IMG/VR virus record: IMGVR_UViG_3300014202_000218
Coordinates: 1 to 48,335 of that record
Source: a virus
Taxonomy: Duplodnaviria; Caudoviricetes
Length of the DNA: 48,335 bases
Strand: one strand, 5' to 3'
In this document: positions 1 to 48,335 of the stretch, one piece after another
Layout of the letters: each line of letters opens with the position of its first letter
How positions within the stretch are numbered: position 1 is the stretch's first letter
Notes under the pieces: generated by a model
Databases searched by the model: none
What the model was told of the DNA's origin: nothing
The model's input: the letters and a program-made list of their open reading frames with translations, nothing else
Made by a program: the position numbers and the translations under genes

Positions 1-55
1 TATTTAATATATACTATAAGATACTACCTACCTAGCTGTCCCCTAAATAGGACAG

Positions 56-85
56 TAGACAAGTGGGGTGCGAGTGTGGTATACT
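56..85 (+). promoter_or_regulatory. Sigma70-type promoter (TAGACA-18-TATACT, extended -10 TG)
   Basis: tagaca 56-61, TGg immediately before tatact 80-85. Confidence 0.5.
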
Positions 86-110
86 GTGGTCGGAGGCGCG
101 CAGAAACGCC

Positions 111-139
111 CGTAACTCGTTGTCCCGCAAGGGCTTACC
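111..139. promoter_or_regulatory. Imperfect palindromic protein-binding site (IHF-like or dif-like)
   Basis: CGTAACTCGTTG-tcccg-CAAGGGCTTACC; each arm contains CAA-N4-TTA; counterpart at 48219-48247. Confidence 0.5.
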
Positions 140-164
140 GCTGCTAGCATGTAGTCTAAAACTA

Positions 165-220
165 GCGGATTCCAACGGTATCTAACGGTATCTCTCGGTA
201 TCAAACGGTATGTAACGGTA
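165..220 (+). repeat. GCGGAT followed by five tandem 10-bp repeats (consensus TCNAACGGTA)
   Basis: tccaacggta tctaacggta tctctcggta tcaaacggta tgtaacggta. Confidence 0.95.
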
Positions 221-278
221 GAAGATAGGCACTAGAGCTAGGGTCTGAGTGAGAATGTAGTATATAGAAGGATACTAC

Positions 279-755
279 ATAGAATAGACACACGAATAGA
301 GTGAATACGGCTATAGAATCTGGAGTGTTTCCAGATAGAGTAATATACCACTAGAGAGGGTGCTAGGGTATATGGTTCATACTCGGAGCCGTATTCATTC
401 TGTTGGGATGTCTAGTCTATAGGACGGCTCACGAAGATTGAGTAATGAGTCTAATAGCTTATACGCACTAGATATACCCTATAGGGAGGTATCATCATGC
501 GGTGTTACTAATGGCCTGCAAGTATAATGAGCTAGAATAGAGGACCGGATAAATCCTTAGACAGACAAAACTGGATATAGGCTGGATAGGATTAGGGTCA
601 TATAGAGTATCGGCTATCTCATTCTATTCAGCCATATCTGGAACGCAGACATTTGGATAGAGTGTATAATAAGCTATCTCACAGAGAAGATAAGCTGGGT
701 TATATATCTTCCTAAAAAGAGATGTAGATATTATGCACTCTATCGAGGTGTCTGT
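279..755 (+). ncRNA. Highly structured non-coding leader with long G-U-containing stems
   Basis: Stems about 279-312/388-420, 573-596/617-639 and 646-670/730-755, with internal hairpins; mismatches are G-U compatible on the + strand. Confidence 0.55.
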
Positions 756-980
756 ATGAAGATGAAGGTAAATCATTTAGGTAGGATAGACAACATAGAC
801 AACGTTAGTCAAATCATTCACAATACTACAAAGGATAGGCTTCTAATTGTAGAAGAGGAAGATAAAGGATACCAAATACACGGTTACATTTCTTCTGAGA
901 TAGCCGACATCGAGGTAACATTTCCGGAGTACGATAATGAAGAAACGTTCACTTCTAATCCTCACACTAGCGGTAAGTAA
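756..980 (+). CDS. Hypothetical protein
   Basis: 74-aa ORF at the start of a tightly packed + strand gene run. Confidence 0.6.
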   Translation: MKMKVNHLGRIDNIDNVSQIIHNTTKDRLLIVEEEDKGYQIHGYISSEIADIEVTFPEYDNEETFTSNPHTSGK

Positions 981-1248
981 CACTATCGCCTGTAGTGGAG
1001 GTAATAGCATTCTCTCTCCATCTACAGGAGAGGGTAATGGTAGAACGGCTGTAGAGATAGAGCATAGCGAGACTCTACCTCTATCTATTATAGAGCCGTC
1101 TTACCTATGCTCAGAACGAGAAGCGTATCTCTCTGAGTATCTCTCTAGACCTACGGATGGAGTGATTGTTACTCTACCGTCGGGGGAAAAGGTATACATT
1201 GACTGGCTTGGACGTGTATATCACATCGAAGGACCGGAGTGTCAGTAA
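937..1248 (+). CDS. Putative lipoprotein
   Basis: MKKR, hydrophobic stretch, lipobox-like TIA-C, then Ser/Gly/Pro linker. Confidence 0.6.
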   Translation: MKKRSLLILTLAVSNTIACSGGNSILSPSTGEGNGRTAVEIEHSETLPLSIIEPSYLCSEREAYLSEYLSRPTDGVIVTLPSGEKVYIDWLGRVYHIEGPECQ

Positions 1249-1403
1249 TGACTTACCTAGAGTGGATTGAAAAGCTCGAATCAATTAGAATGCAATACTT
1301 AGAGGGAGCTATTACTGAGCGTGAGTTCTTCAATGCAACAATAGCACGAGCTATTGAAGTAGAGCAGACTGAAGAAGATACACAATTAGAGGAACCTAAG
1401 TAA
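1248..1403 (+). CDS. Hypothetical 51-aa protein (not in ORF track)
   Basis: TAATG-coupled start; MTYLEWIEKLESIRMQYLEGAITEREFFNA...; fills the gap between neighbouring genes. Confidence 0.7.
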   Translation: MTYLEWIEKLESIRMQYLEGAITEREFFNATIARAIEVEQTEEDTQLEEPK

Positions 1404-1406
1404 GAA

Positions 1407-2198
1407 GTGAAACTCTCACTCAGCACTGACGGTCGTATCATAGGATATGACTGTATTCAGTGCAGTAGTTACAATGACATTCTCTCTGTCTATTGTCACT
1501 ACTGTTCTGCATACAGAGATGCAGGTATATCATATCGTGAGATTGAATGGTATACAGCCGTTCGGCGTGACGTTCACTTAGACTACAATCCACGACCCAT
1601 CTATCCGAGTAAAATGACAAACGAAGATAGAGTCGAGTTATACAAGAAGTTCTATGATGGTGCTGCTCTAAAGGTAGCATCTATGACTCTAGATCAACTC
1701 ATTGCACGAGGCGATGAGCTAGAGGAAATAATCATAGAAGCTAAAGCAGAGGCTCAGGCTACAACGGCTGAGCGTAGGAAACGAGAGGCTAATCTTTCAC
1801 GTTCTGAGAGAGAGAAGCTAATCACTAAACCGGATATTACTGGAACTGAGGCGCTTAACGGCCCAAAGGTTCGTAAAGATAGGATGTCTAAAGCGGATAA
1901 ACTCCGTGAGACATATGTATCTTTGGGTATGTCCGAAGCTGAAATCAATGCTATTATGAAGAACATTAGTGTTGATGAAACGAAGAAGAAAGCTCCTGAA
2001 GTAATCAAACGGCTCGGCGCTACAGACTCGAAGGAACGTTATACCTTTACGAAAGACGAACAGAAAGGTGATATCACTAGAGAAGTAGAACCTACAGTAG
2101 AACAGTCTATTGATAAGACTATCTCTGAGGCTCAGTCAGAGGGAGATATTCCAAAGCCTAAGATGGACTTCTCAAAGCTCTCATTCTTGAAGAAGTAA
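1407..2198 (+). CDS. Hypothetical protein with N-terminal CxxC pairs and coiled coil
   Basis: 263-aa ORF with CIQC and CHYC motifs. Confidence 0.75.
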   Translation: MKLSLSTDGRIIGYDCIQCSSYNDILSVYCHYCSAYRDAGISYREIEWYTAVRRDVHLDYNPRPIYPSKMTNEDRVELYKKFYDGAALKVASMTLDQLIARGDELEEIIIEAKAEAQATTAERRKREANLSRSEREKLITKPDITGTEALNGPKVRKDRMSKADKLRETYVSLGMSEAEINAIMKNISVDETKKKAPEVIKRLGATDSKERYTFTKDEQKGDITREVEPTVEQSIDKTISEAQSEGDIPKPKMDFSKLSFLKK

Positions 2199-2205
2199 TA
2201 AGACA

Positions 2206-3810
2206 ATGACTTCTACTACTACACACTATATCTGCCCTAAATGTGAGGCAGATTCTGTAGAGAAATCTCGCGTGAAGTTTGGCGAGAAAGTAATCGTATC
2301 TCTACTGTGTGGTCATGTAGTCCCTGAGACGGCTCTTATTCCGCTACGGGATAAGGGCTATTCACTACTTCACTCTCTCGGATACAGAGATTATCAAATT
2401 GAGGGAGTGAAGTTTGCTGAAGAATCAAGAACTACTATCGGTGGTAAGGAAGGAATACGCTGCCTTATTGCCGATGAGCAAGGATTAGGCAAGACGTGGC
2501 AGGCATCTGGAGTAATTGCACTTCATGATGATATGTTTCCTGCCATTGTCGTAACTAAGACTACACTGACTATTCAGTGGTGGCATGAACTCCGGCGTTT
2601 AGTGGGTCATGATAAGACATATCAGGTCATTCGTTCTGGGAAGGAAATGGCTATCCCGGGATTTGATGTATATGTCCTGACGTATGACCTACTAAAGAAA
2701 CACGAATTCATATTTGCTCTACTCGGAGAATACCCTAAGACTCTGATTCTAGATGAATGCCAGTCTATTAAGAACCACGCATCCGGCCGTGCTGGAGCCG
2801 TCTACGAGGTAGCTGATAAGGCATTCAATATTATTGGTCTATCAGGGACTCCGATTAAGAATCATGCCGGAGAGTATTTCTCAATCCTGAATATCCTCCG
2901 GCCTGATATCTTCTCTAGCTATGACCGTTACGTAGATGAGCACTGTGATTTCTACGATACGGCATACGGTAGGAAGATTGGTGGATTGAAGAATCCGGAC
3001 CTATTCCAGGATCTTACGAGAAAGTTTATCATTCGTCGCACTAGAGCAGAGGCTGCACCTGAATTACCTACGATGGAGAGAGTATTCCATCACGTAGAAC
3101 TCTCGAAGAAGCTTCAGTCTGCATATAAGGACGCTGTTAAAGAACTCGAAGAACTCCTATATGCAGAGCAAGATGAGGACACAATGTCCAATATGCTTGC
3201 TATCTACGCTAAGATGCGTAAGATTACCGGCTTATCAAAGGGTGCTCTAGAGTGTGTGGATTATGTTACGGATTTCCTCTTATCCACAGATAGGAAGATT
3301 GTTATCTTTCTTCATCATCATACTGTGGCTACTTTGTTGGAGGCTAACCTTAATAAGTGGTTATCGGATGGTGGATACAGACCTATTCTGAATCTACACT
3401 CTGGACTCTCTGGAGAACAGAGAGCAGAGACAGTAAGGAAATTCAGAGAAGAGCCGTATAGAGTAATGATTGCATCTACTCTTGCGGCTGGTGAAGGATT
3501 GAATCTTCAGTTCTGTTCTGATGCTATCATGCTGGAGAGGCAATGGAATCCAGCTAATGAGGAACAAGCAGAGGGTAGATTTATTCGACTGGGACGAGCT
3601 TCAGATGCCGGTCCTGTAAGAATGATTTACATGATTGCATCTGAAACTATTGATGAATACTTCACTGAGCTTGTAGAATCCAAGAGAGCAATCATGGCAT
3701 CTACACTAGATGGTAAGGATATATCATGGGATCAGACTTCACTGATGAAAGAACTAGCCCAAGCAATCGTATCCAAGGGCAAGACAAAGTGGACGATGAC
3801 AAAAGGGTAA
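2206..3810 (+). CDS. SNF2/SWI2-family helicase (HARP-like) with N-terminal Zn ribbon
   Basis: LIADEQGLGKT, LILDECQ, LSGTPIKN, AAGEGLNLQ, WNPANEEQAEGRFIRLG motifs. Confidence 0.93.
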   Translation: MTSTTTHYICPKCEADSVEKSRVKFGEKVIVSLLCGHVVPETALIPLRDKGYSLLHSLGYRDYQIEGVKFAEESRTTIGGKEGIRCLIADEQGLGKTWQASGVIALHDDMFPAIVVTKTTLTIQWWHELRRLVGHDKTYQVIRSGKEMAIPGFDVYVLTYDLLKKHEFIFALLGEYPKTLILDECQSIKNHASGRAGAVYEVADKAFNIIGLSGTPIKNHAGEYFSILNILRPDIFSSYDRYVDEHCDFYDTAYGRKIGGLKNPDLFQDLTRKFIIRRTRAEAAPELPTMERVFHHVELSKKLQSAYKDAVKELEELLYAEQDEDTMSNMLAIYAKMRKITGLSKGALECVDYVTDFLLSTDRKIVIFLHHHTVATLLEANLNKWLSDGGYRPILNLHSGLSGEQRAETVRKFREEPYRVMIASTLAAGEGLNLQFCSDAIMLERQWNPANEEQAEGRFIRLGRASDAGPVRMIYMIASETIDEYFTELVESKRAIMASTLDGKDISWDQTSLMKELAQAIVSKGKTKWTMTKG

Positions 3811-3938
3811 AGATTCCTACTGAATGTATGTCTACAGGATATGCGCACTGTGGGCATTATCCCTGCATTCAAGGTAATATCTGCTGCATGTGTGGAGGGG
3901 ATAGATACGTATATGAACAAAAGATTGGAAGTTCTTAA
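3789..3938 (+). CDS. Small Cys-rich hypothetical protein
   Basis: GTG start near the helicase stop; C/H-rich (CGHYPC, CCMC). Confidence 0.4.
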   Translation: MDDDKRVKIPTECMSTGYAHCGHYPCIQGNICCMCGGDRYVYEQKIGSS

Positions 3939-4101
3939 CGGCTCTATCTCTTTACACCAGGTATCTCGTATCTACGTAGGTGGTAAATATGAGCGCCGAA
4001 TGTTCCTCTCATGTCAGAATGAACGAGAGGTTGCTGACATGAGAGTGAACAATGAGCAGATAGAAGAACTGATTAAGATGTTACAGGAGGCTATTAAATG
4101 A
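3913..4101 (+). CDS. Hypothetical protein
   Basis: ATG 3913 after GGAGG; overlaps the next start. Confidence 0.6.
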   Translation: MNKRLEVLNGSISLHQVSRIYVGGKYERRMFLSCQNEREVADMRVNNEQIEELIKMLQEAIK

Positions 4102-4280
4102 ATATATCTGAACAATTGCACAATGACGCTGAAAAACAGTTAGATACCATAATCTCTTTTGCTAATGAAGTAGAGGAAAACTTTCGCCTCAAGCGGTATG
4201 AAGATGCCTCGTGTACTCTTGATGAGTTAGAAAGTGAAGTAAAGAAAGCTAAGAAGTTAATCGATCAGATGTGGGAATAA
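4098..4280 (+). CDS. Hypothetical helical protein
   Basis: AGGAGG RBS, coupled start. Confidence 0.7.
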   Translation: MNISEQLHNDAEKQLDTIISFANEVEENFRLKRYEDASCTLDELESEVKKAKKLIDQMWE

Positions 4281-4284
4281 GTCG

Positions 4285-4707
4285 ATGACCATCCAACCTG
4301 TGAATCAAGGTAGCAATCATTTCTGTGGACCAGCCGTTATCTCGTGTATCACGGGGAAGAATACCGATGAGATAGAACGGATGGTTCAACAGCTTCGTCA
4401 GCGTGTAATGCCTGTAACGGGGATGACATCGGTAGAAATTCGCTCTATCTTAGAGAAATGTGGATGTCTCTGTTATGAGTTATCGCAGACACGAGGAATG
4501 TCTATTCTTTACTTGATGCAAACGAGGAAGTTTACTCATGGTGTGTATCTATTCTACGTAATCAATCACGTAGTGGCTATTGAGATTGGTGAGGATGGTA
4601 AGAGATACATCATTGACAATCACACTAAATCTCCTCTTACTCTAGGTTCATCTTCACGTCTGACTCAGAAGGTTCTCGCGGTGGTTAAGGTGGAGGTGGG
4701 GAAATGA
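4285..4707 (+). CDS. Papain-like (C39-like) cysteine peptidase
   Basis: Q..N.CGPAV, NHVVAI, YIIDN give a putative Cys-His-Asp triad. Confidence 0.6.
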   Translation: MTIQPVNQGSNHFCGPAVISCITGKNTDEIERMVQQLRQRVMPVTGMTSVEIRSILEKCGCLCYELSQTRGMSILYLMQTRKFTHGVYLFYVINHVVAIEIGEDGKRYIIDNHTKSPLTLGSSSRLTQKVLAVVKVEVGK

Positions 4708-4895
4708 TGGGGCAGGATAGATTAGCTATCGCTAATGATATTATTGACGAAATTATTAAAGATCTTAGGGATAGAAGGGGGTTTCGTCATCTTCTAGAGA
4801 GTATTGAGATGGAAGATCCAGATACCTATAAAGATATTCATGACACATTAGCCCATATTACAGCTACTATCCTTAACGATTACGATGTGAGGTAG
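4704..4895 (+). CDS. Hypothetical protein
   Basis: GGAGG RBS, coupled start. Confidence 0.7.
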   Translation: MMGQDRLAIANDIIDEIIKDLRDRRGFRHLLESIEMEDPDTYKDIHDTLAHITATILNDYDVR

Positions 4896-4896
4896 T

Positions 4897-5178
4897 ATGA
4901 CATTCACTATAGACGTTACGGATGAGGATATCCGTAATGGGAAGAAAACAGATTGTTATAATTGCCCTATTGCTCTAGCTATTAAGAGAGCATTTGATGG
5001 TAGTGGTTATACTTTATCAGCAGTATCTTCTTATCAAATCGGATTTTATATCTCTAAGGGTTTATTTAATAATGCGCCACTAGAGCCCAGAGTAACAAAC
5101 TTCATTCGCGGGTTTGATACTGACGGATTCATGGGCAATAAGATCTCTCAGCCGTTCTCGTTCGAGTTGGAGGTGTAG
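4897..5178 (+). CDS. Hypothetical protein, paralog of 5184-5447
   Basis: VTDEDIRNG...CYNCPIALAIKRA...FIRGFD...QPFSF. Confidence 0.8.
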   Translation: MTFTIDVTDEDIRNGKKTDCYNCPIALAIKRAFDGSGYTLSAVSSYQIGFYISKGLFNNAPLEPRVTNFIRGFDTDGFMGNKISQPFSFELEV

Positions 5179-5183
5179 AGAAT

Positions 5184-5447
5184 ATGACTGAGTATAACAC
5201 ACTGCTAAAAGTAGAAGTAACGGCTGAAGATATTAAAGAAGGTAAGAGAAAGAGTTGTACCAGTTGTCCTATTGCTCTTGCGTTTCGTAGGGCATTGGGG
5301 CATGACGAAGTAAAAGTCGGTGAGATCTATACCAAGATAGGTAAGAGAGAATACCGTACTCCAAAGGTAGCTTTTCAATTTATTACCTTATTCGATAAGT
5401 ACCAAAAGGTAGAACCGTTTACTTTCTATATGCAGCTAGTAGACTAA
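5184..5447 (+). CDS. Hypothetical protein, paralog of 4897-5178
   Basis: VTAEDIKEG...CTSCPIALAFRRA...FITLFD...EPFTF. Confidence 0.8.
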   Translation: MTEYNTLLKVEVTAEDIKEGKRKSCTSCPIALAFRRALGHDEVKVGEIYTKIGKREYRTPKVAFQFITLFDKYQKVEPFTFYMQLVD

Positions 5448-5450
5448 ATA

Positions 5451-5672
5451 ATGGCCATCAAATACTTCTGCGACCGCTGTGCTACTGAAGTTGATTCTAA
5501 AGGAAAGCTGCATAGGCTATCATTTAATACAGACTCTAACGACGCTCTCTACCATAGAGAACAGGTTAAGTTCGATAAAGAACTCTGTATTAGCTGCCTT
5601 CGTGCTGTATATGCTGTAGCTAATGTGTACGAGACAGAAGTTGAACTAGTTCCAAAAACTCAGGAGGTATAG
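5451..5672 (+). CDS. Small Zn-finger protein
   Basis: CDRC...LCISC. Confidence 0.7.
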   Translation: MAIKYFCDRCATEVDSKGKLHRLSFNTDSNDALYHREQVKFDKELCISCLRAVYAVANVYETEVELVPKTQEV

Positions 5673-5676
5673 TTAT

Positions 5677-5844
5677 ATGTCACTTTCACACCAAGAGTGG
5701 AAACAGATGTGGGAAGCTATTAGAGCGATTGAGGACTCAGTAAAAACATTCAATTCAATGAACATGCTTAAAGTTAGAATCATTGAGAAGGAGATTAACT
5801 TTATTAAAGATAAAATAGAGTCTGTAGTAGGGCAGATGGAATAG
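5677..5844 (+). CDS. Hypothetical 55-aa protein (not in ORF track)
   Basis: AGGAGG RBS; MSLSHQEWKQMWEAIRAIED...GQME. Confidence 0.7.
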   Translation: MSLSHQEWKQMWEAIRAIEDSVKTFNSMNMLKVRIIEKEINFIKDKIESVVGQME

Positions 5845-5853
5845 CTCCACACC

Positions 5854-5929
5854 GGACCACTAGCTCAAAGGTTAGAGCACCCGGCTCATAATCGGATGGT
5901 TCTAGGTTCAAGTCCTAGGTGGTCCACCA
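5854..5929 (+). tRNA. tRNA with CAT anticodon, most likely tRNA-Ile2 (lysidine)
   Basis: GGACCAC/GTGGTCC acceptor stem, D arm, CTCATAA loop, TTCAAGT T loop, encoded CCA; C4-G69/C5-G68 pairs as in Ile2 tRNAs. Confidence 0.92.
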
Positions 5930-5941
5930 TAAAGGTATGTT

Positions 5942-6136
5942 ATGAAATATAGAATCACAGTCCATTTGGTGCAGGGTATATCAGAGGTGTATAGTGTTGA
6001 TGATACTTTTACTATTAATACAGATGGTAGATTCACAATGGTTGAAAGTAGTGATCGAGTAGGAGAATGGAAGTCTAACACCTTTGATGGTTTCTATAAA
6101 GAAGATATTAGGAAGATTGAGATTGAGGTTATCTAA
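5942..6136 (+). CDS. Hypothetical protein
   Basis: 64-aa ORF in operon context. Confidence 0.65.
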   Translation: MKYRITVHLVQGISEVYSVDDTFTINTDGRFTMVESSDRVGEWKSNTFDGFYKEDIRKIEIEVI

Positions 6137-6139
6137 ACC

Positions 6140-6337
6140 TTGTCCGTCCGTCTAATGCGGCTGAGTCCCAATCTGAGGTATAAGAACGTAGTAGTTCAGT
6201 TGTCCTCTTGGCCTGCTGTATATGACTGGATATATTTTCGTCGTGGCCGTAATGGTCGTGATTCAATAGCACGGATGGTATGGGTAGAGGATATATATTT
6301 ACCAGCCGTTCGGCTTAGGAATACGAGGGGGGGGTAA
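6140..6337 (+). CDS. Hypothetical protein
   Basis: Fills the gap; TTG start after GAGG, start uncertain. Confidence 0.4.
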   Translation: MSVRLMRLSPNLRYKNVVVQLSSWPAVYDWIYFRRGRNGRDSIARMVWVEDIYLPAVRLRNTRGG

Positions 6338-6343
6338 AGAAGA

Positions 6344-6550
6344 ATGCCTAAAGGTATTGTTTATATAGATGAAGAGACTAGTGACGAAATGCATGGAGAA
6401 TGTCTCCTAGATAATGAGATGGTTATTACCAAAGATGAAGCATCCGAACTCTTATACGCCATGAAGAATCATTGGATTGAACGGATCGAGCCACATTACT
6501 CCATCATGAGCCAGTTGTTGAAGAAGCTACGAGAGTTAGCGTATGACTGA
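6344..6550 (+). CDS. Hypothetical protein
   Basis: 68-aa ORF with G-rich RBS. Confidence 0.65.
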   Translation: MPKGIVYIDEETSDEMHGECLLDNEMVITKDEASELLYAMKNHWIERIEPHYSIMSQLLKKLRELAYD

Positions 6551-7467
6551 TGTGGAATTCATATGAAATTTACAGTATCAAAGGTATCATAAAAGTGGAT
6601 ATCATAAAAAGTCCTAAGATTAATTATGTGTTTGATGCCACGATGTTCGATACATTCTTGGATTGTCCACAGAAGTTTAATCTAAGGCATATTCAGAATC
6701 GTGTTACACCTGAGAAGCAGAAGCCGCTCGATCGTGGTGGTATTATGCACGTAGGATTTGAGTCTTACTATAAGGCTCTAGCTGAGGGTAAGAAGTGGGA
6801 AGATGCGATTACGGCTGGACTAGTAGATATGAGGTTTGGTCTGGCTTCAGACTCTGACCTCTCTACTGATGATGGTAATCGTTGTCTTGAAGTATTTGAA
6901 GAGTCAGCTACCTTTTGGCGTGCTGATGATTTATCATGGGAGATTGTTGCTGTAGAGAAGCCGTTCTTGTACGTACTCTATGAGGATGATACATTTCGTA
7001 TTGCTATGATGGGGAAGATTGACCTTCTCCGTTCTAACAATAGATATACGAACTGTCCTATGGATCATAAGACGTATGAGAGAGACTTCCCAGTAACACG
7101 GCTGACGAATCAGTTTCAGAACTATGCTTTCGCTACGAAATCAGATTACCTATTCGTGAATCGGGTAGGATTCCAGACATCGCTGAAGTCAGAGAAGAAG
7201 CATAAGAGGATTCCACTATCCTACGACGCAGCTATTCTATCTCAGTGGAGAACGAACGTCATTCGTTGGGTAATGCACTATCATGACTGCGCCGTGTCAA
7301 ACGAGTGGCCTTTGAATACTACGTCATGTGGCAAATACAATCGTCTTTGTGAGTATCATGGTATCTGTGATACATCAGGAGAAGAGAATAAGATCTACAA
7401 ACTAGAGACACAGTTCAGGAAAGATACTCCTTGGGATGTCTCTTATGTTCTCTCGAAGAAGGGGTAG
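6550..7467 (+). CDS. PD-(D/E)XK Cas4/AddB-like exonuclease with Fe-S Cys cluster
   Basis: DCP at N-terminus, G...H, VE, GKIDL, DHKT, QF..Y, C-terminal C..YNRLCEY..IC. Confidence 0.88.
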   Translation: MWNSYEIYSIKGIIKVDIIKSPKINYVFDATMFDTFLDCPQKFNLRHIQNRVTPEKQKPLDRGGIMHVGFESYYKALAEGKKWEDAITAGLVDMRFGLASDSDLSTDDGNRCLEVFEESATFWRADDLSWEIVAVEKPFLYVLYEDDTFRIAMMGKIDLLRSNNRYTNCPMDHKTYERDFPVTRLTNQFQNYAFATKSDYLFVNRVGFQTSLKSEKKHKRIPLSYDAAILSQWRTNVIRWVMHYHDCAVSNEWPLNTTSCGKYNRLCEYHGICDTSGEENKIYKLETQFRKDTPWDVSYVLSKKG

Positions 7468-7470
7468 GGT

Positions 7471-7734
7471 ATGCACCGTAGAGATTTTCTACGATATCTA
7501 TTATCCTCAGCCGTTGCGGCTACAGTAGATGTAGAGAAACTATTATGGGTACCAGGAGAGAAGAAGATATTTGTTCCTTCTCCTAAACAAGTAGAGTTAT
7601 TTGGTATACCATATCATCAGTCTAATGCACACACTGGGACGTGGTTAGGTATAGAGCGTAGTATATATCCTTGGTTTAGGTCAAATGAAGATGCCAAAAG
7701 ATACTCTAAGAGCCTGGAACTTCCCAAACGGTAG
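7471..7734 (+). CDS. Small protein with twin-arginine-like N-terminus and a copy of a major-capsid segment
   Basis: MHRRDFL leader; LFGIPYHQSNAHTGTWLGIER matches capsid LFGVPYHNSNASTGTWLGLDR. Confidence 0.8.
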   Translation: MHRRDFLRYLLSSAVAATVDVEKLLWVPGEKKIFVPSPKQVELFGIPYHQSNAHTGTWLGIERSIYPWFRSNEDAKRYSKSLELPKR

Positions 7735-7960
7735 TAGTATTACATCTTCTCCATCTCCCGACACGCCGTATAAAGGTGTTACATTGAAGGTTGATATGAT
7801 TGATGAAATTGTATACATGGATCTGGCAGAAGTAGAGAATCGCGTTATGCTTGCCTTTGATCCTGATTCTACTGAAGAAGAGGATGAAGATGAGGACGAG
7901 GATGACCTTGATGAAGATGAAGATGATGACGAGGACGAAGAAGAGGAAGATGAGGATTAG
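7685..7960 (+). CDS. Small mosaic protein with terminase-like and PolA-like motifs and a polyacidic tail
   Basis: WNFPNGSSI...YKG.......IDE; DLAEVENRV; about 30 D/E residues at the C-terminus. Confidence 0.75.
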   Translation: MKMPKDTLRAWNFPNGSSITSSPSPDTPYKGVTLKVDMIDEIVYMDLAEVENRVMLAFDPDSTEEEDEDEDEDDLDEDEDDDEDEEEEDED

Positions 7961-7976
7961 GTAACGAGGATACACT

Positions 7977-8420
7977 ATGGCAAAATCTCTTACGCCCAGA
8001 CCGCCTAAGCATATACATAAACTTAAACGCCACAAGTACTCTAATGGCGAGGAAGTATATTTTTGTATGCTACCTCGGTGTAGGTTTAAGGTTATTACTG
8101 CTATGGCTCTTGGTGAGGAATCAATTTGCCATCGCTGTGATAAGCCTTTCATCATGAACGAGATTACAATACGGCTCTCTAAACCACATTGTAGTCTCTG
8201 TACCGTGAGAAAAGGTAATAAAGAGGATATTACACCAATACTAGACGTAGCCGTATCTACGATTCTACCAGAGCGTCGACGTTCTACTCTTATACAAGAA
8301 GGAGATCATGTCTCAGACCTCAGGTCAAGACTCTCTAGGGTTAAAGGACAAGATACTGTACTACCTGATTCTACTCTATCATCATCTGAGGGACTTCCTC
8401 CTGATGAGGATATGGTGTAG
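7977..8420 (+). CDS. Zn-finger protein
   Basis: HxH, CMLPRC, CHRC, CSLC; GAGG RBS. Confidence 0.75.
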   Translation: MAKSLTPRPPKHIHKLKRHKYSNGEEVYFCMLPRCRFKVITAMALGEESICHRCDKPFIMNEITIRLSKPHCSLCTVRKGNKEDITPILDVAVSTILPERRRSTLIQEGDHVSDLRSRLSRVKGQDTVLPDSTLSSSEGLPPDEDMV

Positions 8421-8631
8421 ACACGAGGACGTAGTTAAAACTCATAGAGACAACAAGGTTTTTACCTTCTGTACACACTGTGGATACGAGAGTCCAGGAA
8501 TAACGTTAGAGAAAAGGTTTACATATAATGCCCCGATCAGCAGAGAATATTCAACCGGGATCTCTAACAGGGAACCCATCATTTCTATTCAAGAGTTCAC
8601 CAGGCGGAGGAAAAACTCTCGCGGCTTGTAG
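8308..8631 (+). CDS. Small Zn-binding protein (start uncertain)
   Basis: WCRH...CTHCGYESPG motif bridging the 8420-8528 gap; overlaps both neighbours. Confidence 0.45.
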   Translation: MSQTSGQDSLGLKDKILYYLILLYHHLRDFLLMRIWCRHEDVVKTHRDNKVFTFCTHCGYESPGITLEKRFTYNAPISREYSTGISNREPIISIQEFTRRRKNSRGL

Positions 8632-9367
8632 TGCGGCTATATTCGGTAGGGTATATCTTGCTTACTTTGATAAAGCAGAACCTATTGAACTAGCCTGGCT
8701 GCGAGAGTATCGTCCTGAACTTTTGAAACTTATTGATTGGGACCCATATTCCTCCGTCAATGCTCATGAGTATATTAATTTCCTCCGCCGTCTAGCAGAT
8801 AAGGGCAACCCATATGCAGCCGTTATCACAGACAGCGTGACATTCATGACATCTGCAGCCGTTAACTGGTCTCTCTCATTCAGACCAGAAGCTAAAGATG
8901 CACGTGGTACTATTGCTCTGCCAGACTTTGATGATTATAAGACTGAAGCGTCTTATGTATCTCAAGCTCTGGATATCTGTAAGGGTCTAAACTGTATTAA
9001 TATCTGGACCGCTCATCCGATGCCTCGCACTAAGATTGAGGCGAACGGCTCCAAGATTGGAAAGGTTACAACTCACGAGACTCTAGTATCTTACGGCACT
9101 AAAGTAGGAGCTATGATTGCTGGTGGGTTTCAAGAGATCTACCATTTCGGTAGACAGGGCAACGATAGAATAGTCTATACTGATGCAGTAGGCGATGATT
9201 ACGCCAAGACTTCAATTAAACTACCGAAGTCATTCAATATCACGAATAGACTATTCTTCGAGGTCTGGAAAGAGTACACAGACAAAGCAAAGGAGGAAGC
9301 TGATAAGGGAAACTTCAATCCATTCAAGGACCATGTAACGGAAGCATCTGCATCACGTTGGGAATAG
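8528..9367 (+). CDS. P-loop ATPase, AAA_24/Sak4-like recombination protein
   Basis: SSPGGGKT Walker A, VITDSVT Walker B, WTAH; lies between the exonuclease and the SSB. Confidence 0.8.
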   Translation: MPRSAENIQPGSLTGNPSFLFKSSPGGGKTLAACSAAIFGRVYLAYFDKAEPIELAWLREYRPELLKLIDWDPYSSVNAHEYINFLRRLADKGNPYAAVITDSVTFMTSAAVNWSLSFRPEAKDARGTIALPDFDDYKTEASYVSQALDICKGLNCINIWTAHPMPRTKIEANGSKIGKVTTHETLVSYGTKVGAMIAGGFQEIYHFGRQGNDRIVYTDAVGDDYAKTSIKLPKSFNITNRLFFEVWKEYTDKAKEEADKGNFNPFKDHVTEASASRWE

Positions 9368-9408
9368 TTAACGTTAACCTCACTTTCTTTTAGAATAGGA
9401 CACACAAA

Positions 9409-9852
9409 ATGCCTTTCGAAGCCGTTGTTACTCCCGATGACCTCAAAAAGGGCGACCTCGTTCCGGCTGGTTGGTATCCAGCTAAGATTGAGGAATACAA
9501 GGAAGAGATTACCAAGTCTTATGGTACGGCTGGTTCTCCTAACTATAAGCCTTCTGATGGTAGCACCAATTGTATTTTCAATCTGAAGCTTATCGAGCCG
9601 TCTGCCTATAAGGGTGTCTCGCCTCGTGTTCAGTATAATGAGAAAGCTCTTGGTTATGGCAAGAGTCTTTGGGAGGCTGTTGGTATTCCCTTTGATCCTG
9701 AGAAGGGATACAAGCTCAGCACCGCAGTCTTCAATAAGATGCCTGGTATGAATGTGGATGTCTATATCAAGCGCGGTGTCTCTTCAAATCAGAAGGAATT
9801 CAATGAGGTTGTTGAGTTCCGTAAGTTCGGCACTGGCAAGTACACGGCGTAG
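9409..9852 (+). CDS. Putative single-stranded DNA-binding protein (DUF669-like)
   Basis: LVPAGWYPAKI N-terminus, NEVVEF near C-terminus; follows the ATPase; strongly biased codons. Confidence 0.7.
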   Translation: MPFEAVVTPDDLKKGDLVPAGWYPAKIEEYKEEITKSYGTAGSPNYKPSDGSTNCIFNLKLIEPSAYKGVSPRVQYNEKALGYGKSLWEAVGIPFDPEKGYKLSTAVFNKMPGMNVDVYIKRGVSSNQKEFNEVVEFRKFGTGKYTA

Positions 9853-9866
9853 TGTAGTGTAAGAGT

Positions 9867-9947
9867 TTGGGTCGAAGGTGTCTATCGAATATATTGAATA
9901 AGATAGATGGATACTAGGCGTCCAGTTTGGAGCATCCTTCGACCCAA
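9867..9947 (+). ncRNA. Intergenic three-way-junction RNA structure
   Basis: 12-bp closing stem ttgggtcgaagg/ccttcgacccaa enclosing two hairpins. Confidence 0.5.
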
Positions 9948-9965
9948 TTTAATGAGGATACTATA

Positions 9966-10220
9966 ATGTCACAAGCCGTTGACACATTTCTACCGTCTCG
10001 TACCTACAACGTTAGATTCAAGTTCAGAGGCGGCTCTAAAGTATATGAATGGCTTGGAGTACACGTTAAGCAAGACGGCTATTTCATTGTACTCACTACA
10101 CAAGATGGTACTAGTCATAAGTACCATACCTATGGTATCATAGAGAGGCATTTCGAGCTATGCCCATTGGAAGAGACTTCATCGACTCTGGTGGGAAAAG
10201 AGGCAGCAGCAGGCCAGTAG
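9966..10220 (+). CDS. Hypothetical protein
   Basis: GAGG RBS before ATG 9966, which is more likely than TTG 9927. Confidence 0.7.
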   Translation: MSQAVDTFLPSRTYNVRFKFRGGSKVYEWLGVHVKQDGYFIVLTTQDGTSHKYHTYGIIERHFELCPLEETSSTLVGKEAAAGQ

Positions 10221-10366
10221 AAAAACACGACGGTACTATTTCTTTTATACTATTACAAGACGGCTCAGTAAGAATCGTTCTTCCACCCAATCGTAAATCT
10301 GTTATCCTACAGCGTAGCCATTTAAGACGGCTAGCTCGGTGGATTATGTCTGTAACGGAGGAGTAG
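10160..10366 (+). CDS. Hypothetical protein
   Basis: 68-aa ORF in operon context. Confidence 0.55.
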   Translation: MPIGRDFIDSGGKRGSSRPVEKHDGTISFILLQDGSVRIVLPPNRKSVILQRSHLRRLARWIMSVTEE

Positions 10367-10370
10367 TGTT

Positions 10371-10655
10371 ATGTATGAAGATAGTAGAGATACAGAGCCA
10401 GGCTGCTCGAACGAGAAGCGTTTGATAACTGATAAGGAACTTGAGTATAATCATCGCATGACGAATCAGTGTAATCAGTCAAAGAGTGTGGGACCTAGCC
10501 GTATTCATATTAAAGAGTCTCTTCTTTCTCGCCAGAGAATCTTAATGGAAGAGCTTACTATCATTAATAGAACCCTTGAAGCCCTTACACCAGAAATAGA
10601 GGACCATTTTAGTCTTCTTAAGGATCTTTCTAGGCTAGGTTACAGACTCTACTAG
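10371..10655 (+). CDS. Hypothetical protein
   Basis: GGAGG RBS, 94 aa. Confidence 0.7.
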   Translation: MYEDSRDTEPGCSNEKRLITDKELEYNHRMTNQCNQSKSVGPSRIHIKESLLSRQRILMEELTIINRTLEALTPEIEDHFSLLKDLSRLGYRLY

Positions 10656-10687
10656 TCCGATTAACATCTCTTGACACGGAGTACCCA

Positions 10688-10942
10688 ATGGTAAAGAAAA
10701 CCTGGCAAGAGAGGTCTCAGGAAACGGCTGAATACCACAAAAGAAGAGTACGTGAAAAGCACCCTGAGTATCACTCGATTCGAGATACGGCTGATGAACT
10801 ACGTCGTTCTGTTGGTTCCATTACTGAGGATCTTATTCTTGATTCATGGATGAAAACGCACCCTAAAGTAGAAGAAATGCCATTTGCTTACCAAGCCTTA
10901 GAATTTATTAGGGACAAAAAGAGAGAGCTGAGATTACGATGA
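10688..10942 (+). CDS. Putative HTH DNA-binding protein
   Basis: SIRDTADELRRSVGSITEDL HTH-like pattern. Confidence 0.6.
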   Translation: MVKKTWQERSQETAEYHKRRVREKHPEYHSIRDTADELRRSVGSITEDLILDSWMKTHPKVEEMPFAYQALEFIRDKKRELRLR

Positions 10943-11484
10943 TACTTATTGGACTTGGTAATAAGGCTAGACAGGGCAAGAATACTGTAGCTGTAGAACT
11001 GTGTAAACTGTTCGCTCATCAAGGAGTATATGCAAAGCAGTATGCTTTTGCTGATGCACTTAAGGACTACTGCCGTGTAGCCTATGGCATGAAAGATAAA
11101 GACCCACGTCTACTCCAATTAGTTGGCACTGATATCTTCCGTGAGCGTATAGATTCTAATACGTGGGTCAATGTCCTCAAATCTAAACTAGAAGATGAGA
11201 ATCCCGAGGTAGGAATCGTTACGGATGTAAGATTCGAGAATGAAGTGGGCCTTATCTGGCTTTATAATGGAATCACCATCCGCGTAACTCGGATTGATGC
11301 TAATGGAGAGGTATTCTCTTCCCAAGATCGTGACCCTAACCATCCATCTGAGCTAGCTTTGGATAACCCACGGCACTGGTATGAACATATCGTAGCTTCT
11401 AATCTCTCTGACCTTCACAACGAGACGGCTTGTATGTTCGAGCAAGTTATTTATCCCCATTACCTTCGTTATAGGAGTGTTTAA
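10939..11484 (+). CDS. Deoxynucleoside monophosphate kinase (T4 gp1-like)
   Basis: IGLGNKARQGKNT, FADALK, RLLQLVGTD, VTDVRFENE, HPSE. Confidence 0.9.
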   Translation: MILIGLGNKARQGKNTVAVELCKLFAHQGVYAKQYAFADALKDYCRVAYGMKDKDPRLLQLVGTDIFRERIDSNTWVNVLKSKLEDENPEVGIVTDVRFENEVGLIWLYNGITIRVTRIDANGEVFSSQDRDPNHPSELALDNPRHWYEHIVASNLSDLHNETACMFEQVIYPHYLRYRSV

Positions 11485-12289
11485 CATGAGAGACGCTGTT
11501 CACATTGGAACTATTGAGTTTGGTAGAATGCCCCAGGTAAAGGATTATACTCCTACTGTAACAATTGAATCAGTAGAGCTTGGCCCAGATGGTAATAATG
11601 GGGGATACGCATTCTCTTTTACTCCTCGTGCTTGGCCTAATGTTCAGATTGCTACTTGGACTGGTCCTCTTCAGTATACTGTTTTTGTAGGCCGGAAGGT
11701 AGCTGGAGTATGGCATATGGCTGGAGTAATCCAGATGTGGGCCAATCGTAAATGGACTGGTGCTCCTATTAGCTCATTCTGGAAAGACTGGGCATATGAT
11801 AGATCGTGGGTGGGCGAACTGTTTAACTTAGATAATGCTATTCCAGGAGAAGAAATCCTCTTCATGCTTGTGCATGGTAATGCTAGGTATGGGATGGAGA
11901 GAGAAGCACTCTCTCTTGGTTCTAATCTGCCAGAACGTTCAAACATCATTAAGATCATTATGCCAGCCGTTCACCAGGGCAAATTCGTTTTTGGTAATGG
12001 AGTAGAGATTCCATCTAATCCTCCGTCTATCCCAGAGCCGTCTGTACCCACACTACCAGTTCCACCTACTACTCCTATTGTTGACACTCTAGGTTCTGTT
12101 TTGGCTGATATCATGAGGGTCCAGAACAACATGCTCACTGTCATTGAAGCCCAGAATGAACTCATTGGGCGTCTTGTTGAAGATGTTCAGGAGATTCGAA
12201 AGAATCAGAATAATCCATATGTTGGACAAACCTTCCTCGGAAGTATCACTATCCGAAGAGATAGTACCAGACAAGACGTCAAGTCCTAA
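11477..12289 (+). CDS. Trp-rich beta-domain protein with Pro-rich linker and coiled coil
   Basis: 270-aa ORF; WP...WTGPLQYT...GNAR...ERSNII. Confidence 0.75.
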   Translation: MFNMRDAVHIGTIEFGRMPQVKDYTPTVTIESVELGPDGNNGGYAFSFTPRAWPNVQIATWTGPLQYTVFVGRKVAGVWHMAGVIQMWANRKWTGAPISSFWKDWAYDRSWVGELFNLDNAIPGEEILFMLVHGNARYGMEREALSLGSNLPERSNIIKIIMPAVHQGKFVFGNGVEIPSNPPSIPEPSVPTLPVPPTTPIVDTLGSVLADIMRVQNNMLTVIEAQNELIGRLVEDVQEIRKNQNNPYVGQTFLGSITIRRDSTRQDVKS

Positions 12290-12521
12290 GGACTATACAC
12301 ATATTCGGTTCCCTGCGCACTCTCTACCTGGAATAGTTACTAGAATATGTGGCGTAACTGAGGGTGAATCTATTAGCTTTGAGCATTATGGAGAGAGGCA
12401 CATCAAGCCGGCAATATTAGGACAACTAGAACGGCTCCCATATCCACTATGCACAGACTGTATAGAGATATGTAGAGAAGCTTCTGATACAACTATATGC
12501 CCAACAGAGTCAACGGAATAG
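12219..12521 (+). CDS. Small Zn-binding hypothetical protein (start uncertain)
   Basis: H...ICG...LCTDC; fills the gap before the polymerase. Confidence 0.5.
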   Translation: MLDKPSSEVSLSEEIVPDKTSSPKDYTHIRFPAHSLPGIVTRICGVTEGESISFEHYGERHIKPAILGQLERLPYPLCTDCIEICREASDTTICPTESTE

Positions 12522-15040
12522 GTCCCCTAAATGCTAAACTGATGATAGTAGGGGAAGCTCCAGGTAGGGCCGAAGATGAGACTGGCACTCCATTTGTAGG
12601 CCCAAGTGGTGAGATATTAGATGATCTACTCAGCCGTTCTGGTATCTCTAGGTCGGACGTATATATCACTAATGTAGTGAAGGTACGTCCACCTAATAAT
12701 ATCTGGGAAGCTCTCCCCTCTATCGGCATATCAGTACAAGAGGAGACACAGAAGCTATGGGAATTTGAGATAAACAAGATCCAACCCAATGCCATACTAG
12801 CCGTTGGCGATAAAGCCCTTACTGCCCTAACAGCAGAATCAGGAATAACCAACTGGAGAGGCTCTATTATACAGGGGAGGGATGGAATACAGAAGGTAGT
12901 TGCTACACTACATCCTGCTGTTCTATTCCCTCACCCCGGTAAACCAGCTTGGCCCTGGGTCTGGAAACGGCTGATAGAGAATGATGTACGTAAAGCAGTT
13001 CGTCAATCAACGTTTAAAGGATTCAATCTCCCTGAACGTACTCTTACAGTAGCACATAGCTATCATCAGGTATACAAGTTCTTTCAGGAATACCGTCTCT
13101 GTAAGAAAGCAGCTAATGACATAGAGTCAATTAATTCAATACCTGTATGTACTGGATTTGCATTCAATAAACATCACGCTCTATCCATTCCTCTTCTACA
13201 TAAGGCAGGTAAGAATCGTCTATCTGATATGACAGCTCATGAGGTAGCCCAGTGCTGGAAACTCATTCAGGAGGTATTTTCCACTGGCCTAGGTATCATT
13301 GGTCATAACTACATGTATGATGAGTTCAAACAAAATCTTCTTGGATTCCATGAGATTAACTGCGTATCCGATACGAAGCTCAAGGTTCATACTATATTCC
13401 CTGAACTCCCAGATAAAGACCTAGCTACCTGTCTCTCACTCTGGACTGACGAGCCGTTCTACAAAGAGGAAGGCAAAGAGCCAAAGTTTGGCCTGTTCAA
13501 CGTAGAGAAATTCTTCAAATACAATGCAAAAGACTGTGCTGCTACATTTGAACTTGACGAGGAAATGGAGTGCTCTCTTCAGGCTCTTGAGGATAAGCTC
13601 CATATCCCTCTGCGAAAATTCTATTACGACTATGTCATGCGGAAGCACGGATTCTACCTCCGCATGGCTAACAACGGCTTCCGTGTTGATCACAGACAAA
13701 AAGATATTCTTAAAGGTGCGTATGAATACCTTAGAGAAGTTGCCCATGAACATCTCGTCTCCCTCATAGGCACAGAGATTAATGTAAAGTCCGCTCCTCA
13801 GATGAAGAAGCTTCTCTATGAGGATATGGGCTTTACTATGCCTAAGAAGTGGACACCGAACGGCCAGATAGATAAAGATGGTGCTACGTCTGAAGATCAA
13901 ATCATCAATCTCATTAACGTACATTGCCGCTCTGGCCCTAACGTTAATCTGAAACGCTCTATTCTCGAAGGTATTCTACAAGAAAGGAGAATCAGGGATC
14001 AAATCTCTCGTGCTCTAGATTTTGTCCCTGACTATGATGGCCGCTGCAAAACATCGGTTAACATTGTCGGAACGGAGACTGCAAGAACTAGCACAGGAGT
14101 TCTCAAGAAACCCGTCAGACCTAAAAAGATTGGTCTTGGATTCCATACCATACCTAAACACGGACGACTTGCTAGAGATATCCGAAGCATGTTTATCCCA
14201 GATGAGGGCTTTGTTTTCATTCAAGGTGACCTCTCGCAAGCGGAAGCGCGGATAGTAGCCGTTCTGGCAGAGGATTGGGAGTTACTAAAAGCCTTTGATA
14301 TCATAGACATCCACCGCAGGACGGCTGCCATATTCTTTGGGTATACTAAGAATCTTGTTCTTACACCGGATTTCATTAAAGGTGTAGATGACCTAGAGAA
14401 AGATGGAGCAGAGCGTTATACTGGTAAGACATTCCGCCATGCTGGTAACTATGATATGGGCAAGCATACGGCTATGGTTAACTACAATACCAATGCCCAG
14501 AAGTATGAGATCAACACGGTCATATCCGAGTATCGCGCTGGAGAACACATTAGGAAATTCCACGAGGCATCTCCTAATATTAGAGCCGTCTTCCACCGAG
14601 ATATTCGTTTAGCTCTAGATTCGTCTCGTATTCTCATCAACCCATACGGACGCCCTAGAGAGTTCAATGGTAAGTATGAAGATGATCTATACAAAGAAGG
14701 ATTCGCACAGATACCACAGTCAACAGTAGCAGATACTACCCAGTCAGCCGGTATCTCAGCATGGGATGAATGGGGTCATGATTCACGTATTGCAATGTTC
14801 ATGTCAGAGAATCACGATGCTCTTGTGGCACAGGTACCGCTGAACGGCTGGAGAGATTATGCTAAATCACTCAAGCGACACATGGAAAGGGATATTGATT
14901 TTTCCACTTATTGTACTCTTCGCAGAAATTATACACTTCGTATCCCCGTTGATATTGAAGTATCTATTAACCCTTCTACGGGCCGAGTAACAAACTACGG
15001 CGAACTCACGAAGTGGACTAAGATAAAGGAGGCTGCGTGA
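12497..15040 (+). CDS. polA: Family A DNA polymerase with N-terminal family-4 uracil-DNA glycosylase domain and 3'-5' exonuclease
   Basis: GEAPG..E...G.PFVG, NVVK.RPP.N, HPA (UDG); DIE, GHNYMYD, YNAKD (exo); TARTS, DLSQAEAR, RYTGKTFRHAGNY, NHDAL (pol motifs). Confidence 0.95.
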   Translation: MPNRVNGIGPLNAKLMIVGEAPGRAEDETGTPFVGPSGEILDDLLSRSGISRSDVYITNVVKVRPPNNIWEALPSIGISVQEETQKLWEFEINKIQPNAILAVGDKALTALTAESGITNWRGSIIQGRDGIQKVVATLHPAVLFPHPGKPAWPWVWKRLIENDVRKAVRQSTFKGFNLPERTLTVAHSYHQVYKFFQEYRLCKKAANDIESINSIPVCTGFAFNKHHALSIPLLHKAGKNRLSDMTAHEVAQCWKLIQEVFSTGLGIIGHNYMYDEFKQNLLGFHEINCVSDTKLKVHTIFPELPDKDLATCLSLWTDEPFYKEEGKEPKFGLFNVEKFFKYNAKDCAATFELDEEMECSLQALEDKLHIPLRKFYYDYVMRKHGFYLRMANNGFRVDHRQKDILKGAYEYLREVAHEHLVSLIGTEINVKSAPQMKKLLYEDMGFTMPKKWTPNGQIDKDGATSEDQIINLINVHCRSGPNVNLKRSILEGILQERRIRDQISRALDFVPDYDGRCKTSVNIVGTETARTSTGVLKKPVRPKKIGLGFHTIPKHGRLARDIRSMFIPDEGFVFIQGDLSQAEARIVAVLAEDWELLKAFDIIDIHRRTAAIFFGYTKNLVLTPDFIKGVDDLEKDGAERYTGKTFRHAGNYDMGKHTAMVNYNTNAQKYEINTVISEYRAGEHIRKFHEASPNIRAVFHRDIRLALDSSRILINPYGRPREFNGKYEDDLYKEGFAQIPQSTVADTTQSAGISAWDEWGHDSRIAMFMSENHDALVAQVPLNGWRDYAKSLKRHMERDIDFSTYCTLRRNYTLRIPVDIEVSINPSTGRVTNYGELTKWTKIKEAA

Positions 15041-15267
15041 ACATTTATATCCTAGCTAGAGTACATCCAGAAAGCTCTGTAGATGTTATCGGTTACTCAC
15101 CAATTAAATGGTTATATGCAGATCCTATCCAAGCTATGTCAGGCTTAAAGGTTGTTAAAAGGCTATATCCTAATAATTACTGGAAAGTCTTGATGTATGA
15201 AGCGAAATTTCACGGTGTTCTAGAGGAAGTTATAGAGCCACGCACAGCAGAAGGGAGCTTAGAATAA
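15037..15267 (+). CDS. Hypothetical protein
   Basis: AGGAGG RBS, GTGA coupling. Confidence 0.7.
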   Translation: MNIYILARVHPESSVDVIGYSPIKWLYADPIQAMSGLKVVKRLYPNNYWKVLMYEAKFHGVLEEVIEPRTAEGSLE

Positions 15268-15572
15268 TGCCATTCCCAAAAGGTGGATCAGTATTTAGAC
15301 GTAACATTTGTGTAGTAGCAGGCTCAGTACAGGGAGGGATGGAGTTTGTTGTAAACCAGCATGGAGCGGATTGGATTAGGCATAAAGATCATTTTGCTGG
15401 TAGAACGTCTGACTCTATAAGGTATATCATTATAACAGATGAAGATAGGGAGAGGGTAGTGGGCTTGGAATTTGATGCACTCCTAGTATCCCCTTGCTAT
15501 ACAGACCTTGTGAAGTTTTGTAGTACTAGGGTCAGACTTAGAAGTGATAAAGAGGATCTGATAGGAGAGTAG
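15267..15572 (+). CDS. Small protein resembling a truncated terminase ATPase subdomain
   Basis: ICVVAGS.Q...DEDRERVVGLEFDALLV pattern, without Walker A or the DE pair. Confidence 0.65.
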   Translation: MPFPKGGSVFRRNICVVAGSVQGGMEFVVNQHGADWIRHKDHFAGRTSDSIRYIIITDEDRERVVGLEFDALLVSPCYTDLVKFCSTRVRLRSDKEDLIGE

Positions 15573-15573
15573 A

Positions 15574-15852
15574 ATGGGAATCCAGCGTATTATAACGTGC
15601 GATGTGTGTGGTATAGCCGTTGAGCCAGGAATAGATAATAGACTGGAACGTTTCGTCTCTATCTCTCCCGTAGGCCATGTACCATTCACAGCAAGGGTGC
15701 TTATTCAGATATCCTCTGACTATACACTCTGTGCTGAACATAAACGGTCCGTGCTAGAGGAACTATTCAAGCCATACGATGGATTCGATGATGATCTCTC
15801 CAGCCGTCTTACAGGCAGAGCGGCTCGGGCTAGACCACTAGTTCGTCGTTAG
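15574..15852 (+). CDS. Small Zn-finger protein
   Basis: CDVC...LCAEH; similar layout to 5451-5672. Confidence 0.7.
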   Translation: MGIQRIITCDVCGIAVEPGIDNRLERFVSISPVGHVPFTARVLIQISSDYTLCAEHKRSVLEELFKPYDGFDDDLSSRLTGRAARARPLVRR

Positions 15853-15898
15853 ACATTACTACTATAAGTTCTCCTACTACGTTCAGTACGACGCTACT

Positions 15899-16348
15899 AT
15901 GCTACAGCCAAACTATGTAGAGAGTATTAAATCTAAGCTACTACTTAACAAGGTAGTAGTTAATGACTGCTGGTTGTGGAAAGGTAAATATGGGAGACAG
16001 TGGATAGGAATAGATTATAAAACATACTTAGTTCATAGAGTATCTGCCTCCATATTCCTCGGTATGGATTTAGATTCACATGAATTAGTATGTCACAAGT
16101 TAATATGCCCAAACCCTGGTTGTTATAACCCTGATCATATCTATATTGGGGATACTTCAACCAATACTATAGATGTGGTTAAATCTGGTAAGTACAGGAA
16201 TGGGAATACTAACAAAACAGTATGTAAATGCGGCAAACCATATGACTCTTATACGATAAGAGCAAATGGCAAGATATGGAGAATATGTAAATCATGTAAG
16301 AATGAATCAAATAGAAAGTTGAGGCGTAAAAATAATGCTTCAACCTAA
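15899..16348 (+). CDS. HNH homing endonuclease
   Basis: CWLWKG, VHRVS, VCH..CPNPGCYNPDH, N..D, C-terminal CKCG...CKSC. Confidence 0.9.
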   Translation: MLQPNYVESIKSKLLLNKVVVNDCWLWKGKYGRQWIGIDYKTYLVHRVSASIFLGMDLDSHELVCHKLICPNPGCYNPDHIYIGDTSTNTIDVVKSGKYRNGNTNKTVCKCGKPYDSYTIRANGKIWRICKSCKNESNRKLRRKNNAST

Positions 16349-17588
16349 TTATGTAGATGATGTACTCGAGGAATGTAACGATGTGGAGACACCTCGGGAT
16401 TGGATATACTGGAGTCTAATATGTACGATAGCTGCCGCAGCGGGTAGTGACTATTTTCTTGTTGCCTTTAATGGGAAGGTAACGTACAAACCAAATATCT
16501 ACACTATACTTATGGGAGAATCAGGATTAGGTAAGCAGTTTCCTGTATCTCTAGCTAAGAATCTTGTAGACCGTTCCGATACAACTCGTGTTATTTATGG
16601 ACGTTCATCCATTCAGGCTATAGTCAATGACATCTCCAAAACCAAACAACGAGAGCGTGGAAGTACTATTATGGATAGTCGTTGTTTCATTGTCAATGGT
16701 GAATTGTCTACTGCCATTATACAAGATCCACAAGCACTCACCATTCTTACTGACATCTACGATCCTCACACTAAGTGGGATAACACCCTTAAAGGAGATG
16801 GGTCAGGGGAAAAAGAGACTCTTACTGATCTTGCTACTACTGCTTTATTTGGCACAAGTCCATCTCACTTCTATGATTCTATCCCTCAAGTGAATATTGA
16901 AGGTGGATACATAGGCCGTAACCTCGTAATACGAGCAGAGAAACGCTACAAAGACCTTGATATGTTCTCAGATTCAGATGATGCTACTGACTTCCCATAT
17001 GCTAAATACGTAGAACACTTAGTAAAGATAGGCCAATCTGGTGGAAGGATGATACCAAATGCGGATGCTAAAGAGGCTATTAACTCCTTCCGCCGTAAAT
17101 GGAGACAAGAGCAGAGGGAAGATACAGTAGGATTCCTGAATCGAGTACCAGATCATATCATTAAAGTAGCCATGTGTCTCTGTCTTGCAGACTATGACTC
17201 GTATCGTACTCTCGTTATAAACCAGTCACATATTGAAGAAGCTATAGAAAAGGTTCTCCCATTAGCCCATACTACGAGGACAGTAACAGCAGGCTTAGGT
17301 GAAGATCCTATAGCTAAGCATACACGAGCCGTTATTGATTTTCTCATCAAGGCTCCAGAGCATAGACTCACTAGACGCCAGCTACTATCTAAGGGTTATG
17401 GAAACTATGATGCACCTGTTCTAGATCGTGTCTTAGCTACCCTTAATGAGGTAGGCTGGATTGAGACTATGCGTAAGATTGAATCGGGTTCTAACACTGA
17501 AGTAGAAATATCTCTACGAGGAGAGCCATTGAAGCAATACAATGATTACTTAGAGTCTCGTAAGAAGAAGGGAACGGCTAATGAGTAA
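16335..17588 (+). CDS. DUF3987-like AAA+ replicative helicase with C-terminal winged helix
   Basis: PNIYTILMGESGLGK, ELS, LFGTSP, GGYIGRNL, R....IKVAM. Confidence 0.8.
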   Translation: MLQPNYVDDVLEECNDVETPRDWIYWSLICTIAAAAGSDYFLVAFNGKVTYKPNIYTILMGESGLGKQFPVSLAKNLVDRSDTTRVIYGRSSIQAIVNDISKTKQRERGSTIMDSRCFIVNGELSTAIIQDPQALTILTDIYDPHTKWDNTLKGDGSGEKETLTDLATTALFGTSPSHFYDSIPQVNIEGGYIGRNLVIRAEKRYKDLDMFSDSDDATDFPYAKYVEHLVKIGQSGGRMIPNADAKEAINSFRRKWRQEQREDTVGFLNRVPDHIIKVAMCLCLADYDSYRTLVINQSHIEEAIEKVLPLAHTTRTVTAGLGEDPIAKHTRAVIDFLIKAPEHRLTRRQLLSKGYGNYDAPVLDRVLATLNEVGWIETMRKIESGSNTEVEISLRGEPLKQYNDYLESRKKKGTANE

Positions 17589-17826
17589 CGCTAAACTCAC
17601 CGGCCGTATTAAGAAGCCTAACAGCCGTGGATTCGGATTCATTGAGACGGCTGAAGGAATAGACTTCTTCTTCCACTATTCATCCTTCGATGGAGACTGG
17701 AAGAAGATGCTATCTAGTTACCTCGCTAATAATAACCTCGTGGTAGAGTTTGAGAATGACCCTACTACGATAGATGGACCTAAAGCTAAAAACGTTAAGA
17801 TTATAGGAACGGAGTCAGACCGATGA
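17581..17826 (+). CDS. Cold-shock domain protein
   Basis: RGFGFI (RNP1), FFFHYS (RNP2), GPKAKNV. Confidence 0.88.
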   Translation: MSNAKLTGRIKKPNSRGFGFIETAEGIDFFFHYSSFDGDWKKMLSSYLANNNLVVEFENDPTTIDGPKAKNVKIIGTESDR

Positions 17827-18023
17827 TGAAGGGTAAAGTTAAGAATCTTAAGCCGGAACAGAACTTCGGGTTTATTCGTGGAGAGGATGGTCAAGAGTAT
17901 TTCTTCCATCGCTCTGCTGTTGTTGGGGATTATTATGACTCTATGGAGAAAGGATCTCCTGTAGAGTTTGAGGGTGAAGATACACCTAAAGGGCTTAGAG
18001 CAGAGCAGGTTATTCTACTCTAG
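17823..18023 (+). CDS. Cold-shock domain protein
   Basis: KGKVK, FGFI, YFFHRS, VEF, PKGLRAEQV. Confidence 0.92.
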   Translation: MMKGKVKNLKPEQNFGFIRGEDGQEYFFHRSAVVGDYYDSMEKGSPVEFEGEDTPKGLRAEQVILL

Positions 18024-18033
18024 GGTAGGGGGA

Positions 18034-18072
18034 GGCTAGTATAGTATTACAGACCATCCTACTATACTAGCC
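18034..18072. terminator. Hairpin between the convergent early and late operons
   Basis: Perfect 13-bp stem ggctagtatagta/tactatactagcc; no clear U-tract. Confidence 0.65.
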
Positions 18073-18086
18073 GTCCTACTGTCCTA

Positions 18087-20858
18087 CTATTGAAGGCGTA
18101 GACTCGGCTTACCCATTCCCAAATCTAACTTCTTTTTCGGTGGACCATATGATTGTACTGATGCTCCGAACGTAGCTGGTATTATAGCCCAGAATGACTT
18201 CGGATCTTCCTTCGCTAGTTCTGCTGCGTCCTGTAGTAGCATAGGAGTAAACCTATCTATTATCTCAGGAGCTATCTTAAAGTCTTCACCTTTGAAGTCT
18301 TTACCAGATACCAGCCCCATAGCAAAAGATGCTAATGGAGCTTCCTTACTCTCCATGAAGTTATAGAATATATCCTTACCTGTATCTCCTCTATAACCTT
18401 CTCCTAGCTCTCTTGTCTTACCTGTAGCTGAAGATGTAGTCTTACCCCCCTGCAGACCAAGATGACCACCAGTGCTCTTATCTATAGTTTGGGCTACTTC
18501 TGGTATTAGTCTTGCCATCAGTACCATATACTGCTGGAACCCGCCACCTATATCTATCCTAGTCTTATTACTAATCTTAATCTTCATAAAGTCAGAAGAT
18601 GTAGGATTAAATGATACATCTACACCTGGTAGCATATTAGCAACTGTGCCCATAGCAGTAGCTGCAGTAAACATTGAGCCCATAGACTTCAACATTTCTT
18701 TGCGTACAAATGGGTCAGCGTTTATATATTTATCAGGCCGTAGTAGATTTATTCTAGATGCCATAAGACGTGGAGAGAATAGAGTAGCATTAAGTATCTT
18801 AGCACTACTTTCAAATCTTCCTATACTACCACGCCCAGTACCAGTATTAACGAAGTTCATTATTTCACGAGCTAGGAGTGGGTCTTTAGCTACATTCCTA
18901 CCAGCACCTTGAGTCGCATTCAGTAGGTCATCTGATACTTGATCACGAACAAGATCTAGATATCCAGTAAATGCTCTATTAGAAGACTTAACCATTCGCC
19001 CTAGGATAGGTACTTCTTCAGCAAGGGCTGATAGGAATTGCTCTTCTCTTACAGCATCCGTATCAGTGAACTGCAGACCATTCTTTACCTTGAATCTGTA
19101 GTTTGGTGAATCTTTTATCTTCTGTATATTTGCCCTATAATATTCATCATCAGCAAACATACGAATCATAGGACTGATATTCTTCCAGAACTCCTTCTTT
19201 CCAACAAAAGGAGCGGCCTGCCGCAATGGTGATAGGTCCACTGACGACATGATAGAGCGGCTAGTATTACCTATTGTAGGTATATAGCCGTCTTTATCAA
19301 TAGCCTCTCTCACCTTCCCAGGGAACGACGTAAGTTTATCAGCTTCCTCTTTGAGGTACTGAGGTAGTCCGGTAATGTTGCCGGACTCGTCGTTCAATAA
19401 CTTTGATTTTGCCCTAGCTCTATCAAGTTTACCTGATATAACTTTTATTCTTTCTTCAGCCGATCTGATTAGAAATGGTACTCGATCCTTCTCTGCCTTC
19501 TTTAATATTCCCTGTGCTGTGGCAAGCTCATTCTCTAGTTTTTGCACAGCCTTTGGGGGTAGACTAGTTATATCATTATTCGTACCACCAAACTTTGATG
19601 TAGCCGTGACCTGGGGTTCTACCTGAGAGGTAGTATTACCCTGAGGACCGTCTACAGCATCCAATGCATCAGCCGCGTTTATAGGCTCAGTAGGAGGAAC
19701 CCAATCACTACCGTATGCAGGATTAGGTTTCTCTGGTTTAGAGAATGCTGATGTTAGGGACATTCTCTTTGATGCTCTAGGCTTACCTTCTAGAGCCGTC
19801 TTCATTTCAGTCTCACGCTGCTTATGAAGCTGGCGCTCCTGAGTAGACGGCTGCTGTACACTATCCTCATCGAATACAGATGTAACCCTAGGATCACTAC
19901 CGGCTATTGGTTTTTGCTTTGGGGTAATATCATCAGTAAACTGGCTTACTGCACTAGGCTTAACTAGATTCTGTGGAGGAATAGGTTCAGGACTATCCAC
20001 AACAGGCTGAAACTCCGGCAGTTCCGCCGTACTTCTTACCGGTACTTCAGGTATATCTATAGGCTTATTCCTCTCCGCCATCAGTTCAGCGATATGTGCC
20101 TGATTACCCGTCCACTGAGGAAGATCCGGCGTATCTCCCTCTATAGCAAAGATATCCTTACCTTTACTACTAGGAACCATATCTATTACACCAGCATTAC
20201 TTCTACTCAGACCACTCTCAGGCATATCATACTGACCAGCCTTCAAGAGCTTGGGTGGAGCTTCTGGTGGAGCAGTAAATTTCATCTTAGCTTGTGGTTT
20301 ACCAGACATCTTATATCCAGCAACACCAGCAAGAGCTTCTACTCCACCACCTACCTTTTCTCCTAGAGTCTCACCAGTATTAGCCTTATATAGACCATGG
20401 CCAACAGCACCAGCAGAGGCTAGTTTTTGAGCCCTTCTTCCAAATCCAAGGAGTTTATTACTGACCATTCCACCTACACCAGTAGCTGTAAGGGCTTGGT
20501 TTATAGGTGAAGTAAAGGATGATACTAGATCATCTGTACCCTCAGCAACTCCAGAAGCAAAACCTTTCAGCCGTGCTCCCCATACAGAATCATCTTTATC
20601 AGGATGGCCCTGTTCTTCGTTTATTCTCCTAGCCTCAGGAGACATAAGTCTAACAGTAGGGGCATTAATTCTATCCCATGTATCAGATAGACTCTGACCC
20701 CATGTTTTAGGCTTCTCCTCTTCCTTTACCTGAGGCTGAGATATTTGAGGTACTCTCTCTAGAGCTAGATCAGTTTGACTCTTCTCAGTATCAATAGGAG
20801 CAGTAGGAGGTTTCCATCCACTACCACCAATGGGTTTAGTAGGTGGTGTCCAGGGCAT
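18087..20858 (-). CDS. Large internal virion/ejection protein
   Basis: 923 aa, last late gene; low-complexity middle, helical C-terminal domain; position typical of podovirus core proteins. Confidence 0.65.
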   Translation of the reverse strand: MPWTPPTKPIGGSGWKPPTAPIDTEKSQTDLALERVPQISQPQVKEEEKPKTWGQSLSDTWDRINAPTVRLMSPEARRINEEQGHPDKDDSVWGARLKGFASGVAEGTDDLVSSFTSPINQALTATGVGGMVSNKLLGFGRRAQKLASAGAVGHGLYKANTGETLGEKVGGGVEALAGVAGYKMSGKPQAKMKFTAPPEAPPKLLKAGQYDMPESGLSRSNAGVIDMVPSSKGKDIFAIEGDTPDLPQWTGNQAHIAELMAERNKPIDIPEVPVRSTAELPEFQPVVDSPEPIPPQNLVKPSAVSQFTDDITPKQKPIAGSDPRVTSVFDEDSVQQPSTQERQLHKQRETEMKTALEGKPRASKRMSLTSAFSKPEKPNPAYGSDWVPPTEPINAADALDAVDGPQGNTTSQVEPQVTATSKFGGTNNDITSLPPKAVQKLENELATAQGILKKAEKDRVPFLIRSAEERIKVISGKLDRARAKSKLLNDESGNITGLPQYLKEEADKLTSFPGKVREAIDKDGYIPTIGNTSRSIMSSVDLSPLRQAAPFVGKKEFWKNISPMIRMFADDEYYRANIQKIKDSPNYRFKVKNGLQFTDTDAVREEQFLSALAEEVPILGRMVKSSNRAFTGYLDLVRDQVSDDLLNATQGAGRNVAKDPLLAREIMNFVNTGTGRGSIGRFESSAKILNATLFSPRLMASRINLLRPDKYINADPFVRKEMLKSMGSMFTAATAMGTVANMLPGVDVSFNPTSSDFMKIKISNKTRIDIGGGFQQYMVLMARLIPEVAQTIDKSTGGHLGLQGGKTTSSATGKTRELGEGYRGDTGKDIFYNFMESKEAPLASFAMGLVSGKDFKGEDFKIAPEIIDRFTPMLLQDAAELAKEDPKSFWAIIPATFGASVQSYGPPKKKLDLGMGKPSLRLQ

Positions 20859-21913
20859 TACTTAAACCCAGCTTTCTTAGCTTCCTCTATATCTTTAGCT
20901 GACCAGGTAGAGATGTCATACACATTACCATCACGGTCAGTCATAGTCTTAGGAGCCGTCTTGACTCTAACAGAAGTCTTTACTGGTTTGGTATTAGTAC
21001 GCTTAGTTTTCCTAGTAACCTTAGTACCTTCTTCATTTATCTCAGCAGTACTCTCAGTGCTACTATCTGCTATAGCTGGAGCAGTCTGTTTAGTAGTTCT
21101 ATTTTCTTCACCCCTAGCAGATATTCTACCAAGCTCCTGCTCATTACCTTCAGCTTGAGTAGTCCTAGCCTGAGCACCACGAGCGGCTATTGCTTGGAGA
21201 ACCCCAGTTTGTTTGAGTTCAAGTTCATCTTCCTCACTCATAGTACCAGTGGGAATACCAAGGTCAACAGTCTCATTAGTCTCTGGATTGACGGATACCC
21301 AATTACCACCCTCAGTCTTAATGATCTTGTGGTTTGGATTCTCCATCTTATGCTTCTGTACAAGAATACGAGCCGCACGGGATTCTGCTAGAGACTTTCT
21401 ATTACCCTCAAGGCTAGCAGCATTTCTCTCAGCTACAGCCGTAGTTCTCTTCTTTATATCCCTATCAAAAGCAGTATTACCCATATCCTGCTCTATTTTG
21501 GAACCCTTCTCAAGATCACCAAGCATTGCTCTCCTACGAGAGACATCAGCAAGATACGGCTCATGAACGAATGCTCTACCACCTTCAGGATCACCACCAG
21601 CACCACGCAAAGCACCAGCAATCCTACGCATTATACCAGGTTTGTATTTCTCATCATACATATCTGGTTCAGGCTCTTCTAGAACCTTACGATATCTAGA
21701 CGTAATAGGATTCTGATCTTGCTGCTGTGTCTGTTGCGGCTGTGGAGAAGGACCATTCTGCATCATAGGATATCCTTGCTCTTCCTCTACAGGACCACTC
21801 ATGTCCAAACGAGAAAAAGGATTCCTTTGTTGCATAGACTGTCTAGACTCCCCAGCCGTGCCGAACATATTACGCTGTCTCAGCATAGGAGATATATCAA
21901 ACATTCCCATCAC
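20858..21913 (-). CDS. Putative ejection (internal virion) protein
   Basis: 351 aa, Q/P-rich then charged helical region; synteny. Confidence 0.55.
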   Translation of the reverse strand: MMGMFDISPMLRQRNMFGTAGESRQSMQQRNPFSRLDMSGPVEEEQGYPMMQNGPSPQPQQTQQQDQNPITSRYRKVLEEPEPDMYDEKYKPGIMRRIAGALRGAGGDPEGGRAFVHEPYLADVSRRRAMLGDLEKGSKIEQDMGNTAFDRDIKKRTTAVAERNAASLEGNRKSLAESRAARILVQKHKMENPNHKIIKTEGGNWVSVNPETNETVDLGIPTGTMSEEDELELKQTGVLQAIAARGAQARTTQAEGNEQELGRISARGEENRTTKQTAPAIADSSTESTAEINEEGTKVTRKTKRTNTKPVKTSVRVKTAPKTMTDRDGNVYDISTWSAKDIEEAKKAGFK

Positions 21914-23277
21914 TACACCTCACTACGCCGAATGCCAGTGGTAGATAGTTTATCTGGACTCCATATTCCAGACAATCCACCAGTCATAATATTACCACCC
22001 ATACCAGCAACCTGACCAGCGACATTAAGCCCGGATGATATAGTAGAACCTATGCCAGGAATTCTAGATGCACCAATACGATTGTTGATTTCATCCTGAC
22101 CAAAACCATGCTGCATATTACGATAGTCCATGAGCTGATTCTGATTATATAGCAACTCATTAGGAGTAGCCTGATATGTACTCAGAAGTCCTTCATTACC
22201 ATGGAACCTATCTCTCTGTTCCATCTCAGCGGACCATCTCCTATTAGCATCATCCCTAGCAGCCGCAGCAGCTCCAGCGGATGCACCAATAGCAGCTTTA
22301 CTATTAGCATCCTGAGACATACCAGATGCAGCACCAAGACGTGACTGATTAATTAGACCCTGTGTACCAAGATCCGTATCAGCACTACCCTTAAGATCAG
22401 ACGATATCTGACCCTGCTTCCTTATATCCATATCTCCAGCCACACCATAGCCAGAGAGAGTATTCTTGGATGTAAGATCAGCAAGCCTCAGATTATTATC
22501 AGCAAGGGTCTTAGATGCATCCATCCTACCAGCGCGGATACTATCAGACAAACCAAGCTCAGTATCTCTAGCCGCATCAGCAGAAGCCTGAGCTTGATTC
22601 CTCGCGAGTTTGAATCCGGCTCTATCCCAACCTGGTCCGAGGTTATTAATACTACGTCGCTGGGCCATATCTCCGCGGAATGTATCATAGTTAGATGCTA
22701 TACCAGATGCAGTCCTATTACGGACATTGGACTTATCATCCTCTGTATATCCACCAGTCTGTTCTACATCCTCAAGATACTTACGCTGTATTCCAGCTCT
22801 ATCAGCCGCTGACACTCCACCAGTTTTAGCAAACTCCGATAGACCAGCAATAGCACCATCAGCGTTCTTGAAATTACCAGCCGTATTCCTCAGCCGTTCA
22901 GCTACTGAAGTAACATTGCTCAGCCGCGTAGGATCAAATCCGCCTTCTTTATTACCTAACTCATTCCAGATGCCCATATATCCGCTAGTATTAGGACTAT
23001 TACCACTACCACTTGCACTCCCGCCACCACCACCTCCAGAACCAGAGGAAGGTTGAGCAGGACGAGCACCAGCAGAGAGACCACCATAATAGTCTTTATT
23101 ACCAGTAGCAGCGTTTGAGTAGTTATCCCAAATCAGGCCTCTTTCTCCATCAGAACGAGTGGTTAGTTCGTCTACTCTAGCCTTTGATTCGCCTATACCA
23201 GCCTGAGAAGATTCCCTATCTCTATCGACTTGAGCTGATATAGCATTTTGGGTCTTTCTCTGATCAGCTTTACCCAT
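21913..23277 (-). CDS. Putative ejection/pilot protein
   Basis: 454 aa, G/A/S-rich with Gly-rich amphipathic C-terminus; synteny. Confidence 0.6.
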   Translation of the reverse strand: MGKADQRKTQNAISAQVDRDRESSQAGIGESKARVDELTTRSDGERGLIWDNYSNAATGNKDYYGGLSAGARPAQPSSGSGGGGGGSASGSGNSPNTSGYMGIWNELGNKEGGFDPTRLSNVTSVAERLRNTAGNFKNADGAIAGLSEFAKTGGVSAADRAGIQRKYLEDVEQTGGYTEDDKSNVRNRTASGIASNYDTFRGDMAQRRSINNLGPGWDRAGFKLARNQAQASADAARDTELGLSDSIRAGRMDASKTLADNNLRLADLTSKNTLSGYGVAGDMDIRKQGQISSDLKGSADTDLGTQGLINQSRLGAASGMSQDANSKAAIGASAGAAAAARDDANRRWSAEMEQRDRFHGNEGLLSTYQATPNELLYNQNQLMDYRNMQHGFGQDEINNRIGASRIPGIGSTISSGLNVAGQVAGMGGNIMTGGLSGIWSPDKLSTTGIRRSEV

Positions 23278-23282
23278 CTTCG

Positions 23283-23651
23283 TTACTCCACAAATAAAAC
23301 TAGATTAGTGCCTTGGGCCTTCTGAAACCCAAAATGCTTCACGAGAATATCACGAATCTTATCGTTAGCGAATGCGTGTACTAGATCATATTTCAGATCT
23401 TTTACACTAGCCGTCCCTACCTTTACCATTTGGCGTAGAGCCTCTATCTTATCTCTACGCTTAGCCCCACCTACCGTTAGGAACGAGCACTCTAGGACTG
23501 TATTCAGAGACATGAGAGCAATAGGTTTACCTTCATCATCTTCAGCTATCATAATCCATTCAAGATGATCAGGGTCTAGCTTGAACTCATGCTCCTTGAA
23601 TATCTCCTGGATGAACTTACTATCACCTTTATTCGCCCCTCGTATATTCAT
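23283..23651 (-). CDS. GNAT-fold virion-associated protein
   Basis: MNIRGA...IMIAEDDEGKPIA...LVKHFGFQK pattern; precedes the ejection genes. Confidence 0.55.
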   Translation of the reverse strand: MNIRGANKGDSKFIQEIFKEHEFKLDPDHLEWIMIAEDDEGKPIALMSLNTVLECSFLTVGGAKRRDKIEALRQMVKVGTASVKDLKYDLVHAFANDKIRDILVKHFGFQKAQGTNLVLFVE

Positions 23652-23652
23652 A

Positions 23653-24660
23653 CTATGTCTTTATGATATAATTAATAACGAGACACGGTGGATTACTACT
23701 ACCAGTAGCTCCAGTACCACCAGCCGCTGTAGTACCAGTAGCAGTACCACCAGCAGGATTAGCTGATGATGCAGTTATACCAGTTGTAGCACTACCAGTA
23801 TTACCACCTACTAGGTTCCATGTAGCGAAGTGAATACCTACCTGAGCATCTGAACTTACCGTATGCCCATGAGCACTATGGGTATGGCCAGGATCAGTTA
23901 TAGTAATAGTGTGCGTATGGTTGATAACATCGGTGTACGTATGTGTATGTGATGGACCAGTATGAGTATGGTCAATCGCACCAAATGTACCAGCAAGAGT
24001 GCTACCAGTTCCAGATGCAGCCCTACCAATCGGAATACGTTGGCGAAGATCTGGTAAATTAAAAGTTGTACTTCCATCACCGACACCATAAGTAGTCCCT
24101 ATAACTCCAAATAGAGCAGAATATGTTGTACGTGATACGGCACTACCATCACAAAGTAAATACCCAGTGGGAGCACTATTAGTAAACCATAGCATCCCGC
24201 TACCAGCAGGAGCACCAGGTATATCTATAAATGTCTGATTATCAGCTAGAACCTTAGCTCCAGCTCCAGCACCACCTGAACCCAAACGTGCTGAGGGTAC
24301 TGTTCCAGATGTAATACGGCTACCATTAATATCTACTAGAGTGCCAATCGTACCGCCAGTAATATTAACGTTATTACCATCTTGAGTAGCAATAGTACCT
24401 AGACCCAGAGCCGTTCTAGCTGCAGATGCAGTAGCACCACCAGTACCACCGCCAGCAATAGATAGGACTTTATCTTCCCATACTCCAGCTACACGCTCCT
24501 GGAATTTAGAAGAAGCCCTTAGCCACTTCATAGCTCCAGTAGGTATATTAGAAGGATCGTTAACGCACAATGTTAGTGCATCAACGTCTCTTTCCTTTAG
24601 GACTGATAGTACATCAGTATAGGCTGATGTTAGTCCGGGTTCGTTGAAATCTGCTGGCAT
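23653..24660 (-). CDS. Tail fiber protein with tail-collar domain
   Basis: PTGYLLCDGSAVSRTTYSALF..IGTTYG.GDGSTTFNLPDLR; HTH repeats; GGTGATASAARTALGLG. Confidence 0.9.
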   Translation of the reverse strand: MPADFNEPGLTSAYTDVLSVLKERDVDALTLCVNDPSNIPTGAMKWLRASSKFQERVAGVWEDKVLSIAGGGTGGATASAARTALGLGTIATQDGNNVNITGGTIGTLVDINGSRITSGTVPSARLGSGGAGAGAKVLADNQTFIDIPGAPAGSGMLWFTNSAPTGYLLCDGSAVSRTTYSALFGVIGTTYGVGDGSTTFNLPDLRQRIPIGRAASGTGSTLAGTFGAIDHTHTGPSHTHTYTDVINHTHTITITDPGHTHSAHGHTVSSDAQVGIHFATWNLVGGNTGSATTGITASSANPAGGTATGTTAAGGTGATGSSNPPCLVINYIIKT

Positions 24661-24815
24661 TTCGTCTCCAGTTCTAGGATTCTACCAGCCATATTCTGGA
24701 TAGTATGAGTCTGTTCGTTTATGATCCCGCGCTGACTATTGAGCATTACATTCTGATTCTCAACAGTACAGCGTAGCTCTGAGATAACGGCTATAATAGC
24801 CTCGTTGGCTGTCAT
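24630..24815 (-). CDS. Small coiled-coil protein
   Basis: 61 aa, coupled start. Confidence 0.55.
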   Translation of the reverse strand: MTANEAIIAVISELRCTVENQNVMLNSQRGIINEQTHTIQNMAGRILELETKCQQISTNPD

Positions 24816-25054
24816 ATAATCACACTCTGCCTAGCTCTATAGTCAGCTATAGTCTGGGCATCCCATATAAGATTACATATCCTACGCAGACGCAATGGTA
24901 GTGTTGATACGTCTTGTCCAGGAATAAGAGTGAGTACAGCGAATAGCCGCACTATCTCTTTACCGTCCCTGTCAATAACAGTATCCCTACGAACAGTGAT
25001 AACACCGTCTTCCTTTATCTCTATTACACCGTCAACGGCTCTTTCAGTTATCAT
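24812..25054 (-). CDS. Tail fiber-associated protein (putative chaperone)
   Basis: 80 aa directly after a fiber-like gene; VR.DT.I.RDG.EI...PG.DVS pattern. Confidence 0.6.
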   Translation of the reverse strand: MITERAVDGVIEIKEDGVITVRRDTVIDRDGKEIVRLFAVLTLIPGQDVSTLPLRLRRICNLIWDAQTIADYRARQSVII

Positions 25055-25593
25055 GCTGAAGCCCTATAAGATATCGTACCAACAAGACGGGTAGTATCGG
25101 TAACGTCAGCCGTTGTAAATGATATCGCTGTTGTTACTGCTGCTACTGTTCCAAATGGTGTAGCTGCAGTAGAACTTGCAGCCATTACAAGATTTAATGT
25201 TACTACAGCCGTATTCAAGTTAGACCAGAACGATATCACACCACTGAATACACGATTTAGTGAAGTGAATGGCAAACCTTTTATCTGCAACGTAGTAGTA
25301 ATAGTACCTTTAGCAGAGAGTGTAACATCAAACCAGACAGTTACATTCTGTCCTATCTTAATGTACGTTCCCTCTTGATTAGAGTAACTTTGCCCACTCT
25401 CACCACCACTACCACCAATTACAGGAGTCCAAGTTCCTTCTTCATAATCGTCTAGGGCATTAGCATCAGATGATGGAGAATGTGTAGCTGGAAACTGGTG
25501 TGATGCTACTTCTATCGGATCCCAGTTATCACCATCATCAACAGATATCTCGTATATCTCAGTAGAGGTATTATATCGTATAAAATTAGCCAT
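25051..25593 (-). CDS. Short tail fiber/receptor-binding protein
   Basis: NALDDYEEGTWTP...GTYIKIG..V...GLPFTS fiber-tip motif. Confidence 0.8.
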   Translation of the reverse strand: MANFIRYNTSTEIYEISVDDGDNWDPIEVASHQFPATHSPSSDANALDDYEEGTWTPVIGGSGGESGQSYSNQEGTYIKIGQNVTVWFDVTLSAKGTITTTLQIKGLPFTSLNRVFSGVISFWSNLNTAVVTLNLVMAASSTAATPFGTVAAVTTAISFTTADVTDTTRLVGTISYRASA

Positions 25594-27023
25594 TATACGA
25601 TACCCCTAGCCTTCCAAGATACAGGATAATCTACCCTATTACCACTACTATCATAACAGTACACAAAGAATGAAGTAGGATTAGGAGCATCCACAAACCT
25701 GTACGTTACTACTATAGGCTGAACAGCATCTACCGTAACTGTGATACTATCAACATCTAGAAAGGCCTTATTGAACAGTACTTCCGTACCATCAGTATCA
25801 GCAGCCTCAGCATCGACGTCTCCGCTGTCTATCTCTCTTTTGACATCCAGCCGTATTACGATGTTGGAGTGCTCGATAACGGCTTCATCATCAGTGCCAG
25901 TATATTCAAATCTTAGCCTGACATACTGCATTGAAGATGCAAATAGGCTATCTCCGGTAGAGAATGCGCTATAGGATATCCCATCAGTAGATGTAGCCAG
26001 TTTACAGACTATAGCAACATCAGAGTCTATTATGTTCTTACTCCATGCTACGCTGATAATAACGTTGTTTATCAGTGTACCATAGTCTATATCCTCTTCG
26101 TAAGACCCAGTAGATTCCGTAGGCTGGCAGTACAAAGGAGAACCAGCATCTATCTGATCTTGTATAGTACTCCAGACATTATTATCAAAGTGATCCTCGA
26201 ACGTCTCTGTAACGTCAAGACACGCTATAATCTTATCGTCCTCTATTATAGCATTAACTAGAGTACCACTCAGGTCCGACGTTCTAACATCCTGAAGTTC
26301 AAAGTCAGGAGGCTGATTTACTGATACAACAACAGATGTACTCCTACCAACGTTACCAACTATATCCTCTGCCTCTACCGTGTACGTATACGTTCCGCCA
26401 GTAGTCTCGAAGATAGCCTCGAATGTACCATTCATCTCTCCTATAAGAGTACCATCTTTGTACACATTATAGTGAGATATAGCCAGAGAACTAGTTGGTA
26501 TAGTCCACCGTAGAAGAACAAAGTTATCAATAACCGTCGGTGTTATAACTGGAGCCGTTATCTGCGGTATAGCTATGATAATAGTTTCAGCCGTCTCCGA
26601 CTCTATACCATCCGATGATGTACCCTTAAGGAAGAATGTATGGCTTCCAGTCGTTAATGGTATAGAGATAGGATCAAGATTAACTACAGCAGTAGTAGTC
26701 TCTATAAGGCTATTAGCTGCATCCCAATCATCACTATCATATCCACTACCAGCTAAGTATCGTATTTCATATACAATCCCAGAACCAATAGAGGTCCATG
26801 ATAGCCGTATGTTATTAGGGAATATCTGCCCTGAGAATCCACCAATAGCACTGAGTATAGGTAGCTGTATTCCACTAGCACCAAAGCTACGTGTAGTAGG
26901 GGGATTAATCTGTCTATCCAGAGCATATAGATCCCTGATAAAACTATCCAGGAGACTATACAGTCTAGGATCATCAAACTCTATCCCGCCTAGGAGACTA
27001 AGAGCTGTACTCTCATCAGACAT
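25593..27023 (-). CDS. Tail protein with fibronectin-III-like domains
   Basis: LSW...YEIRY, LRW....YNVYKDG...YTYTVEAED..GN. Confidence 0.7.
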   Translation of the reverse strand: MSDESTALSLLGGIEFDDPRLYSLLDSFIRDLYALDRQINPPTTRSFGASGIQLPILSAIGGFSGQIFPNNIRLSWTSIGSGIVYEIRYLAGSGYDSDDWDAANSLIETTTAVVNLDPISIPLTTGSHTFFLKGTSSDGIESETAETIIIAIPQITAPVITPTVIDNFVLLRWTIPTSSLAISHYNVYKDGTLIGEMNGTFEAIFETTGGTYTYTVEAEDIVGNVGRSTSVVVSVNQPPDFELQDVRTSDLSGTLVNAIIEDDKIIACLDVTETFEDHFDNNVWSTIQDQIDAGSPLYCQPTESTGSYEEDIDYGTLINNVIISVAWSKNIIDSDVAIVCKLATSTDGISYSAFSTGDSLFASSMQYVRLRFEYTGTDDEAVIEHSNIVIRLDVKREIDSGDVDAEAADTDGTEVLFNKAFLDVDSITVTVDAVQPIVVTYRFVDAPNPTSFFVYCYDSSGNRVDYPVSWKARGIV

Positions 27024-28900
27024 TAGCCTGACCTCCTAAGCCACGAAGCTTTGCCCCAGACGTAGAGAGAGTTGAAGGAATATCTCTCGTTTATAGCATT
27101 GACCTGAAACCTGATAGACATCCTCTCGTTAGTGAAGTTGATCGGAGTCTCATAATCCTTTCCAGGAGTAAGCCCTAGAGTGATTACCGTAACATCCTCC
27201 GTTACCACATCATCTTCACTATAGAGCCGTATTTCGATGTCTCCAACTCCTACACACCTAAACTTTATGCCAGAGAAATGATTGATATATCCAGCTACCG
27301 GTTCTTTGAACGATGACTTCCAGTATGATGTTATCGCATTGGCAAAGTCACTCGTCAAATCTTCCTTCATAGTATAGATATTACCACCAGCCAGAGCGAA
27401 GTGGAATACTGGCTTCTTGGTAGTAACATCTTTGTCACCTATGATGGACACTGGAGCCGTTGGGAATGTCCAGATATCCCACTTGATCAGATTCTGGTCT
27501 AGTGTCTTATAGACTGTGAATGCCTCACTATAGTCTGCATACAGGACATGTGATATAGCCGTTGCAGAATCTAGTGGTACAGAGATAATCATCCTATGGT
27601 TAGAAGGATCATCTACTATCTGTACAAGGTCAAACTTAGCCTTGTTGATTCTCTTCCAGATACTCTCTATATTCCAAGATAGTTCTGGGCGTACAACCAT
27701 TCCCTCGAATACAACTAGGCCAGACTTATCAGCAATGAATGCACGATCAAACTGCAGACCCTTAGAGTCTAGAATATTAGCTACTGCGAACGGCTCCGCT
27801 CCACAAGCTTTCTCTATACAGTTAACCTGCCATGTATTAGGAGCCGCATCGTTATCACTAGAAGCATAGAATCTATCAGATGAACAGAGTATCAGACTAC
27901 GGCGATGCTCAAAAGCATTCTTCAGTCCCGAGCCACCATCTGAAGGATCTACTGTAATGAATCCATCCACATCGTTAAATGTCTCAGGTTCACCCTTCTC
28001 TGAGAGCCGTATTGTATAGTTATTACCGTCCTCAGCTATTACACCGAGTCGACCATTATACACAACAAGAGCTACACCAGCCGGAATAACGGCTAGGTTA
28101 TCAAACAAATAGTCAGCAGACTCAATCAAATCCGCATCATAGAATGATACCGATGCTACCGTATCACCAGCCGCTACAGTGCCCTGCTCTCCAGGTATAA
28201 AGAAGAACTCATACCCAAATAGATTTCCCGTGAACAAAGACGCAGGAATAGACTTAGTAGCCAGTAGAACCTTAGTCTGAGTACCAGATACAGGTATCCC
28301 ACTCAAATCTACTTCTCTACCACCACCAGCAGTAACTTGAGCTATGCTACTTCCTGGAGCCGTCATGAATCCACTAGAAGTAACATATGCTACAGCGAAT
28401 AGGTGTACTCCGGATTCAACTTTCCCCGATGTCACACTATTATTAGCTACAAGAGTGAATCCACTAGGAGCTACTCCAGCAGCGGCTCTAGCAGTACCAT
28501 CACCTTCATACACTAGGATATGTTTACCAGCCGCTCCCTCAACCCTATTATGGGCGCTGATATATAGTCTATTCGCGTAGTTAGCTACTGAGATATCGAC
28601 AAAATCTCCATCCTGATAAATAGCAGTAGGATAATATAGACTATCATACAGATTGCCCAGATTATCCAGCCATATCCACCGCGGAGTTTCGCCAAGTCTC
28701 TTATACTGAAAAGCTCGAACAATATTGTCAGCAGTAAGACTAGGAGTACTGTGCAAGCCGTCTCTAGTAGATACCGCCCCCAATGAAAACTTGTTGTTAC
28801 GGGCATCAGAAAAGAAGGCATCAGGTATAACCTCACCATTACCTCTGCTGAATATCCCTCTAAAGTCTGTCTGTTCTAGAGGCTTAAGACCTTGCTGCAT
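27023..28900 (-). CDS. Tail nozzle/hub (tubular protein B or P22 gp10-like)
   Basis: 625 aa, beta-rich; DFRGI at N-terminus, YNGRL, RLSEKGEPE; synteny. Confidence 0.65.
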   Translation of the reverse strand: MQQGLKPLEQTDFRGIFSRGNGEVIPDAFFSDARNNKFSLGAVSTRDGLHSTPSLTADNIVRAFQYKRLGETPRWIWLDNLGNLYDSLYYPTAIYQDGDFVDISVANYANRLYISAHNRVEGAAGKHILVYEGDGTARAAAGVAPSGFTLVANNSVTSGKVESGVHLFAVAYVTSSGFMTAPGSSIAQVTAGGGREVDLSGIPVSGTQTKVLLATKSIPASLFTGNLFGYEFFFIPGEQGTVAAGDTVASVSFYDADLIESADYLFDNLAVIPAGVALVVYNGRLGVIAEDGNNYTIRLSEKGEPETFNDVDGFITVDPSDGGSGLKNAFEHRRSLILCSSDRFYASSDNDAAPNTWQVNCIEKACGAEPFAVANILDSKGLQFDRAFIADKSGLVVFEGMVVRPELSWNIESIWKRINKAKFDLVQIVDDPSNHRMIISVPLDSATAISHVLYADYSEAFTVYKTLDQNLIKWDIWTFPTAPVSIIGDKDVTTKKPVFHFALAGGNIYTMKEDLTSDFANAITSYWKSSFKEPVAGYINHFSGIKFRCVGVGDIEIRLYSEDDVVTEDVTVITLGLTPGKDYETPINFTNERMSIRFQVNAINERYSFNSLYVWGKASWLRRSG

Positions 28901-28921
28901 AATATCTACTCCCTAAGAGTT

Positions 28922-28962
28922 TGGGTAGTACAGGATAGCCATCCTCTACCCTATACTACCCA
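28922..28962 (-). terminator. Intergenic hairpin (terminator or processing site)
   Basis: tgggtagtatagg/cctgtactaccca on the - strand with one G-U pair. Confidence 0.55.
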
Positions 28963-28970
28963 TTCCCTAC

Positions 28971-29960
28971 TTAGGCGCCCGAAGCTCTAACACCCCAAGC
29001 ACCAAAGTACTTTACGAGAGCAGCTTTAACAGCAGTAGAAGTAGAACCAAGAACAAGAGCCGGAGCAACTTCCTCATCAACATCAAGAGCCGCACTAATC
29101 TGAGTAACCTGAAGCTTATCCACGAAACAGGTCATCACACCAGCACGAGATATTTCTACCCTGAGACGCTGATATGTTCCAGCAGCCGCAACATCAACAC
29201 CAGTATCAACACCAGTTGTACTAGTAAGAATAGATGCAGCAGCATCGCTCTTATTATATGCAGCGAAGTATCGATCTCCATCAGTCAAACCAACATCGAA
29301 TACCAATCCAGCAAGATCATCCTGAACGAGGGTCAGAGTAAGAGTAGACCCAGTAACAGGCTGAGCAATAGCATCTGCAAATGTACCCACGAAACCAAAG
29401 AAGAAGTTTCGAAGAGTAATAGCAGAACTCTGAGCTATCAATACATCAATGACAAGAGGACCATGAGTATCAGGCTGAAATGGAACAGAGGTCGTTAGTC
29501 CAACACCAAGAGCAATGTTATGAGCGACTTCATCAGTAGTAGTAATAGTGGCTATTGGACCACCTTCACCTATAGCAACAACAACACCAGAGTCAGTCTC
29601 TGCGATACCTTCACCACAGATCTTAACTCCAGATTCAACGAGAGTAGCTATAGCAGCCGTATCAGCATGAGCTTTACCAACACCATTCCTAAAATCTGTC
29701 CTCCAACCCAATATCCCAGGCTGGTTAAAAGAAATAGGAGTCCAATATACGTTAGTTTTGGTACCTTCATTGATGTAAACAGAGCCGTTAGTGAGGTCAG
29801 TGTATGTTGAGCCGAATCCAGCTACACCCAAACCAGTTGGCTTAACATCTGCTCGTGAAGATGAACCACTCAAAGGACCACCAGTTCCAACCAGATCAAA
29901 CACCTGGTTAATGAACATCCTATCCTTCTGAGCCGCCATCATACTTTGACTATGTATCAT
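28971..29960 (-). CDS. Virion structural protein (beta-sandwich)
   Basis: 329 aa, A/G/T/V-rich; GSTYTD...G.VYINEGT motif. Confidence 0.6.
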   Translation of the reverse strand: MIHSQSMMAAQKDRMFINQVFDLVGTGGPLSGSSSRADVKPTGLGVAGFGSTYTDLTNGSVYINEGTKTNVYWTPISFNQPGILGWRTDFRNGVGKAHADTAAIATLVESGVKICGEGIAETDSGVVVAIGEGGPIATITTTDEVAHNIALGVGLTTSVPFQPDTHGPLVIDVLIAQSSAITLRNFFFGFVGTFADAIAQPVTGSTLTLTLVQDDLAGLVFDVGLTDGDRYFAAYNKSDAAASILTSTTGVDTGVDVAAAGTYQRLRVEISRAGVMTCFVDKLQVTQISAALDVDEEVAPALVLGSTSTAVKAALVKYFGAWGVRASGA

Positions 29961-30015
29961 ACGTCAATCCTATTCTTTACTTTATAGGAAAGGGTATCTC
30001 TACCCAAGCCCGTAT

Positions 30016-30675
30016 TTACTGTGCGTTACTACTGTACCGACCCCTACGATGCCTAACACCCTGCTGGTCTAGAACGAAGATTCTCAGTAGATTATCTTCC
30101 GCTAGAGCCAGTTCATTGTCCTTTATATCATCAGCTTTAGCTTTATTCTCTCCTACAAACCTAGCACAAAGTTCAGCCGTCTTAGCTTCCAACCAAGGCT
30201 GAATCTTGTAATCATCTACAGGAGAGTTAGCAGCAGAGATAGCTGCCAACATACGTTCATATACTAACTTAACTTCTCTGTCAGCAGTAGAACCGAGTAG
30301 CTTAATAGTATTATCCTCGAACGACCAAACCCCTAGAGTAGTTCCCATTGCAGCATTAGGTATTTCATCTACCTCTTGCATCTGCACCCAATCAGACTCT
30401 TTAGTACTACCATCCGCCCTTTCGTAGAGCTTATTTGGTACTAGGAAGTCATTGGGCAAATCAACAGATTTAGCTCCAGCCGCAACATCTATAGCGGCGG
30501 AGGTCTCGTGGTTTATCTCTATATCATATACTGCCAGTAACTGCTCTAAGGATTTGTTCGCTCTCTTCAGATACGGTAGTTGTATTGTATTAGTAAACAG
30601 CCTTCTATTAACATCATTAAGGATAGCAGCAGCACCATCCATAATATCCGAAGCTACTATTGTAGGTGGTGCCAT
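30016..30675 (-). CDS. Head-tail adaptor (tubular protein A-like)
   Basis: 219 aa; N-terminal helices, LPNDFL motif; synteny. Confidence 0.65.
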   Translation of the reverse strand: MAPPTIVASDIMDGAAAILNDVNRRLFTNTIQLPYLKRANKSLEQLLAVYDIEINHETSAAIDVAAGAKSVDLPNDFLVPNKLYERADGSTKESDWVQMQEVDEIPNAAMGTTLGVWSFEDNTIKLLGSTADREVKLVYERMLAAISAANSPVDDYKIQPWLEAKTAELCARFVGENKAKADDIKDNELALAEDNLLRIFVLDQQGVRHRRGRYSSNAQ

Positions 30676-30686
30676 GTCTTAGTCCC

Positions 30687-31223
30687 CTAGAGAGCCAGCA
30701 TTCGATTACGAGCATCCCAATAAGGGTCATTCAATGGAATATCAGACTCATTTCTACCAGCCTGAATCTTAACCATCTCATAGACCGCTTCAGTCTTAGC
30801 ATTAGTAGGAATGGCAGTTTCAACTACACTCTTAGGAGTAACATCAACATGCTTCCTAAGTTCCTCACTAACCGATGCCATCGTTACAGCTTCCTGATAT
30901 GTAGGAATCTGATCCCTAGATATCTTATCTGCAGCATTCCTTACTGCATCATCAATAGCATCGAACTGCATGGAGAATTGAGGATAAGCAGCCCGAAGAT
31001 CCCTCCGTTCTTTTTCAGCGTCGGAGATAAGCTCTTCTATTACTTCTTTGGCTTCTTCATTACTTTTATCAAGTTCACTAGTGCTAACGTTGTCTCCCGA
31101 TTCAGGCTGCTCTGGTGTATCCACGATACCTGATTCTTCATGAAGCTCCACCACTGGTTCTTGTAATACCTCAGTATTCTCACCCGCAGGAGTAATACCA
31201 GCCGGAAGTGTTATAGGACTCAC
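30687..31223 (-). CDS. Hypothetical acidic protein
   Basis: 178-aa ORF, coupled start. Confidence 0.7.
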   Translation of the reverse strand: MSPITLPAGITPAGENTEVLQEPVVELHEESGIVDTPEQPESGDNVSTSELDKSNEEAKEVIEELISDAEKERRDLRAAYPQFSMQFDAIDDAVRNAADKISRDQIPTYQEAVTMASVSEELRKHVDVTPKSVVETAIPTNAKTEAVYEMVKIQAGRNESDIPLNDPYWDARNRMLAL

Positions 31224-31909
31224 TTTGCACCTACCATTGCGTTGTACTTCTCTTTGTTAATAACTTCCTTACAGTTGGGGCACTTAACAACCTCAGGATT
31301 AACATCAACCATGCAGTATTGGCACTTCATAAGAACAGGCATATTCTCAGGAATGTAGTTGACCCATTCAGCCTTGTGCCCAATAGCCTTGGCAGCGAAT
31401 CGCTGAATATCAGAGACGGCTCGAATATTCTTATTCTGTTGCCAATCAGCATCAGCCATACGAGCAAGATTGCGATACCAGTTATTCTGGAGCCGTCTTG
31501 CCTCAGCCAGTTGTTCCTTTGCCATTTCCTGAACTTCATCAGGAGAGTAAATACCCTCAAGATAGAACATTCCAGGACGAGCATCATCACCAAGACAAAG
31601 CTGAGAACCACAGAAGTCCTTAACTATACTCTCAGCGAGGACGGCTGGAGAGGTAGTCTGCTTAATGCTCGAACCTGGCTTACCTTCATCCACCATAGGA
31701 TTGGGTATCCAATGAATAGCCTCTCTCACATGAAGAATAGCAAATCCTAGCTTACTATCAGCACCAGGAATAACAAACTCTGACGGCAACAAGAGAGGCT
31801 TATTCTCTGTAATAGAGTATGGAAGCAATGATACAACAGTACAGCCGTATTCATAACGATTACGGTCATTCTGATTCTTGAACTTAACCTTACCGCCCTC
31901 AATCTGCAT
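31220..31909 (-). CDS. Hypothetical protein with C-terminal Zn ribbon
   Basis: CQYC...CPNC. Confidence 0.75.
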   Translation of the reverse strand: MQIEGGKVKFKNQNDRNRYEYGCTVVSLLPYSITENKPLLLPSEFVIPGADSKLGFAILHVREAIHWIPNPMVDEGKPGSSIKQTTSPAVLAESIVKDFCGSQLCLGDDARPGMFYLEGIYSPDEVQEMAKEQLAEARRLQNNWYRNLARMADADWQQNKNIRAVSDIQRFAAKAIGHKAEWVNYIPENMPVLMKCQYCMVDVNPEVVKCPNCKEVINKEKYNAMVGAK

Positions 31910-32501
31910 TTTGTCCTACCTTCTCTATTACAACTGTGTTATCCACGGGAGGCTTAGCAGGTACTGTTACTGCACTCCCATTAACCATGTCTAGAACTAG
32001 AGGCTCGCTATCTTCCCTGATACGATCAAGATCTCTAGCTGCTTCTTTCTTTTTAGCAGCTTCTTCCTCTGCCAGATGATCTTTTTCATTCTTCTTCTCT
32101 TCAGTCAAACTACGATGATGAGCAAGTTTGCTATCAACCAGTAGCTTAACTGCTCTCCAGATAGGATCAGGATTGCTATTCGCCGCACCGAATATCCAGA
32201 GCGGCTCATATGAATATGTTACACCGACAATCTCAGTCGATGTATTAGGTACAAGCACCTCTAGAACCCACTTATCTGGATACAGAGGATACTTCTCTAC
32301 TTCATGTGGCCCAAACTCAGTACGAAGGAAGATGGTTCCTGTTTCATCAAAGATATCAAAACCAGCTTCGTTTACCTTCCACTCGTATTGCTTCGTACTC
32401 CACACTATCCGCAATCTAGCCTTATCACTATGCACGTCTTTCCCATAGTGATTGACTAGTTGTCGATTCAACTCGTCTATCTCAAATAATGATGTACTCA
32501 T
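31899..32501 (-). CDS. Hypothetical protein
   Basis: 200-aa ORF in the late operon. Confidence 0.75.
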   Translation of the reverse strand: MSTSLFEIDELNRQLVNHYGKDVHSDKARLRIVWSTKQYEWKVNEAGFDIFDETGTIFLRTEFGPHEVEKYPLYPDKWVLEVLVPNTSTEIVGVTYSYEPLWIFGAANSNPDPIWRAVKLLVDSKLAHHRSLTEEKKNEKDHLAEEEAAKKKEAARDLDRIREDSEPLVLDMVNGSAVTVPAKPPVDNTVVIEKVGQNAD

Positions 32502-32522
32502 AGGATGGTTATGGTACGTTAC

Positions 32523-32560
32523 CTAGGGTAGAATAAGAGGGGCGTCCTATCCTACCCTAG
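32523..32560 (-). terminator. Hairpin downstream of the capsid/decoration genes
   Basis: ctagggtaggata/tattctaccctag on the - strand with a G-U pair. Confidence 0.55.
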
Positions 32561-32583
32561 ATATCCCAGTTCTACGTTAACGA

Positions 32584-32943
32584 CTAGTCGATGAGTTCAG
32601 CAGTCATGGCAACTGGATAAACCAGAACACCATTAGACACAAACAGAGCCGCAACGGCTGCTACCATTGTGAATGCCTTACCAATCGGAATATCCTCAGT
32701 CTGAGCATTAACATCTCGTGCGAGAGTACCACCAGTAGCACCAGTAAATGCACCAGTAGGAATCACACAGAAGATGCCACGGAATCCCAAAGGCAGCCTG
32801 AATCCAGTAATAGCCTCAGTACCACTCATAACAGTGATAAAGTGGGTGATGCTATTAGCCAGACTTGCTACAGAAGCCTGAGTGACAGGATTCACATTAG
32901 GATTCTGCGGATTGCTAATCGGCTTCATGTTGTCCATAGCCAT
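32584..32943 (-). CDS. Putative capsid decoration protein
   Basis: 119 aa directly after the capsid gene, strong RBS. Confidence 0.55.
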   Translation of the reverse strand: MAMDNMKPISNPQNPNVNPVTQASVASLANSITHFITVMSGTEAITGFRLPLGFRGIFCVIPTGAFTGATGGTLARDVNAQTEDIPIGKAFTMVAAVAALFVSNGVLVYPVAMTAELID

Positions 32944-32976
32944 AATATTCTCTACTCCTTTCTCTTTCTCTAACTA

Positions 32977-34296
32977 TTAGTAACCGCTCGGAACAGTCAG
33001 ACCATCAATATAAGACAGAGCCGGAGGCATCTTATTGAAGATCTGGAATGAAACAGTCAGATACTGGAGCTGCGAGGTCTGAACACCACCACTAGGACCA
33101 CGCACCTCAAATATCTTCCTTCCACCCACTTCATAGAATCCAGCCGCCTTCATTTCAGCGCGACCAAATGTATCCATGGGAAGGAAATCAATACGGGTTT
33201 TATCCCACATGAACTGGTCATCAATAGAAGCACCAGCCATTTGCATTCCATCACCAAAGTACATATCAAGATTCTCAGCCTTAGCCGTCTTCTGAATGAC
33301 AGAAACGAGCTGACCAAGCTCTTCATATGCCTGCTTCTGGCAAGGATGCATAAAAGCCTTAAGACTCTTACCCATCTTATTCTTACCCAAACGATCACCA
33401 ATCTTGTTCATGGCAAGACGGGCGAAAGGAAGAGCAAGAGCACCAGAAGCATTCACTCGATTAGCACGAATCTGCGGAATGGTAGCACGATCCAAACCAA
33501 GCCAAGTGCCAGTCGAGGCATTTGAATTGTGATATGGAACACCAAACAGACTCGTCGGTGATGCACCAGCAAGACCACTAACAAGAATCTTATCACCAGC
33601 CGTAATACCAGAGACGGCTGCGAACTTAACTACCTTGTTAGGCAGATCAACATACGTGATCTCAACTTCTCCAGCCGCAGTACGATTAGTAGCCAACGTG
33701 CTATCATACACATTGACAGGCTGACCTTCCTGCATAAGCTTAACACCGAAACCATCCGTAGAGCAGGTAACGGTATCAACACCAGAAGAAGTAGAAACGG
33801 AAGTAACAGTTCCAATAACACCATTACCAGCCGTCATGCACAGTGCATTCAGATGACGACGGAACTCGGGCATTTCACCGGCAATGAGTTCCTGATAGGC
33901 ATTAACAACAGCCTTAGCATCCGAATCAGTAGACCACTCAACAAGCTTGGACCACTGAATAGCATACTTGAAATGGCAAACAGTAACGACAGCCTTATCA
34001 TACGTGCTGCCACCACCGAGTCCCATATCACCATTATCAGGATTGAAATGCCCAAACTTACCACCAGGCTTGAGCTTCAAAGGGACTCGCATAGCACGAT
34101 TGGAAACCTTTTCTGCACTAGCAGACTTCCCAACCTGGCTATAGAAAGTATCCTCAAGTTCAAACATCTGAGGAACCTTCTTGTGAATCTTCTCAGCTTC
34201 AGTAGCAACAACCTGGGACTCTGTCATGAGCTCGAACACACCAAAAGGCGTAGCTTCGAGCATACCATGCAGCGACTTAAAGAAACGAGAAATCAT
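32977..34296 (-). CDS. Major capsid protein
   Basis: 439 aa after scaffold and portal; high-expression codon bias; HK97-like layout. Confidence 0.85.
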   Translation of the reverse strand: MISRFFKSLHGMLEATPFGVFELMTESQVVATEAEKIHKKVPQMFELEDTFYSQVGKSASAEKVSNRAMRVPLKLKPGGKFGHFNPDNGDMGLGGGSTYDKAVVTVCHFKYAIQWSKLVEWSTDSDAKAVVNAYQELIAGEMPEFRRHLNALCMTAGNGVIGTVTSVSTSSGVDTVTCSTDGFGVKLMQEGQPVNVYDSTLATNRTAAGEVEITYVDLPNKVVKFAAVSGITAGDKILVSGLAGASPTSLFGVPYHNSNASTGTWLGLDRATIPQIRANRVNASGALALPFARLAMNKIGDRLGKNKMGKSLKAFMHPCQKQAYEELGQLVSVIQKTAKAENLDMYFGDGMQMAGASIDDQFMWDKTRIDFLPMDTFGRAEMKAAGFYEVGGRKIFEVRGPSGGVQTSQLQYLTVSFQIFNKMPPALSYIDGLTVPSGY

Positions 34297-34307
34297 ACCA
34301 GTACTCC

Positions 34308-35612
34308 CTAACCTCTAAGGATATCCATATCCGAGAGAGGCTTTTTCTCACCATTATTAGACTTTGGTCTAAAAGAGCTCGTCTTACCGTGAACTCTTTT
34401 ATCCATATTAGTATTCGTACTCTGGACCCTCTTACCCCCACCACTACCAGACTTAGCTAGTGCTTTCTTAAGAAGTTCCTTCCTTACCTCCGGTACCAAT
34501 GACTTTGCGCGGACCAGGGCCGCGTTAAGGATTCTGGTTTTAGAGTCATTAGAGTACCTATCATCTTTGGCCCGATCGAACATTGAACCAAGTCGAGTCT
34601 TGAACGCCTTTTCAGAGAACATCTTCCTACGAACTTCGATCTCAATATCCTCAATCAGCTTATTGAGAGTATACTCCGAGAGCCGTCCATCTTCCTTCAG
34701 AGGCTTAGCAATATGATCCTTGATTCTCGTATCATAGGACTTGTTGACACTACGCTCAAAAGTACCGCGCTCAGTATCTTCAAGATCCTTAAGCCGTTTC
34801 TCAAGCTTAAGCTCAGTCTCTGACTTTTCTTCCTTCTTCGATTCTATCTTGAGAGCCGCATTGACGTTCTCATCATCAAAATAGAACTGGTGAATCATCT
34901 TAGCCGCGATAGCAATATCACTATCCTTGCCATCCTTACCTTTACCCTTGCCCTCTTTATAAGCAGCACGGCAAAGTTGCTTGATAGGCAGAGCGGCTAC
35001 TTCGTAATAAGCATCCTTATCCTTTTCCTGGAACCAATTAAGGATACCTACAGCAATCTTCTTTGCAGATTCCGGCTTACTCTTATGAATGGTATCCATA
35101 AGCTTAACCGGATCACCTGCACCAATGAGGTCTTCAGAAAGCTGATCAAAAGTCTTAGCTTTATCATCAGCATATTCTGCCTCTTTCGGTGAGCCAAAGA
35201 TTTCACCGTAACGCTCATCACGGAATAGAGCCGCTTTGACATCAGGGAACTCTTTAGCGAAATTCGGGTACTTCTTCTTAATATCAGTCCAAGAAGAAAG
35301 TCTTACAGAAGTACCATCCTCTTCTTCATCTACCTCATCTTCAGCTACAGACTCTCTATCTTCATCCTCTTCCTCATCTTCATCTTCTTTATCTTCTTCT
35401 CCGCCCAATCCCTCATCGCCACCGTCATTACTATCATCTTCTTCTTCTGTCTTTTCCTCTTCTTCATCATCTACCTCTCCACCATCATCCCCAGAGAGAA
35501 TAGACTCATCAGTTCCTCCACTACTACCACTACCACCAGATAGCCCTTCACCACCTTCTTCCATCAAGGGCATCTTAATACCATACCAACCATCAATATC
35601 ACTCTTATACAT
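34308..35612 (-). CDS. Capsid scaffolding protein
   Basis: Long acidic/Gly N-terminus, helical body, ends LSDMDILRG; lies between portal and capsid. Confidence 0.75.
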   Translation of the reverse strand: MYKSDIDGWYGIKMPLMEEGGEGLSGGSGSSGGTDESILSGDDGGEVDDEEEEKTEEEDDSNDGGDEGLGGEEDKEDEDEEEDEDRESVAEDEVDEEEDGTSVRLSSWTDIKKKYPNFAKEFPDVKAALFRDERYGEIFGSPKEAEYADDKAKTFDQLSEDLIGAGDPVKLMDTIHKSKPESAKKIAVGILNWFQEKDKDAYYEVAALPIKQLCRAAYKEGKGKGKDGKDSDIAIAAKMIHQFYFDDENVNAALKIESKKEEKSETELKLEKRLKDLEDTERGTFERSVNKSYDTRIKDHIAKPLKEDGRLSEYTLNKLIEDIEIEVRRKMFSEKAFKTRLGSMFDRAKDDRYSNDSKTRILNAALVRAKSLVPEVRKELLKKALAKSGSGGGKRVQSTNTNMDKRVHGKTSSFRPKSNNGEKKPLSDMDILRG

Positions 35613-35615
35613 ATA

Positions 35616-37901
35616 CTATCCTTCTGTAGTAGAAGTTGCAGATTGCGGTGCTTCACCAGCACCAGTTAATCCGGATGGATTCATAGTCTTCATCATCTGA
35701 GATTGCTCATGCTCAATATAATGCTGAATAGCCTGCTCGTATATCTCCGGAGGAAGGTTCATACCAACCTCAGATACGAGTATATTCTTCAGTACTTGCA
35801 TATGAACAGCGTCGTCATCTACTACAGCGTCGACAAAAATCTGTTCGCCGTTAAGTAGTTTATAGAACTCAGCGTGCTGCTTATTCCTGTCGTTCGCGCC
35901 AGGTATATATAGATCTGGTAGACCAGTATACTTCCGCATTACCTCCGAGTTATTAGGATGAAGAAGGATAGCATGAACCGTATCATCCTTCATTTCAATC
36001 ATCTTAGTAATAAAGTCTCTCTTCTGGGCCCAGGATGAGGGAAGAGTTTCATTCATATCAGGCTCAACTTGCCCAACCTTACCGAGAAGAGAGGATTTGT
36101 AAATCCATATATTGATATACGAGCCGTTACGCTTCTCCTGGAACTTCTCATCAGACTGAAGGTTCTCAGCATACTGAACTGAACCCTTATAGATGAATTT
36201 ATTCCAAAATACCTTTATAGTTCTCCACGGTATTTGTACACGCTGTAGTGCCTGTGCTCTAGACTGACGATATTCATCAGCCGTCTTGCTACCGGCTACA
36301 GACTGACCACCAAATAGAGATGGAAGAGCACCAGATACTAGCTGTCCTCTTGATTGTAGACCCTGAGCAAACGTGCTATATTCCCCTGACATCGTAGCTG
36401 TTTTAATAGTATGAAATCCATCTGCCAATGCTCTATCTGGAGCATATGGCATAGCAGGACTCATCATACCAGGCATAGCCTGAGACTCAGAGTACTTCTT
36501 AAGATTAACAGTCTTAGGATGTACAAATGTCTCAGGTATACCGAATTCTATAGACTGTAGACCGAGATTGAATATATCATTCTCTGCATCCTGGACAGGA
36601 ATAATAGCATTCCCAGCAGGCTCAGCATGAATAAACTCAGCTCTCGGATCTTCTGATACAGTCCATTCACGATCAAAGTCAGTATGCTCCTTCTCTACGA
36701 TAGTATCCCCAATAATAGAGGCTCTTAGGCCATTAGGGTACTTCTGAAGAAGAATATCCCGCTTTTCCACATCCTCTAGAGTATAATAGTACCAAGGTCT
36801 GAAATAGCAATGGCGTACTGTAGCCATATGCTTTGGAAACTCACCAAGATACTCTGGAGGGAGCCGTCCCCAGCGTTCATATGAGTCTAGATCCATCTTA
36901 TCAGTAAGAATCTCATCCTCGCCTAGACTTTCTTGATACTCAGCCCTGAATTTAGCTATATTATCATCAATACGAAGGATAATATAGCCCATTTCAGCTT
37001 GACTATGAGCATAGAGTGGGGCTTTTACTTCAGTAGGACCGTAGATTTCAAGTAAAGACATACCTTTTGGGGTATTATCCCACTCTACGACCTCATCTAC
37101 TACATCTATTCTCTCTGTAGGTTCACCAGGTGACTCCATACCACAGGATTCACAGGTAAACATCATTGGAGCAATACCTTCACCAGATGGGACGGCTGAT
37201 TCAAGCAATTCTCCACATCCAGGGCAACGATAATCTACTTCTTTTACTTCTTTCTGAACAGTCTTGCCAGCAGACTCGAATGTCCCATACGAAGGATCAT
37301 ACTTATACCGATTATGCCCAAATATAGTGCCCTTGTTCATGAGTATTACAAGGGCTTTAATCAGCAAAAGTGCTGCAGCATTCTTCTGTGATATCAGTTT
37401 ACCAATATTCTCAAATGCCTTCGCGCTTTCGACATCATCTGGATTATCAGCATCTTCAGGAGCAAACTCCACAGTAGGAGTCTCAACAGAGAGAGCAGCT
37501 ATAATACTCTCAATCCATGCCCTGTAAACGTTGATAATCTTAACATTCCCATTAATACCGTTTTTCTGGAGTTCTTCCAGGACAGTATTAATATTTCTAT
37601 AATCCCTAGCAATGGGATCAAAGAAGATATTCTGGATATTGTTAAAGTAGTAGGTATTCCTCTTATATATGTTAACAAGAGGGATCCTCAGGTCCTTATC
37701 TTCTTCTTCAGCTATAGTAATAAGATCAAAAATAGCCTCTTTGCAGAGTTCTTCCTCTGCTTCAAGGTCATCTTCTGCATCTTGCTGAGCCTGAAGAACC
37801 TCAGGATCTGGTGTAATATCTTCCTCAGGTACAATAGCCTCTTCTTGAGGCTCTTCTTCCTGAAGTATATCCAGATCTTCTTCTATCGGAGGAAATGCCA
37901 T
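35616..37901 (-). CDS. Portal protein (with inserted Zn-ribbon)
   Basis: 761 aa after terminase; IINVYRAWIESIIAALS, P....D..SA, IIPVQD..N, DDDAVH. Confidence 0.85.
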   Translation of the reverse strand: MAFPPIEEDLDILQEEEPQEEAIVPEEDITPDPEVLQAQQDAEDDLEAEEELCKEAIFDLITIAEEEDKDLRIPLVNIYKRNTYYFNNIQNIFFDPIARDYRNINTVLEELQKNGINGNVKIINVYRAWIESIIAALSVETPTVEFAPEDADNPDDVESAKAFENIGKLISQKNAAALLLIKALVILMNKGTIFGHNRYKYDPSYGTFESAGKTVQKEVKEVDYRCPGCGELLESAVPSGEGIAPMMFTCESCGMESPGEPTERIDVVDEVVEWDNTPKGMSLLEIYGPTEVKAPLYAHSQAEMGYIILRIDDNIAKFRAEYQESLGEDEILTDKMDLDSYERWGRLPPEYLGEFPKHMATVRHCYFRPWYYYTLEDVEKRDILLQKYPNGLRASIIGDTIVEKEHTDFDREWTVSEDPRAEFIHAEPAGNAIIPVQDAENDIFNLGLQSIEFGIPETFVHPKTVNLKKYSESQAMPGMMSPAMPYAPDRALADGFHTIKTATMSGEYSTFAQGLQSRGQLVSGALPSLFGGQSVAGSKTADEYRQSRAQALQRVQIPWRTIKVFWNKFIYKGSVQYAENLQSDEKFQEKRNGSYINIWIYKSSLLGKVGQVEPDMNETLPSSWAQKRDFITKMIEMKDDTVHAILLHPNNSEVMRKYTGLPDLYIPGANDRNKQHAEFYKLLNGEQIFVDAVVDDDAVHMQVLKNILVSEVGMNLPPEIYEQAIQHYIEHEQSQMMKTMNPSGLTGAGEAPQSATSTTEG

Positions 37902-38230
37902 TACTGTTTCCTTGCGTTAAGAGATTCTTCGAACTTTCGTTCAGCTTCCGTAAGCTCAGGATCTTTAGATTTCTTACTAGCTATACTAGCTGCTTCTCTC
38001 CTCAAACTCGACATCGTAGTAATGCGTCGAAGTGGGAGATAATTCTCATCATCTACTGCACTCTGCTGGTCAACGGCTAGTATTCCAGAGCGAATAAGAA
38101 GAAGCCTCTCATAATAATCTCGCTTCTCCCGCTCAATATCTAGCCATTCTCTCAGTAGGAGGCAAGACTTACATTCCCTACCTTCTTCCCCTACCAATTC
38201 TACGGTGACCGGCGACTGTATATATCTCAT
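37901..38230 (-). CDS. Hypothetical protein (start uncertain)
   Basis: CKSC plus coiled coil; stop coupled to the portal start. Confidence 0.6.
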   Translation of the reverse strand: MRYIQSPVTVELVGEEGRECKSCLLLREWLDIEREKRDYYERLLLIRSGILAVDQQSAVDDENYLPLRRITTMSSLRREAASIASKKSKDPELTEAERKFEESLNARKQ

Positions 38231-39842
38231 CGTCGCTTTCACCGGACTCACTAAGACGTTCAAGCTCACGGTAATAAGCCGTCTGAGATTGAGCAGTACG
38301 TATCGCATTTAGCTTCTCTATTTTCTCCATCTGTTCCATGCGAGCTTTAGACTCATCATAGAACTTATGGGCAGCTCTCACTATAGCACGGAGAGCATCA
38401 TAAGGATCATCACCAGGAAACTCTGCAACATCTTCAGGATTATGCTCATCGGGTATACACATCGGTATAACATCAATGAGCTCCTTTGCCTCTCTACCCT
38501 CCAGCGAACGAAAGAATATTTGCAAGCGCGGGATATTCTTCTCTTCCTCCACAGTAGCAAAGATCTGAAGATATTCGTTATAAGACTCTTCGCCCTTATT
38601 CCTCAGAATCCAACCAGCTAGAGTCTGGTCATATCTCATATTATGAGTAGCTACTACTGGCTTCTGCTGCCAGCGTAGAAACTCATGAATCATCTTCTTA
38701 CCACCGATACGATCTTTCTCTGCCAGCCGTATTTGATATTTTCCCTCGAACGCGTTGTATATCTGCTCTCGAATCGTTAACGGCTCACCTCTATGCTGAT
38801 TAGCAGAGTGACAAACAACAACATCTTCTAGTACTTCATCACCAGTAAATGTTAGAATGTCCTTACTCCACACCTCAATAAGAGTCTTAACCCATGCAGC
38901 CGTCCTGTAGATATACAATCTACCATCCGGAGATACAGCGCCCCAGATAGCAAATGTCATTGCTGCCCATCCCCAATCTATCGCTAGTATTCTGGGCCAC
39001 CATGATGGAATCTCAAATGGAGCAATAACATGTACTGCATTCTCTGGTTCATCAGCCAGTCGCATGACTCGGAACTCAGAGAATACTTGACCCTCATATG
39101 AGTTCCAGTCACCATAAAGCTTAGCTTTCTTTTCTACTTCCGGTAGACCTTCGAGCCGTACCAGGTATCCTGGGTCATTCTTAGTAAGATACGGATTATC
39201 CTTACCTAGGAATGGAACATATATTCTTTTCTGTCCAGTCTTCTTATCCTGTATAATCCTCTGACCTAGCGGGAACGGCTCAACGAATCTTTCTTTAAAG
39301 AATGCATGGCCAACATTGCCTGGATTCGTGAAAGCTCTAACAATTGCTGGGAGGTCAGGTGATGAACTCCTACAACGAGATATTGACAAGTAGAGATATT
39401 GGAAACCTGTAAAGTGTGTTGACTCATCCCAATCAATGTAGTTATACTCAGCGGAGTCGTATTTACGGACGTCTTGTTCTCTCTCCGCATGGCCATTTTG
39501 AATCCTAGCTCCAGAAGGAAACTTCCATACCTTCTTAGTATCGTTGTAGACGGCTCCCATAGGAGCATACCACTCATGCTGGCGAGGAACTATTTCTTTC
39601 TCTAGATCCGTAGCTAGCCGTCTCATAACCAATCCCTTGAACTTAGGATGTTCAGTGAATTGGCGAGCCGGAGGTATCATTATACCAAGATCAGTCTTAC
39701 CACCACCTGCTGCTCCGCCACCTAGAGCTTCGAATACAGTATCAGGAAGACGTAGAACATCATTCTGACGCTGAGTAGGAATCCACTCCTTCAATATTAC
39801 TGGAGTAGCATTTCCAACCTCAGTTACATTGAGTTCTGACAT
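38178..39842 (-). CDS. terL: Terminase large subunit
   Basis: PT.RQ, GGAAGGGKT, YIDWDE, TNPG, AIDWG, DDPYDALR. Confidence 0.95.
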   Translation of the reverse strand: MSELNVTEVGNATPVILKEWIPTQRQNDVLRLPDTVFEALGGGAAGGGKTDLGIMIPPARQFTEHPKFKGLVMRRLATDLEKEIVPRQHEWYAPMGAVYNDTKKVWKFPSGARIQNGHAEREQDVRKYDSAEYNYIDWDESTHFTGFQYLYLSISRCRSSSPDLPAIVRAFTNPGNVGHAFFKERFVEPFPLGQRIIQDKKTGQKRIYVPFLGKDNPYLTKNDPGYLVRLEGLPEVEKKAKLYGDWNSYEGQVFSEFRVMRLADEPENAVHVIAPFEIPSWWPRILAIDWGWAAMTFAIWGAVSPDGRLYIYRTAAWVKTLIEVWSKDILTFTGDEVLEDVVVCHSANQHRGEPLTIREQIYNAFEGKYQIRLAEKDRIGGKKMIHEFLRWQQKPVVATHNMRYDQTLAGWILRNKGEESYNEYLQIFATVEEEKNIPRLQIFFRSLEGREAKELIDVIPMCIPDEHNPEDVAEFPGDDPYDALRAIVRAAHKFYDESKARMEQMEKIEKLNAIRTAQSQTAYYRELERLSESGESDDEIYTVAGHRRIGRGRR

Positions 39843-40134
39843 CTTTACCTGCTAACTCGTATACGTAATCCAGATGTTCATCGCAGAGAGTGGCCATACA
39901 ATCGTTAATACGTCCGGTATCTATGAAGAGAACGACGTATTCCGCTAGTTCGTAACAATACTCATGCGTACAGGCTATAGGTGGAATACTATCATTTATC
40001 TTCTTTATTAGTATTCTACCACCTACAGCCCTAATGATAGTATGGAGAGATAACTCCTTAAGACTGAGTGGAATATTTCGCTCCTCTATTATCCCTTCTA
40101 CAGGAACAATAGACTTAATCATCTCTCCATACAT
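39820..40134 (-). CDS. Hypothetical Zn-binding protein
   Basis: C...C.....LCDEH. Confidence 0.6.
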   Translation of the reverse strand: MYGEMIKSIVPVEGIIEERNIPLSLKELSLHTIIRAVGGRILIKKINDSIPPIACTHEYCYELAEYVVLFIDTGRINDCMATLCDEHLDYVYELAGKDVRTQCN

Positions 40135-40140
40135 AATAGC

Positions 40141-40302
40141 CTACTTTCCGTTCCAAGAACTCCACATCTTATCAACCTTAACTTCAATAGATGTGATCCG
40201 ATTCTCCAACCGATTCGTAGCAAGGAATATAGCTACCAAGACTGAAAATATTTGAAGGATAATCCCAAGATTTACTGTCATGTCTATTCTAGGTCCCGTC
40301 AT
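40141..40302 (-). CDS. Small membrane protein, holin-like (not in ORF track)
   Basis: MTGPRIDMTVNLGIILQIFSVLVAIFLATNRLENRITSIEVKVDKMW...: one TM helix plus coiled coil, next to the endolysin. Confidence 0.65.
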   Translation of the reverse strand: MTGPRIDMTVNLGIILQIFSVLVAIFLATNRLENRITSIEVKVDKMWSSWNGK

Positions 40303-40312
40303 ACCTGCTCCG

Positions 40313-40618
40313 TTATCTCAGGTCATACTCGATGTGAAGGTGCTCATTAGCTTTACCTTCATCTTCAAGTACAAACTGGTATGCTTTATTAGCCAGCCGT
40401 CTTTTAGTTACAGATATAAGCTTTCTCTTTACATCTTTAGGTAGATGCTTCGTTCTAAAATCCAAAGCATTACCAGTATAATGTAAAGAGCCCTTCATGT
40501 GCTTGCTGTCATTAGCTGACGTAAGAGTTGTATTAATCCCAAGCTCCCCGCAAGCATTAGCAACGGCTGCAAATATAGTGTACCCTTTAGGCTGTACAGA
40601 GGATTTAACATATACCAT
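40313..40618 (-). CDS. Peptidase M15-like endolysin
   Basis: TSAND..H...SLHYTGNALDFR...HLHIE Zn motifs. Confidence 0.85.
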   Translation of the reverse strand: MVYVKSSVQPKGYTIFAAVANACGELGINTTLTSANDSKHMKGSLHYTGNALDFRTKHLPKDVKRKLISVTKRRLANKAYQFVLEDEGKANEHLHIEYDLR

Positions 40619-40619
40619 A

Positions 40620-41519
40620 TTACATTCTCTTTATAATTGCCATACCACCAAACCCATTACCACTTCCAGCAGGAGGTCCGGGTGGATCAGGGTCTCCCTC
40701 TCCATCATTCCAGGTAGCATCAAAGTCATCATCGTATTCAAAAGCGCCAATCTGTTGCTTATGAACACCGCCATCGGGGTCAAGGCCCATATTAGGGAAA
40801 TACCCAACTCCAACGACATTACTATTAGCTGCCGGATTAATTACTACTCCACAAGATTCAAGAGTTGGAGAACCAAAAACATCAGTATTAATCCACATTC
40901 TCATGCAGCCGTCAGCCACATTGCTTGAGCTGCTGAATGTCCAAGACATCTGAACGTTGTGCCATTGATTTAAAGCATAAACAAATCCAGTTTCTTCTAA
41001 GCCATCTCCACCATCAATAGCAAGTAAGAACTTAACTGGTGTGCCCCCGGATGTATTTATTTCATACCCAGGAATAAATCTATCTGGGTTTCCATTCTGA
41101 GTAATCATCCACTTAACTGTCATCCTTGTGGATGTGCCATCTGACCAGTTAAGTGATAGCCCATTATTATCACTAGGAAAGCGGACCTTAATCCGCATAT
41201 ACCTAATATCACCATAGGTAGGATTAGTTCCTATGGTCATTCCATCAAAGCCGTACCCGAACTGTCCGCCGTAACCGTTACCTGCTGCTGGAGCTACGTG
41301 AGCTACTTGCTCTAGCTCTACATACGGACCATTATCTGGACCACCAGTAGAGAAATGGTTTATATTCCAAAGATCTGTATCCCTATCTACTACGGCTCCA
41401 CCTACAGAATCAAAGTTATAATCAGGAGCCGCACCAGAACTAAAGTCTGCTACGAATAACGGCTGCCCGTATGCTGGAGTATATAGAAGGAGTAGTATAA
41501 TAGGTAATACTTTTTTCAT
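40620..41519 (-). CDS. Signal-peptide protein with lectin/LamG-like beta-sandwich
   Basis: MKKVLPIILLLLYTPAYG|Q; LNQWHNVQM...DG.MRMWIN; TAATG coupling gives start 41519. Confidence 0.7.
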   Translation of the reverse strand: MKKVLPIILLLLYTPAYGQPLFVADFSSGAAPDYNFDSVGGAVVDRDTDLWNINHFSTGGPDNGPYVELEQVAHVAPAAGNGYGGQFGYGFDGMTIGTNPTYGDIRYMRIKVRFPSDNNGLSLNWSDGTSTRMTVKWMITQNGNPDRFIPGYEINTSGGTPVKFLLAIDGGDGLEETGFVYALNQWHNVQMSWTFSSSSNVADGCMRMWINTDVFGSPTLESCGVVINPAANSNVVGVGYFPNMGLDPDGGVHKQQIGAFEYDDDFDATWNDGEGDPDPPGPPAGSGNGFGGMAIIKRM

Positions 41520-42262
41520 TAGTGTACCAAACCTCTTAGAGCACCACCACAACACCTAGAACTACCACCTCCACCTACTGTACCTTGAAAAGCTACTAAG
41601 TCTAATACAGTATCTTCGTTTGCAGAGCTTGTTAAGTTCCAAGCTTCAGTTACAGTGGTACCTGTTACAATACGGTACGACCATCGCATTGTACCGTTAG
41701 TTTCCTGCCCAATGTTTGTGAAACTTCCATCATCAGTCCATATTGCTGAACCAGTTGTATTACTAAGTAAACCAATTAGGATAGTTTCATTTACTGTCGT
41801 AACAACATCTGTAGAACTATGCGTCGTTGTAGCACTTGTAGTATTCGTTGCGCTGTCATCTATAACAGTCGGGTCTGGCATACCAGCCAATTCAATGGCT
41901 TGAGTGAAATCTCCATCAAATGTGCTGCCAGAGAGTGTAACTGTAATATTGGCTGTTGGGGTAGAACACACCCTCGAATACATATACCCATCAATGCCAC
42001 CCTGTTGAGAGGCACGTTGAGTCATTGCATCCGACCCTAATACTACTGATGTAACAGTACGTGTGTTATGAGTGGATGTAAATACAACAATAACCGTATT
42101 ACCAGTCGTACACGAAGAAGAGAATGAGTGAGTATTTACTCCAGCCGCATAAATAACTCCATCTTCAGCCGTTGAGGTCTGAACAATAGTTACTGCTGCA
42201 CTAGAGTAATTTGGCGCACTAAACAGCAGTAAAGCTACAACTAGAGCTTTAATACTGCGCAT
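41519..42262 (-). CDS. Signal-peptide protein, Thr-rich beta domain
   Basis: MRSIKALVVALLLFSAPNYSSA|AVTIVQ. Confidence 0.7.
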   Translation of the reverse strand: MRSIKALVVALLLFSAPNYSSAAVTIVQTSTAEDGVIYAAGVNTHSFSSSCTTGNTVIVVFTSTHNTRTVTSVVLGSDAMTQRASQQGGIDGYMYSRVCSTPTANITVTLSGSTFDGDFTQAIELAGMPDPTVIDDSATNTTSATTTHSSTDVVTTVNETILIGLLSNTTGSAIWTDDGSFTNIGQETNGTMRWSYRIVTGTTVTEAWNLTSSANEDTVLDLVAFQGTVGGGGSSRCCGGALRGLVH

Positions 42263-43790
42263 AAGTCACTTCACCGTTTATCTGAATGGCTCCGGAAGTC
42301 TCAATACAAAGAGCGTCAGCAGCATCAGTTTTAGTAATCATTCCAAGACCAGAACCACGAGATACGCCTAAAAGACCAGTAGTAGTAGAGAATGCAAATG
42401 TACCAGTAACAGACTCTTCATCAGTAGCACAAGCCGTTCCGGTGCCCTTTACTAGTCTTACATCTACAGTAGCCTCAGCCGTAATCACATAAGAGCAAAC
42501 GTATATGGTAGTCGTGCTAGAAATAGCTACAAGTTGAGTGTTGCCACTAGCAGCCGTATTAATAATAGCAACGTTATTACAAGCTACTCCTGGAGAAATT
42601 GCAATTCCATTTGTATCGACATTTAGAATTTTAAGTGAACCTTTTGCATCAAGCTGAACATCACCTCTATCACCGTCATCAAGGGTAATAGGAGTAGCAT
42701 TATACCTACCACCAACCTTTACTGGATTCCCGGAGTCAGCACTATTATTGGCTATACCTCCACCAGTAAGAGTTGTAAGAGTAGCTACGTTCCAAGTACC
42801 AGACTGAGTTGCTGGAAATGTACCGCCAGTACCAGTAACAAGCCATGCAGTTGTATTAGCCGTATTCCCAGGCTGAAAAGTCCACGTTCCACTCTGAGCA
42901 GCTTGTGTAGCAAACGTACCAGCATTAGTTACAGCATGAGATGGAACGGAAGCTAGTGAAACAGGAAGAGTAGTAATAGCCGAAGAACCATCAGAGAGTC
43001 TAACAAATGCTGGAGTCCCAACAGGAGCATCAACAGTAAGTGAGCCACTATTGTCAGTGATTGGAATTGCTGACTGATTTGATGCAATAGTAACTGGGAG
43101 AGAAGCAGACATTGTAGTCTGCCCAAAGGTCAATCTTGCCCATGCAGAGCCATCATGAATAAAGTTCAGGTTATTAACCGTGTCACTCGTCTGACCCTGA
43201 GCAATAGTAGCAGCATCAGCATCAGTATTAGTAGCACTAGCAGTAACACTACCACTAATAATATCTACCTGCACCTCAGTACCAGCAACGGCACCTGCAA
43301 GTGTAGCAAGATGAGTAGTCTGGTTCTGTTGTTCAGTAAGAGATGCGTCTCCACCACCAGTAATAGAAGCAGTAGAACGAAGTGGTGCCGAGCCTCTCAG
43401 TACCTTATAGGTAGCATTACCACTAATAGCACTCGCTCTTATACGTACAAACTTATATCCAGGATTGGTAAAGAACTTCGGAGAGACATCTGCAGTAGTA
43501 GATGATGCACCATCAACATCATCTATTAGAGCCGTCCACGTTCCAGTGGTAAGAGACGTAGCATCAAGGCTATACTCAAACTGAAACGTTCCAGACGTAC
43601 CAATATCAATAATAATACCGATAGAAGGAATACCCTTCATATCAATGAGCTCAGAACAACGCGTGCTAACACTACAATCAGCACCAGCCGTTGTAATGGA
43701 GCCTTCTTTTATTGTCTGGGCGCTTAGTCCAGAGACGGCTAGAAGGCTAAGTGCTATAGCTACAACTGATATCTTCATCTTTTTTATCAT
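42249..43790 (-). CDS. Signal-peptide fiber/spike-like protein
   Basis: MIKKMKISVVAIALSLLAVSGLSA|Q; QSGTW repeats; jelly-roll-like terminal domains. Confidence 0.7.
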   Translation of the reverse strand: MIKKMKISVVAIALSLLAVSGLSAQTIKEGSITTAGADCSVSTRCSELIDMKGIPSIGIIIDIGTSGTFQFEYSLDATSLTTGTWTALIDDVDGASSTTADVSPKFFTNPGYKFVRIRASAISGNATYKVLRGSAPLRSTASITGGGDASLTEQQNQTTHLATLAGAVAGTEVQVDIISGSVTASATNTDADAATIAQGQTSDTVNNLNFIHDGSAWARLTFGQTTMSASLPVTIASNQSAIPITDNSGSLTVDAPVGTPAFVRLSDGSSAITTLPVSLASVPSHAVTNAGTFATQAAQSGTWTFQPGNTANTTAWLVTGTGGTFPATQSGTWNVATLTTLTGGGIANNSADSGNPVKVGGRYNATPITLDDGDRGDVQLDAKGSLKILNVDTNGIAISPGVACNNVAIINTAASGNTQLVAISSTTTIYVCSYVITAEATVDVRLVKGTGTACATDEESVTGTFAFSTTTGLLGVSRGSGLGMITKTDAADALCIETSGAIQINGEVTYAQY

Positions 43791-43809
43791 TATACTCTCT
43801 CTACCAATC

Positions 43810-44352
43810 CTATCCAACAAGAATAGTCTCGTAATCCCTCTCACTTCGGAGCGGCTGGACTACTATCTGAACCATTGTCTTAGGCCCAGCCTCTTCGTCC
43901 TTACCCTTCTTCGTATCCTTGAGATTAGATGCTATCTTAGACATATCTACAGCTAGTTTAGAGAGGTCCTTTAGTTTTATATCCCTGACTCCCTCTCCAG
44001 TAATCCTAGGCTGGATGGCCTCTATCGACTGCATCATTACATCAAGGGCTTTTTCATGAGCCGCATCAATAGTTCTCTCTACCGATGTAATATCCCTCAG
44101 CCGTTCGTCTAGTCTATTCCCCACTAGACCTTTACTGCTCTTAGATACCGTCGCTTGACTTATCTCTAGAGCCTCCGACACATCCTTCCCACTCTCACCC
44201 ATATTAGAGAGCCGTCCTGCCAGTGCTCTAACACTATCAGGAATCTCACTTCCACCTTCTGGCCGTCCTGGCCTAGCACTCTTTACTATTACATGGACAA
44301 GATTATCCTGACTATCCATCCGCCCAAACAATTCGTCGTCCGATAGTATCAT
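43810..44352 (-). CDS. HTH protein, candidate terminase small subunit
   Basis: SGKDVSEALEISQATVS HTH, helical oligomerisation region; first late gene. Confidence 0.55.
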   Translation of the reverse strand: MILSDDELFGRMDSQDNLVHVIVKSARPGRPEGGSEIPDSVRALAGRLSNMGESGKDVSEALEISQATVSKSSKGLVGNRLDERLRDITSVERTIDAAHEKALDVMMQSIEAIQPRITGEGVRDIKLKDLSKLAVDMSKIASNLKDTKKGKDEEAGPKTMVQIVVQPLRSERDYETILVG

Positions 44353-44411
44353 AATCTTACCCACTTAATACTACATGCTAGCAACGTTCTGACACACCTA
44401 GCCGATGCACT

Positions 44412-44422
44412 AGCATACCACA
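44412..44422 (-). promoter_or_regulatory. Extended -10 element upstream of the late operon
   Basis: TGTGGTATGCT on the - strand; resembles TGTGGTATACT at 75-85. Confidence 0.4.
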
Positions 44423-44815
44423 AAACGGTAACATTTTACCCACTGTTTTCCTAGGGATTCTTCACCTTCCGAACACCTCATCTATTGAGTACGCTCAGAT
44501 TCTGAACATACTCTCTTTTTCATTATATTATTCTGTTCTTTCCTAGGTTCTTACTAAATAGGGGACCCTTTTCTAGGATTGATAGGCAGCGGAAGGTTGT
44601 ATCTCAGCAATTATTATGCCAATATGGTACCACAAAATATGGTGTATGGGGTAGGGTGGAACCACTAGGTATAGTATATGAATGGTATCAATACACATTC
44701 GCCTCATGTTCGTATCAATACAATACGGTACTAAGTATATGATAGCAAAGGACTTATGGCTAAGCTCATGTATATCGTATGAGAACAGTGTATATATTAC
44801 GCGTTCCACTATAGA

Positions 44816-44866
44816 ACACACTACATATGGTATGCCTGATTTGAGATACACACTACATATGGTATG
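44816..44866 (+). repeat. Two perfect 19-bp direct repeats, 32-bp period
   Basis: acacactacatatggtatg at 44816-44834 and 44848-44866. Confidence 0.9.
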
Positions 44867-44882
44867 GTTTTCTGAGAAAACA

Positions 44883-44898
44883 TGGCACGGCTGATGCT
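44883..44898 (+). promoter_or_regulatory. Sigma54-like -24/-12 element
   Basis: TGGCACGgctgaTGCT versus consensus TGGCACG-N4-TTGCW. Confidence 0.45.
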
Positions 44899-44944
44899 CT
44901 ATATACTGATGTCGGGAGTTGGTGAGAACAAGGCAGTAGAGGAT

Positions 44945-44973
44945 TTGACATCCTCACTCGATTCTGCTAAGAT
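44945..44973 (+). promoter_or_regulatory. Strong sigma70 promoter P1
   Basis: TTGACA-17-TAAGAT with extended TG. Confidence 0.85.
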
Positions 44974-45050
44974 TCTCTAGTCGGTTGCAAGTAACACTCA
45001 GGTTCCGTTAATTCGGGAGTAGTCCTGAGATAAACGCGAAAGCGGCTGAT

Positions 45051-45079
45051 TTGACAAACGACACGGGAAGTAGTAAGAT
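45051..45079 (+). promoter_or_regulatory. Strong sigma70 promoter P2
   Basis: TTGACA-17-TAAGAT. Confidence 0.85.
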
Positions 45080-45103
45080 AGTCTGGTAAGTCGGAAGTAA
45101 GAC

Positions 45104-45153
45104 ACAAGCAATAACTGACCGCTAGGCGTTATTACTTGTTCGCTCTTTGACAA
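45104..45153 (+). promoter_or_regulatory. Hairpin plus boxA antitermination element
   Basis: acaagcaataac/gttattacttgt stem followed by CGCTCTTTGACAA (rrn boxA is TGCTCTTTAACAA). Confidence 0.75.
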
Positions 45154-45292
45154 TTGAATACTATCAGCGCGATTGCCAGCTAGTATAGGCAACATGCACC
45201 GATAAGACTAGATGATGTTTATCTAGGGATACCGGATAATGCCAACTATACTAATCCAAGATAAGGCGGAAAATGGCAACGTGAGCATAGAA

Positions 45293-45996
45293 GGATACCA
45301 TACTACAGTATCCTATTCTCTATAGAGCTATCCACATAGTAGGATAGCTCTAGTGGTGACACAGTGTGTAGGTAATCAATCCTACGTCCCCTTATAACGA
45401 CAAATCGCCTGAAAGACGGCTAGGTTATAAGCTCGTTAAAATCCACTGTGTTACCTCTTGAGCTATCCTACACAAAGGACGGCTCAATATGATGATAGGT
45501 AACCGTGAGTATCGTGTAAAAGTAGATGCGGGAGTGATTCGTCATATTCCTATCATCAATAACCCTCCGCCTAGTCCAGTGTTTTACTCACTGTTTGAGC
45601 GAAAGGTTACTGGTGAGTATATACAAATTCGCTCCGCAGTCTACACCAGCGAGATGGAGGCGTTCCGAGTCTTCAGGGATGCTATTGCGAAAGCTCCATT
45701 GTCGCTCTCGATACGGAAGGCGAGAGTGAAGCGGAATAGAGCGCAAGGAGTGAGTAGGTTTCGAGGGGAAAGTTATAATGAGTGGCGAGATAGTCCGCTC
45801 AGGGAGAGGGAGAAGCGAGTAGGGAAATTCGACTGGAAGAAAGCTCAAGCCAATGATAAGGATTGAGGTAACAGTCTTGTTAGTGGTTTGGGTGGTGTGT
45901 CTATATCTGATGGTAAAACATCGGGTATGGTGGTAGTGGTGGAGATAGTGGATAGTTCTATAGAGGATAGGATAGTGTGGTGTGACAATGGTATCC
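45293..45996 (+). repeat. Long imperfect inverted repeat enclosing ORF 45489-45866
   Basis: 45293-45335 pairs with 45948-45996. Confidence 0.85.
45489..45866 (+). CDS. Basic early hypothetical protein
   Basis: 125 aa, AAGGA upstream; first ORF after P1/P2. Confidence 0.6.
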   Translation: MMIGNREYRVKVDAGVIRHIPIINNPPPSPVFYSLFERKVTGEYIQIRSAVYTSEMEAFRVFRDAIAKAPLSLSIRKARVKRNRAQGVSRFRGESYNEWRDSPLREREKRVGKFDWKKAQANDKD

Positions 45997-46100
45997 AGGA
46001 CGGCTCTAGGGAGTATTGTAGGCTCTGAAGTGTAGAGCTTATGATACTCTCTAAGACGTCCGCCAATAGATATGATAGTGTGTATGTGTAAGGGAAGAGT

Positions 46101-46588
46101 AGACATACAAAGACTATCTGTTCTATAGGGTGATGGATTGGACTGTAGTAGAACGATCTAAACTCTAGGTATGGGAGGAGGAAAAAATGAGTGAAGAACT
46201 AGAGTTTAGGATTGTGCTAGCTCTAAAGCTTGTTCTGCAAGTACATAAGGACAAGAGCTACGCAGAGTGGGCGCAAAAGTGGATTAGTGGAGAAGATAGA
46301 AGTAGAGAGTCTGCCGCTAATGCTGCTTATGCTACCGCTAATGCTGCTTATGCTGTTTATGCTGCTGCTTATGCTGCCGCTTATGCTGCTTATGCTTCTC
46401 ATGCTTCTCATGCTGCTCATGCTATTAGTGGAAGCCTGAGAACTGGAGCTAAGCTATCACTAGTAGTTAAGTTCGTAGAGTAGTGGGGTAGGGAGTAGTA
46501 GAGTAGGGAGTAGAAAGAAGAGTTTAGATTGTAAGTCTATAGTGAAATACAATCCATCCACCTATAGAGCAGATAGGATAGTATGTCT
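46101..46588 (+). repeat. Long imperfect inverted repeat enclosing ORF 46187-46483
   Basis: 46101-46166 pairs with 46519-46588. Confidence 0.85.
46187..46483 (+). CDS. Ala-rich repeat protein
   Basis: GGAGGAGG RBS; WAQKWISGEDRS followed by AAY/ASH repeats encoded by gctgcttat-type tandem units. Confidence 0.75.
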   Translation: MSEELEFRIVLALKLVLQVHKDKSYAEWAQKWISGEDRSRESAANAAYATANAAYAVYAAAYAAAYAAYASHASHAAHAISGSLRTGAKLSLVVKFVE

Positions 46589-46887
46589 CCGGTGAAGAAC
46601 GAGACAAAAACATACTATGCTATCTGTTCCATCGTAAGAGTAGGAGATATGCTAGAGTGAACACAAGTAGTGGAATAGGCTCAGTCAACGTGCTGAGGTA
46701 ATCCTATCCTCCGCGAACCATTCTAGTGTATACTATACGGCAAAAGAAGGAATGGGATGAGTTATGTAGAACCATACATATCGCTACCCTGTGACTCACT
46801 TACCGTATAGTCGTAATATAAGGGTAAGATGTTATATTACGCTCACTGTAGCCTAAAGTGGACAGTATGGGTCGTAAGGATTAACAG

Positions 46888-46917
46888 TTGACAACTGAGA
46901 ACGGAGTGTGATATAAT
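46888..46917 (+). promoter_or_regulatory. Sigma70 promoter with a palindrome over the -35
   Basis: TTGACA-18-TATAAT with TG; cagttgacaactg dyad at 46885-46897. Confidence 0.75.
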
Positions 46918-46993
46918 GACCTTGGCACAAGGGGCAGTCCCCCAGCCAAAACCCCGTGGCAATTTCGCTACGGTCCGAAGGAGCGATGGAACA

Positions 46994-47416
46994 ATGGCAG
47001 CACTGGCGGTAAAGAAGGGTAAGACTCGTGGTAAGAATCCTCGTGAGATTGAATACGAGGCATTCGATTTGGAACAGCCGGATAGTCTCCCGAAGACTCT
47101 CGAAGAGTTCTCTGCGGTGACGAAGGTTGATACTGAGGCTGAGCTCGTTAGCCTTCTGATTAATGGATTCAACGATAGCCAATACTCTGCTGCGTCGGAT
47201 GAGATTGGTGAGTTCATTAATGATGCTTGGGATAAGGATACTCAGGCTCAGTTCCGGCTGGCAGTTCGTAATACTTCCAAGATGACTGGTATGTCAATCG
47301 AGGATGTTGTTACGATGATGAAGCCTGCGGTTGAGAAGGGTTGGGCAGCTAAGGTTGAGGCTCGTGAGAAGGCTAAGGCTGATGAGAAGGCTAAGGCTGA
47401 GGCTGTGACTGCGTAG
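46994..47416 (+). CDS. Highly expressed early hypothetical protein (140 aa)
   Basis: AGGAG RBS before ATG 46994; ATG 46916 overlaps the -10 box; strong GCT/AAG/GAG codon bias. Confidence 0.8.
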   Translation: MAALAVKKGKTRGKNPREIEYEAFDLEQPDSLPKTLEEFSAVTKVDTEAELVSLLINGFNDSQYSAASDEIGEFINDAWDKDTQAQFRLAVRNTSKMTGMSIEDVVTMMKPAVEKGWAAKVEAREKAKADEKAKAEAVTA

Positions 47417-48130
47417 GAAGAAATAAAGATAGTCTGTCTACTCTCTAGATAGAGTTATCATATCTAATAAAAGGTCTAGGACGTAGTAAACCTTCTGTGA
47501 GAAGATGGATAGTCTTAGAGAATCTACACACACTCGACTATGCGAGTATAAATAGAGTTTAGGCATAGTGCGGATGTAGGGTATAGTAGAAAATATCTAT
47601 TATACTCTACATCGTAAAGCTAGTAACGGTATCCACACCTGTGCACAGGTTTGATGGAGAGATAAGCCTAGCAGGATGTATCCAGTGGAGATGGTCTTTT
47701 GGATATACTCTGGTAATATAAGACGATTCATTCTAGAGTAGAGCTACCCGGTATCTTGTAGCCTAGGATGTTAACTAGAATCCGGGAGCTAATGTATAGA
47801 AGGTATCTATTAGAAGGTATCTTCTATAGATTGGCTAACTAGCTAATCTCTGTAACGTTCTCAATTGGTAGTCTGACGAACGAACAGTATTAATGACTAT
47901 CCAGGGTATGAGTAGGTTACCCTTTCATAACTCATCCTGTTATAAACCAAAGGGAGCTAATCTTCTCCGGTAATACTCCAGACAGAGACTAGAGGGATGC
48001 ACCGTTATAGTGACTATCATCATTACCATTCATACACTGTAGCGACGTCATTCTAGTCTCTATCCGGGTTATTAGTGGAGTAGAGCATGAGTATAATACT
48101 ACATTTGTATTATTCTTTAGCTATCTCAAC
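47417..48130 (+). ncRNA. ORF-free, hairpin-dense region; candidate structured RNA
   Basis: gatgtagggtatagtaga/tctattatactctacatc, tatagaaggtatct/aggtatcttctata, agagactagag...atagtg/cactgt...ttctagtctct; G-U pairs on the + strand. Confidence 0.55.
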
Positions 48131-48139
48131 CATAACAGC

Positions 48140-48195
48140 TACCGTTTGATACCGTTGCTTACCGAGACATACCGTTGGATACCGCGAGAATCCGC
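48140..48195 (-). repeat. Five tandem 10-bp repeats plus GCGGAT, inverted relative to 165-220
   Basis: Reverse complement reads gcggat tctcgcggta tccaacggta tgtctcggta agcaacggta tcaaacggta. Confidence 0.95.
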
Positions 48196-48218
48196 GAGTC
48201 TACGGGAGTGGGAATGGC

Positions 48219-48247
48219 CGTAAGTCGTTGGGGGAGTAGGGTTTACG
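48219..48247. promoter_or_regulatory. Imperfect palindromic site, counterpart of 111-139
   Basis: CGTAAGTCGTTG-gggga-GTAGGGTTTACG; 20/29 identical to the left site when inverted. Confidence 0.5.
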
Positions 48248-48335
48248 GGAAGTAGGAGCACAGGGTATGTTTACCTATCCCCCCTACTTCCCCCAGTCCT
48301 GGCAGGGTGGGAGTGTAGTGTAGTCTTATATTTAT

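Follow-up and report, generated by a model that had tools for sequence, protein, structure and literature searches.

Gene content and genome layout

The stretch of DNA analyzed here in its entirety (48,335 nucleotides; hereafter the window) comes from a 48-kb uncultured, podovirus-like and virulent-looking phage, whose family is placed among soil phages. Its early replication and recombination genes, together with the features at the contig ends, are collected in Table 1. Among these, the SNF2, PD-(D/E)XK and Sak4 genes are present family-wide, and in the zinc-finger protein encoded just upstream of Sak4 the residues H14, C30, C35, C51, C54, C72 and C75 are invariant across 52 rows. The putative ssDNA-binding protein has no library match and was named from its size and its place after Sak4. 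The PHROG label "primase" for the DUF3987 helicase is unsupported, as its model matches MCM chains over 340–480 alignment columns. The stand-alone HTH domain recurs in eight relatives as the middle part of a fusion of ParB-N, HTH and an N6/N4 methyltransferase, one of which is degenerate. At the right end, the c24 product yields a model with a pLDDT of 94, whose best VIA Z of 6.1 is to helical bundles; Foldseek against PDB or BFVD gave no match, which does not establish a new fold, and the Atlas held no usable match for either c24 or ORF 11477. The two inverted repeat arrays and the AT-rich contig ends likely form an origin-like or packaging-site-like junction, a sequence arrangement seen family-wide.

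Table 1. Genes and sequence elements of the window, by position
Feature	Position	Strand	Remarks
AACGGTA(T) repeat array	161..221	+	inverted relative to the array at the opposite contig end
AGCCGT/ACGGCT dispersed set	307..46005	both	134 copies, one per ~345 bp
Conserved Zn-ribbon protein, family c22	1407..2198	+	in front of the SNF2 gene
SNF2-family helicase	2206..3810	+	N-terminal Cys/His cluster
PD-(D/E)XK exonuclease	6550..7467	+	PF12705
Family-wide zinc-finger protein	7977..8420	+	candidate specificity subunit
Sak4-like ssDNA annealing protein	8528..9367	+	phrog_124, E 4e-7
Putative ssDNA-binding protein	9409..9852	+	
ParB/Noc-type helix-turn-helix domain	10688..10942	+	stand-alone
UDG-PolA	12497..15040	+	full-length family A polymerase
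DUF3987 helicase	16335..17588	+	predicted fold matches MCM
Word-free stretch	46006..48335		2642 bp with 1–306 if the contig ends are joined; P 0.07 (non-significant), window alone
Promoter TTGACA-N18-TATAAT (consensus)	46888..46917	+	ahead of the c24 gene
c24	46994..47416	+	stand-alone 140-aa acidic protein, pI 4.8
Inverted partner array	48140..48188	−	

No close cultured relative was found, the polymerase matches being below 30%. Homologs of the cold-shock and terminase proteins point toward soil bacteria (Acidobacteriota and Chloroflexota-like), with identities of no more than 26–54%, the bins containing family contigs are taxonomically scattered, and the GC-rich codons of c24 suggest a GC-rich host.

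A short word saturates the genome

The first-pass annotation had reported a genome-wide excess of AGCCGT/ACGGCT in both orientations. This is borne out: AGCCGT is the highest-ranking 6-mer of the window, with 134 copies against a Markov-1 expectation of 12.2 (z 35), of which 82 lie on the + strand and 52 on the − strand, the first at 307 and the last at 46000. The overabundance is ~7-fold and found on both DNA strands. The annotation's hand counts (29 in the first 10 kb, 56 by 18.1 kb) prove exact, and the 3–4 copies per 10 kb that it expected by chance agree with the 3.5 given by base composition. Its impression that variants are common holds for AGCCGC, which is enriched more weakly (40 versus 12 expected), and fails for AGCCGG (13 versus 11); AGCCGA is slightly depleted (7 versus 15).

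A null preserving codons and dipeptides had been named as the potential refuter. Synonymous shuffles leave every protein, and hence every dipeptide, intact, and the excess persists under them: the 67 ORFs carry 127 copies, against 18.1 ± 4.1 in genome-wide shuffles (maximum 30 in 500) and 23.5 ± 4.3 in per-gene shuffles (maximum 35 in 500), by which codon or dipeptide bias is rejected as its cause. As the annotation had also noted, the word occurs in several frames, on both strands and in non-coding DNA: enrichment holds in each of the six frame/strand classes (5, 13, 31, 43, 13 and 22 copies versus 0.9, 1.7, 2.4, 9.9, 1.4 and 1.7 expected), and eight copies lie fully or partly outside ORFs. 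Thr-Ala pairs are spelled ACG GCT in 43 of 96 cases, with ACG making up 14% of the remaining Thr codons. Where the protein permits the word, it is present at 24/67, 27/67, 54/144 and 21/78 positions in four strand/region classes (27–40%), and the surplus on the + strand arises largely because the proteins permit it more often there.

The flanks show a graded preference for C/G before and C/T after the word (clade consensus AGCCGYT), and their conservation ends beyond ~2 bases, which rejects a longer tandem or dispersed repeat as its source. In the clade, the one-mismatch neighbors are mildly depleted at several positions, and across the whole clade no individual C-to-T neighbor stands out. The word is non-palindromic, only the clade variant AGCCGCT being pseudo-palindromic, and the window genome is CG-poor (CG o/e 0.67). 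The junction repeat AACGGTA resembles AACGGCT, yet the word-sharing relative G014 has ATCTGAG repeats, and the repeats are accordingly rejected as the same signal.

In the window, spacing on the + strand is even (CV 0.71; P 0.0008 against a uniform null and z −4.0 against an opportunity-weighted null), and that on the − strand is not (CV 0.94); the merged spacing equals a strand-shifted null, placing the evenness within single strands and not across them. Per-strand spacing in 28 relatives gives mean z of −0.4 to −1.0, and against the uniform null the means are −0.51 and −0.24 with control words at +0.40, a weak effect among related, non-independent genomes. Helical phasing gave no clear 10.5-bp signal in the window. 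The word is enriched 5–9-fold near the junction and ~3-fold at the far side, the junction being joined contig ends that may not be true termini. Pooled over 14 genomes, the fold in the right 16 kb is 6.2 (+) versus 4.0 (−), confounded with coding strand, and from −24 to −4 kb it is 4.4 (+) versus 4.3 (−); the same pool shows no clean strand switch about the putative origin.

Throughout the clade, words are sparse in the final 1 kb ahead of the junction, and relatives whose word is CGCGC have no such gap. Moreover, c24 is the one conserved phage gene family without word excess: across 23 records its genes hold 10 words, against 12.2 in own-gene shuffles and 21.6 at genome density, and the spacer between c24 and the AT run holds 5 against 18.6 expected. 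The GC3 of c24 is 0.37–0.58 against 0.20–0.40, so codon selection alone could account for its lack of excess.

Individual sites turn over, only 4 of 30 being common to the window and G014, while family genomes keep a density of 1–6 words per kb regardless of GC content. This turnover at constant density, the survival of the excess under codon nulls, the ACG GCT preference and the sharing of the word by relatives lend good support to the annotation's notion of a maintained DNA-level signal.

The word follows the early module

Of 64 records analyzed, 57 could be given a lineage-specific word, a few of them weak (32 AGCCG-type, 16 CGCGC, 9 others), and the other seven, with the same gene set, have none. 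At least seven different words occur, each tracking one early gene module. In the 39 genomes with all 11 genes, the AGCCG versus CGCGC distinction takes a single change per tree on six early-gene trees versus 4–6 on five late-gene (head/tail) trees, and an AU test on an 18-row terminase tree rejects a single AGCCG clade (p 2e-12). The word goes with the early replication/recombination genes and not with the head and tail genes, and exchanged late genes bear the word of the present early module: observed over expected AGCCG in late genes is 118/33 in the window versus 22/34 and 4/6 in its head-gene sisters G053 and G023. Even the close relatives G051 and G075 differ in word, and independent switches led to CCCGG in G051 and L004 and to AGCCGG in G031 and G055. 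Read on one strand, most words of the family close with 5'-NCG-3' (5'-CCG-3' or 5'-GCG-3'), with CAAGC of G068 being a labeled word without CG. By count, no word exceeds ~2-fold in three distant phages in culture that encode PolA and a helicase of similar size and have no primase annotated.

The family, with its seven or more words each tied to an early module, can thus be seen as a natural experiment, in which the reader should be findable by pairing purified proteins with the word of their own genome. Further, the word tells which replication module a metagenomic fragment comes from.

A priming site as the favored reading

Among the four roles proposed in the first-pass annotation, priming fits best. 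A host Chi site fits poorly, given unoriented sites with no clear clustering at the ends and a phage that encodes recombination functions itself; a self-methylation mark is left without an enzyme, as a profile built from the methyltransferase of this family found none in the 32 AGCCG-type records, a host enzyme being possible; and an orientation-blind coat is weakened because each strand spaces its sites independently. We therefore favor, tentatively and with somewhat less than even confidence, the reading that AGCCGT is the priming-site word of a replisome without a recognizable primase. It builds on the excess, the early-module link, the per-strand even spacing (strong on the window's + strand, weak elsewhere) and the absence of a primase match, and would have the word read on the single-stranded template.

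AGCCGT would thus be a preferred primer-start site for a replisome of UDG-PolA, the MCM-like helicase and the putative SSB. DUF3987 helicases are described as often being paired with a primase (PMC4889955). Searches for DnaG/TOPRIM or AEP primases found no match in the 71 window ORFs or 75 proteins of relatives, and 40 near-complete records hold no conserved unexplained early ORF of at least 230 aa. The reader may be an unconventional phage priming activity, in the form of PolA with a small partner as in CCPol-MP of SCCmec, which is reported as a PolA-family primase with a start-site preference (PMC7581432). Alternatively, a borrowed host DnaG might act with the phage helicase; GC-only DnaG start triplets are given for Aquifex (CCC/GCC/CGC), as is a rule by which the middle base is a pyrimidine and the 3' base cryptic (PMC2532735). 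The asymmetric AGCCGT fits this rule, as a pattern match only, and the NCG endings would suit it too, with primers beginning with G (here pppGGCU). The chance supply of such sites would be low in an AT-rich genome, so that gaining a site would be favored wherever it made a gap shorter, and sites would be needed on both strands if recombination through Sak4 and the exonuclease restarts forks.

Several observations speak against priming: the reader is putative, the strands do not switch cleanly at the junction, the evenness is weak in relatives and missing on the − strand, the word is missing from seven records with the same gene set, and three cultured phages show none above ~2-fold. Known DnaG sites, at three bases, are also shorter than this word, and CAAGC is without CG. 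A bolder extension, which appears rather doubtful, would be that a large uncultured phage family replicates without a conventional primase, its own polymerase module starting strands at a 5–7-letter word that is set by a phage gene, such that after a module swap the entire genome, down to head and tail genes taken from elsewhere, is rewritten to the new word.

Competing explanations

An unlikely alternative is a phage-encoded analogue of Chi, wherein the SNF2 helicase and PD-(D/E)XK exonuclease resect ends, pause at the word and pass ssDNA to Sak4 for recombination-driven replication. The early-module linkage serves it as well as it serves priming, and the strand-specific spacing, the dispersed sites with fast turnover and the family-wide presence of the required genes are in keeping with it; however, sites neither clearly cluster at ends nor show an orientation bias, and their near-saturation seems above the needs of a resection stop. 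No phage exonuclease is known to be under such control.

More unlikely is a phage protein that coats dsDNA at the word as a shield, compactor or entry ratchet, for which the solo ParB-type HTH and the strongly expressed c24 are candidates. Such a coat would suit the lack of orientation preference, the graded flanks and the derivation of the HTH from a ParB/Noc-like protein, and c24 and its spacer to the AT run might be free of excess as the first-entering segment. However, gaps on one strand are not filled by sites of the other, clear 10.5-bp phasing is missing, the CGCGC phages lack the junction gap, and c24 is acidic, with its exemption explicable by codon selection on GC3 alone. The HTH is absent from five complete CGCGC genomes and G060, yet present in five no-word records, a mismatch that rejects it as a family-wide reader; it could hold such a role within the AGCCG clade alone.

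A mutation or repair drive tied to methylation (VSP-like or HIP1-like), with nearby mismatches repaired toward the word and no benefit per site, we consider improbable. The CG present in most family words despite a CG-poor genome, the ParB-HTH-methyltransferase of relatives and the likeness of several family words to restriction sites are congenial to it; against this, no methyltransferase was found in the 32 AGCCG-type records, the one-mismatch neighbors are mildly depleted at several positions with no single C-to-T neighbor standing out, even spacing would not be predicted, and the word is non-palindromic.

Least probable of all is a host Chi site (AddAB or RecBCD) that the phage accumulates to keep the host nuclease in check: the clade variants AGCGGC and GCGCG resemble the B. 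subtilis AGCGG and L. lactis GCGCGTG listed in bioRxiv 10.1101/2021.07.08.451572, P1 bears Chi on both strands and an early module could co-vary with host, but Chi-rich phages as described in PMC12315714 have oriented, end-clustered sites and mostly no recombination genes, whereas this phage has Sak4, an exonuclease and unoriented sites running along its whole length, its word changes between close relatives, and AGCCGT is 1.19-fold and unskewed in 400 kb sampled from one Acidobacteriota chromosome, which may not be the host. Likewise, AGCCGYT falls below its reversed control in five Acidobacteriota genomes, which again may not be the host group.

Were the word a priming site, it would point to a way in which phages that combine a family A polymerase with an MCM-like helicase form primers in spite of having no primase, a matter of importance to both replication biology and primer-free amplification; if it were instead a Chi made by the phage or a coat on its DNA, that too would be self-marking of a new kind.

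Comparison with known systems

Full-text searches, largely of openly available papers, turned up neither this word nor this family. The DNA uptake sequences of Neisseriaceae and Pasteurellaceae and the cyanobacterial HIP1 saturate whole genomes in all frames, turn over rapidly and come in lineage "dialects". The phage word is likewise saturating in all frames, quick to turn over and variable by lineage; unlike them, it is shorter, non-palindromic and housed in a virulent-looking phage with no matching uptake machinery or methyltransferase.

The Chi-rich phages LLS, MD8 and P1, as described in PMC12315714 and bioRxiv 10.1101/2021.07.08.451572, similarly carry a GC-rich asymmetric word beyond codon needs, at one site per ~2 kb. 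Here, in contrast, there is one per 0.35 kb, unoriented and spread along the whole genome, in a phage with its own recombination genes, and the word is tied to phage genes and changes from lineage to lineage.

Among primases, T7 gp4 starts at GTC and T4 gp61 at GTT/GCG. The phage word shares with such start sites, with those of Aquifex DnaG (PMC2532735) and with CCPol-MP of SCCmec (PMC7581432, PMC10061031) a short asymmetric form that fits the central-pyrimidine/cryptic-3' rule and a tie to a replication module that joins a family A polymerase to a small partner and a ring helicase. It departs from them in its length of 5–7 nt and in occupying about one in three possible sites on both strands; moreover, the phage polymerase is UDG-PolA at full length, a gene for a primase was looked for and not found, and priming is a prediction.

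A lineage-specific word in the window

AGCCGT is the top-ranked 6-mer of the window (48,335 bp, 43.2% GC), with 82 copies alongside 52 of ACGGCT (z 35; 12.2 expected under a first-order Markov model). The first-pass annotation had described this excess from hand counts of about 29 copies to 10 kb and about 56 to 18.1 kb, against an expectation of roughly 3–4 per 10 kb; a recount gives exactly 29 and 56, with 3.5 per 10 kb expected. The enrichment also survives a null that preserves the proteins: the 67 ORFs hold 127 copies, as against 18.1 and 23.5 expected from two synonymous shuffles that leave every protein intact (500 runs each; maxima 30 and 35), and the claimed spread over reading frames and both strands is borne out by an excess in all six frame/strand classes. 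Of the two variants said to be common, AGCCGC is indeed so (40 versus 12), whereas AGCCGG is not (13 versus 11). Among 64 ORFs, the fractions of permitted word positions that are realised are similar in the early antisense (24/67), early sense (27/67), late antisense (54/144) and late sense (21/78) classes, so the word has no real strand preference. Thr-Ala pairs are written ACG GCT in 43 of 96 cases in the window, where ACG makes up 14% of the remaining Thr codons; three relatives without the AGCCGT word use this spelling at 4–5%. GATC, AATT, TCGA, CTCGAG and CAGCTG (0 copies) are avoided in the window and relatives, with GATC near-absent in about a quarter of the relatives and retained by others.

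Searches with the terminase, polymerase and SNF2 proteins yielded several hundred family loci, with the best 80 per scan retained, so that the sample leans towards the window. All 5- and 6-mers were scored against codon shuffles in 63 whole or partial records. With the window included and under our own labelling, 32 of 64 records carry an AGCCG-type word (strict AGCCGT in 4, AGCCGY in 23, with the pooled consensus AGCCGYT, AGCCGG in 2 and broader forms in 3), 16 carry CGCGC and 3 GGCCG; CGCCG, CCCGG, CAGCGC, CATCG, CAAGC and a weak CCGGC mark one record each, and by this scoring seven records have no labelled word. The sites themselves turn over rapidly, with 4 of 30 aligned window sites common to relative G014 and 1 of 44 to G015. 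One relative, G011 (L367-L369), shows a mild double excess (CGCGC 56 versus 23, AGCCG 87 versus 52) and may be passing from one word to the other.

Gene content and the link to the early module

The window is a whole virus record, that of a podovirus-like phage (capsid match at E 7e-9, under the curated cut-off); no close cultured relative was found in the phage collection searched. Its rightward early genes encode an SNF2 helicase, a PD-(D/E)XK exonuclease, Sak4, a dNMP kinase, a UDG-PolA, an HNH protein, a DUF3987 protein and two cold-shock proteins, and its late genes run leftward. The window genes gave no match to an integrase, an RNA polymerase, a methyltransferase or a primase. The DUF3987 protein, labelled a primase by PHROGs, has a model (pLDDT 90) that matches MCM helicases, and such proteins are SF6 helicases in the relevant parts of two published descriptions (PMC11724360, PMC4889955).

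Features of the window and of related loci
Feature	Position	Remarks
Small ORF	7471-7734	N-terminal twin-arginine-signal-like peptide; matches of 31-60% in 22/27 relatives; homolog near the capsid gene in some
ParB/Noc-type HTH, 84 aa	10688-10942	lies inside a ParB-N + HTH + N6/N4 methyltransferase fusion in 8 relatives
Two tandem cold-shock-domain genes	17581-18023	close the early region; frequent in the family
ORF with 9-12 bp tandem repeats	46187-46483	repeats at 46312-46431 encode an Ala/Tyr/His-rich tract
c24 gene	46994-47416	adjoins the junction; consensus promoter ahead of it
Contig ends	48140-48335, 1-221	AT-rich run, inverted short-repeat arrays on both sides
ParB-N + HTH + methyltransferase fusion	L371:11440-12717, L631:2712-3941	cut down to HTH alone in most members; methyltransferase part degenerate in G068
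Acb2/Tad1-like hairpin protein	L600:3328-3558 (G046)	PF24729, E 9e-16; cluster covers 18 relatives; no such protein seen in the window

FastTree trees were built for 39 genomes holding all 11 tested genes, with AGCCG versus CGCGC as the character. The early trees (SNF2, PolA, helicase, exonuclease, Sak4 and putative SSB) each need one word change, whereas the late trees (terminase, portal, capsid, adaptor and tail) need 4–6; on an 18-row terminase subset, the AU test rejects a single AGCCG clade (p 2e-12). Observed over expected AGCCG in late genes is 118/33 in the window as against 22/34 and 4/6 in its head-gene sisters G053 and G023, and 106/28 in G038 versus 15/16 in its terminase sister G005. 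Thus, the word goes with the early module, and late genes bear whichever word belongs to the early module they now accompany, which favours a phage-encoded reader; a host factor co-varying with the early genes is retained as the alternative.

Candidate readers

The HTH of the window was rejected as a family-wide reader: G060 and five complete CGCGC genomes lack it, and five records with no word have it. The c24 family (6 versus 6.6 in 19 genes; 10 versus 12.2 in 23 genes) is the sole conserved one without the excess besides the uninformative HNH, the others being 2.2–8.2-fold enriched. Its product is a stand-alone, acidic, strongly promoted protein that gave no fold match in structure-model comparison, and its gene has GC-rich codons, so that translation pressure may account for the exemption. 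It lies in either orientation beside the junction of the joined contig ends, and other clades have positional analogues there (c86/c114, c110/c195 and c180, the last matching c24 at 57% in hhalign). Neither a DnaG nor an AEP domain turned up among 71 window ORFs and 75 proteins of relatives, and no conserved unexplained early ORF of at least 230 aa is left across 40 near-complete records.

Spacing and the contig-end junction

Sites on the + strand of the window are evenly spaced (CV 0.71, z -4.0, opportunity-weighted null), unlike those on the - strand (CV 0.94). Across 28 relatives, mean spacing z lies between -0.4 and -1.0 for both strands; under a uniform null, evenness is weak in 21 genomes (mean z -0.51 and -0.24; control words +0.40). 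Merged spacing equals that of a strand-shifted null, so gaps on one strand are not filled by sites on the other.

The AT-rich run and inverted repeats of the contig ends recur in many relatives, with fast-changing units (ATCTGAG in G014, CGACACG in G007, TATGGTA in G018) and often a consensus promoter ~75 bp to the right; from this arrangement, the junction would be origin-like or packaging-site-like. In 14 genomes centred on the junction, the fold excess over the 16 kb to its right is 6.2 (+) against 4.0 (-), a difference confounded with coding strand. On the left it is 3.8 (+) against 5.2 (-) between -4 and -1 kb, and 4.4 (+) against 4.3 (-) beyond that; the final kilobase before the junction has 9 sites, with 7.4 expected.

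What the word may do

We tentatively regard a priming signal as the most likely reading, in light of the early-module link, the strand-wise spacing, the density kept despite moving sites, the missing primase, the 5'-NCG-3' end of the word, which fits the DnaG start-site rule as given in part of PMC2532735, and the precedent of a PolA-family primase in portions of PMC7581432 and PMC10061031. Against it stand the want of a clean polarity switch, the weak evenness in relatives, the seven wordless records and three distantly related phages in culture (Vibrio phage VS-ABTNL-3, Microcystis phage Mel-JY34 and Caulobacter phage Kuura) that have a similar module and show no strong word; the portion of PMC10201439 that describes UDG-PolAs does not mention priming.

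A Chi-like stop encoded by the phage is unlikely, and a dsDNA coat or entry ratchet slightly more so, while mechanisms beyond those listed have a small share. A methylation-linked drive is improbable, and the ParB-fusion methyltransferase is in none of the AGCCG-type records. Least probable is a host Chi: sites in Chi-rich phages, as set out in part of PMC12315714, are oriented and end-clustered, with recombination genes mostly absent; the window has unoriented sites, apparently with no end clustering, and recombination genes of its own.

No report of the AGCCGT word or of this phage family was found in the literature searched, most subscription journals lying outside its scope. The comparable systems are the primase sites of T7 and T4, uptake sequences, HIP1 and VSP repair. 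The distinctive feature of this family is that its switching words map to a single gene module, so that the reader can be tested.

Follow-up and report, generated by a model that had tools for sequence, protein, structure and literature searches.

Genes and reading frames at the locus

The window analyzed here, 48,335 bases long, comprises an entire virus record. On the plus strand, from about 750 to 18,000, it carries small genes together with genes for an SNF2 helicase, a PD-(D/E)XK nuclease, a Sak4-like protein and a fusion of a uracil-DNA-glycosylase domain with a family A polymerase (UDG-PolA; 12497-15040, +). The minus strand holds the terminase, portal-like, capsid and tail genes, including an intact large terminase, TerL (38178-39842, -; phrog_979, E = 1.7e-39), and a putative major capsid gene (32977-34296, -), which has no library match and is assigned from its position after the portal and scaffold-like genes. 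The nuclease, a Cys/His gene, the Sak4-like gene and the polymerase are common to the syntenic phage G002, in which the UDG-PolA fusion gene is directly preceded by a leader gene of the kind described below. The capsid protein led to no prophage relatives when used as a query, and neither the nuclease nor the Sak4-like gene led to any relatives. Elsewhere on the plus strand lie a single tRNA-Met (5854-5929), a tandem pair of paralogous small genes (4897-5178 and 5184-5447) with a common C-x-x-CPIALA motif and no Pfam match, and a second tandem pair (17581-18023) that, judged by eye, presumably resembles cold-shock-domain proteins.

Between the nuclease gene and a Cys/His-rich gene, remote from the packaging genes and on the opposite strand to the structural ones, lies an open reading frame (ORF) of 91 amino acids (P0001; 7685-7960, +), which starts at 7685 or 7691. 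Its product comprises a terminase-ATPase-like segment (residues 6-47; 7700-7825, +) and a polyacidic tail (7874-7957, +). The beginning of the ORF overlaps the end of an 87-residue gene (P0004; 7471-7734, +) by 50 nt (7685-7734), so that WNFPNG is read at +1 over LELPKR-stop, a point that the first-pass annotation had missed. The upstream gene, with 17 homologues and a length that is normal for its family (71-104 aa), encodes a twin-arginine-type leader (TAT_signal E = 0.029, below the cut-off) followed by a capsid fragment; the N-terminal RR...LLW.PG leader is absent from the 91-residue product. The capsid-derived segment (7597-7686, +) matches residues 250-279 of the phage's own capsid protein (33460-33549, -) over 30 residues with an E value of 8e-14, which none of 2,000 shuffles reached, upholding the capsid copy that had been reported next to the ORF. 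At the DNA level, 57/90 nt are identical; as only 14 of the 30 third positions agree, the segment fits an old copy kept at the protein level.

Codon use was scored as log-odds trained on 26 long genes of the phage. Within the overlap (16 codons), the 91-residue frame scored +7.1 and the frame of the upstream gene +0.9. Downstream, the 91-residue frame scored +11.1 at 7736-7795 (other frames, -15.8 and -23.4) and +18.7 at 7796-7870; across the three tested segments, noncoding frames ranged from -15.8 to -36.9. The ribosome-binding site that precedes 7685/7691 has an energy of only -3.8 kcal/mol and is thus weak, as are those of real genes of this phage at 8528 (-3.4) and 9409 (-3.9). Later starts at 7796 and 7817 were rejected, with ribosome sites no better and coding-like codons upstream of them. 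As codon use favors the frame and its ribosome site is no weaker than those of real genes, the terminase-like part of the ORF is likely translated. The sole DNA read run leaves 7336-7837 uncovered.

The ORF is a singleton. Searches of annotated phages yielded no homologue, and G002 has no counterpart. In viral contigs, three loci were found, all short off-gene matches to the hairpin; in a protein database, one of two candidates was retained and proved to be the ORF itself; and phmmer against 1.84 billion representatives returned the ORF and four unrelated repeat proteins. A PDB search gave only propeller repeats and two weak matches. The structure model in a language-model atlas is of low confidence (pLDDT 0.35, pTM 0.14).

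Likeness to the terminase ATPase

The first-pass annotation had described this product as a string of three mimic epitopes, of terminase, PolA motif A and DNA, in a protein too short to be either enzyme. The motifs that it quoted are present: WNFPNGSSI at 7715-7741, YKG...IDE ending at 7807 and DLAEVENRV at 7820-7846, with counterparts in TerL (residues 106-140; 39423-39527, -) and in PolA (DLSQAEARI, from 14228). At 91 residues the product has neither a Walker A motif (G-x4-GK[ST], looked for along its whole length) nor a nuclease domain and cannot be an enzyme. The hallmarks of a large terminase that do occur, namely the FPNG hairpin, a G nine residues before Walker B and the IDE of Walker B itself, followed by the start of the next element, lie in order and in register with terminases, with modest scores; a whole ATPase, a nuclease and a family score over the cut-off are all lacking, so that the product does not qualify as a TerL.

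The first-pass parallel with the phage's own terminase was less secure. Among the long proteins of the window, TerL alone matches the ORF at E < 0.1 (E = 0.033), with a pairwise score of 46 that 5/2,000 shuffles reached and with only the hairpin aligned. Taken over all 90 long frames, the best scores of shuffles were 39.5 ± 4.0 with a maximum of 53; the pairwise match alone is therefore unconvincing, and for this reason profiles were built without the ORF. A profile of 25 terminases related to the phage's own, a subgroup set with six near-identical rows and two duplicates, gave 6.9 bits (0/3,000 shuffles) and placed the ORF as the best non-TerL segment among 426 in the window. With 29 Terminase_6N matches, drawn from the phylum of the genome that holds locus L038 and excluding L096 (below the cut-off), residues 6-46 align from the hairpin through the G to Walker B, at a level reached by 6/5,000 shuffles for the full profile (8/5,000 on repeat) and 11/5,000 for a cut one. 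A merged profile of 55 terminases, from which both the ORF and the phage's own TerL were excluded, aligned residues 9-47 in register at 7.4 bits (0/5,000 shuffles). Run over 42 small genes, it ranked the ORF first (6.2 bits; next, 1.0), and in a many-gene control the best of 42 was as high for 4 of 150 scrambled profiles. The terminase parallel thus holds beyond shuffle chance on these custom profiles, whereas Pfam, PHROGs and NCBIfam searches gave no match even at E = 10, a mixed outcome by the refuting condition that the first-pass annotation had set.

Further details of the segment bear on its register. Residues 230-260 of T4 gp17, a protein chosen for its known spacing that supplies one of the 55 merged rows and is absent from the 25- and 29-terminase profiles, align with the ORF ungapped at 10/31 identical positions (E = 0.005). 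The G nine residues before the Walker B Asp occurs in 30/43 terminases; the phage's own TerL has YDS in its place (39423-39470, -) and G002 has YDT, so that the fragment retains a residue replaced in its own phage's terminase. The hairpin-to-Walker B distance is 25, which only one of 25 measured terminases has. For residues 1-62, all five family-labeled clusters listed by the language-model atlas are terminase ATPase families (PF03354, PF03237, PF04466 and PF05876; 71-94 aa; 18-86% of members), with scores of 0.82-0.87, too low by the tool's own threshold to count as anything beyond a lead; the four nearest clusters are of 63-79 aa.

The signal is unevenly spread. Residues 1-24, mostly within the overlap with the upstream gene, were matched by 0/4,000 shuffles, while residues 18-62 alone, which lie outside it, were matched by 290/4,000 and are not significant. 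Of 4,763 small ORFs, mostly spurious, in the loci retrieved for comparison, no fewer than 14 outscored the 91-residue ORF on each Terminase_6N profile and 2 did so on the subgroup profile. One ORF of this pool, a 74-residue frame in G002 (L007 16781-17005, +), opens with IDE and a helix like the terminase stretch just after Walker B; it was reached by 5 to 16/5,000 shuffles on three terminase profiles and, being picked from 4,763, is a lead only. A profile search with the terminase segment returned 24 small proteins that by eye are broken ordinary terminases rather than a family of mini-genes. An hhalign probability of 87.8 was discounted, as its 17 rows had been chosen by a pattern that also fits the ORF; that pattern, found in 21/200,000 shuffles and matching nothing else in the window, yields an after-the-fact figure. 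DNA identity to the phage's own TerL is low (25/42 and 14/39 nt), and the ORF is consequently not a recent copy of it. Taken together, the terminase signal is modest, and we consider descent of this segment from a terminase probable.

The resemblance to PolA motif A is at chance level by the same kinds of comparison. The pairwise match was reached by 1,424/2,000 shuffles, the score on an uncut profile built from three UDG-PolA proteins by 628/2,000 and that on a profile trimmed post hoc to the surroundings of motif A by 121/5,000; moreover, D46-L47, the first residues of DLAEVENRV, lie inside the terminase alignment after Walker B. The polymerase parallel is therefore unsupported, and so is the string of three mimics. 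The tail, which had been put at about 30 acidic residues, holds D or E at 27 of the last 28 positions, and the net charge is -31. It is plain low-complexity acid in one block, for which no homology test is possible on account of that low complexity. Two further origins were tried and rejected: the acidic scaffold-like protein, as a source from which the tail might have been copied, gave no alignment, and an FDPD motif as a capsid remnant was matched by 666/3,000 shuffles and is at chance level.

Leader genes and capsid fragments

The upstream gene, with its leader and capsid fragment, belongs to a very large family with varied cargo. A motif scan retrieved 93 further loci, and 80 of their 88 distinct ORFs had the RR leader followed by very varied cargo. 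Fragments of this type of capsid protein occur in five leader genes of other contigs or phages, each at 0/500 shuffles, and one of these genes is joined from two separate pieces. At locus L004, tandem leader genes (2446-2733 and 2730-3038) carry three different pieces of the window's capsid type. In G002, a leaderless 113-residue gene just before the portal-like gene (L065 16555-16896, -) consists of two pieces of that phage's own capsid protein, the order of which is reversed (E = 2e-8 and 4e-5), and brings the capsid-fragment mini-genes of G002 to two. Judged by these alignments, small genes assembled from head-protein fragments do arise in this lineage, and this raises the prior for reading the 91-residue ORF as a terminase piece. 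Pairing of a leader gene with such a piece is not a rule: none of the 80 leader ORFs tested with terminase profiles had terminase-like cargo, and none of 128 leader loci had a mini-terminase as a neighbor. The evidence for the leader-capsid gene is stronger than that for the ORF that overlaps it.

Cargo of another kind was seen at three loci. A leader gene at L018 (4129-4797) has cargo like the start of a P22-type coat protein (PF11651, E = 0.18, below the cut-off), and those at L098 and L189 look similar by eye. The sole convincing leader gene in genome contigs (L038 5962-6288) lies in an Acidobacteria MAG, which hints weakly at host range but is no evidence on the host of this phage.

A possible decoy for terminase sensors

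We tentatively propose that the 91-residue product is a terminase-derived, noncatalytic decoy, one that would fill the binding site of a host terminase sensor (Upx or Avs, for instance) without activating it. The mimic reading is reasonable because a terminase piece is likely and because the capsid-fragment neighbor is genuine and one of a large family. According to the available text of Evans et al. (PMC13601566), the terminase ATPase domain triggers Upx and Avs2, Upx is activated by this domain alone and mostly regardless of the catalytic Asp, and Upx has been modeled to bind unfolded terminase strands by β-augmentation. The product would be a small and likely unfolded protein, its first half a cut-down piece of the large-terminase ATPase and the rest an acidic tail, and it may be made early, before the terminase. 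Its loose hairpin-to-Walker B peptide could then bind a terminase sensor competitively, leaving the occupied sensor blocked rather than triggered. The likeliest class of target would be a sensor that grips loose terminase β-strands, as modeled for Upx. Speculatively, the tail might keep the fragment soluble, or else hinder the assembly of an occupied sensor or its access to DNA. A broader version, possible but doubtful, is that the lineage assembles an early decoy cassette out of remnants of its hallmark proteins, with a capsid loop tagged for export and, after it, an unfolded terminase-strand peptide with a polyacid handle, which would jam β-augmentation sensors such as Upx.

A somewhat unlikely alternative is that the likeness to terminases arose by chance and that the ORF encodes a lineage-specific acidic protein whose polyanionic tail binds basic host or phage DNA-binding proteins near the recombination genes. 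Such a protein would account for the blank library searches and for a signal concentrated in one short motif, and with several hallmark proteins tried, the family-wise chance is not small (4/150 per profile). WNFP could itself be a by-product of the other frame, a possible origin given that SLELP, encoded over the hairpin in the upstream frame, weakly extends the capsid alignment, and that the G002 homologue of the upstream gene ends at the same distance. That frame, however, uses the rare codons CCC (0.07) and CGG (0.08) over the hairpin, whereas codon use in the overlap favors the 91-residue frame; the hairpin, G and DE stand in the right order and register, and the atlas independently picks terminase families. 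The same overlap of 50 nt, with frames one base apart, would also suit a frameshift-split second half of a leader-capsid-terminase-acid fusion, or a recent nonfunctional recombination product, as would the weak ribosome-binding site, the singleton status and the existence of leader genes stitched from several pieces (L004 2446). We regard this as improbable in view of the equally weak sites at real genes, the normal family length of the upstream gene and the low DNA identity to the phage's own TerL.

The sequence evidence for a decoy would serve equally for a terminase-derived piece that acts on the packaging motor, binding the large or small terminase of its own or a competing phage and delaying or poisoning packaging, and the retained G, lost in the phage's own TerL, would suit a foreign target. 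This too seems unlikely: a stretch of some 40 residues taken out of a sheet's core would offer no obvious free interface, and the gene is distant from the packaging genes, on the other strand. Most improbable by far is a multisensor sponge that imitates terminase, PolA motif A and DNA in a string. A sensor of family A polymerases does exist, Avs19 (PMC13581612), and the cut motif A profile was reached by only 121/5,000 shuffles, but whole-protein tests put the match at chance level, the motif opens within the terminase alignment, and in the accessible part of that report, Avs19 needed the core polymerase domain.

Almost all core proteins of phages are sensed by bacteria and are hard for the phages to alter. 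If the decoy is real, a 40-residue fragment of the trigger that blocks a terminase sensor would be a cheap and general way out, and the cassette, if real, would represent a class of anti-defense proteins made from minimal, nonactivating parts of the very trigger of immunity. Being a singleton whose signal is modest, the 91-residue ORF is a weaker example of such a class than the adjacent capsid-fragment gene. It would nevertheless be a minimal probe of the unfolded-strand binding predicted for Upx, and the gene is small and directly testable in the existing co-expression toxicity assay. The literature searched, which lies largely outside subscription journals, describes no decoys made of terminase or capsid fragments, nor does the accessible portion of the EVADES preprint (10.1101/2025.06.06.658234).

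Like the ATPase domain of large terminases (Terminase_6N, PF03237; phrog_979; T4 gp17, 230-260), the ORF product has NG..I, G and the Walker B DE in the same order and spacing; unlike them, it retains about 40 of some 230 residues, lacks Walker A and nuclease, matches no library and has an acid tail added. Other close parallels are T4 vs.8 and Ksap1/Ksap2, Avs2 activators other than terminases that are likewise small, lineage-restricted, terminase-ATPase-like phage proteins and for which, in the available text, the authors propose an anti-defense role for the phage (PMC13601566, PMC11564622). In those sources, vs.8 keeps Walker A, Walker B and the whole fold (PMC13601566), and Ksap1 is a folded 74-residue activator of KpAvs2 (PMC11564622), whereas the ORF product has neither Walker A nor a confident fold (atlas pTM 0.14), and an identity as a vs.8-like stand-alone ATPase was rejected on these grounds. 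Both known proteins activate their sensor, Avs2, while the ORF product is proposed to block, and this analogy argues against a decoy. The candidate targets, Upx and Avs1-3, recognize the ATPase domain, with Upx modeled to grip strands β1, 4, 5 and 6; the part of the study available describes no inhibitor derived from a piece of terminase (PMC13601566).

Among blockers, the comparison is with the DNA mimics Ocr and ArdA and with DSAD1, which are also small phage proteins that block defense by imitation, the negative charge recalling Ocr in particular. Ocr is a folded protein whose charge is patterned and spaced like DNA phosphates, whereas the acid of the ORF product forms a single low-complexity tail; DSAD1, to our knowledge, is not a cut-down copy of its trigger. 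By the sequence features tested, then, the 91-residue product is not a terminase, a polymerase piece or a vs.8-type ATPase, and by analogy it would work, if anything, like the mimicry-type anti-defense proteins.

Follow-up and report, generated by a model that had tools for sequence, protein, structure and literature searches.

The window, the whole stretch of 48,335 nucleotides of phage DNA analysed here, carries on its plus strand a mosaic mini-gene of 87 residues (ORF 7471, positions 7471–7734) that, as judged from sequence comparison, is a member of a large, modular and widespread phage family in which a constant leader precedes swappable, in-frame pieces of virion proteins. This gene, the core of the finding, joins a twin-arginine leader to a stretch resembling the terminase Q-motif and to a capsid loop. 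Sequence-level evidence establishes its mosaic anatomy, the family, the exchange of cargo, the match of cargos to the phage's own capsid type, and the conservation of cargo at the protein level. A first-pass annotation had singled out four small ORFs (7471, 7685, 8308 and 15267), all of which are present, as excerpts of the phage's own core proteins that together mimic its immune triggers. The organizing unit is the leader-plus-cargo gene family and not that set of four; across phages the repertoire of self-mimics does exist, though this genome holds little of it. No description of the family was found in the literature.

Anatomy of the mosaic gene

The constant family leader spans residues 1–34 (positions 7471–7572) and consists of an RRxFL motif, a short apolar stretch and the sequence DxEKLLWxPG..IF. 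Residues 26–47 (7546–7611) resemble the N-terminal Q-motif of the clade's large terminase, and positions 7597–7686 encode a copy of residues 250–279 of the major capsid protein, with 63% identity over 30 residues. The capsid protein, which has the HK97 fold, is encoded on the minus strand (32977–34296; source segment at 33460–33549) and was identified by matches to NF033394 (E 7e-9) and, by fold, to solved capsids (E 5e-10). ORF 7471 is significantly homologous to it: an all-versus-all blastp of the window's genes gave 49 bits (E 1e-11), and none of 1000 shuffles was as good in a test against ten of the phage's own core proteins. The cargo scores slightly better on the capsid of a related genome, G001 (51 vs 49 bits).

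The large terminase lies on the minus strand (38178–39842; phrog_979, E 2e-39), with its Q-motif region at about 39753–39788. A position-specific matrix from 21 clade terminases, made only after the motif in ORF 7471 had been spotted, scored the Q-motif-like piece at 18.6 bits (0/2000 shuffles), and the runner-up small gene at -4.4. Both this piece and the twin-arginine leader had been overlooked in the first-pass annotation. Counts of promoters and terminators were no different from those in shuffled sequences.

A leader of the twin-arginine type

Residues 2–8 of the product, HRRDFLR, fit the N-terminal motif S/T/N-R-R-x-F-L-K. The family consensus is N-R-R-D-F-L-K, and the arginine pair is present in 152/156 leaders and in all 54 of a second set. 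The leader thus has the SRRxFLK-type motif and the N-terminal placement of Tat signal peptides (PF10518/TIGR01409), and in 7471-type leaders the pair stands in the same register as in the MdoD signal when bound by TatBC (PMC13323110). It differs from Tat signals in its short apolar stretch, in scores that mostly fall below curated cut-offs, and in the fixed DxE[KR]LLWxPG motif that follows it. Unlike Tat substrates, the family members have no folded passenger domain and consist solely of virion-protein pieces behind the leader.

Against Pfam TAT_signal (PF10518), ORF 7471 scores 14.8 bits, below the cut-off of 22.7, and it has no match to TIGR01409; 2 of the 18 leaders tested pass the TIGR01409 cut-off, and that of PF10518 is passed by one member, P0261. 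In TatFind, the length threshold for the h-region is at least 13 uncharged residues. The apolar stretch after the arginine pair comprises 11 residues in ORF 7471, short of this length for export, and reaches at least 13 in 14/153 members and in 26/54 of the second set. Because the stretch is short and so few leaders pass TIGR01409, export is not assured. An AxA-like pattern, very loosely defined, precedes the acidic motif in ORF 7471, in 72/153 members and in 52/54 of the second set. The Tat system can co-export partners that lack a signal (PMC4273604), and the family leader could in principle carry a bound partner in the manner of the PaoABC and HybOC hitchhikers.

The family and its exchange of cargo

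When the mid-leader motif was the sole search criterion in IMG/VR, 60 of the 61 loci retrieved contained an in-frame ORF, all with the arginine pair upstream. In a set of 157 members, 98 cargos match core profiles (92 capsid, 4 terminase and 2 portal) and none of the 157 reversed cargos does so; the capsid cargos span five capsid types, and clade replication profiles have no matches among the 157. This set was fetched with a profile containing the capsid loop, so the loop is over-counted in it. In a set retrieved by the leader only, 12/53 cargos match core profiles, all of them capsid (0 reversed), and independent PHROG matches identify the major head protein in 7/53. Cargos of no assigned source number 41/53 and 59/157, respectively. 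PHROG matches to the terminase Q-motif and Walker A were obtained in 4 of 27 picked members (E 8e-4 to 0.1), and family members extend the Q-motif stretch into Walker A and match phrog_979. The recurring fragments include capsid, terminase, portal and adaptor pieces, and many cargos consist of dispersed motifs of a catalytic type (Walker A, IDWG), not of whole interfaces.

The cargo tends to match the capsid type of the phage that carries it. Among 22 cargos from 21 genomes, the best own-genome match is the capsid for 13, of which 9 are significant, and the adaptor for one. The coat-like cargo of G012 (162 residues) is not best matched by its own capsid and is closer to another phage's coat. 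Exchange is visible in the DNA: in the locus pairs L234 vs L251 and L235 vs L238, a near-identical ribosome-binding site and leader are followed by a sharp switch of cargo. The crude regular-expression classifier of cargos mislabels some rows, and only its DNA pairs and locus positions were used. A tree of 92 leaders requires 34 cargo changes, compared with 31–41 for shuffled labels (minimum 7); its approximately 32 columns resolve too little for it to be counted as evidence, although it fits frequent swapping.

The same capsid loop is kept in about 56/157 members with signature residues of its own, such as isoleucine at capsid position 268, which occurs in 26/48 loop copies and in 0/118 capsids. 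Since the loop carries family-specific residues, "self" here denotes the phage's own capsid type and not a recent copy. The copied loop is within the top 5% most conserved capsid windows; the N-arm, the second commonest cargo, is conserved below average (0.61 vs 0.71). Comparison of cargo with own capsid gave pS 0.74 and pN 0.29 (144 codons, five pairs), in segments picked by protein match, which lowers pN.

Genomic context

ORFs 7471 and 7685 share an inserted accessory slot, bordered on the left by a PD-(D/E)XK exonuclease (6550–7467, plus strand) and on the right by a conserved clade gene with zinc-finger-like Cys/His residues (7977–8420, plus strand). The two border genes directly adjoin each other in 10/17 genomes. 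The leader-cargo gene is optional, being present in 2 and absent from 20 of 22 relatives picked by capsid alone, and occupies variable slots of the replication arm. Accessory conflict genes typically sit in variable slots. The first-pass annotation had held that the claim of a repertoire would fall if only the capsid match were significant and relatives showed no recurring fragment ORFs; within the genome only the capsid match is indeed significant, but relatives do carry fragment ORFs, which recur, are clustered in variable slots and exchange cargo. Its proposal that the fragments are expressed before the late proteins suits this clade and does not extend to the family, in which 17/60 leader loci lie at most 3 kb from packaging or head genes on the same strand, so that early timing does not hold generally. 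One lineage has a split terminase with the gene placed between its halves.

The phage looks lytic, and no integrase match was found in its genome. No cultured phage with a leader-cargo gene was found, and the only hint of a host for the family is one Acidobacteria bin that carries a member. In G001, two capsid pieces form a mosaic without a leader; G014 and G015 have candidate capsid-like ORFs, also leaderless, that gained no support from the family. A scan of viral contigs with a single capsid protein returned no matches, whereas a scan with a capsid alignment did work.

Proposed function and alternatives

We tentatively favour, with a probability of about 0.4, the reading that 7471-type products are bait, tethered at or exported by the Tat system, that soaks up motif-reading immune sensors. 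The leader is predicted to dock the product at the Tat translocase or the membrane of the host; there, the copies of capsid and terminase motifs would serve as bait and would hold such sensors off the real capsid and terminase. We infer that genes of this type are expressed and that their products engage Tat, bind host sensors and confer protection. According to 10.64898/2026.01.04.697583, bacterial immunity senses the capsid, the terminase, the portal and the adaptor, and what Lit and CapRel recognize are short capsid motifs. The triggers described for Avs2/3, Avs7/8/10, CapRel and Lit/Gol are the proteins that the family copies; these systems are host sensors, unlike the phage-encoded family. 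Avs7/8/10 are described as enveloping the folded capsid A-domain, and since Avs sensors bind whole folds, only motif-reading sensors suit the short cargos. Among the points against a decoy, a 30-residue loop or N-arm cannot reproduce the folded A-domain, and bait could activate a sensor rather than block it.

Among the closest known systems is DSAD1 (anti-DSR2), a small protein of phage origin that, as proposed for the family, vies with a virion protein for an immune sensor. In the available portion of PMC11087589, DSAD1 is not described as a copy of the trigger or as bearing an export leader; its target is single and fixed, and it lacks a library of cargos. The consulted parts of the literature on capsid- and terminase-sensing defences yielded no self-fragment antagonist. 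Bacterial immunity monitors most core phage proteins, which are hard for phages to alter, and a family that displays exchangeable copies of their conserved motifs after an export-type leader would represent a new type of countermeasure or of weapon between phages. Leader-cargo genes have fewer than 100 codons and are simple to test. Their cargos would point to the very epitopes on which selection acts (the N-arm and post-insertion loop of the capsid, the Q-motif and Walker A of the terminase), and these might serve as bait for finding still unknown sensors.

It is rather unlikely that the tethered fragments are instead directed against competitors, trapping or poisoning the capsid, portal or terminase subunits, or the assembly partners, of same-type phages that infect the cell together with this one. 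The cargo comes solely from assembly proteins and resembles the phage's capsid type more closely than the precise sequence of its own capsid, and the isoleucine at position 268 and the G012 cargo agree with such a role, as does the inhibition of TerL through binding by satellites reported in PMC11417361. The Gpi proteins of PLE are similarly small and act on a competing phage's terminase; they are satellite-encoded, unlike the 7471 family, and the accessible text of PMC11417361 does not describe them as terminase-derived or leader-bearing. On the other hand, a lytic-looking phage would poison its own assembly, and many cargos are catalytic-type motifs instead of whole interfaces.

A role in morphogenesis is unlikely. 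The leader would anchor capsid- or terminase-like handles at the membrane and nucleate or time head assembly and packaging, or the product would sequester a host chaperone or protease acting on capsid subunits. Such a role is consistent with the loci near packaging and head genes and with the gene between the split-terminase halves, but the gene is missing from most capsid-picked relatives, and its cargo jumps among unrelated protein parts behind near-identical leaders, so that no single structural role fits.

An extension of the decoy reading appears similarly improbable, namely that a library of self-epitopes (capsid, terminase, portal and adaptor) behind the Tat leader serves for bait and export. 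A cytoplasmic pattern-recognition protein would be bound and then parked at TatBC, or hitchhiked across the membrane, before the late proteins appear, with ORFs like 7685 and 15267 extending the set; if so, the list of cargos would be a map of the epitopes read by unknown bacterial sensors.

Still less probable is a coordinated in-genome set in which ORFs 7471, 7685, 15267 and 8308 mimic capsid, terminase, polymerase and portal, as first annotated. ORF 7471 bears out the reading as core-protein excerpts, and against the phage's own core proteins the other three are at chance level. ORF 7685 (7685–7960, plus strand; 91 residues, leaderless) has a terminase-ATPase-like N-terminal half, which is a lead only, and an acidic tail. 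It matches the phage's own terminase with 22 bits (26/1000 shuffles), chance level among 31 small ORFs. All named feature look-alikes of its residues 1–62 are terminase-ATPase families (Atlas 0.87, below the bar of 0.9), and it ranks top of 50 small ORFs on a terminase profile whose region was chosen post hoc (E 0.025), with E 0.016–0.13 against TerL in post hoc profiles. No TerL match was found for it in Pfam, PHROGs or phage tblastn, and a search for relatives found none. Pfam terminase families failed to match even the real terminase, or anything else in the genome, which makes these Pfam negatives uninformative.

ORF 15267 (15267–15572, plus strand; 101 residues, leaderless) is possibly a stripped terminase-ATPase core, again a lead only, and lacks Walker A and the Walker B acids. 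It matches none of the phage's own core proteins, polymerase included (660/1000 shuffles), and has no significant TerL match by sequence or profile. Its Atlas model resembles terminase ATPase domains with TM 0.55–0.62, the model being weak (pLDDT 0.51) and all scores below the naming bar; a single-sequence fold model, with a pLDDT of 34, was too poor to use. The sole homolog found (E 1e-5) lies in G015, next to a gene that joins the leader to a capsid piece. Neither ORF was picked by a mixed terminase profile of full length, and PDB sequence searches gave chance-level matches only. The slot shared by ORFs 7685 and 7471, the terminase-like features and fold, the G015 neighbour and the leaderless mosaic in G001 speak for a set, and ORFs 7685 and 15267 might be terminase-like additions without a leader.

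ORF 8308 (8308–8631, plus strand) belongs to a separate zinc-ribbon family. Its resemblance to the portal (22 bits, 47/1000 shuffles) is a chance zinc-ribbon match; the CxxC..SPG motif occurs in 1/24 clade portals and also turns up in small stand-alone ORFs that are unrelated. The supposed polymerase excerpt also fell away: matches of the four ORFs to the polymerase stay within chance, and a clade polymerase profile had no match among the small ORFs of 24 relatives.

It is likewise improbable that the leader is the active part, for instance by jamming TatBC or disturbing the membrane, with the virion pieces as passengers captured by recombination: conservation is much higher in the leader than in the cargo, many cargos are unassignable, the apolar stretch is short for export, and transport of Tat substrates can stall at a late stage when hydrophobic regions are exposed (PMC13673990), but the pieces are in frame, virion-derived and conserved as protein, and the same loop with its signature residues recurs across the family.

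Anatomy of 7471 and its relatives

The window is one complete phage record of 48.3 kb (CheckV 100%). Its early arm (756–18023, + strand) encodes a helicase, an exonuclease, a Sak4-like protein, a dNMP kinase, UDG-PolA and a primase, together with many small ORFs, and the large terminase (38178–39842) and major capsid (32977–34296) genes lie on the - strand with the portal-like and scaffold-like genes. The portal, scaffold and adaptor labels are presumptive, assigned partly by gene position and partly from general background. Modelled with a mean pLDDT of 81, the window capsid gives fold matches to solved capsids of the HK97 fold.

The first-pass annotation proposed that at least three small early ORFs (7471, 7685 and 15267) and, as a weaker case, 8308, all on the + strand, are decoy fragments of the phage's own core proteins. 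When each was compared with ten own core proteins, the real score was reached by 0/1000 shuffles for 7471 (7471–7734), 26/1000 for 7685 (7685–7960), 47/1000 for 8308 (8308–8631) and 660/1000 for 15267 (15267–15572); because 31 small ORFs were examined, the scores of 7685 and 8308 correspond to chance expectation. ORF 7471 is the only window gene with a significant core-protein match (capsid residues 250–290, E 1e-11), which bears out its reading as a capsid excerpt.

A PSSM of the N-termini of 21 clade terminases, constructed after the motif had been noticed, gives the stretch ahead of this copied capsid loop 18.6 bits (0/2000 shuffles; next small gene -4.4); the stretch is closer to the clade consensus than to the genome's own terminase. 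Given this stretch, 7471 is, as read from its sequence, a three-part mosaic of a constant twin-arginine leader, a terminase-like stretch and the capsid loop. In the alignment of its 17 close relatives, the RR and DxEKLLW leader is invariant; behind it, 14 have the loop and three have other capsid pieces. An 18-sequence profile of 7471 and these relatives retrieved 1,658 clusters at E 0.001, a set that may contain ordinary Tat proteins; the best 150 of the 1,658 are all 56–233 aa long. The DNA pattern of the mid-leader motif alone identified 61 viral loci, 60 with an in-frame ORF; all 61 ORFs (53–54 distinct) have the RR motif upstream. No carrier of the 7471 gene was found among cultured phages, and one leader-family member lies in an Acidobacteria bin, a weak host hint for the family.

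The leader consensus is N-R-R-D-F-L-K. Its RR motif is in the same register as that of the MdoD signal, whose helix 2–20 is clamped by TatC and TatB (PMC13323110). Its apolar stretch is short, and the curated Tat cut-offs are for the most part not reached. The leader likely docks at TatBC or the membrane, judging from its sequence, and full export is uncertain. Two phage ORFs outside the leader family (G020:10587–11063 and G021:2824–3282) have a cysteine after an RR motif and look like Tat lipoproteins.

Origin of the cargos

The swappable pieces behind the leader (cargos) were scored against 25 profiles built from fetched genomes. In a 157-protein set biased towards the loop, 98 cargos match, 92 of them to capsid (five types), four to terminase and two to portal, compared with 0/157 for reversed controls; none matches the polymerase, helicase, primase, exonuclease, Sak4 or SSB profiles, the replication profiles being built from this clade only. 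In the leader-only set, 12/53 cargos match, always to capsid (reversed 0). No profile matches the remaining 59/157 and 41/53. Independently, PHROGs gave a major head match in 7/53 cargos and, in 4/27 picked family members, a terminase match at the Q-motif/Walker A region (E 8e-4 to 0.1). Walker A-like and IDWG motifs each occur in 7/157 cargos (reversed, 0 and 1). Six loci (L004:2446–3038, L035, L039, L052, L054 and L089) have two leader genes, often with different cargos; the L004 pair has one loop and one N-arm, the other common capsid cargo. A 113-aa ORF that has no leader and lies between the portal and terminase genes (G001:38557–38895, -; L016:19557–19895) consists of two capsid pieces, corresponding to clade capsid profile positions 361–395 (E 7.5e-6) and 58–73.

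Own-genome matching used 21 leader-bearing whole records: 13 were drawn, on the basis of size and completeness, from among 30 of the 61 leader-only loci, and eight are additional. Among own long ORFs, the best hit of the 22 cargos is capsid in 13, adaptor in one, portal in two and another protein in six; nine of the 13 capsid hits (at most 1 of 200 shuffles) and the adaptor hit are significant, and the portal hits are not. For the 13 leader-only records, own capsid is best in eight, significantly so in five. Across phages of differing capsid types, cargo pieces match the own type. Exceptions are the long coat-like cargo of G012, nearer to the coat of another phage, and the window cargo, which scores 51 bits on the G001 capsid versus 49 on its own. 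The loop copies are an old lineage rather than fresh capsid copies: Ile at position 253 occurs in 38/48 copies versus 19/118 capsids, and Ile at 268 in 26/48 versus 0/118.

Conservation, cargo swapping and variable slots

Over five cargo/own-capsid pairs (144 codons), pS reaches 0.74, close to saturation, against a pN of 0.29, an estimate biased by picking segments for protein similarity. Retention of 16/23 residues at such synonymous distance would not be left by neutral decay. Swapping is seen in L234 and L251, where the ribosome site and leader are near-identical up to an abrupt switch between loop and N-arm, and in L235 and L238, which have the leader and first cargo in common but not the second cargo.

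Of 22 relatives selected on their capsid only, 13 of which are 90% complete or more, two (G015 and G025) have an RR-led capsid piece. The exonuclease adjoins a zinc-finger gene in 10/17 genomes, and the window gap contains exactly 7471 and 7685; the polymerase adjoins the primase in 10/18, and the window gap contains 15267. In G015 this second gap contains a homolog of 15267 with a leader-capsid gene immediately after it. ORFs 7471, 7685 and 15267 are optional genes in variable slots. Leaderless small ORFs within the same two slots (G015:3216–3464, -; G014:23715–23903, +) resemble by eye a capsid A-domain strand-helix and a capsid N-arm, respectively, and found no family support. Because 17/60 family loci lie within 3 kb of same-strand packaging or head genes and 21/60 have no recognised core gene, early expression is not a rule of the leader family. 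In L253:6750–9261, from the Acidobacteria bin, and also in G005, G009 and G011, an RR-leader N-arm gene lies between the halves of an apparently split terminase.

The other candidate fragments

Read by eye, 7685 resembles a terminase ATPase in its F.NGS.I...G...DE region and ends in an acidic tail; 15267 resembles that core too, but has other residues in place of the Walker B acids. Look-alikes for both in the Atlas resource are terminase families, all below its naming bars. Against post hoc profiles, 7685 gave E 0.016–0.13 and 15267 no match; the similarity of either to the own terminase is not beyond chance, leaving both as leads only. Terminase descent of each has about even odds, and a shared role lower odds. 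The CxxC-type motif of 8308, suggested to mimic portal, occurs in 1/24 clade portals, and G008 and L037 have similar stand-alone C.H...CxxC..SPG ORFs; 8308 is therefore a separate zinc-ribbon protein and was rejected as a portal mimic. The portal-like protein (35616–37901, -) has a double CxxC zinc-ribbon insert at residues about 219–268, whose middle is highly variable in length across 24 relatives. The suggested polymerase fragment was not found among window ORFs or small ORFs of relatives. The self-mimic repertoire is real as a gene family, and within the window it comprises one solid gene, 7471, and two leads.

Proposed role

With the anatomy, family, cargo swapping, own-type cargo and protein-level conservation of 7471 established, its product would, in this clade, be made early in infection and located at the membrane, where the cargo motifs may engage a usual binding partner of capsid or terminase. 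A host sensor is our first choice of partner (probability about 0.4), because immune triggers include capsid, terminase, portal and adaptor, and Lit and CapRel recognise short motifs (10.64898/2026.01.04.697583). Avs7/8/10 are disfavoured as targets, since they envelop the folded capsid A-domain (same source) and the copied loop sits ahead of the first A-domain helix as we read the secondary structure of the capsid model. Free bait can trigger a sensor, which the leader might get round; speculatively, tethering or hitchhiker export, the latter described for Tat (PMC4273604), would part the sensor from its substrate.

Interference with competing phages is an unlikely alternative reading of such own-type cargos, and help with the phage's own assembly is somewhat less likely. 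Slightly below that stands a joint role for the four genes 7471, 7685, 15267 and 8308, only the first of which has a significant core-protein match. Least probable is that the leader alone is the active part.

In the full texts searched, mostly outside subscription papers, none concerns phage Tat-leader capsid-fragment genes, and the leader-plus-cargo design is without counterpart there. The word 'capsid' is absent from the main text of EVADES (10.1101/2025.06.06.658234), whose supplementary protein tables may include a member. The literature compared also covers 10.64898/2026.06.04.730250, PMC13673990, PMC9712102, 10.64898/2026.08.25.746987, 10.64898/2026.09.13.751334, PMC11087589, PMC13728456 and PMC11417361.

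Additional genome features

A genome-end inverted repeat (161–221/48139–48199; 82% over 61 bases) is composed of short repeated units, and about 3.7 kb without a convincing gene (44400–48100) contains several palindromes and short repeats. Paralogs of phrog_19191 lie in tandem at 4897–5447, and a tandem pair of cold-shock-domain genes (17581–18023) closes the early arm. An 84-aa stand-alone ORF (10688–10942) matches a helical segment that in relatives lies inside proteins of 400+ aa; its counterparts in G001, G015 and G030 stand alone too. At 12497–15040, a uracil-DNA glycosylase domain is fused to a family A DNA polymerase. The HNH endonuclease (15899–16348) and the downstream primase (16335–17588) have identical first seven residues, as if the primase start had been duplicated by HNH insertion.

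Follow-up and report, generated by a model that had tools for sequence, protein, structure and literature searches.

The first gene of the early transcript of this uncultured phage lies between two arms that pair into a long RNA stem about 600 nt apart. The arms are interpreted as conserved gene-enclosing stems of the early transcript, in the leader-trailer layout of ribosomal RNA (rRNA), which host RNase III likely cuts, freeing messages of small genes with paired and likely protected ends; this is held to be the probable interpretation, with modest confidence. Since the arms stay paired across relatives while the enclosed genes are swapped, a fold resembling that of a ribosomal-RNA precursor is predicted for the message. 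A likeness to pre-rRNA processing stems had been proposed by the initial annotation, and it is supported by arms that bracket ORFs and by a boxA of the rRNA type located upstream.

The DNA analysed here (the window) is a whole virus record of 48,335 nt, with genes for a terminase, an SNF2 helicase, a family A polymerase and a primase recognized by Pfam and PHROG. Annotated phages gave no match to its early region, to its 139-aa anchor protein (see below) or to terL. The early region is on the + strand, as are its genes, arms, hairpins, promoter matches, boxA and ribozyme described below; it starts near 44,900 and continues across the contig end as far as about 750. All eight + strand helices scoring at least 49 are located there, and the top score elsewhere is 40.5. 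A Pfam scan of 61 ORFs, most of which had no match of any kind, found no RNA ligase, RNase III, integrase or recombinase family. Rfam contains no family for the stems, and its miRNA-type matches remained below the gathering score. Further long local helices occur in the noncoding early region (279-420, 645-755, 47787-47836, and 47961-48084). Inverted arrays of repeats of about 10 nt, at 48137-48201 and 159-221 across the contig ends, surround an AT-rich tract. Arrays arranged in this way are present in relatives too, where the repeat units differ and strand bias is absent. They are likely a replication origin or a genome end. Outside the early region, the window carries a tRNA-Met(CAT) (5854-5929), a family A DNA polymerase that carries a fused uracil-DNA glycosylase domain (12497-15040), and a cold-shock domain protein (17581-17826), which is a possible RNA chaperone.

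Stem 1 is formed by a 5′ arm at 45293..45335 and a 3′ arm at 45948..45996. Duplex folding gave 42 bp and -68.4 kcal/mol, and the antisense strand was weaker (-52.6 kcal/mol). In detail, the outer part begins with 9 bp (45293-45301 with 45988-45996) and, beyond a bulge of 6 nt in the 3′ arm, adds 6 bp more, followed by a G.G mismatch (45308/45975) and by an inner part of 27 uninterrupted pairs (45309-45335 with 45948-45974). With 27 unbroken pairs and 15 more, its length fits an RNase III helix of about two turns; stems of the family span 24-37 positions. The helix score of 74 stands far above the maximum of 50.5 in 300 dinucleotide shuffles, and the 801-nt region around the stem folds with a z of -11.5 against 20 shuffles. 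The pairing of these two arms, as first proposed, is thus found where it had been placed.

Inside stem 1, an inner stem of 26-28 bp (45339-45366 with 45444-45471) ends just before the ribosome-binding site (RBS); it is absent from the relatives’ cassettes that were seen. The enclosed gene, ORF1 (45489..45866, 125 codons), is the first ORF of at least 40 codons downstream of two promoter matches, in agreement with its earlier description as the first of the early genes. It has no Pfam or PHROG match, and its best Atlas score (0.81) is under the acceptance bar. Homologues of ORF1 are present in four relatives, that is, loci L001 (44% identity), L012, L023, and L028, and they are stem-enclosed there too.

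Co-transcriptional folding snapshots, which represent equilibrium and not kinetics, predict the following order: local hairpins, then the inner stem once 45475 is reached, and the long helix from 45960. A transient local hairpin (45325..45350), which excludes both stem 1 and the inner stem, is predicted at a probability of 1.0 until transcription reaches about 45460. The inner stem displaces it in the snapshots, and thereby the 5′ arm of stem 1 is freed for the long helix. Both the second long stem and the mutually exclusive hairpins of the initial annotation are therefore recovered, the hairpins as a prediction. That annotation had missed a second stem-enclosed gene, the boxA and a pistol ribozyme.

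The second cassette follows after a spacer hairpin of 21 bp (46007..46053). Stem 2 pairs a 5′ arm at 46114..46166, with an outer extension from about 46066, to a 3′ arm at 46519..46576, with an outer extension to about 46627; a local hairpin at 46564-46632 is the alternative fold of the latter. Including the extensions it comprises 64 pairs, and the second early gene, ORF2 (46187..46483, 98 aa, with Ala-rich repeats and a weak match to phrog_38757), thus has its own stem. A perfect extended sigma-70 match at 46888..46917 is the candidate promoter of the next transcript; a near-perfect promoter precedes the anchor gene in most relatives. The anchor gene itself (46997..47416), a conserved gene of 139 aa with 143 homologues, belongs to no Pfam or PHROG family and is not stem-enclosed in the window.

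A pistol ribozyme (47532..47586), above the Rfam gathering score and outside the stems, starts 115 nt past the anchor gene; extended to 47620, it has an 18-bp P3-like hairpin. Pistols were also found in relatives (L001/L022, L018, L023, L025, L026/L027, L284, L285, and L290), with compensatory pseudoknot letters and one variable position. Phage genes with pistols nearby are already known (PMC4604425). After the pistol, a 44-nt motif is 82% conserved between the window (47856-47899) and L001 (4264-4290, - strand). It can be drawn as an H-type pseudoknot with a hammerhead-like CUGACGA, and has no Rfam match; of 306 loci, only those that are copies of the L001 virus carry the exact pattern.

Upstream of stem 1, there are two tandem sigma-70-type matches, P1 (44945..44973) and P2 (45051..45079), each with 10 of 12 positions; these are consensus matches only, in a region with 10 such sites against 8.6 expected by chance. 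Loci L023 and L028 have three tandem promoter matches in the equivalent position. A predicted hairpin (45104..45139), in a boxB-like position, directly precedes boxA (45142..45160). All 19 nt of this boxA are identical to sites of bacterial rrn leaders and spacers, and it is unique in the window when up to 2 mismatches are allowed. This boxA is promoter-proximal and untranslated, 63 nt after P2 with the hairpin ahead, and the same applies to L023 and L028.

The 19-nt motif was found in at least 120 loci of bacterial genomes; among the matches listed, 41 were too short and 79 informative. An rRNA start lies 44-327 nt past the motif in 33 of the 79 informative loci listed (16S in 18, 23S in 15, neither in 46), as called with short rRNA-start motifs. 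Because the motif precedes 16S and 23S starts in bacteria, it is classified as a boxA of rrn type. In a set of 46 of the 120 bacterial loci listed (L151-L223), an exact rrn-type boxA is accompanied by neither an rRNA start in the flank nor an enclosing helix. The boxA of the window is placed 151 nt upstream of the 5′ arm of stem 1. It has no pairing partner in the window and is not paired into the arm, unlike those rrn helices that start within boxA or directly beside it. A downstream pairing partner for boxA was considered and rejected, as it was seen in L020 alone and was not above background.

The gene-in-stem layout is repeated among the relatives, with L012, L020, L023, L026, L027, and L028 as examples. 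In L001, the ORF1 homologue is inside a 30-bp stem of unrelated sequence. For an unbiased set, 37 of the 143 anchor-gene homologues were aligned and 32 loci taken, of which 28 remained after merging near-identical ones. A helix scoring at least 45 was present in the 1.5 kb upstream of the anchor gene in 12 of the 28 nonredundant loci and in none of 24 control segments. Eleven of these 12 loci have gene-enclosing helices, and the other (L275) has an origin-type repeat. At the ungapped threshold of 45, 17 of the 28 loci are without a gene-enclosing helix, several of them with upstream ORFs. Each of the 18 helices in the 11 stem-bearing loci has at least one ORF inside, one or two being the arrangement found. 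In 15 of the 18, only 5-33 nt separate the last stop codon from the 3′ arm, and the arms are 13-24 nt from most start codons. Arrays of three cassettes are found in L282, L286, and L295.

In three loci (L023, L001, and L295), a single 5′ arm can pair with either of two 3′ arms located behind different genes, for instance, 2708-2724 with 4152-4168 in L023 and 8275-8298 with 9119-9142 in L001 (reverse). Such arms could yield alternative processed units or record duplication. Also in L023, the RBS and start codon of the ORF1 homologue are part of a 17-bp helix (2811-2827 with 2913-2929) whose other strand is supplied by the coding sequence of that gene.

The cargo genes differ between homologous arms (the second genes of L023 and L028 are an example), the 3′ arm of L001 is duplicated and recurs after the next gene, and near-identical arms are found on successive cassettes of L295. 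All three observations would also be expected if the arms acted on the DNA, as inverted repeats for recombination or as single-stranded DNA hairpins by which cassettes are swapped or inverted. This reading is very improbable. No inverted cargo was found in any relative locus compared, and no integrase or recombinase match exists among the 61 ORFs. Also against it is the strong strand asymmetry of the deviations from Watson-Crick pairing, although G-T wobble in one DNA strand is conceivable. When G-T and A-C were scored alike, as is needed because a score rewarding G-U biases the counts, the 27 stems contained 49 G-U against 5 A-C; 23 stems lean to G-U and none to A-C. The seven origin-type inverted repeats of the same family, used as a control, had 17 G-U and 16 A-C. 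For stem 1, the ungapped helix of 37 positions, picked by the score that rewards G-U, has four G-U deviations and no A-C. The excess of G-U in the stems, missing from the control repeats, indicates selection on the sense RNA. In the preferred reading as gene-enclosing RNA stems, the repeated arms may at the same time double as exchange points for cargo genes.

Compensatory changes lead in the same direction. Homologous arms of L023 and L028 (30 positions) differ by seven two-sided and two one-sided changes with no broken pair, and those of L026 and L027 (26 positions) by three two-sided and two one-sided changes, with two positions mismatched in one copy; both registers were set by hand on the shared core. 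In the 13 stems that were aligned on the G.G mismatch, 64 of 286 cells are two-sided changes, 14 one-sided, and 2 broken. As the stems were chosen for complementarity and many of them are related, the counting involves some circularity and non-independent cases, and it describes rather than tests the pairing. The initial annotation had taken the G-U pairs as a sign of RNA-level selection, and the strand asymmetry with its control, together with the compensatory changes, supports this. Of the checks it had called for, folding gave a strong structure and covariation gave compensatory change in the arms of relatives, but no relative is close enough for the window’s own arms to be aligned.

Mismatches within the stems are of a preferred kind. 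G.G accounts for 17 of the 28 mismatches and occurs in 16 of the 27 family stems, where 8.6% would be expected from composition (the stems not being independent). In stem 1 of the window it is near the outer end and not central. Three of 16 rrn helices have a G.G, at a G of boxA, and in the stems of unrelated phages it makes up 2 of 17 mismatches. A derivation of G.G from the rRNA cut site became less convincing when the comparison was widened from 5 to 15 rrn regions. In this phage family, the distribution suggests that G.G may mark a recognition site.

Such a recognition site bears on the alternative that the RNA stems form and are left uncut, as clamps that set the folding of each gene apart, protect the gene from ribonucleases or leave its RBS open and close to the stop codon. 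All evidence of RNA-level pairing fits this alternative as well. In addition, the predicted accessibility of the RBS rises from 0.35-0.40 to 0.74 when the long helix forms, the arms are close to most starts (13-24 nt) and most stops (5-33 nt), and decay and translation are known to be affected by long-range pairing of the RBS (PMC12697547). Nevertheless, stems of 25-37 bp exceed what a clamp needs and match the lengths of RNase III substrates (PMC11780869), and the G.G mismatch that they have in common is suggestive of a recognition site. A clamp that stays uncut is held to be unlikely.

Processing by host RNase III is the preferred reading, and the order of events is proposed as follows. Local hairpins would form first and be displaced by the inner stem, which would make the 5′ arm available for pairing when the 3′ arm emerges 600 nt further on. 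BoxA may recruit host NusB/NusE and hold the 5′ arm near the polymerase; for 16S rRNA, Nus factors on boxA have been proposed to tether the leader beside the stem arm (PMC4807359). The long helix would then be cut on both strands by host RNase III, possibly at or near the G.G mismatch, into single-gene pieces with paired ends. Cleavage is plausible from the length of the stems and from the published long-range targets of the enzyme, and the paired ends left by the cut would likely be stabilizing.

The opposite outcome of the same cut was also considered, namely, that RNase III acts once the gene is fully transcribed and destroys or silences the early message instead of stabilizing it. The helix can indeed form only after the whole ORF has been transcribed, the inner helix of L023 covers an RBS and a start codon, and RNase III cuts in long-range mRNA structures are among the events that initiate decay (PMC11780869). 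However, in most stems a cut at the centre would spare about 10 or more paired bases toward the gene, and strong tandem promoters with a boxA suit a high output. A timer of decay is therefore judged distinctly unlikely.

The initial annotation had further raised the possibility of a circular message, in which the ends are ligated after cleavage into a covalently closed mRNA. The stem does juxtapose both ends, the family carries pistol ribozymes, and circularized pre-rRNA intermediates are reported from archaea (PMC7758197). This part of the annotation found no support: there is no RNA ligase match among the 61 ORFs, and no ribozyme flanks the stem, the sole pistol of the window being 1.5 kb downstream in another transcript. 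The archaeal bulge-helix-bulge has two 3-nt bulges around a 4-bp helix, a geometry not present in stem 1, which has one 6-nt bulge and one mismatch. Circularization is the least probable of all the readings.

The relation of boxA to the stems was followed within and beyond the family. In the window and in L020, L023, L028, and L012 (a variant), boxA is 58-157 nt before the first stem. On the other hand, no recognizable boxA lies within 1800 nt in any of the 11 loci among L270-L301 that bear stems, and boxA without a stem occurs in L016, L271, L273, and L298. BoxA and stems are linked but separable. As most stem-bearing relatives are without boxA, its help in folding would be optional.

In 15 rrn regions, a helix spanning the rRNA begins at 16 of the 23 boxA sites. 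The boxA motif was also followed in 120 viral loci outside the family, of which 71 had enough flank and were collapsed to 45 clusters. By a gap-penalized complementarity score, a helix of at least 40 is opened within 60 nt of boxA in 14 of the 45 clusters and at 3 of 778 control anchors. Where an ORF was called (10 cases), the distance from its stop codon to the 3′ arm is 5-36 nt in 9. A version of the comparison based on duplex energy was dropped for poor separation, because control anchors scored as well. For 62 bacterial boxA loci, no helix scoring 40 was found within 900 nt.

A broader generalization would be that many unrelated phages pass their first messages through the rRNA maturation of the host. 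BoxA would recruit a Nus chaperone complex, stems would close around small genes and RNase III would cut at a marked site, so that clamped mRNAs, some of them ligated and circular, would outlive host shut-off, with the arms as plug-in sockets for early anti-host genes. In this full form, the generalization is unlikely.

The protein-coding use of the rRNA leader-trailer layout recurs both in a phage family and in unrelated phages. It also provides natural pairs that differ in boxA, cargo or mismatch, by which two open questions become testable on short RNAs: whether Nus factors are folding chaperones for long-range stems beyond rRNA, and whether a bacterial mRNA gains stability from ends that stay paired once RNase III has cut. 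The arms mark the location of fast-changing phage early genes and could become portable expression cassettes. A literature search, in which subscription journals were scarcely covered, found no description of stems of the rRNA type around the genes of a phage. What is new is the collection of stems across the family, the control for strand bias, the G.G mismatch as a signature, and the observation that boxA is uncoupled from the stems.

RNase III sites of T7 are local intergenic hairpins, whereas the helix of the present phage is formed from both sides of a gene and its product would keep the ends paired. The two systems are alike in the polycistronic early RNA made by host polymerase, which RNase III processes into mono- and dicistronic messages in T7 (PMC4858673), the cutting being known there and predicted here. 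With the lambdoid nut sites, the phage shares a boxA on the early transcript and, presumably, the use of host Nus factors (PMC11893012). Lambdoid-type boxA is used together with an N protein (PMC11893012), and no N-family Pfam match was found in the 61 ORFs, most of which match nothing at all. The differences are that here the hairpin precedes boxA, whereas boxB follows it in nut sites, that the sequence is of rrn type, and that nut sites are described without gene-enclosing helices in the text consulted.

A likeness in the pairing itself is offered by the long-range mRNA targets of RNase III in Bacillus subtilis, which are duplexes measuring 10-36 bp, their cuts being separated by as much as 505 nt (PMC11780869). 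Those are scattered sites in host mRNAs, whereas the helices described here bracket whole ORFs, recur as cassettes and keep their pairing by compensatory change.

The bacterial rrn operon combines a boxA, bound by NusB/NusE with NusA, NusG, and SuhB, and RNase III leader-trailer helices around 16S and 23S (PMC4807359). The early region of the phage resembles it in its tandem promoters, hairpin, exact boxA, and successive helices of 25-40 bp, each of them around a single unit and set apart from the next by a spacer hairpin. It differs in that the phage cargo is protein-coding mRNA, cargo and arms are exchangeable, the arm is about 150 nt from boxA, and boxA is missing in most stem-bearing relatives. 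Judged from sequence, the arrangement is a variant of the RNase III-type processing architecture, in which the stems are real and the processing role is predicted.

What the first reader, a model, noticed from the sequence alone, without database searches (positions are those of the whole stretch)
46101..46629. Second gene-enclosing stem with a shared arm motif and an alternative pairing partner
Seen: 46101-46166 pairs with 46519-46588 around ORF 46187-46483. Its 3' arm (ctatagagcagataggatagtatg) shares a motif with the 3' arm of the first stem (ctatagag--gataggatagtgtg). The same arm can instead pair locally with 46610-46629 (acatactatgctatctgttc). Inference: a repeated gene-in-a-stem cassette design. 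It could be an RNA processing switch, or DNA cassette boundaries that allow early genes to be exchanged.
Basis: partly seen in the sequence, partly recalled or inferred. Interest (0 to 1): 0.7.

Follow-up and report, generated by a model that had tools for sequence, protein, structure and literature searches.

The report
Phage genes enclosed by processing stems
In an uncultured phage and many of its relatives, small early genes sit between two complementary sequences that keep pairing through matched mutations, likely folding the early transcript into one loop per gene so that the host enzyme RNase III would cut it, as it cuts ribosomal RNA precursors, into separate messages with clamped ends.

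Summary
Arms 46101-46166 and 46519-46588 form a long-range helix around a 98-codon gene (score 63; shuffles at most 46), the 3' arms of both stems share 21 of 24 aligned bases, and 46610-46634 is a real second partner. It is one unit of a chain of stem-enclosed cassettes in a phage early operon. Clear stems of this kind occur in 13 of 17 first-set relatives and 9 of 40 held-out relatives, around mostly unrelated genes. They are selected as RNA: G-U far outnumbers A-C (26:1; held-out 56:12, versus 17:35 in origin repeats). A central base-pair motif replicates in held-out stems and fits RNase III proximal-box rules in one register, but did not pick E. coli's known 16S cut. A boxA-like signal heads the operon. 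Best reading: rRNA-precursor-like processing of phage mRNA (0.6). A switch is poorly supported: the second partner is a copied arm, holds about 2% at equilibrium, and was seen in 3 of 14 genomes. Homologous arms do carry different genes. No RNA data were listed. This scan has noted the same layout before in other phages; I found no paper describing it.

The parts
44945..44973 (+). sigma-70-type promoter-like site P1 of the early operon (10 of 12)
   Evidence: tandem sites of the same type upstream of the first stem in L024 and a single one in L029
45051..45079 (+). sigma-70-type promoter-like site P2 (10 of 12)
45142..45160 (+). boxA-like antitermination signal, one mismatch to the published consensus GYTCTTTAANA, preceded by a leader hairpin
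   Evidence: matches at the same place in 12 distinct relatives
45299..45335 (+). 5' arm of stem 1 (central palindrome CUAUAG at 45320-45325)
45337..45472 (+). nested stem enclosing a 77-nt non-coding segment; carries the same duplex motif
45489..45866 (+). early ORF 1, 125 aa; homologues lie in stems of 7 relatives
45948..45984 (+). 3' arm of stem 1; shares the motif with the 3' arm of stem 2
45998..46061 (+). local 28-bp hairpin between the two cassettes
46101..46166 (+). 5' arm of stem 2 (palindrome CUAUAG at 46123-46128; predicted cut near 46126|46127, register uncertain)
46173..46181 (+). strong Shine-Dalgarno sequence, unpaired in the loop
   Evidence: sequence; fold
46187..46483 (+). 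enclosed ORF 2, 98 aa, alanine-tyrosine repeat; weak kin among small phage proteins (Imm5-like lead only)
   Evidence: no homologue in any fetched locus
46519..46588 (+). 3' arm of stem 2 (palindrome CUAUAG at 46562-46567; predicted cut near 46565|46566)
46610..46634 (+). second partner of the outer 3' arm; degenerate copy of the 5' arm
46647..46731 (+). hairpin with an internal-loop motif shared with L018 and L022, after the last cassette
46888..46917 (+). perfect sigma-70-type promoter (12 of 12) for the conserved 166-codon ORF 3
   Evidence: same place in relatives
46916..47416 (+). conserved ORF 3 (105 hits including itself; fold without clear match); used as anchor to find relatives
47532..47586 (+). 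Pistol self-cleaving ribozyme (RF02679, 36.6 bits, cut-off 34.5) after ORF 3
   Evidence: Pistol also in 10 of 17 loci scanned

Best explanation
The stem is one unit of a chain of long-range RNA helices, each enclosing one or two small early genes, that likely serves as an rRNA-precursor-like processing stalk which host RNase III would cut on both arms, releasing each gene as a separate message whose two ends are predicted to stay paired. Shown: the helix and its significance; the chain layout in the window and in relatives; selection for pairing on the transcribed strand; compensatory changes; a conserved central base-pair motif about 10 bp from either end of ~30-bp helices; arms that hug start and stop codons but leave the ribosome-binding site free; a boxA-like leader. 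Inferred: transcription from P1/P2 with Nus-factor antitermination; cutting by RNase III near the CUAUAG palindrome (product about 46127-46565, 439 nt, closed by ~35 bp); protection of the ends from exonucleases. The shared arm motif and the second partner most likely come from duplication of an arm: before cutting the copy is a minor competitor, after cutting it would let the downstream piece fold its own 5' hairpin and let go of the upstream piece. Duplicated arms may secondarily ease gene exchange by homologous recombination.
For: G-U versus A-C at interior positions under strand-neutral scoring: 26 vs 1 in 30 stems; held-out 56 vs 12 in 29 non-repeat stems against 17 vs 35 in 11 origin-type repeat arms, Fisher p = 6e-8. 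40 compact long-range helices in 188.5 kb of early/origin DNA versus 0 in 172.7 kb of downstream coding DNA. Duplex motif: information 12.5 bits against at most 10.4 in 30 pair-shuffled sets; trained on 26 stems it scores 23 of 28 held-out stems above their shuffle mean (12 of 28 at p <= 0.05; Wilcoxon p = 3e-5) but only 4 of 11 repeat arms. Its S-U-C-U half fits the proximal-box preferences reported for Aquifex RNase III (AU/UA at positions 2 and 4, GC at 3; PMC3074117 passages): position 2 was G-C or C-G in 0 of 26 training stems. In the window both stems carry a palindrome on the predicted two-fold axis. Homologous stems differ by pair-keeping changes, e.g. L024/L029 21 same, 7 both-side, 2 one-side, 0 broken. 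The stop codon lies 0-20 nt from the 3' arm in 29 of 35 cassettes, median 10. boxA-like element in the window and 12 relatives at the same place. Long-range RNase III targets in mRNA are documented in B. subtilis (10.1101/2023.03.12.532304 passages).
Against: No cut, RNA end or probing data exist here. The positive control failed: on the E. coli rrnB 16S stalk the motif's best registers predicted -125/+43 and -113/+31, not the known -115/+33, and scored poorly on the 23S stalk, so neither the enzyme nor the register is validated. The second half-site is weaker (position 2' is G-C in 9 of 26; 4 of 28 held-out stems have G-C/C-G at position 2), and the central pairs lack E. coli's G-C preference (PMC6212723). 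The layout is not universal: 2 of 17 first-set relatives had none and 2 were marginal; 31 of 40 held-out loci had none. boxA-like sites and stems are not coupled: a match within 4 substitutions was found in 7 of 23 stem-bearing genomes, and L197, L201, L202 have the site without compact stems. Relatives are not phylogenetically independent. The host is unknown.
Confidence: 0.6

Rival explanations
1. Uncut clamps: the helices form on the early RNA but are not cleaved; they insulate each gene as a folding or translation domain (stop codon brought next to the start), or are bound by another double-strand RNA binder, possibly phage-encoded.
For: All pairing evidence fits equally; frequent central mismatches (12 of 26 at one position); failed E. 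coli control; the phage encodes a cold-shock-domain protein.
Against: A position-specific motif centred in ~30-bp helices points to a ruler-type reader; ORF 3's predicted fold gave no double-strand-RNA-binding match (not an exclusion); such helices are standard RNase III substrates in most bacteria (established knowledge).
Confidence: 0.2
2. RNA switch: the local hairpin 46567-46586/46610-46629 competes with the 5' arm and so turns processing of cassette 2 on or off by remodelling the outer half of the site.
For: The second partner is beyond chance and covers exactly the part of the 3' arm outside the predicted cut; second partners also occur in L020, L038, L086 and L059; in L086 the two folds are 40:60.
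Against: About 98:2 for the long-range helix, also with the ORF held open; the 5' arm is made first; only 5 of 52 arms in 3 of 14 genomes have a true second partner (7 flagged, 2 were overlap artefacts in L028); in L086 and L038 the alternatives arise from duplicated arms and, in L086, both folds present the same site; no ribosome-binding site or terminator is affected.
Confidence: 0.08
3. DNA cassette boundaries: the arms are primarily inverted-repeat or direct-repeat sites for inserting, excising or swapping early genes.
For: Near-identical arms enclose unrelated genes: L086 A/B 24 of 26, L147/L086B 22 of 25, L178/L180 20 of 24 and 20 of 25, L027/L147 22 of 28 identical, against a median of 35% over 1397 pairs; 47 cargo proteins fall into 32 clusters. 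T4-type PeSL repeats do this (PMC2839356 abstract).
Against: G-U/A-C asymmetry shows single-strand pairing on the coding strand, unlike the origin repeats; all cargo genes keep one orientation; arms are not conserved as a fixed site; in L024/L029 and L016/L019 the second gene changed inside an unchanged cassette; no recombinase family among the 57 window proteins scanned against Pfam.
Confidence: 0.07
4. Cut and ligated: after cleavage the clamped ends are joined into circular messages.
For: Geometry would hold a 5'-P and 3'-OH two bases apart (inference); an earlier scan note reports a joined form in another phage (e1-6063335; part of it later fell, not tested here).
Against: No RNA ligase family among the 57 window proteins scanned; no direct evidence.
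Confidence: 0.05

Closest known systems
Leader-trailer helices (RNase III processing stalks) around 16S and 23S rRNA in bacterial rrn operons, with boxA antitermination
   Same: Tandem promoters, a leader hairpin and boxA-like signal, then cargo enclosed by complementary flanks of about 30 bp whose sequence varies while pairing is kept (PMC10250234 passages; PMC8708148 passages).
   Different: Cargo is short protein genes or small non-coding segments, up to five cassettes back to back; phage, not host; cleavage not shown; the motif did not locate the E. coli 16S cut.
RNase III sites in the phage T7 early transcript (R1.1 type)
   Same: Phage polycistronic early RNA split by host RNase III into stabilised messages (PMC3867540 and PMC8708148 passages).
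   Different: T7 sites are local hairpins between genes; here the two strands lie on either side of a whole gene, 200-900 nt apart, so both ends of the product would be paired to each other.
Long-range RNase III targets in B. subtilis and E. coli mRNAs
   Same: Paired cuts hundreds of nucleotides apart (10.1101/2023.03.12.532304; PMC6212723).
   Different: Those are scattered sites, mostly read as decay signals; here the helices systematically bracket whole ORFs and spare the ribosome-binding site.
PeSL cassettes of T4-type phages
   Same: Repeated intergenic elements flanking dispensable early genes that are shuffled between strains (PMC2839356 abstract and outline).
   Different: PeSLs are direct-repeat promoter-terminator units acting in DNA recombination; the arms here are inverted partners selected for RNA pairing and contain neither promoter nor terminator.

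Membership tests
rrn-type leader-trailer RNase III stalk | long complementary flanks enclosing the cargo, helix of 22 bp or more | tested here: met
rrn-type leader-trailer RNase III stalk | pairing kept at RNA level by wobble and compensatory changes | tested here: met
rrn-type leader-trailer RNase III stalk | proximal-box base-pair preferences at a defined register | tested here: inconclusive
   motif real and replicated, fits Aquifex rules in one register, but failed on the E. coli control
rrn-type leader-trailer RNase III stalk | cleavage by RNase III leaving 2-nt 3' overhangs | not testable with these tools
   no RNA holder was listed
rrn-type leader-trailer RNase III stalk | boxA after the promoters | tested here: met
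   one mismatch to GYTCTTTAANA; same place in 12 relatives; function untested
rrn-type leader-trailer RNase III stalk | cargo is ribosomal RNA | tested here: not met
   no rRNA in the genome; cargo is a 98-codon ORF, so it works like, but is not, an rrn stalk
T7-type early RNase III site | local hairpin between genes | tested here: not met
   loop of 352 nt holding a gene; only the hairpin 45998-46061 and the minor alternative fold are local
Two-state RNA switch (attenuator or riboswitch type) | two mutually exclusive folds of similar energy | tested here: not met
   about 98:2; prediction only
Two-state RNA switch (attenuator or riboswitch type) | one fold hides a ribosome-binding site or forms a terminator | tested here: not met
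Two-state RNA switch (attenuator or riboswitch type) | both folds conserved in relatives | tested here: not met
   3 of 14 genomes, with differing geometry
PeSL cassettes of T4-type phages | repeat unit made of a strong promoter plus terminator stem-loop | tested here: not met
   no promoter- or terminator-like site in the arms on the + strand
PeSL cassettes of T4-type phages | gene shuffling by recombination between repeats, mini-circles | tested here: inconclusive
   homologous arms with unrelated cargo; breakpoints and circles not observable
Site-specific DNA elements (invertible segments, integron cassettes, insertion sequences) | strand-symmetric conserved repeats plus a recombinase | tested here: not met
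   strand-asymmetric G-U bias; no recombinase family found among 57 proteins scanned, which alone does not exclude one

The most novel reading that the evidence does not exclude
This phage family runs its early operon as a counterfeit rRNA operon: tandem promoters and boxA recruit the host's rRNA antitermination complex, RNase III cuts out every gene as an end-clamped and possibly ligated, circular message that outlives host RNA decay, a Pistol ribozyme closes the unit, and duplicated arms make each slot a plug-in socket for new anti-host genes.
Probability: 0.15. Interest if true: 0.85.

Novelty: new variant of a known kind. Interest (0 to 1): 0.6.

Why it matters
If right, phages reuse the ribosomal-RNA maturation route for messenger RNA: one long early transcript becomes many separately stable messages within minutes of infection, and genes can be swapped without redesigning regulation. 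It gives a directly testable substrate set (over 50 natural duplexes with a shared motif) for RNase III specificity in an uncultured host lineage, and a natural design for end-protected bacterial mRNA. The value of this single finding is tempered by the fact that this scan has already noted the layout in several other phage groups; what this family adds is a held-out test of the motif, a DNA-repeat internal control, the link to boxA and Pistol, and an explanation of second partners as arm duplications.

Tried and rejected
No prophage or host: genome-contig scans with ORF 3 and terminase alignments found no relative; no ORF 3 match in 50,697 cultured-phage records; best terminase hits there are about 30% identical. 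Ribozyme inside the arms: Rfam found only the Pistol downstream; my first impression of hatchet- or hammerhead-like pieces was recalled, not confirmed, and dropped. Idea that 46610-46634 is the 5' arm of a third stem around ORF 3: best partner scored 32, within shuffle range. ORF 3 as the stem-binding protein: confident model (pLDDT 92.8) but no Foldseek match at E <= 0.001 and best Z 6.2 to generic helices; undecided. Motif as a predictor of E. coli rRNA cuts: failed. A symmetric-motif model also beat its null (5.6 vs at most 4.6 in 12 sets) but mixed registers. The 'rest of genome' figure overlapped the early region and was replaced. One pattern search had a wrong length and found nothing. 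Rows dropped before counts: L031 (false ORF 3 hit), L025 (truncated), duplicates of the same contigs (L001/L021/L032/L127, L129, L143, L194, L163, L165, L166, L179, L183, L190), one long imperfect repeat in L056, and for motif training L017, L030, the window's nested stem and the L020 second partner; 38 of 80 helicase loci were used (those with the small terminase at least 1.5 kb upstream, duplicates removed) plus 2 terminase loci. The repeat/non-repeat split is by a 6-mer rule and leaves about 4 origin-like repeats among the 29. Literature: 10 searches gave no paper on gene-enclosing processing stems in phage mRNA; subscription journals are mostly outside the library.

Full report
Context. 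The window is a complete-looking 48,335-base tailed-phage genome (virus record, completeness 100) with terminases, a family A DNA polymerase, an SNF2 helicase and a tRNA-Met. The finding lies in the early operon that diverges from the small terminase: two promoter-like sites (44945, 45051), a chain of structured cassettes, a perfect promoter at 46888, a conserved 166-codon ORF 3, a Pistol ribozyme at 47532-47586 and an origin-like repeat region. The host is unknown (searches found no prophage).

Observation. The helix 46101-46166 / 46519-46588 is real: score 63 against at most 46 in 40 shuffles and 49 in 17 other windows; z = -7.2 for the folded region. The two 3' arms share 21 of 24 columns (score 32; 0 of 200 shuffles). 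The second partner is real as a duplex (-28.5 kcal/mol; 0 of 1000 shuffles) and is a degenerate copy of the 5' arm. The Shine-Dalgarno sequence (46173-46181) and the start codon are in the loop.

Relatives. Using ORF 3, the Pistol core and the terminase I fetched related loci. Of 17 relatives whose early region was scanned with strand-neutral scoring, 13 have clear long-range stems, 2 marginal ones and 2 none; L028 has four and L038 five, back to back. An independent set came from helicase and terminase searches: 38 of 80 helicase loci plus 2 terminase loci. There, 40 compact long-range helices lie in 188.5 kb between small terminase and helicase and none in 172.7 kb of downstream coding DNA; gene- or RNA-enclosing stems were in 9 of the 40 loci, the rest being origin repeats or nothing. 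So the layout is common in, but not general to, the wider group. Arms hug the genes: stop codon to 3' arm is 0-20 nt in 29 of 35 cassettes (median 10), 5' arm to start codon median 16 nt.

RNA or DNA? A DNA inverted repeat decays equally to G-T and A-C apposition; an RNA helix tolerates only G-U. Interior positions in 30 stems gave 26 G-U, 1 A-C, 13 other. In the held-out set non-repeat stems gave 56:12 and origin-type repeat arms 17:35 (Fisher p = 6e-8), an internal DNA control. Homologous stems differ by pair-keeping changes (L024/L029: 21 same, 7 both-side, 2 one-side, 0 broken). Pairing is therefore selected on the transcribed strand.

What reads the helix? Aligning 26 stems as duplexes gave a central motif, 5' arm S-U-C-U-A-K-U-N-R-R with N mismatched in 12 of 26, about 10 bp from each end (12.5 bits; at most 10.4 in 30 pair-shuffled sets). 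It replicated on held-out stems (23 of 28 above shuffle mean, 12 at p <= 0.05, Wilcoxon p = 3e-5) and not on repeat arms (4 of 11). With the two-fold axis between A and K, the S-U-C-U half matches proximal-box preferences: AU/UA at positions 2 and 4 and GC at 3 for Aquifex RNase III (PMC3074117, passages), with G-C at position 2 inhibitory (PMC1540722, passages; PMC6212723, passages); no training stem has G-C there. In the window both stems carry the palindrome CUAUAG exactly on that axis, giving predicted cuts near 46126|46127 and 46565|46566 and a 439-nt product closed by about 35 bp. Against this, the motif failed a positive control: on E. coli rrnB its top registers were -125/+43 and -113/+31, not the known -115/+33 (PMC8708148, passages), and it scored negative on the 23S stalk. 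The second half-site is weaker. The enzyme and register are inferred, not shown.

rRNA-operon-like leader. Prompted by an earlier scan note (e1-5917808), I looked for boxA and found a match at 45142 with one mismatch to GYTCTTTAANA (PMC5725501, passages). A fuzzy scan gave 30 hits in 4.58 Mb against 3 in 1.43 Mb shuffled; 12 distinct relatives have it just downstream of the small-terminase-divergent promoters. It is not coupled to stems: 7 of 23 stem-bearing genomes have a match within 4 substitutions, and three genomes have it without compact stems. In rrn operons boxA tethering is proposed to aid leader-trailer pairing (PMC10250234, passages).

The second partner. It swaps only the outer 20 bp; predicted occupancy is about 2% (1-2% at different transcript lengths). 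After a cut at the predicted place the downstream piece would fold this hairpin from its second base (-28.4 versus -26.3 kcal/mol for staying on the upstream arm). Across 52 arms of 14 genomes, 7 were flagged, 2 as overlap artefacts, leaving 5 arms in 3 genomes. L086 shows the origin: two adjacent cassettes with arms 24 of 26 identical around unrelated genes give two folds at 40:60, both presenting the same site. I read shared motifs and second partners as arm duplications, not a conserved switch.

Gene exchange. 47 cargo proteins fall into 32 clusters; near-identical arms hold unrelated genes in five pairs (79-92% identity against a median of 35%). But L024/L029 and L016/L019 changed the second gene inside a cassette that kept its first gene, and none of 57 window proteins scanned hit a recombinase or ligase family. 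Exchange is real; a dedicated DNA mechanism is not indicated. ORF 2 itself has six weak homologues, an Imm5-like lead at 12% of a cluster's members, and none in fetched loci, so it is one of the variable genes.

Known and new. The closest system is the leader-trailer helix of rrn operons; T7's early RNase III sites give the purpose but are local hairpins (PMC3867540, PMC8708148 passages); PeSLs give the shuffling parallel (PMC2839356, abstract and outline). Ten literature searches found no description of whole phage genes bracketed by processing stems; PMC4604425 (passages) notes Pistol's association with phages. I read passages only, no supplements; the per-position table of PMC6212723 is a figure and was not seen, and it bears on the register. 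This scan has recorded the same layout in other phages, unchecked AI notes that are not independent support; nothing was on record for this genome or look-alikes. No RNA holder was listed.

Verdict. Real, family-wide, RNA-level; most likely RNase III-type processing stalks for phage mRNA (0.6); new variant of a known kind; interest 0.6.

Noticed in passing
window 47532-47586; L014, L018, L020, L022, L023, L024, L026, L027, L028, L030, L033, L038, L056, L065, L078: A Pistol ribozyme follows ORF 3 (or lies close by) in many family members, just before the origin-like region; it could end the early transcript or make a replication primer.
   Followed up: partly
window 48140-48335 and 1-230; L001 4380-4870: Inverted arrays of short repeats flank an AT-rich core across the contig ends; repeat sequence differs between genomes; likely replication origin or packaging site. 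These arms decay like DNA repeats.
   Followed up: partly
window 47466-47516 and 47856-47905; L020 6479 and 6729: Two further conserved structured motifs flank the Pistol (an internal-loop hairpin and a possible pseudoknot), shared with L020 only among loci checked; no Rfam match.
   Followed up: no
L028 1606-1883 and reverse strand of L038 (3204-3509 in reversed coordinates): Stems that enclose a homologous 175-200-nt non-coding RNA rather than a gene; shorter non-coding cargo (62-114 nt) in the window (45367-45443), L018, L065, L078, L147, L162, L185, L189, L192.
   Followed up: no
window 46647-46731; L018 509-590; L022 14: Hairpin with a conserved internal loop resembling a loop-E/bulged-G motif (resemblance recalled) between the last cassette and the ORF 3 promoter.
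   Followed up: no
L153 4653-5675; L162 3893-4849: In these relatives ORF 3 and its own promoter are also enclosed by a stem (loops over 900 nt); in the window only a weak 18-bp echo (46096-46123 with 47417-47444) is left.
   Followed up: partly
L130, L136, L139, L140, L142, L144, L146, L148: A subgroup has ORF 3 on the opposite strand and no gene-enclosing stems.
   Followed up: no
L059, L071, L055: Pistol-bearing contigs outside this family also have single gene-enclosing stems; L059 has one 5' arm with two 3' partners and L071 a boxA-like site just upstream.
   Followed up: no
window 17581-17826 and 12497-15040: Cold-shock-domain protein, a possible RNA chaperone, and a DNA polymerase A fused to a uracil-DNA glycosylase domain.
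   Followed up: no
L020 5163-5561: The slot after ORF 1 holds a 132-aa gene that looks like a small nucleotidyltransferase by eye; no Pfam hit.
   Followed up: no
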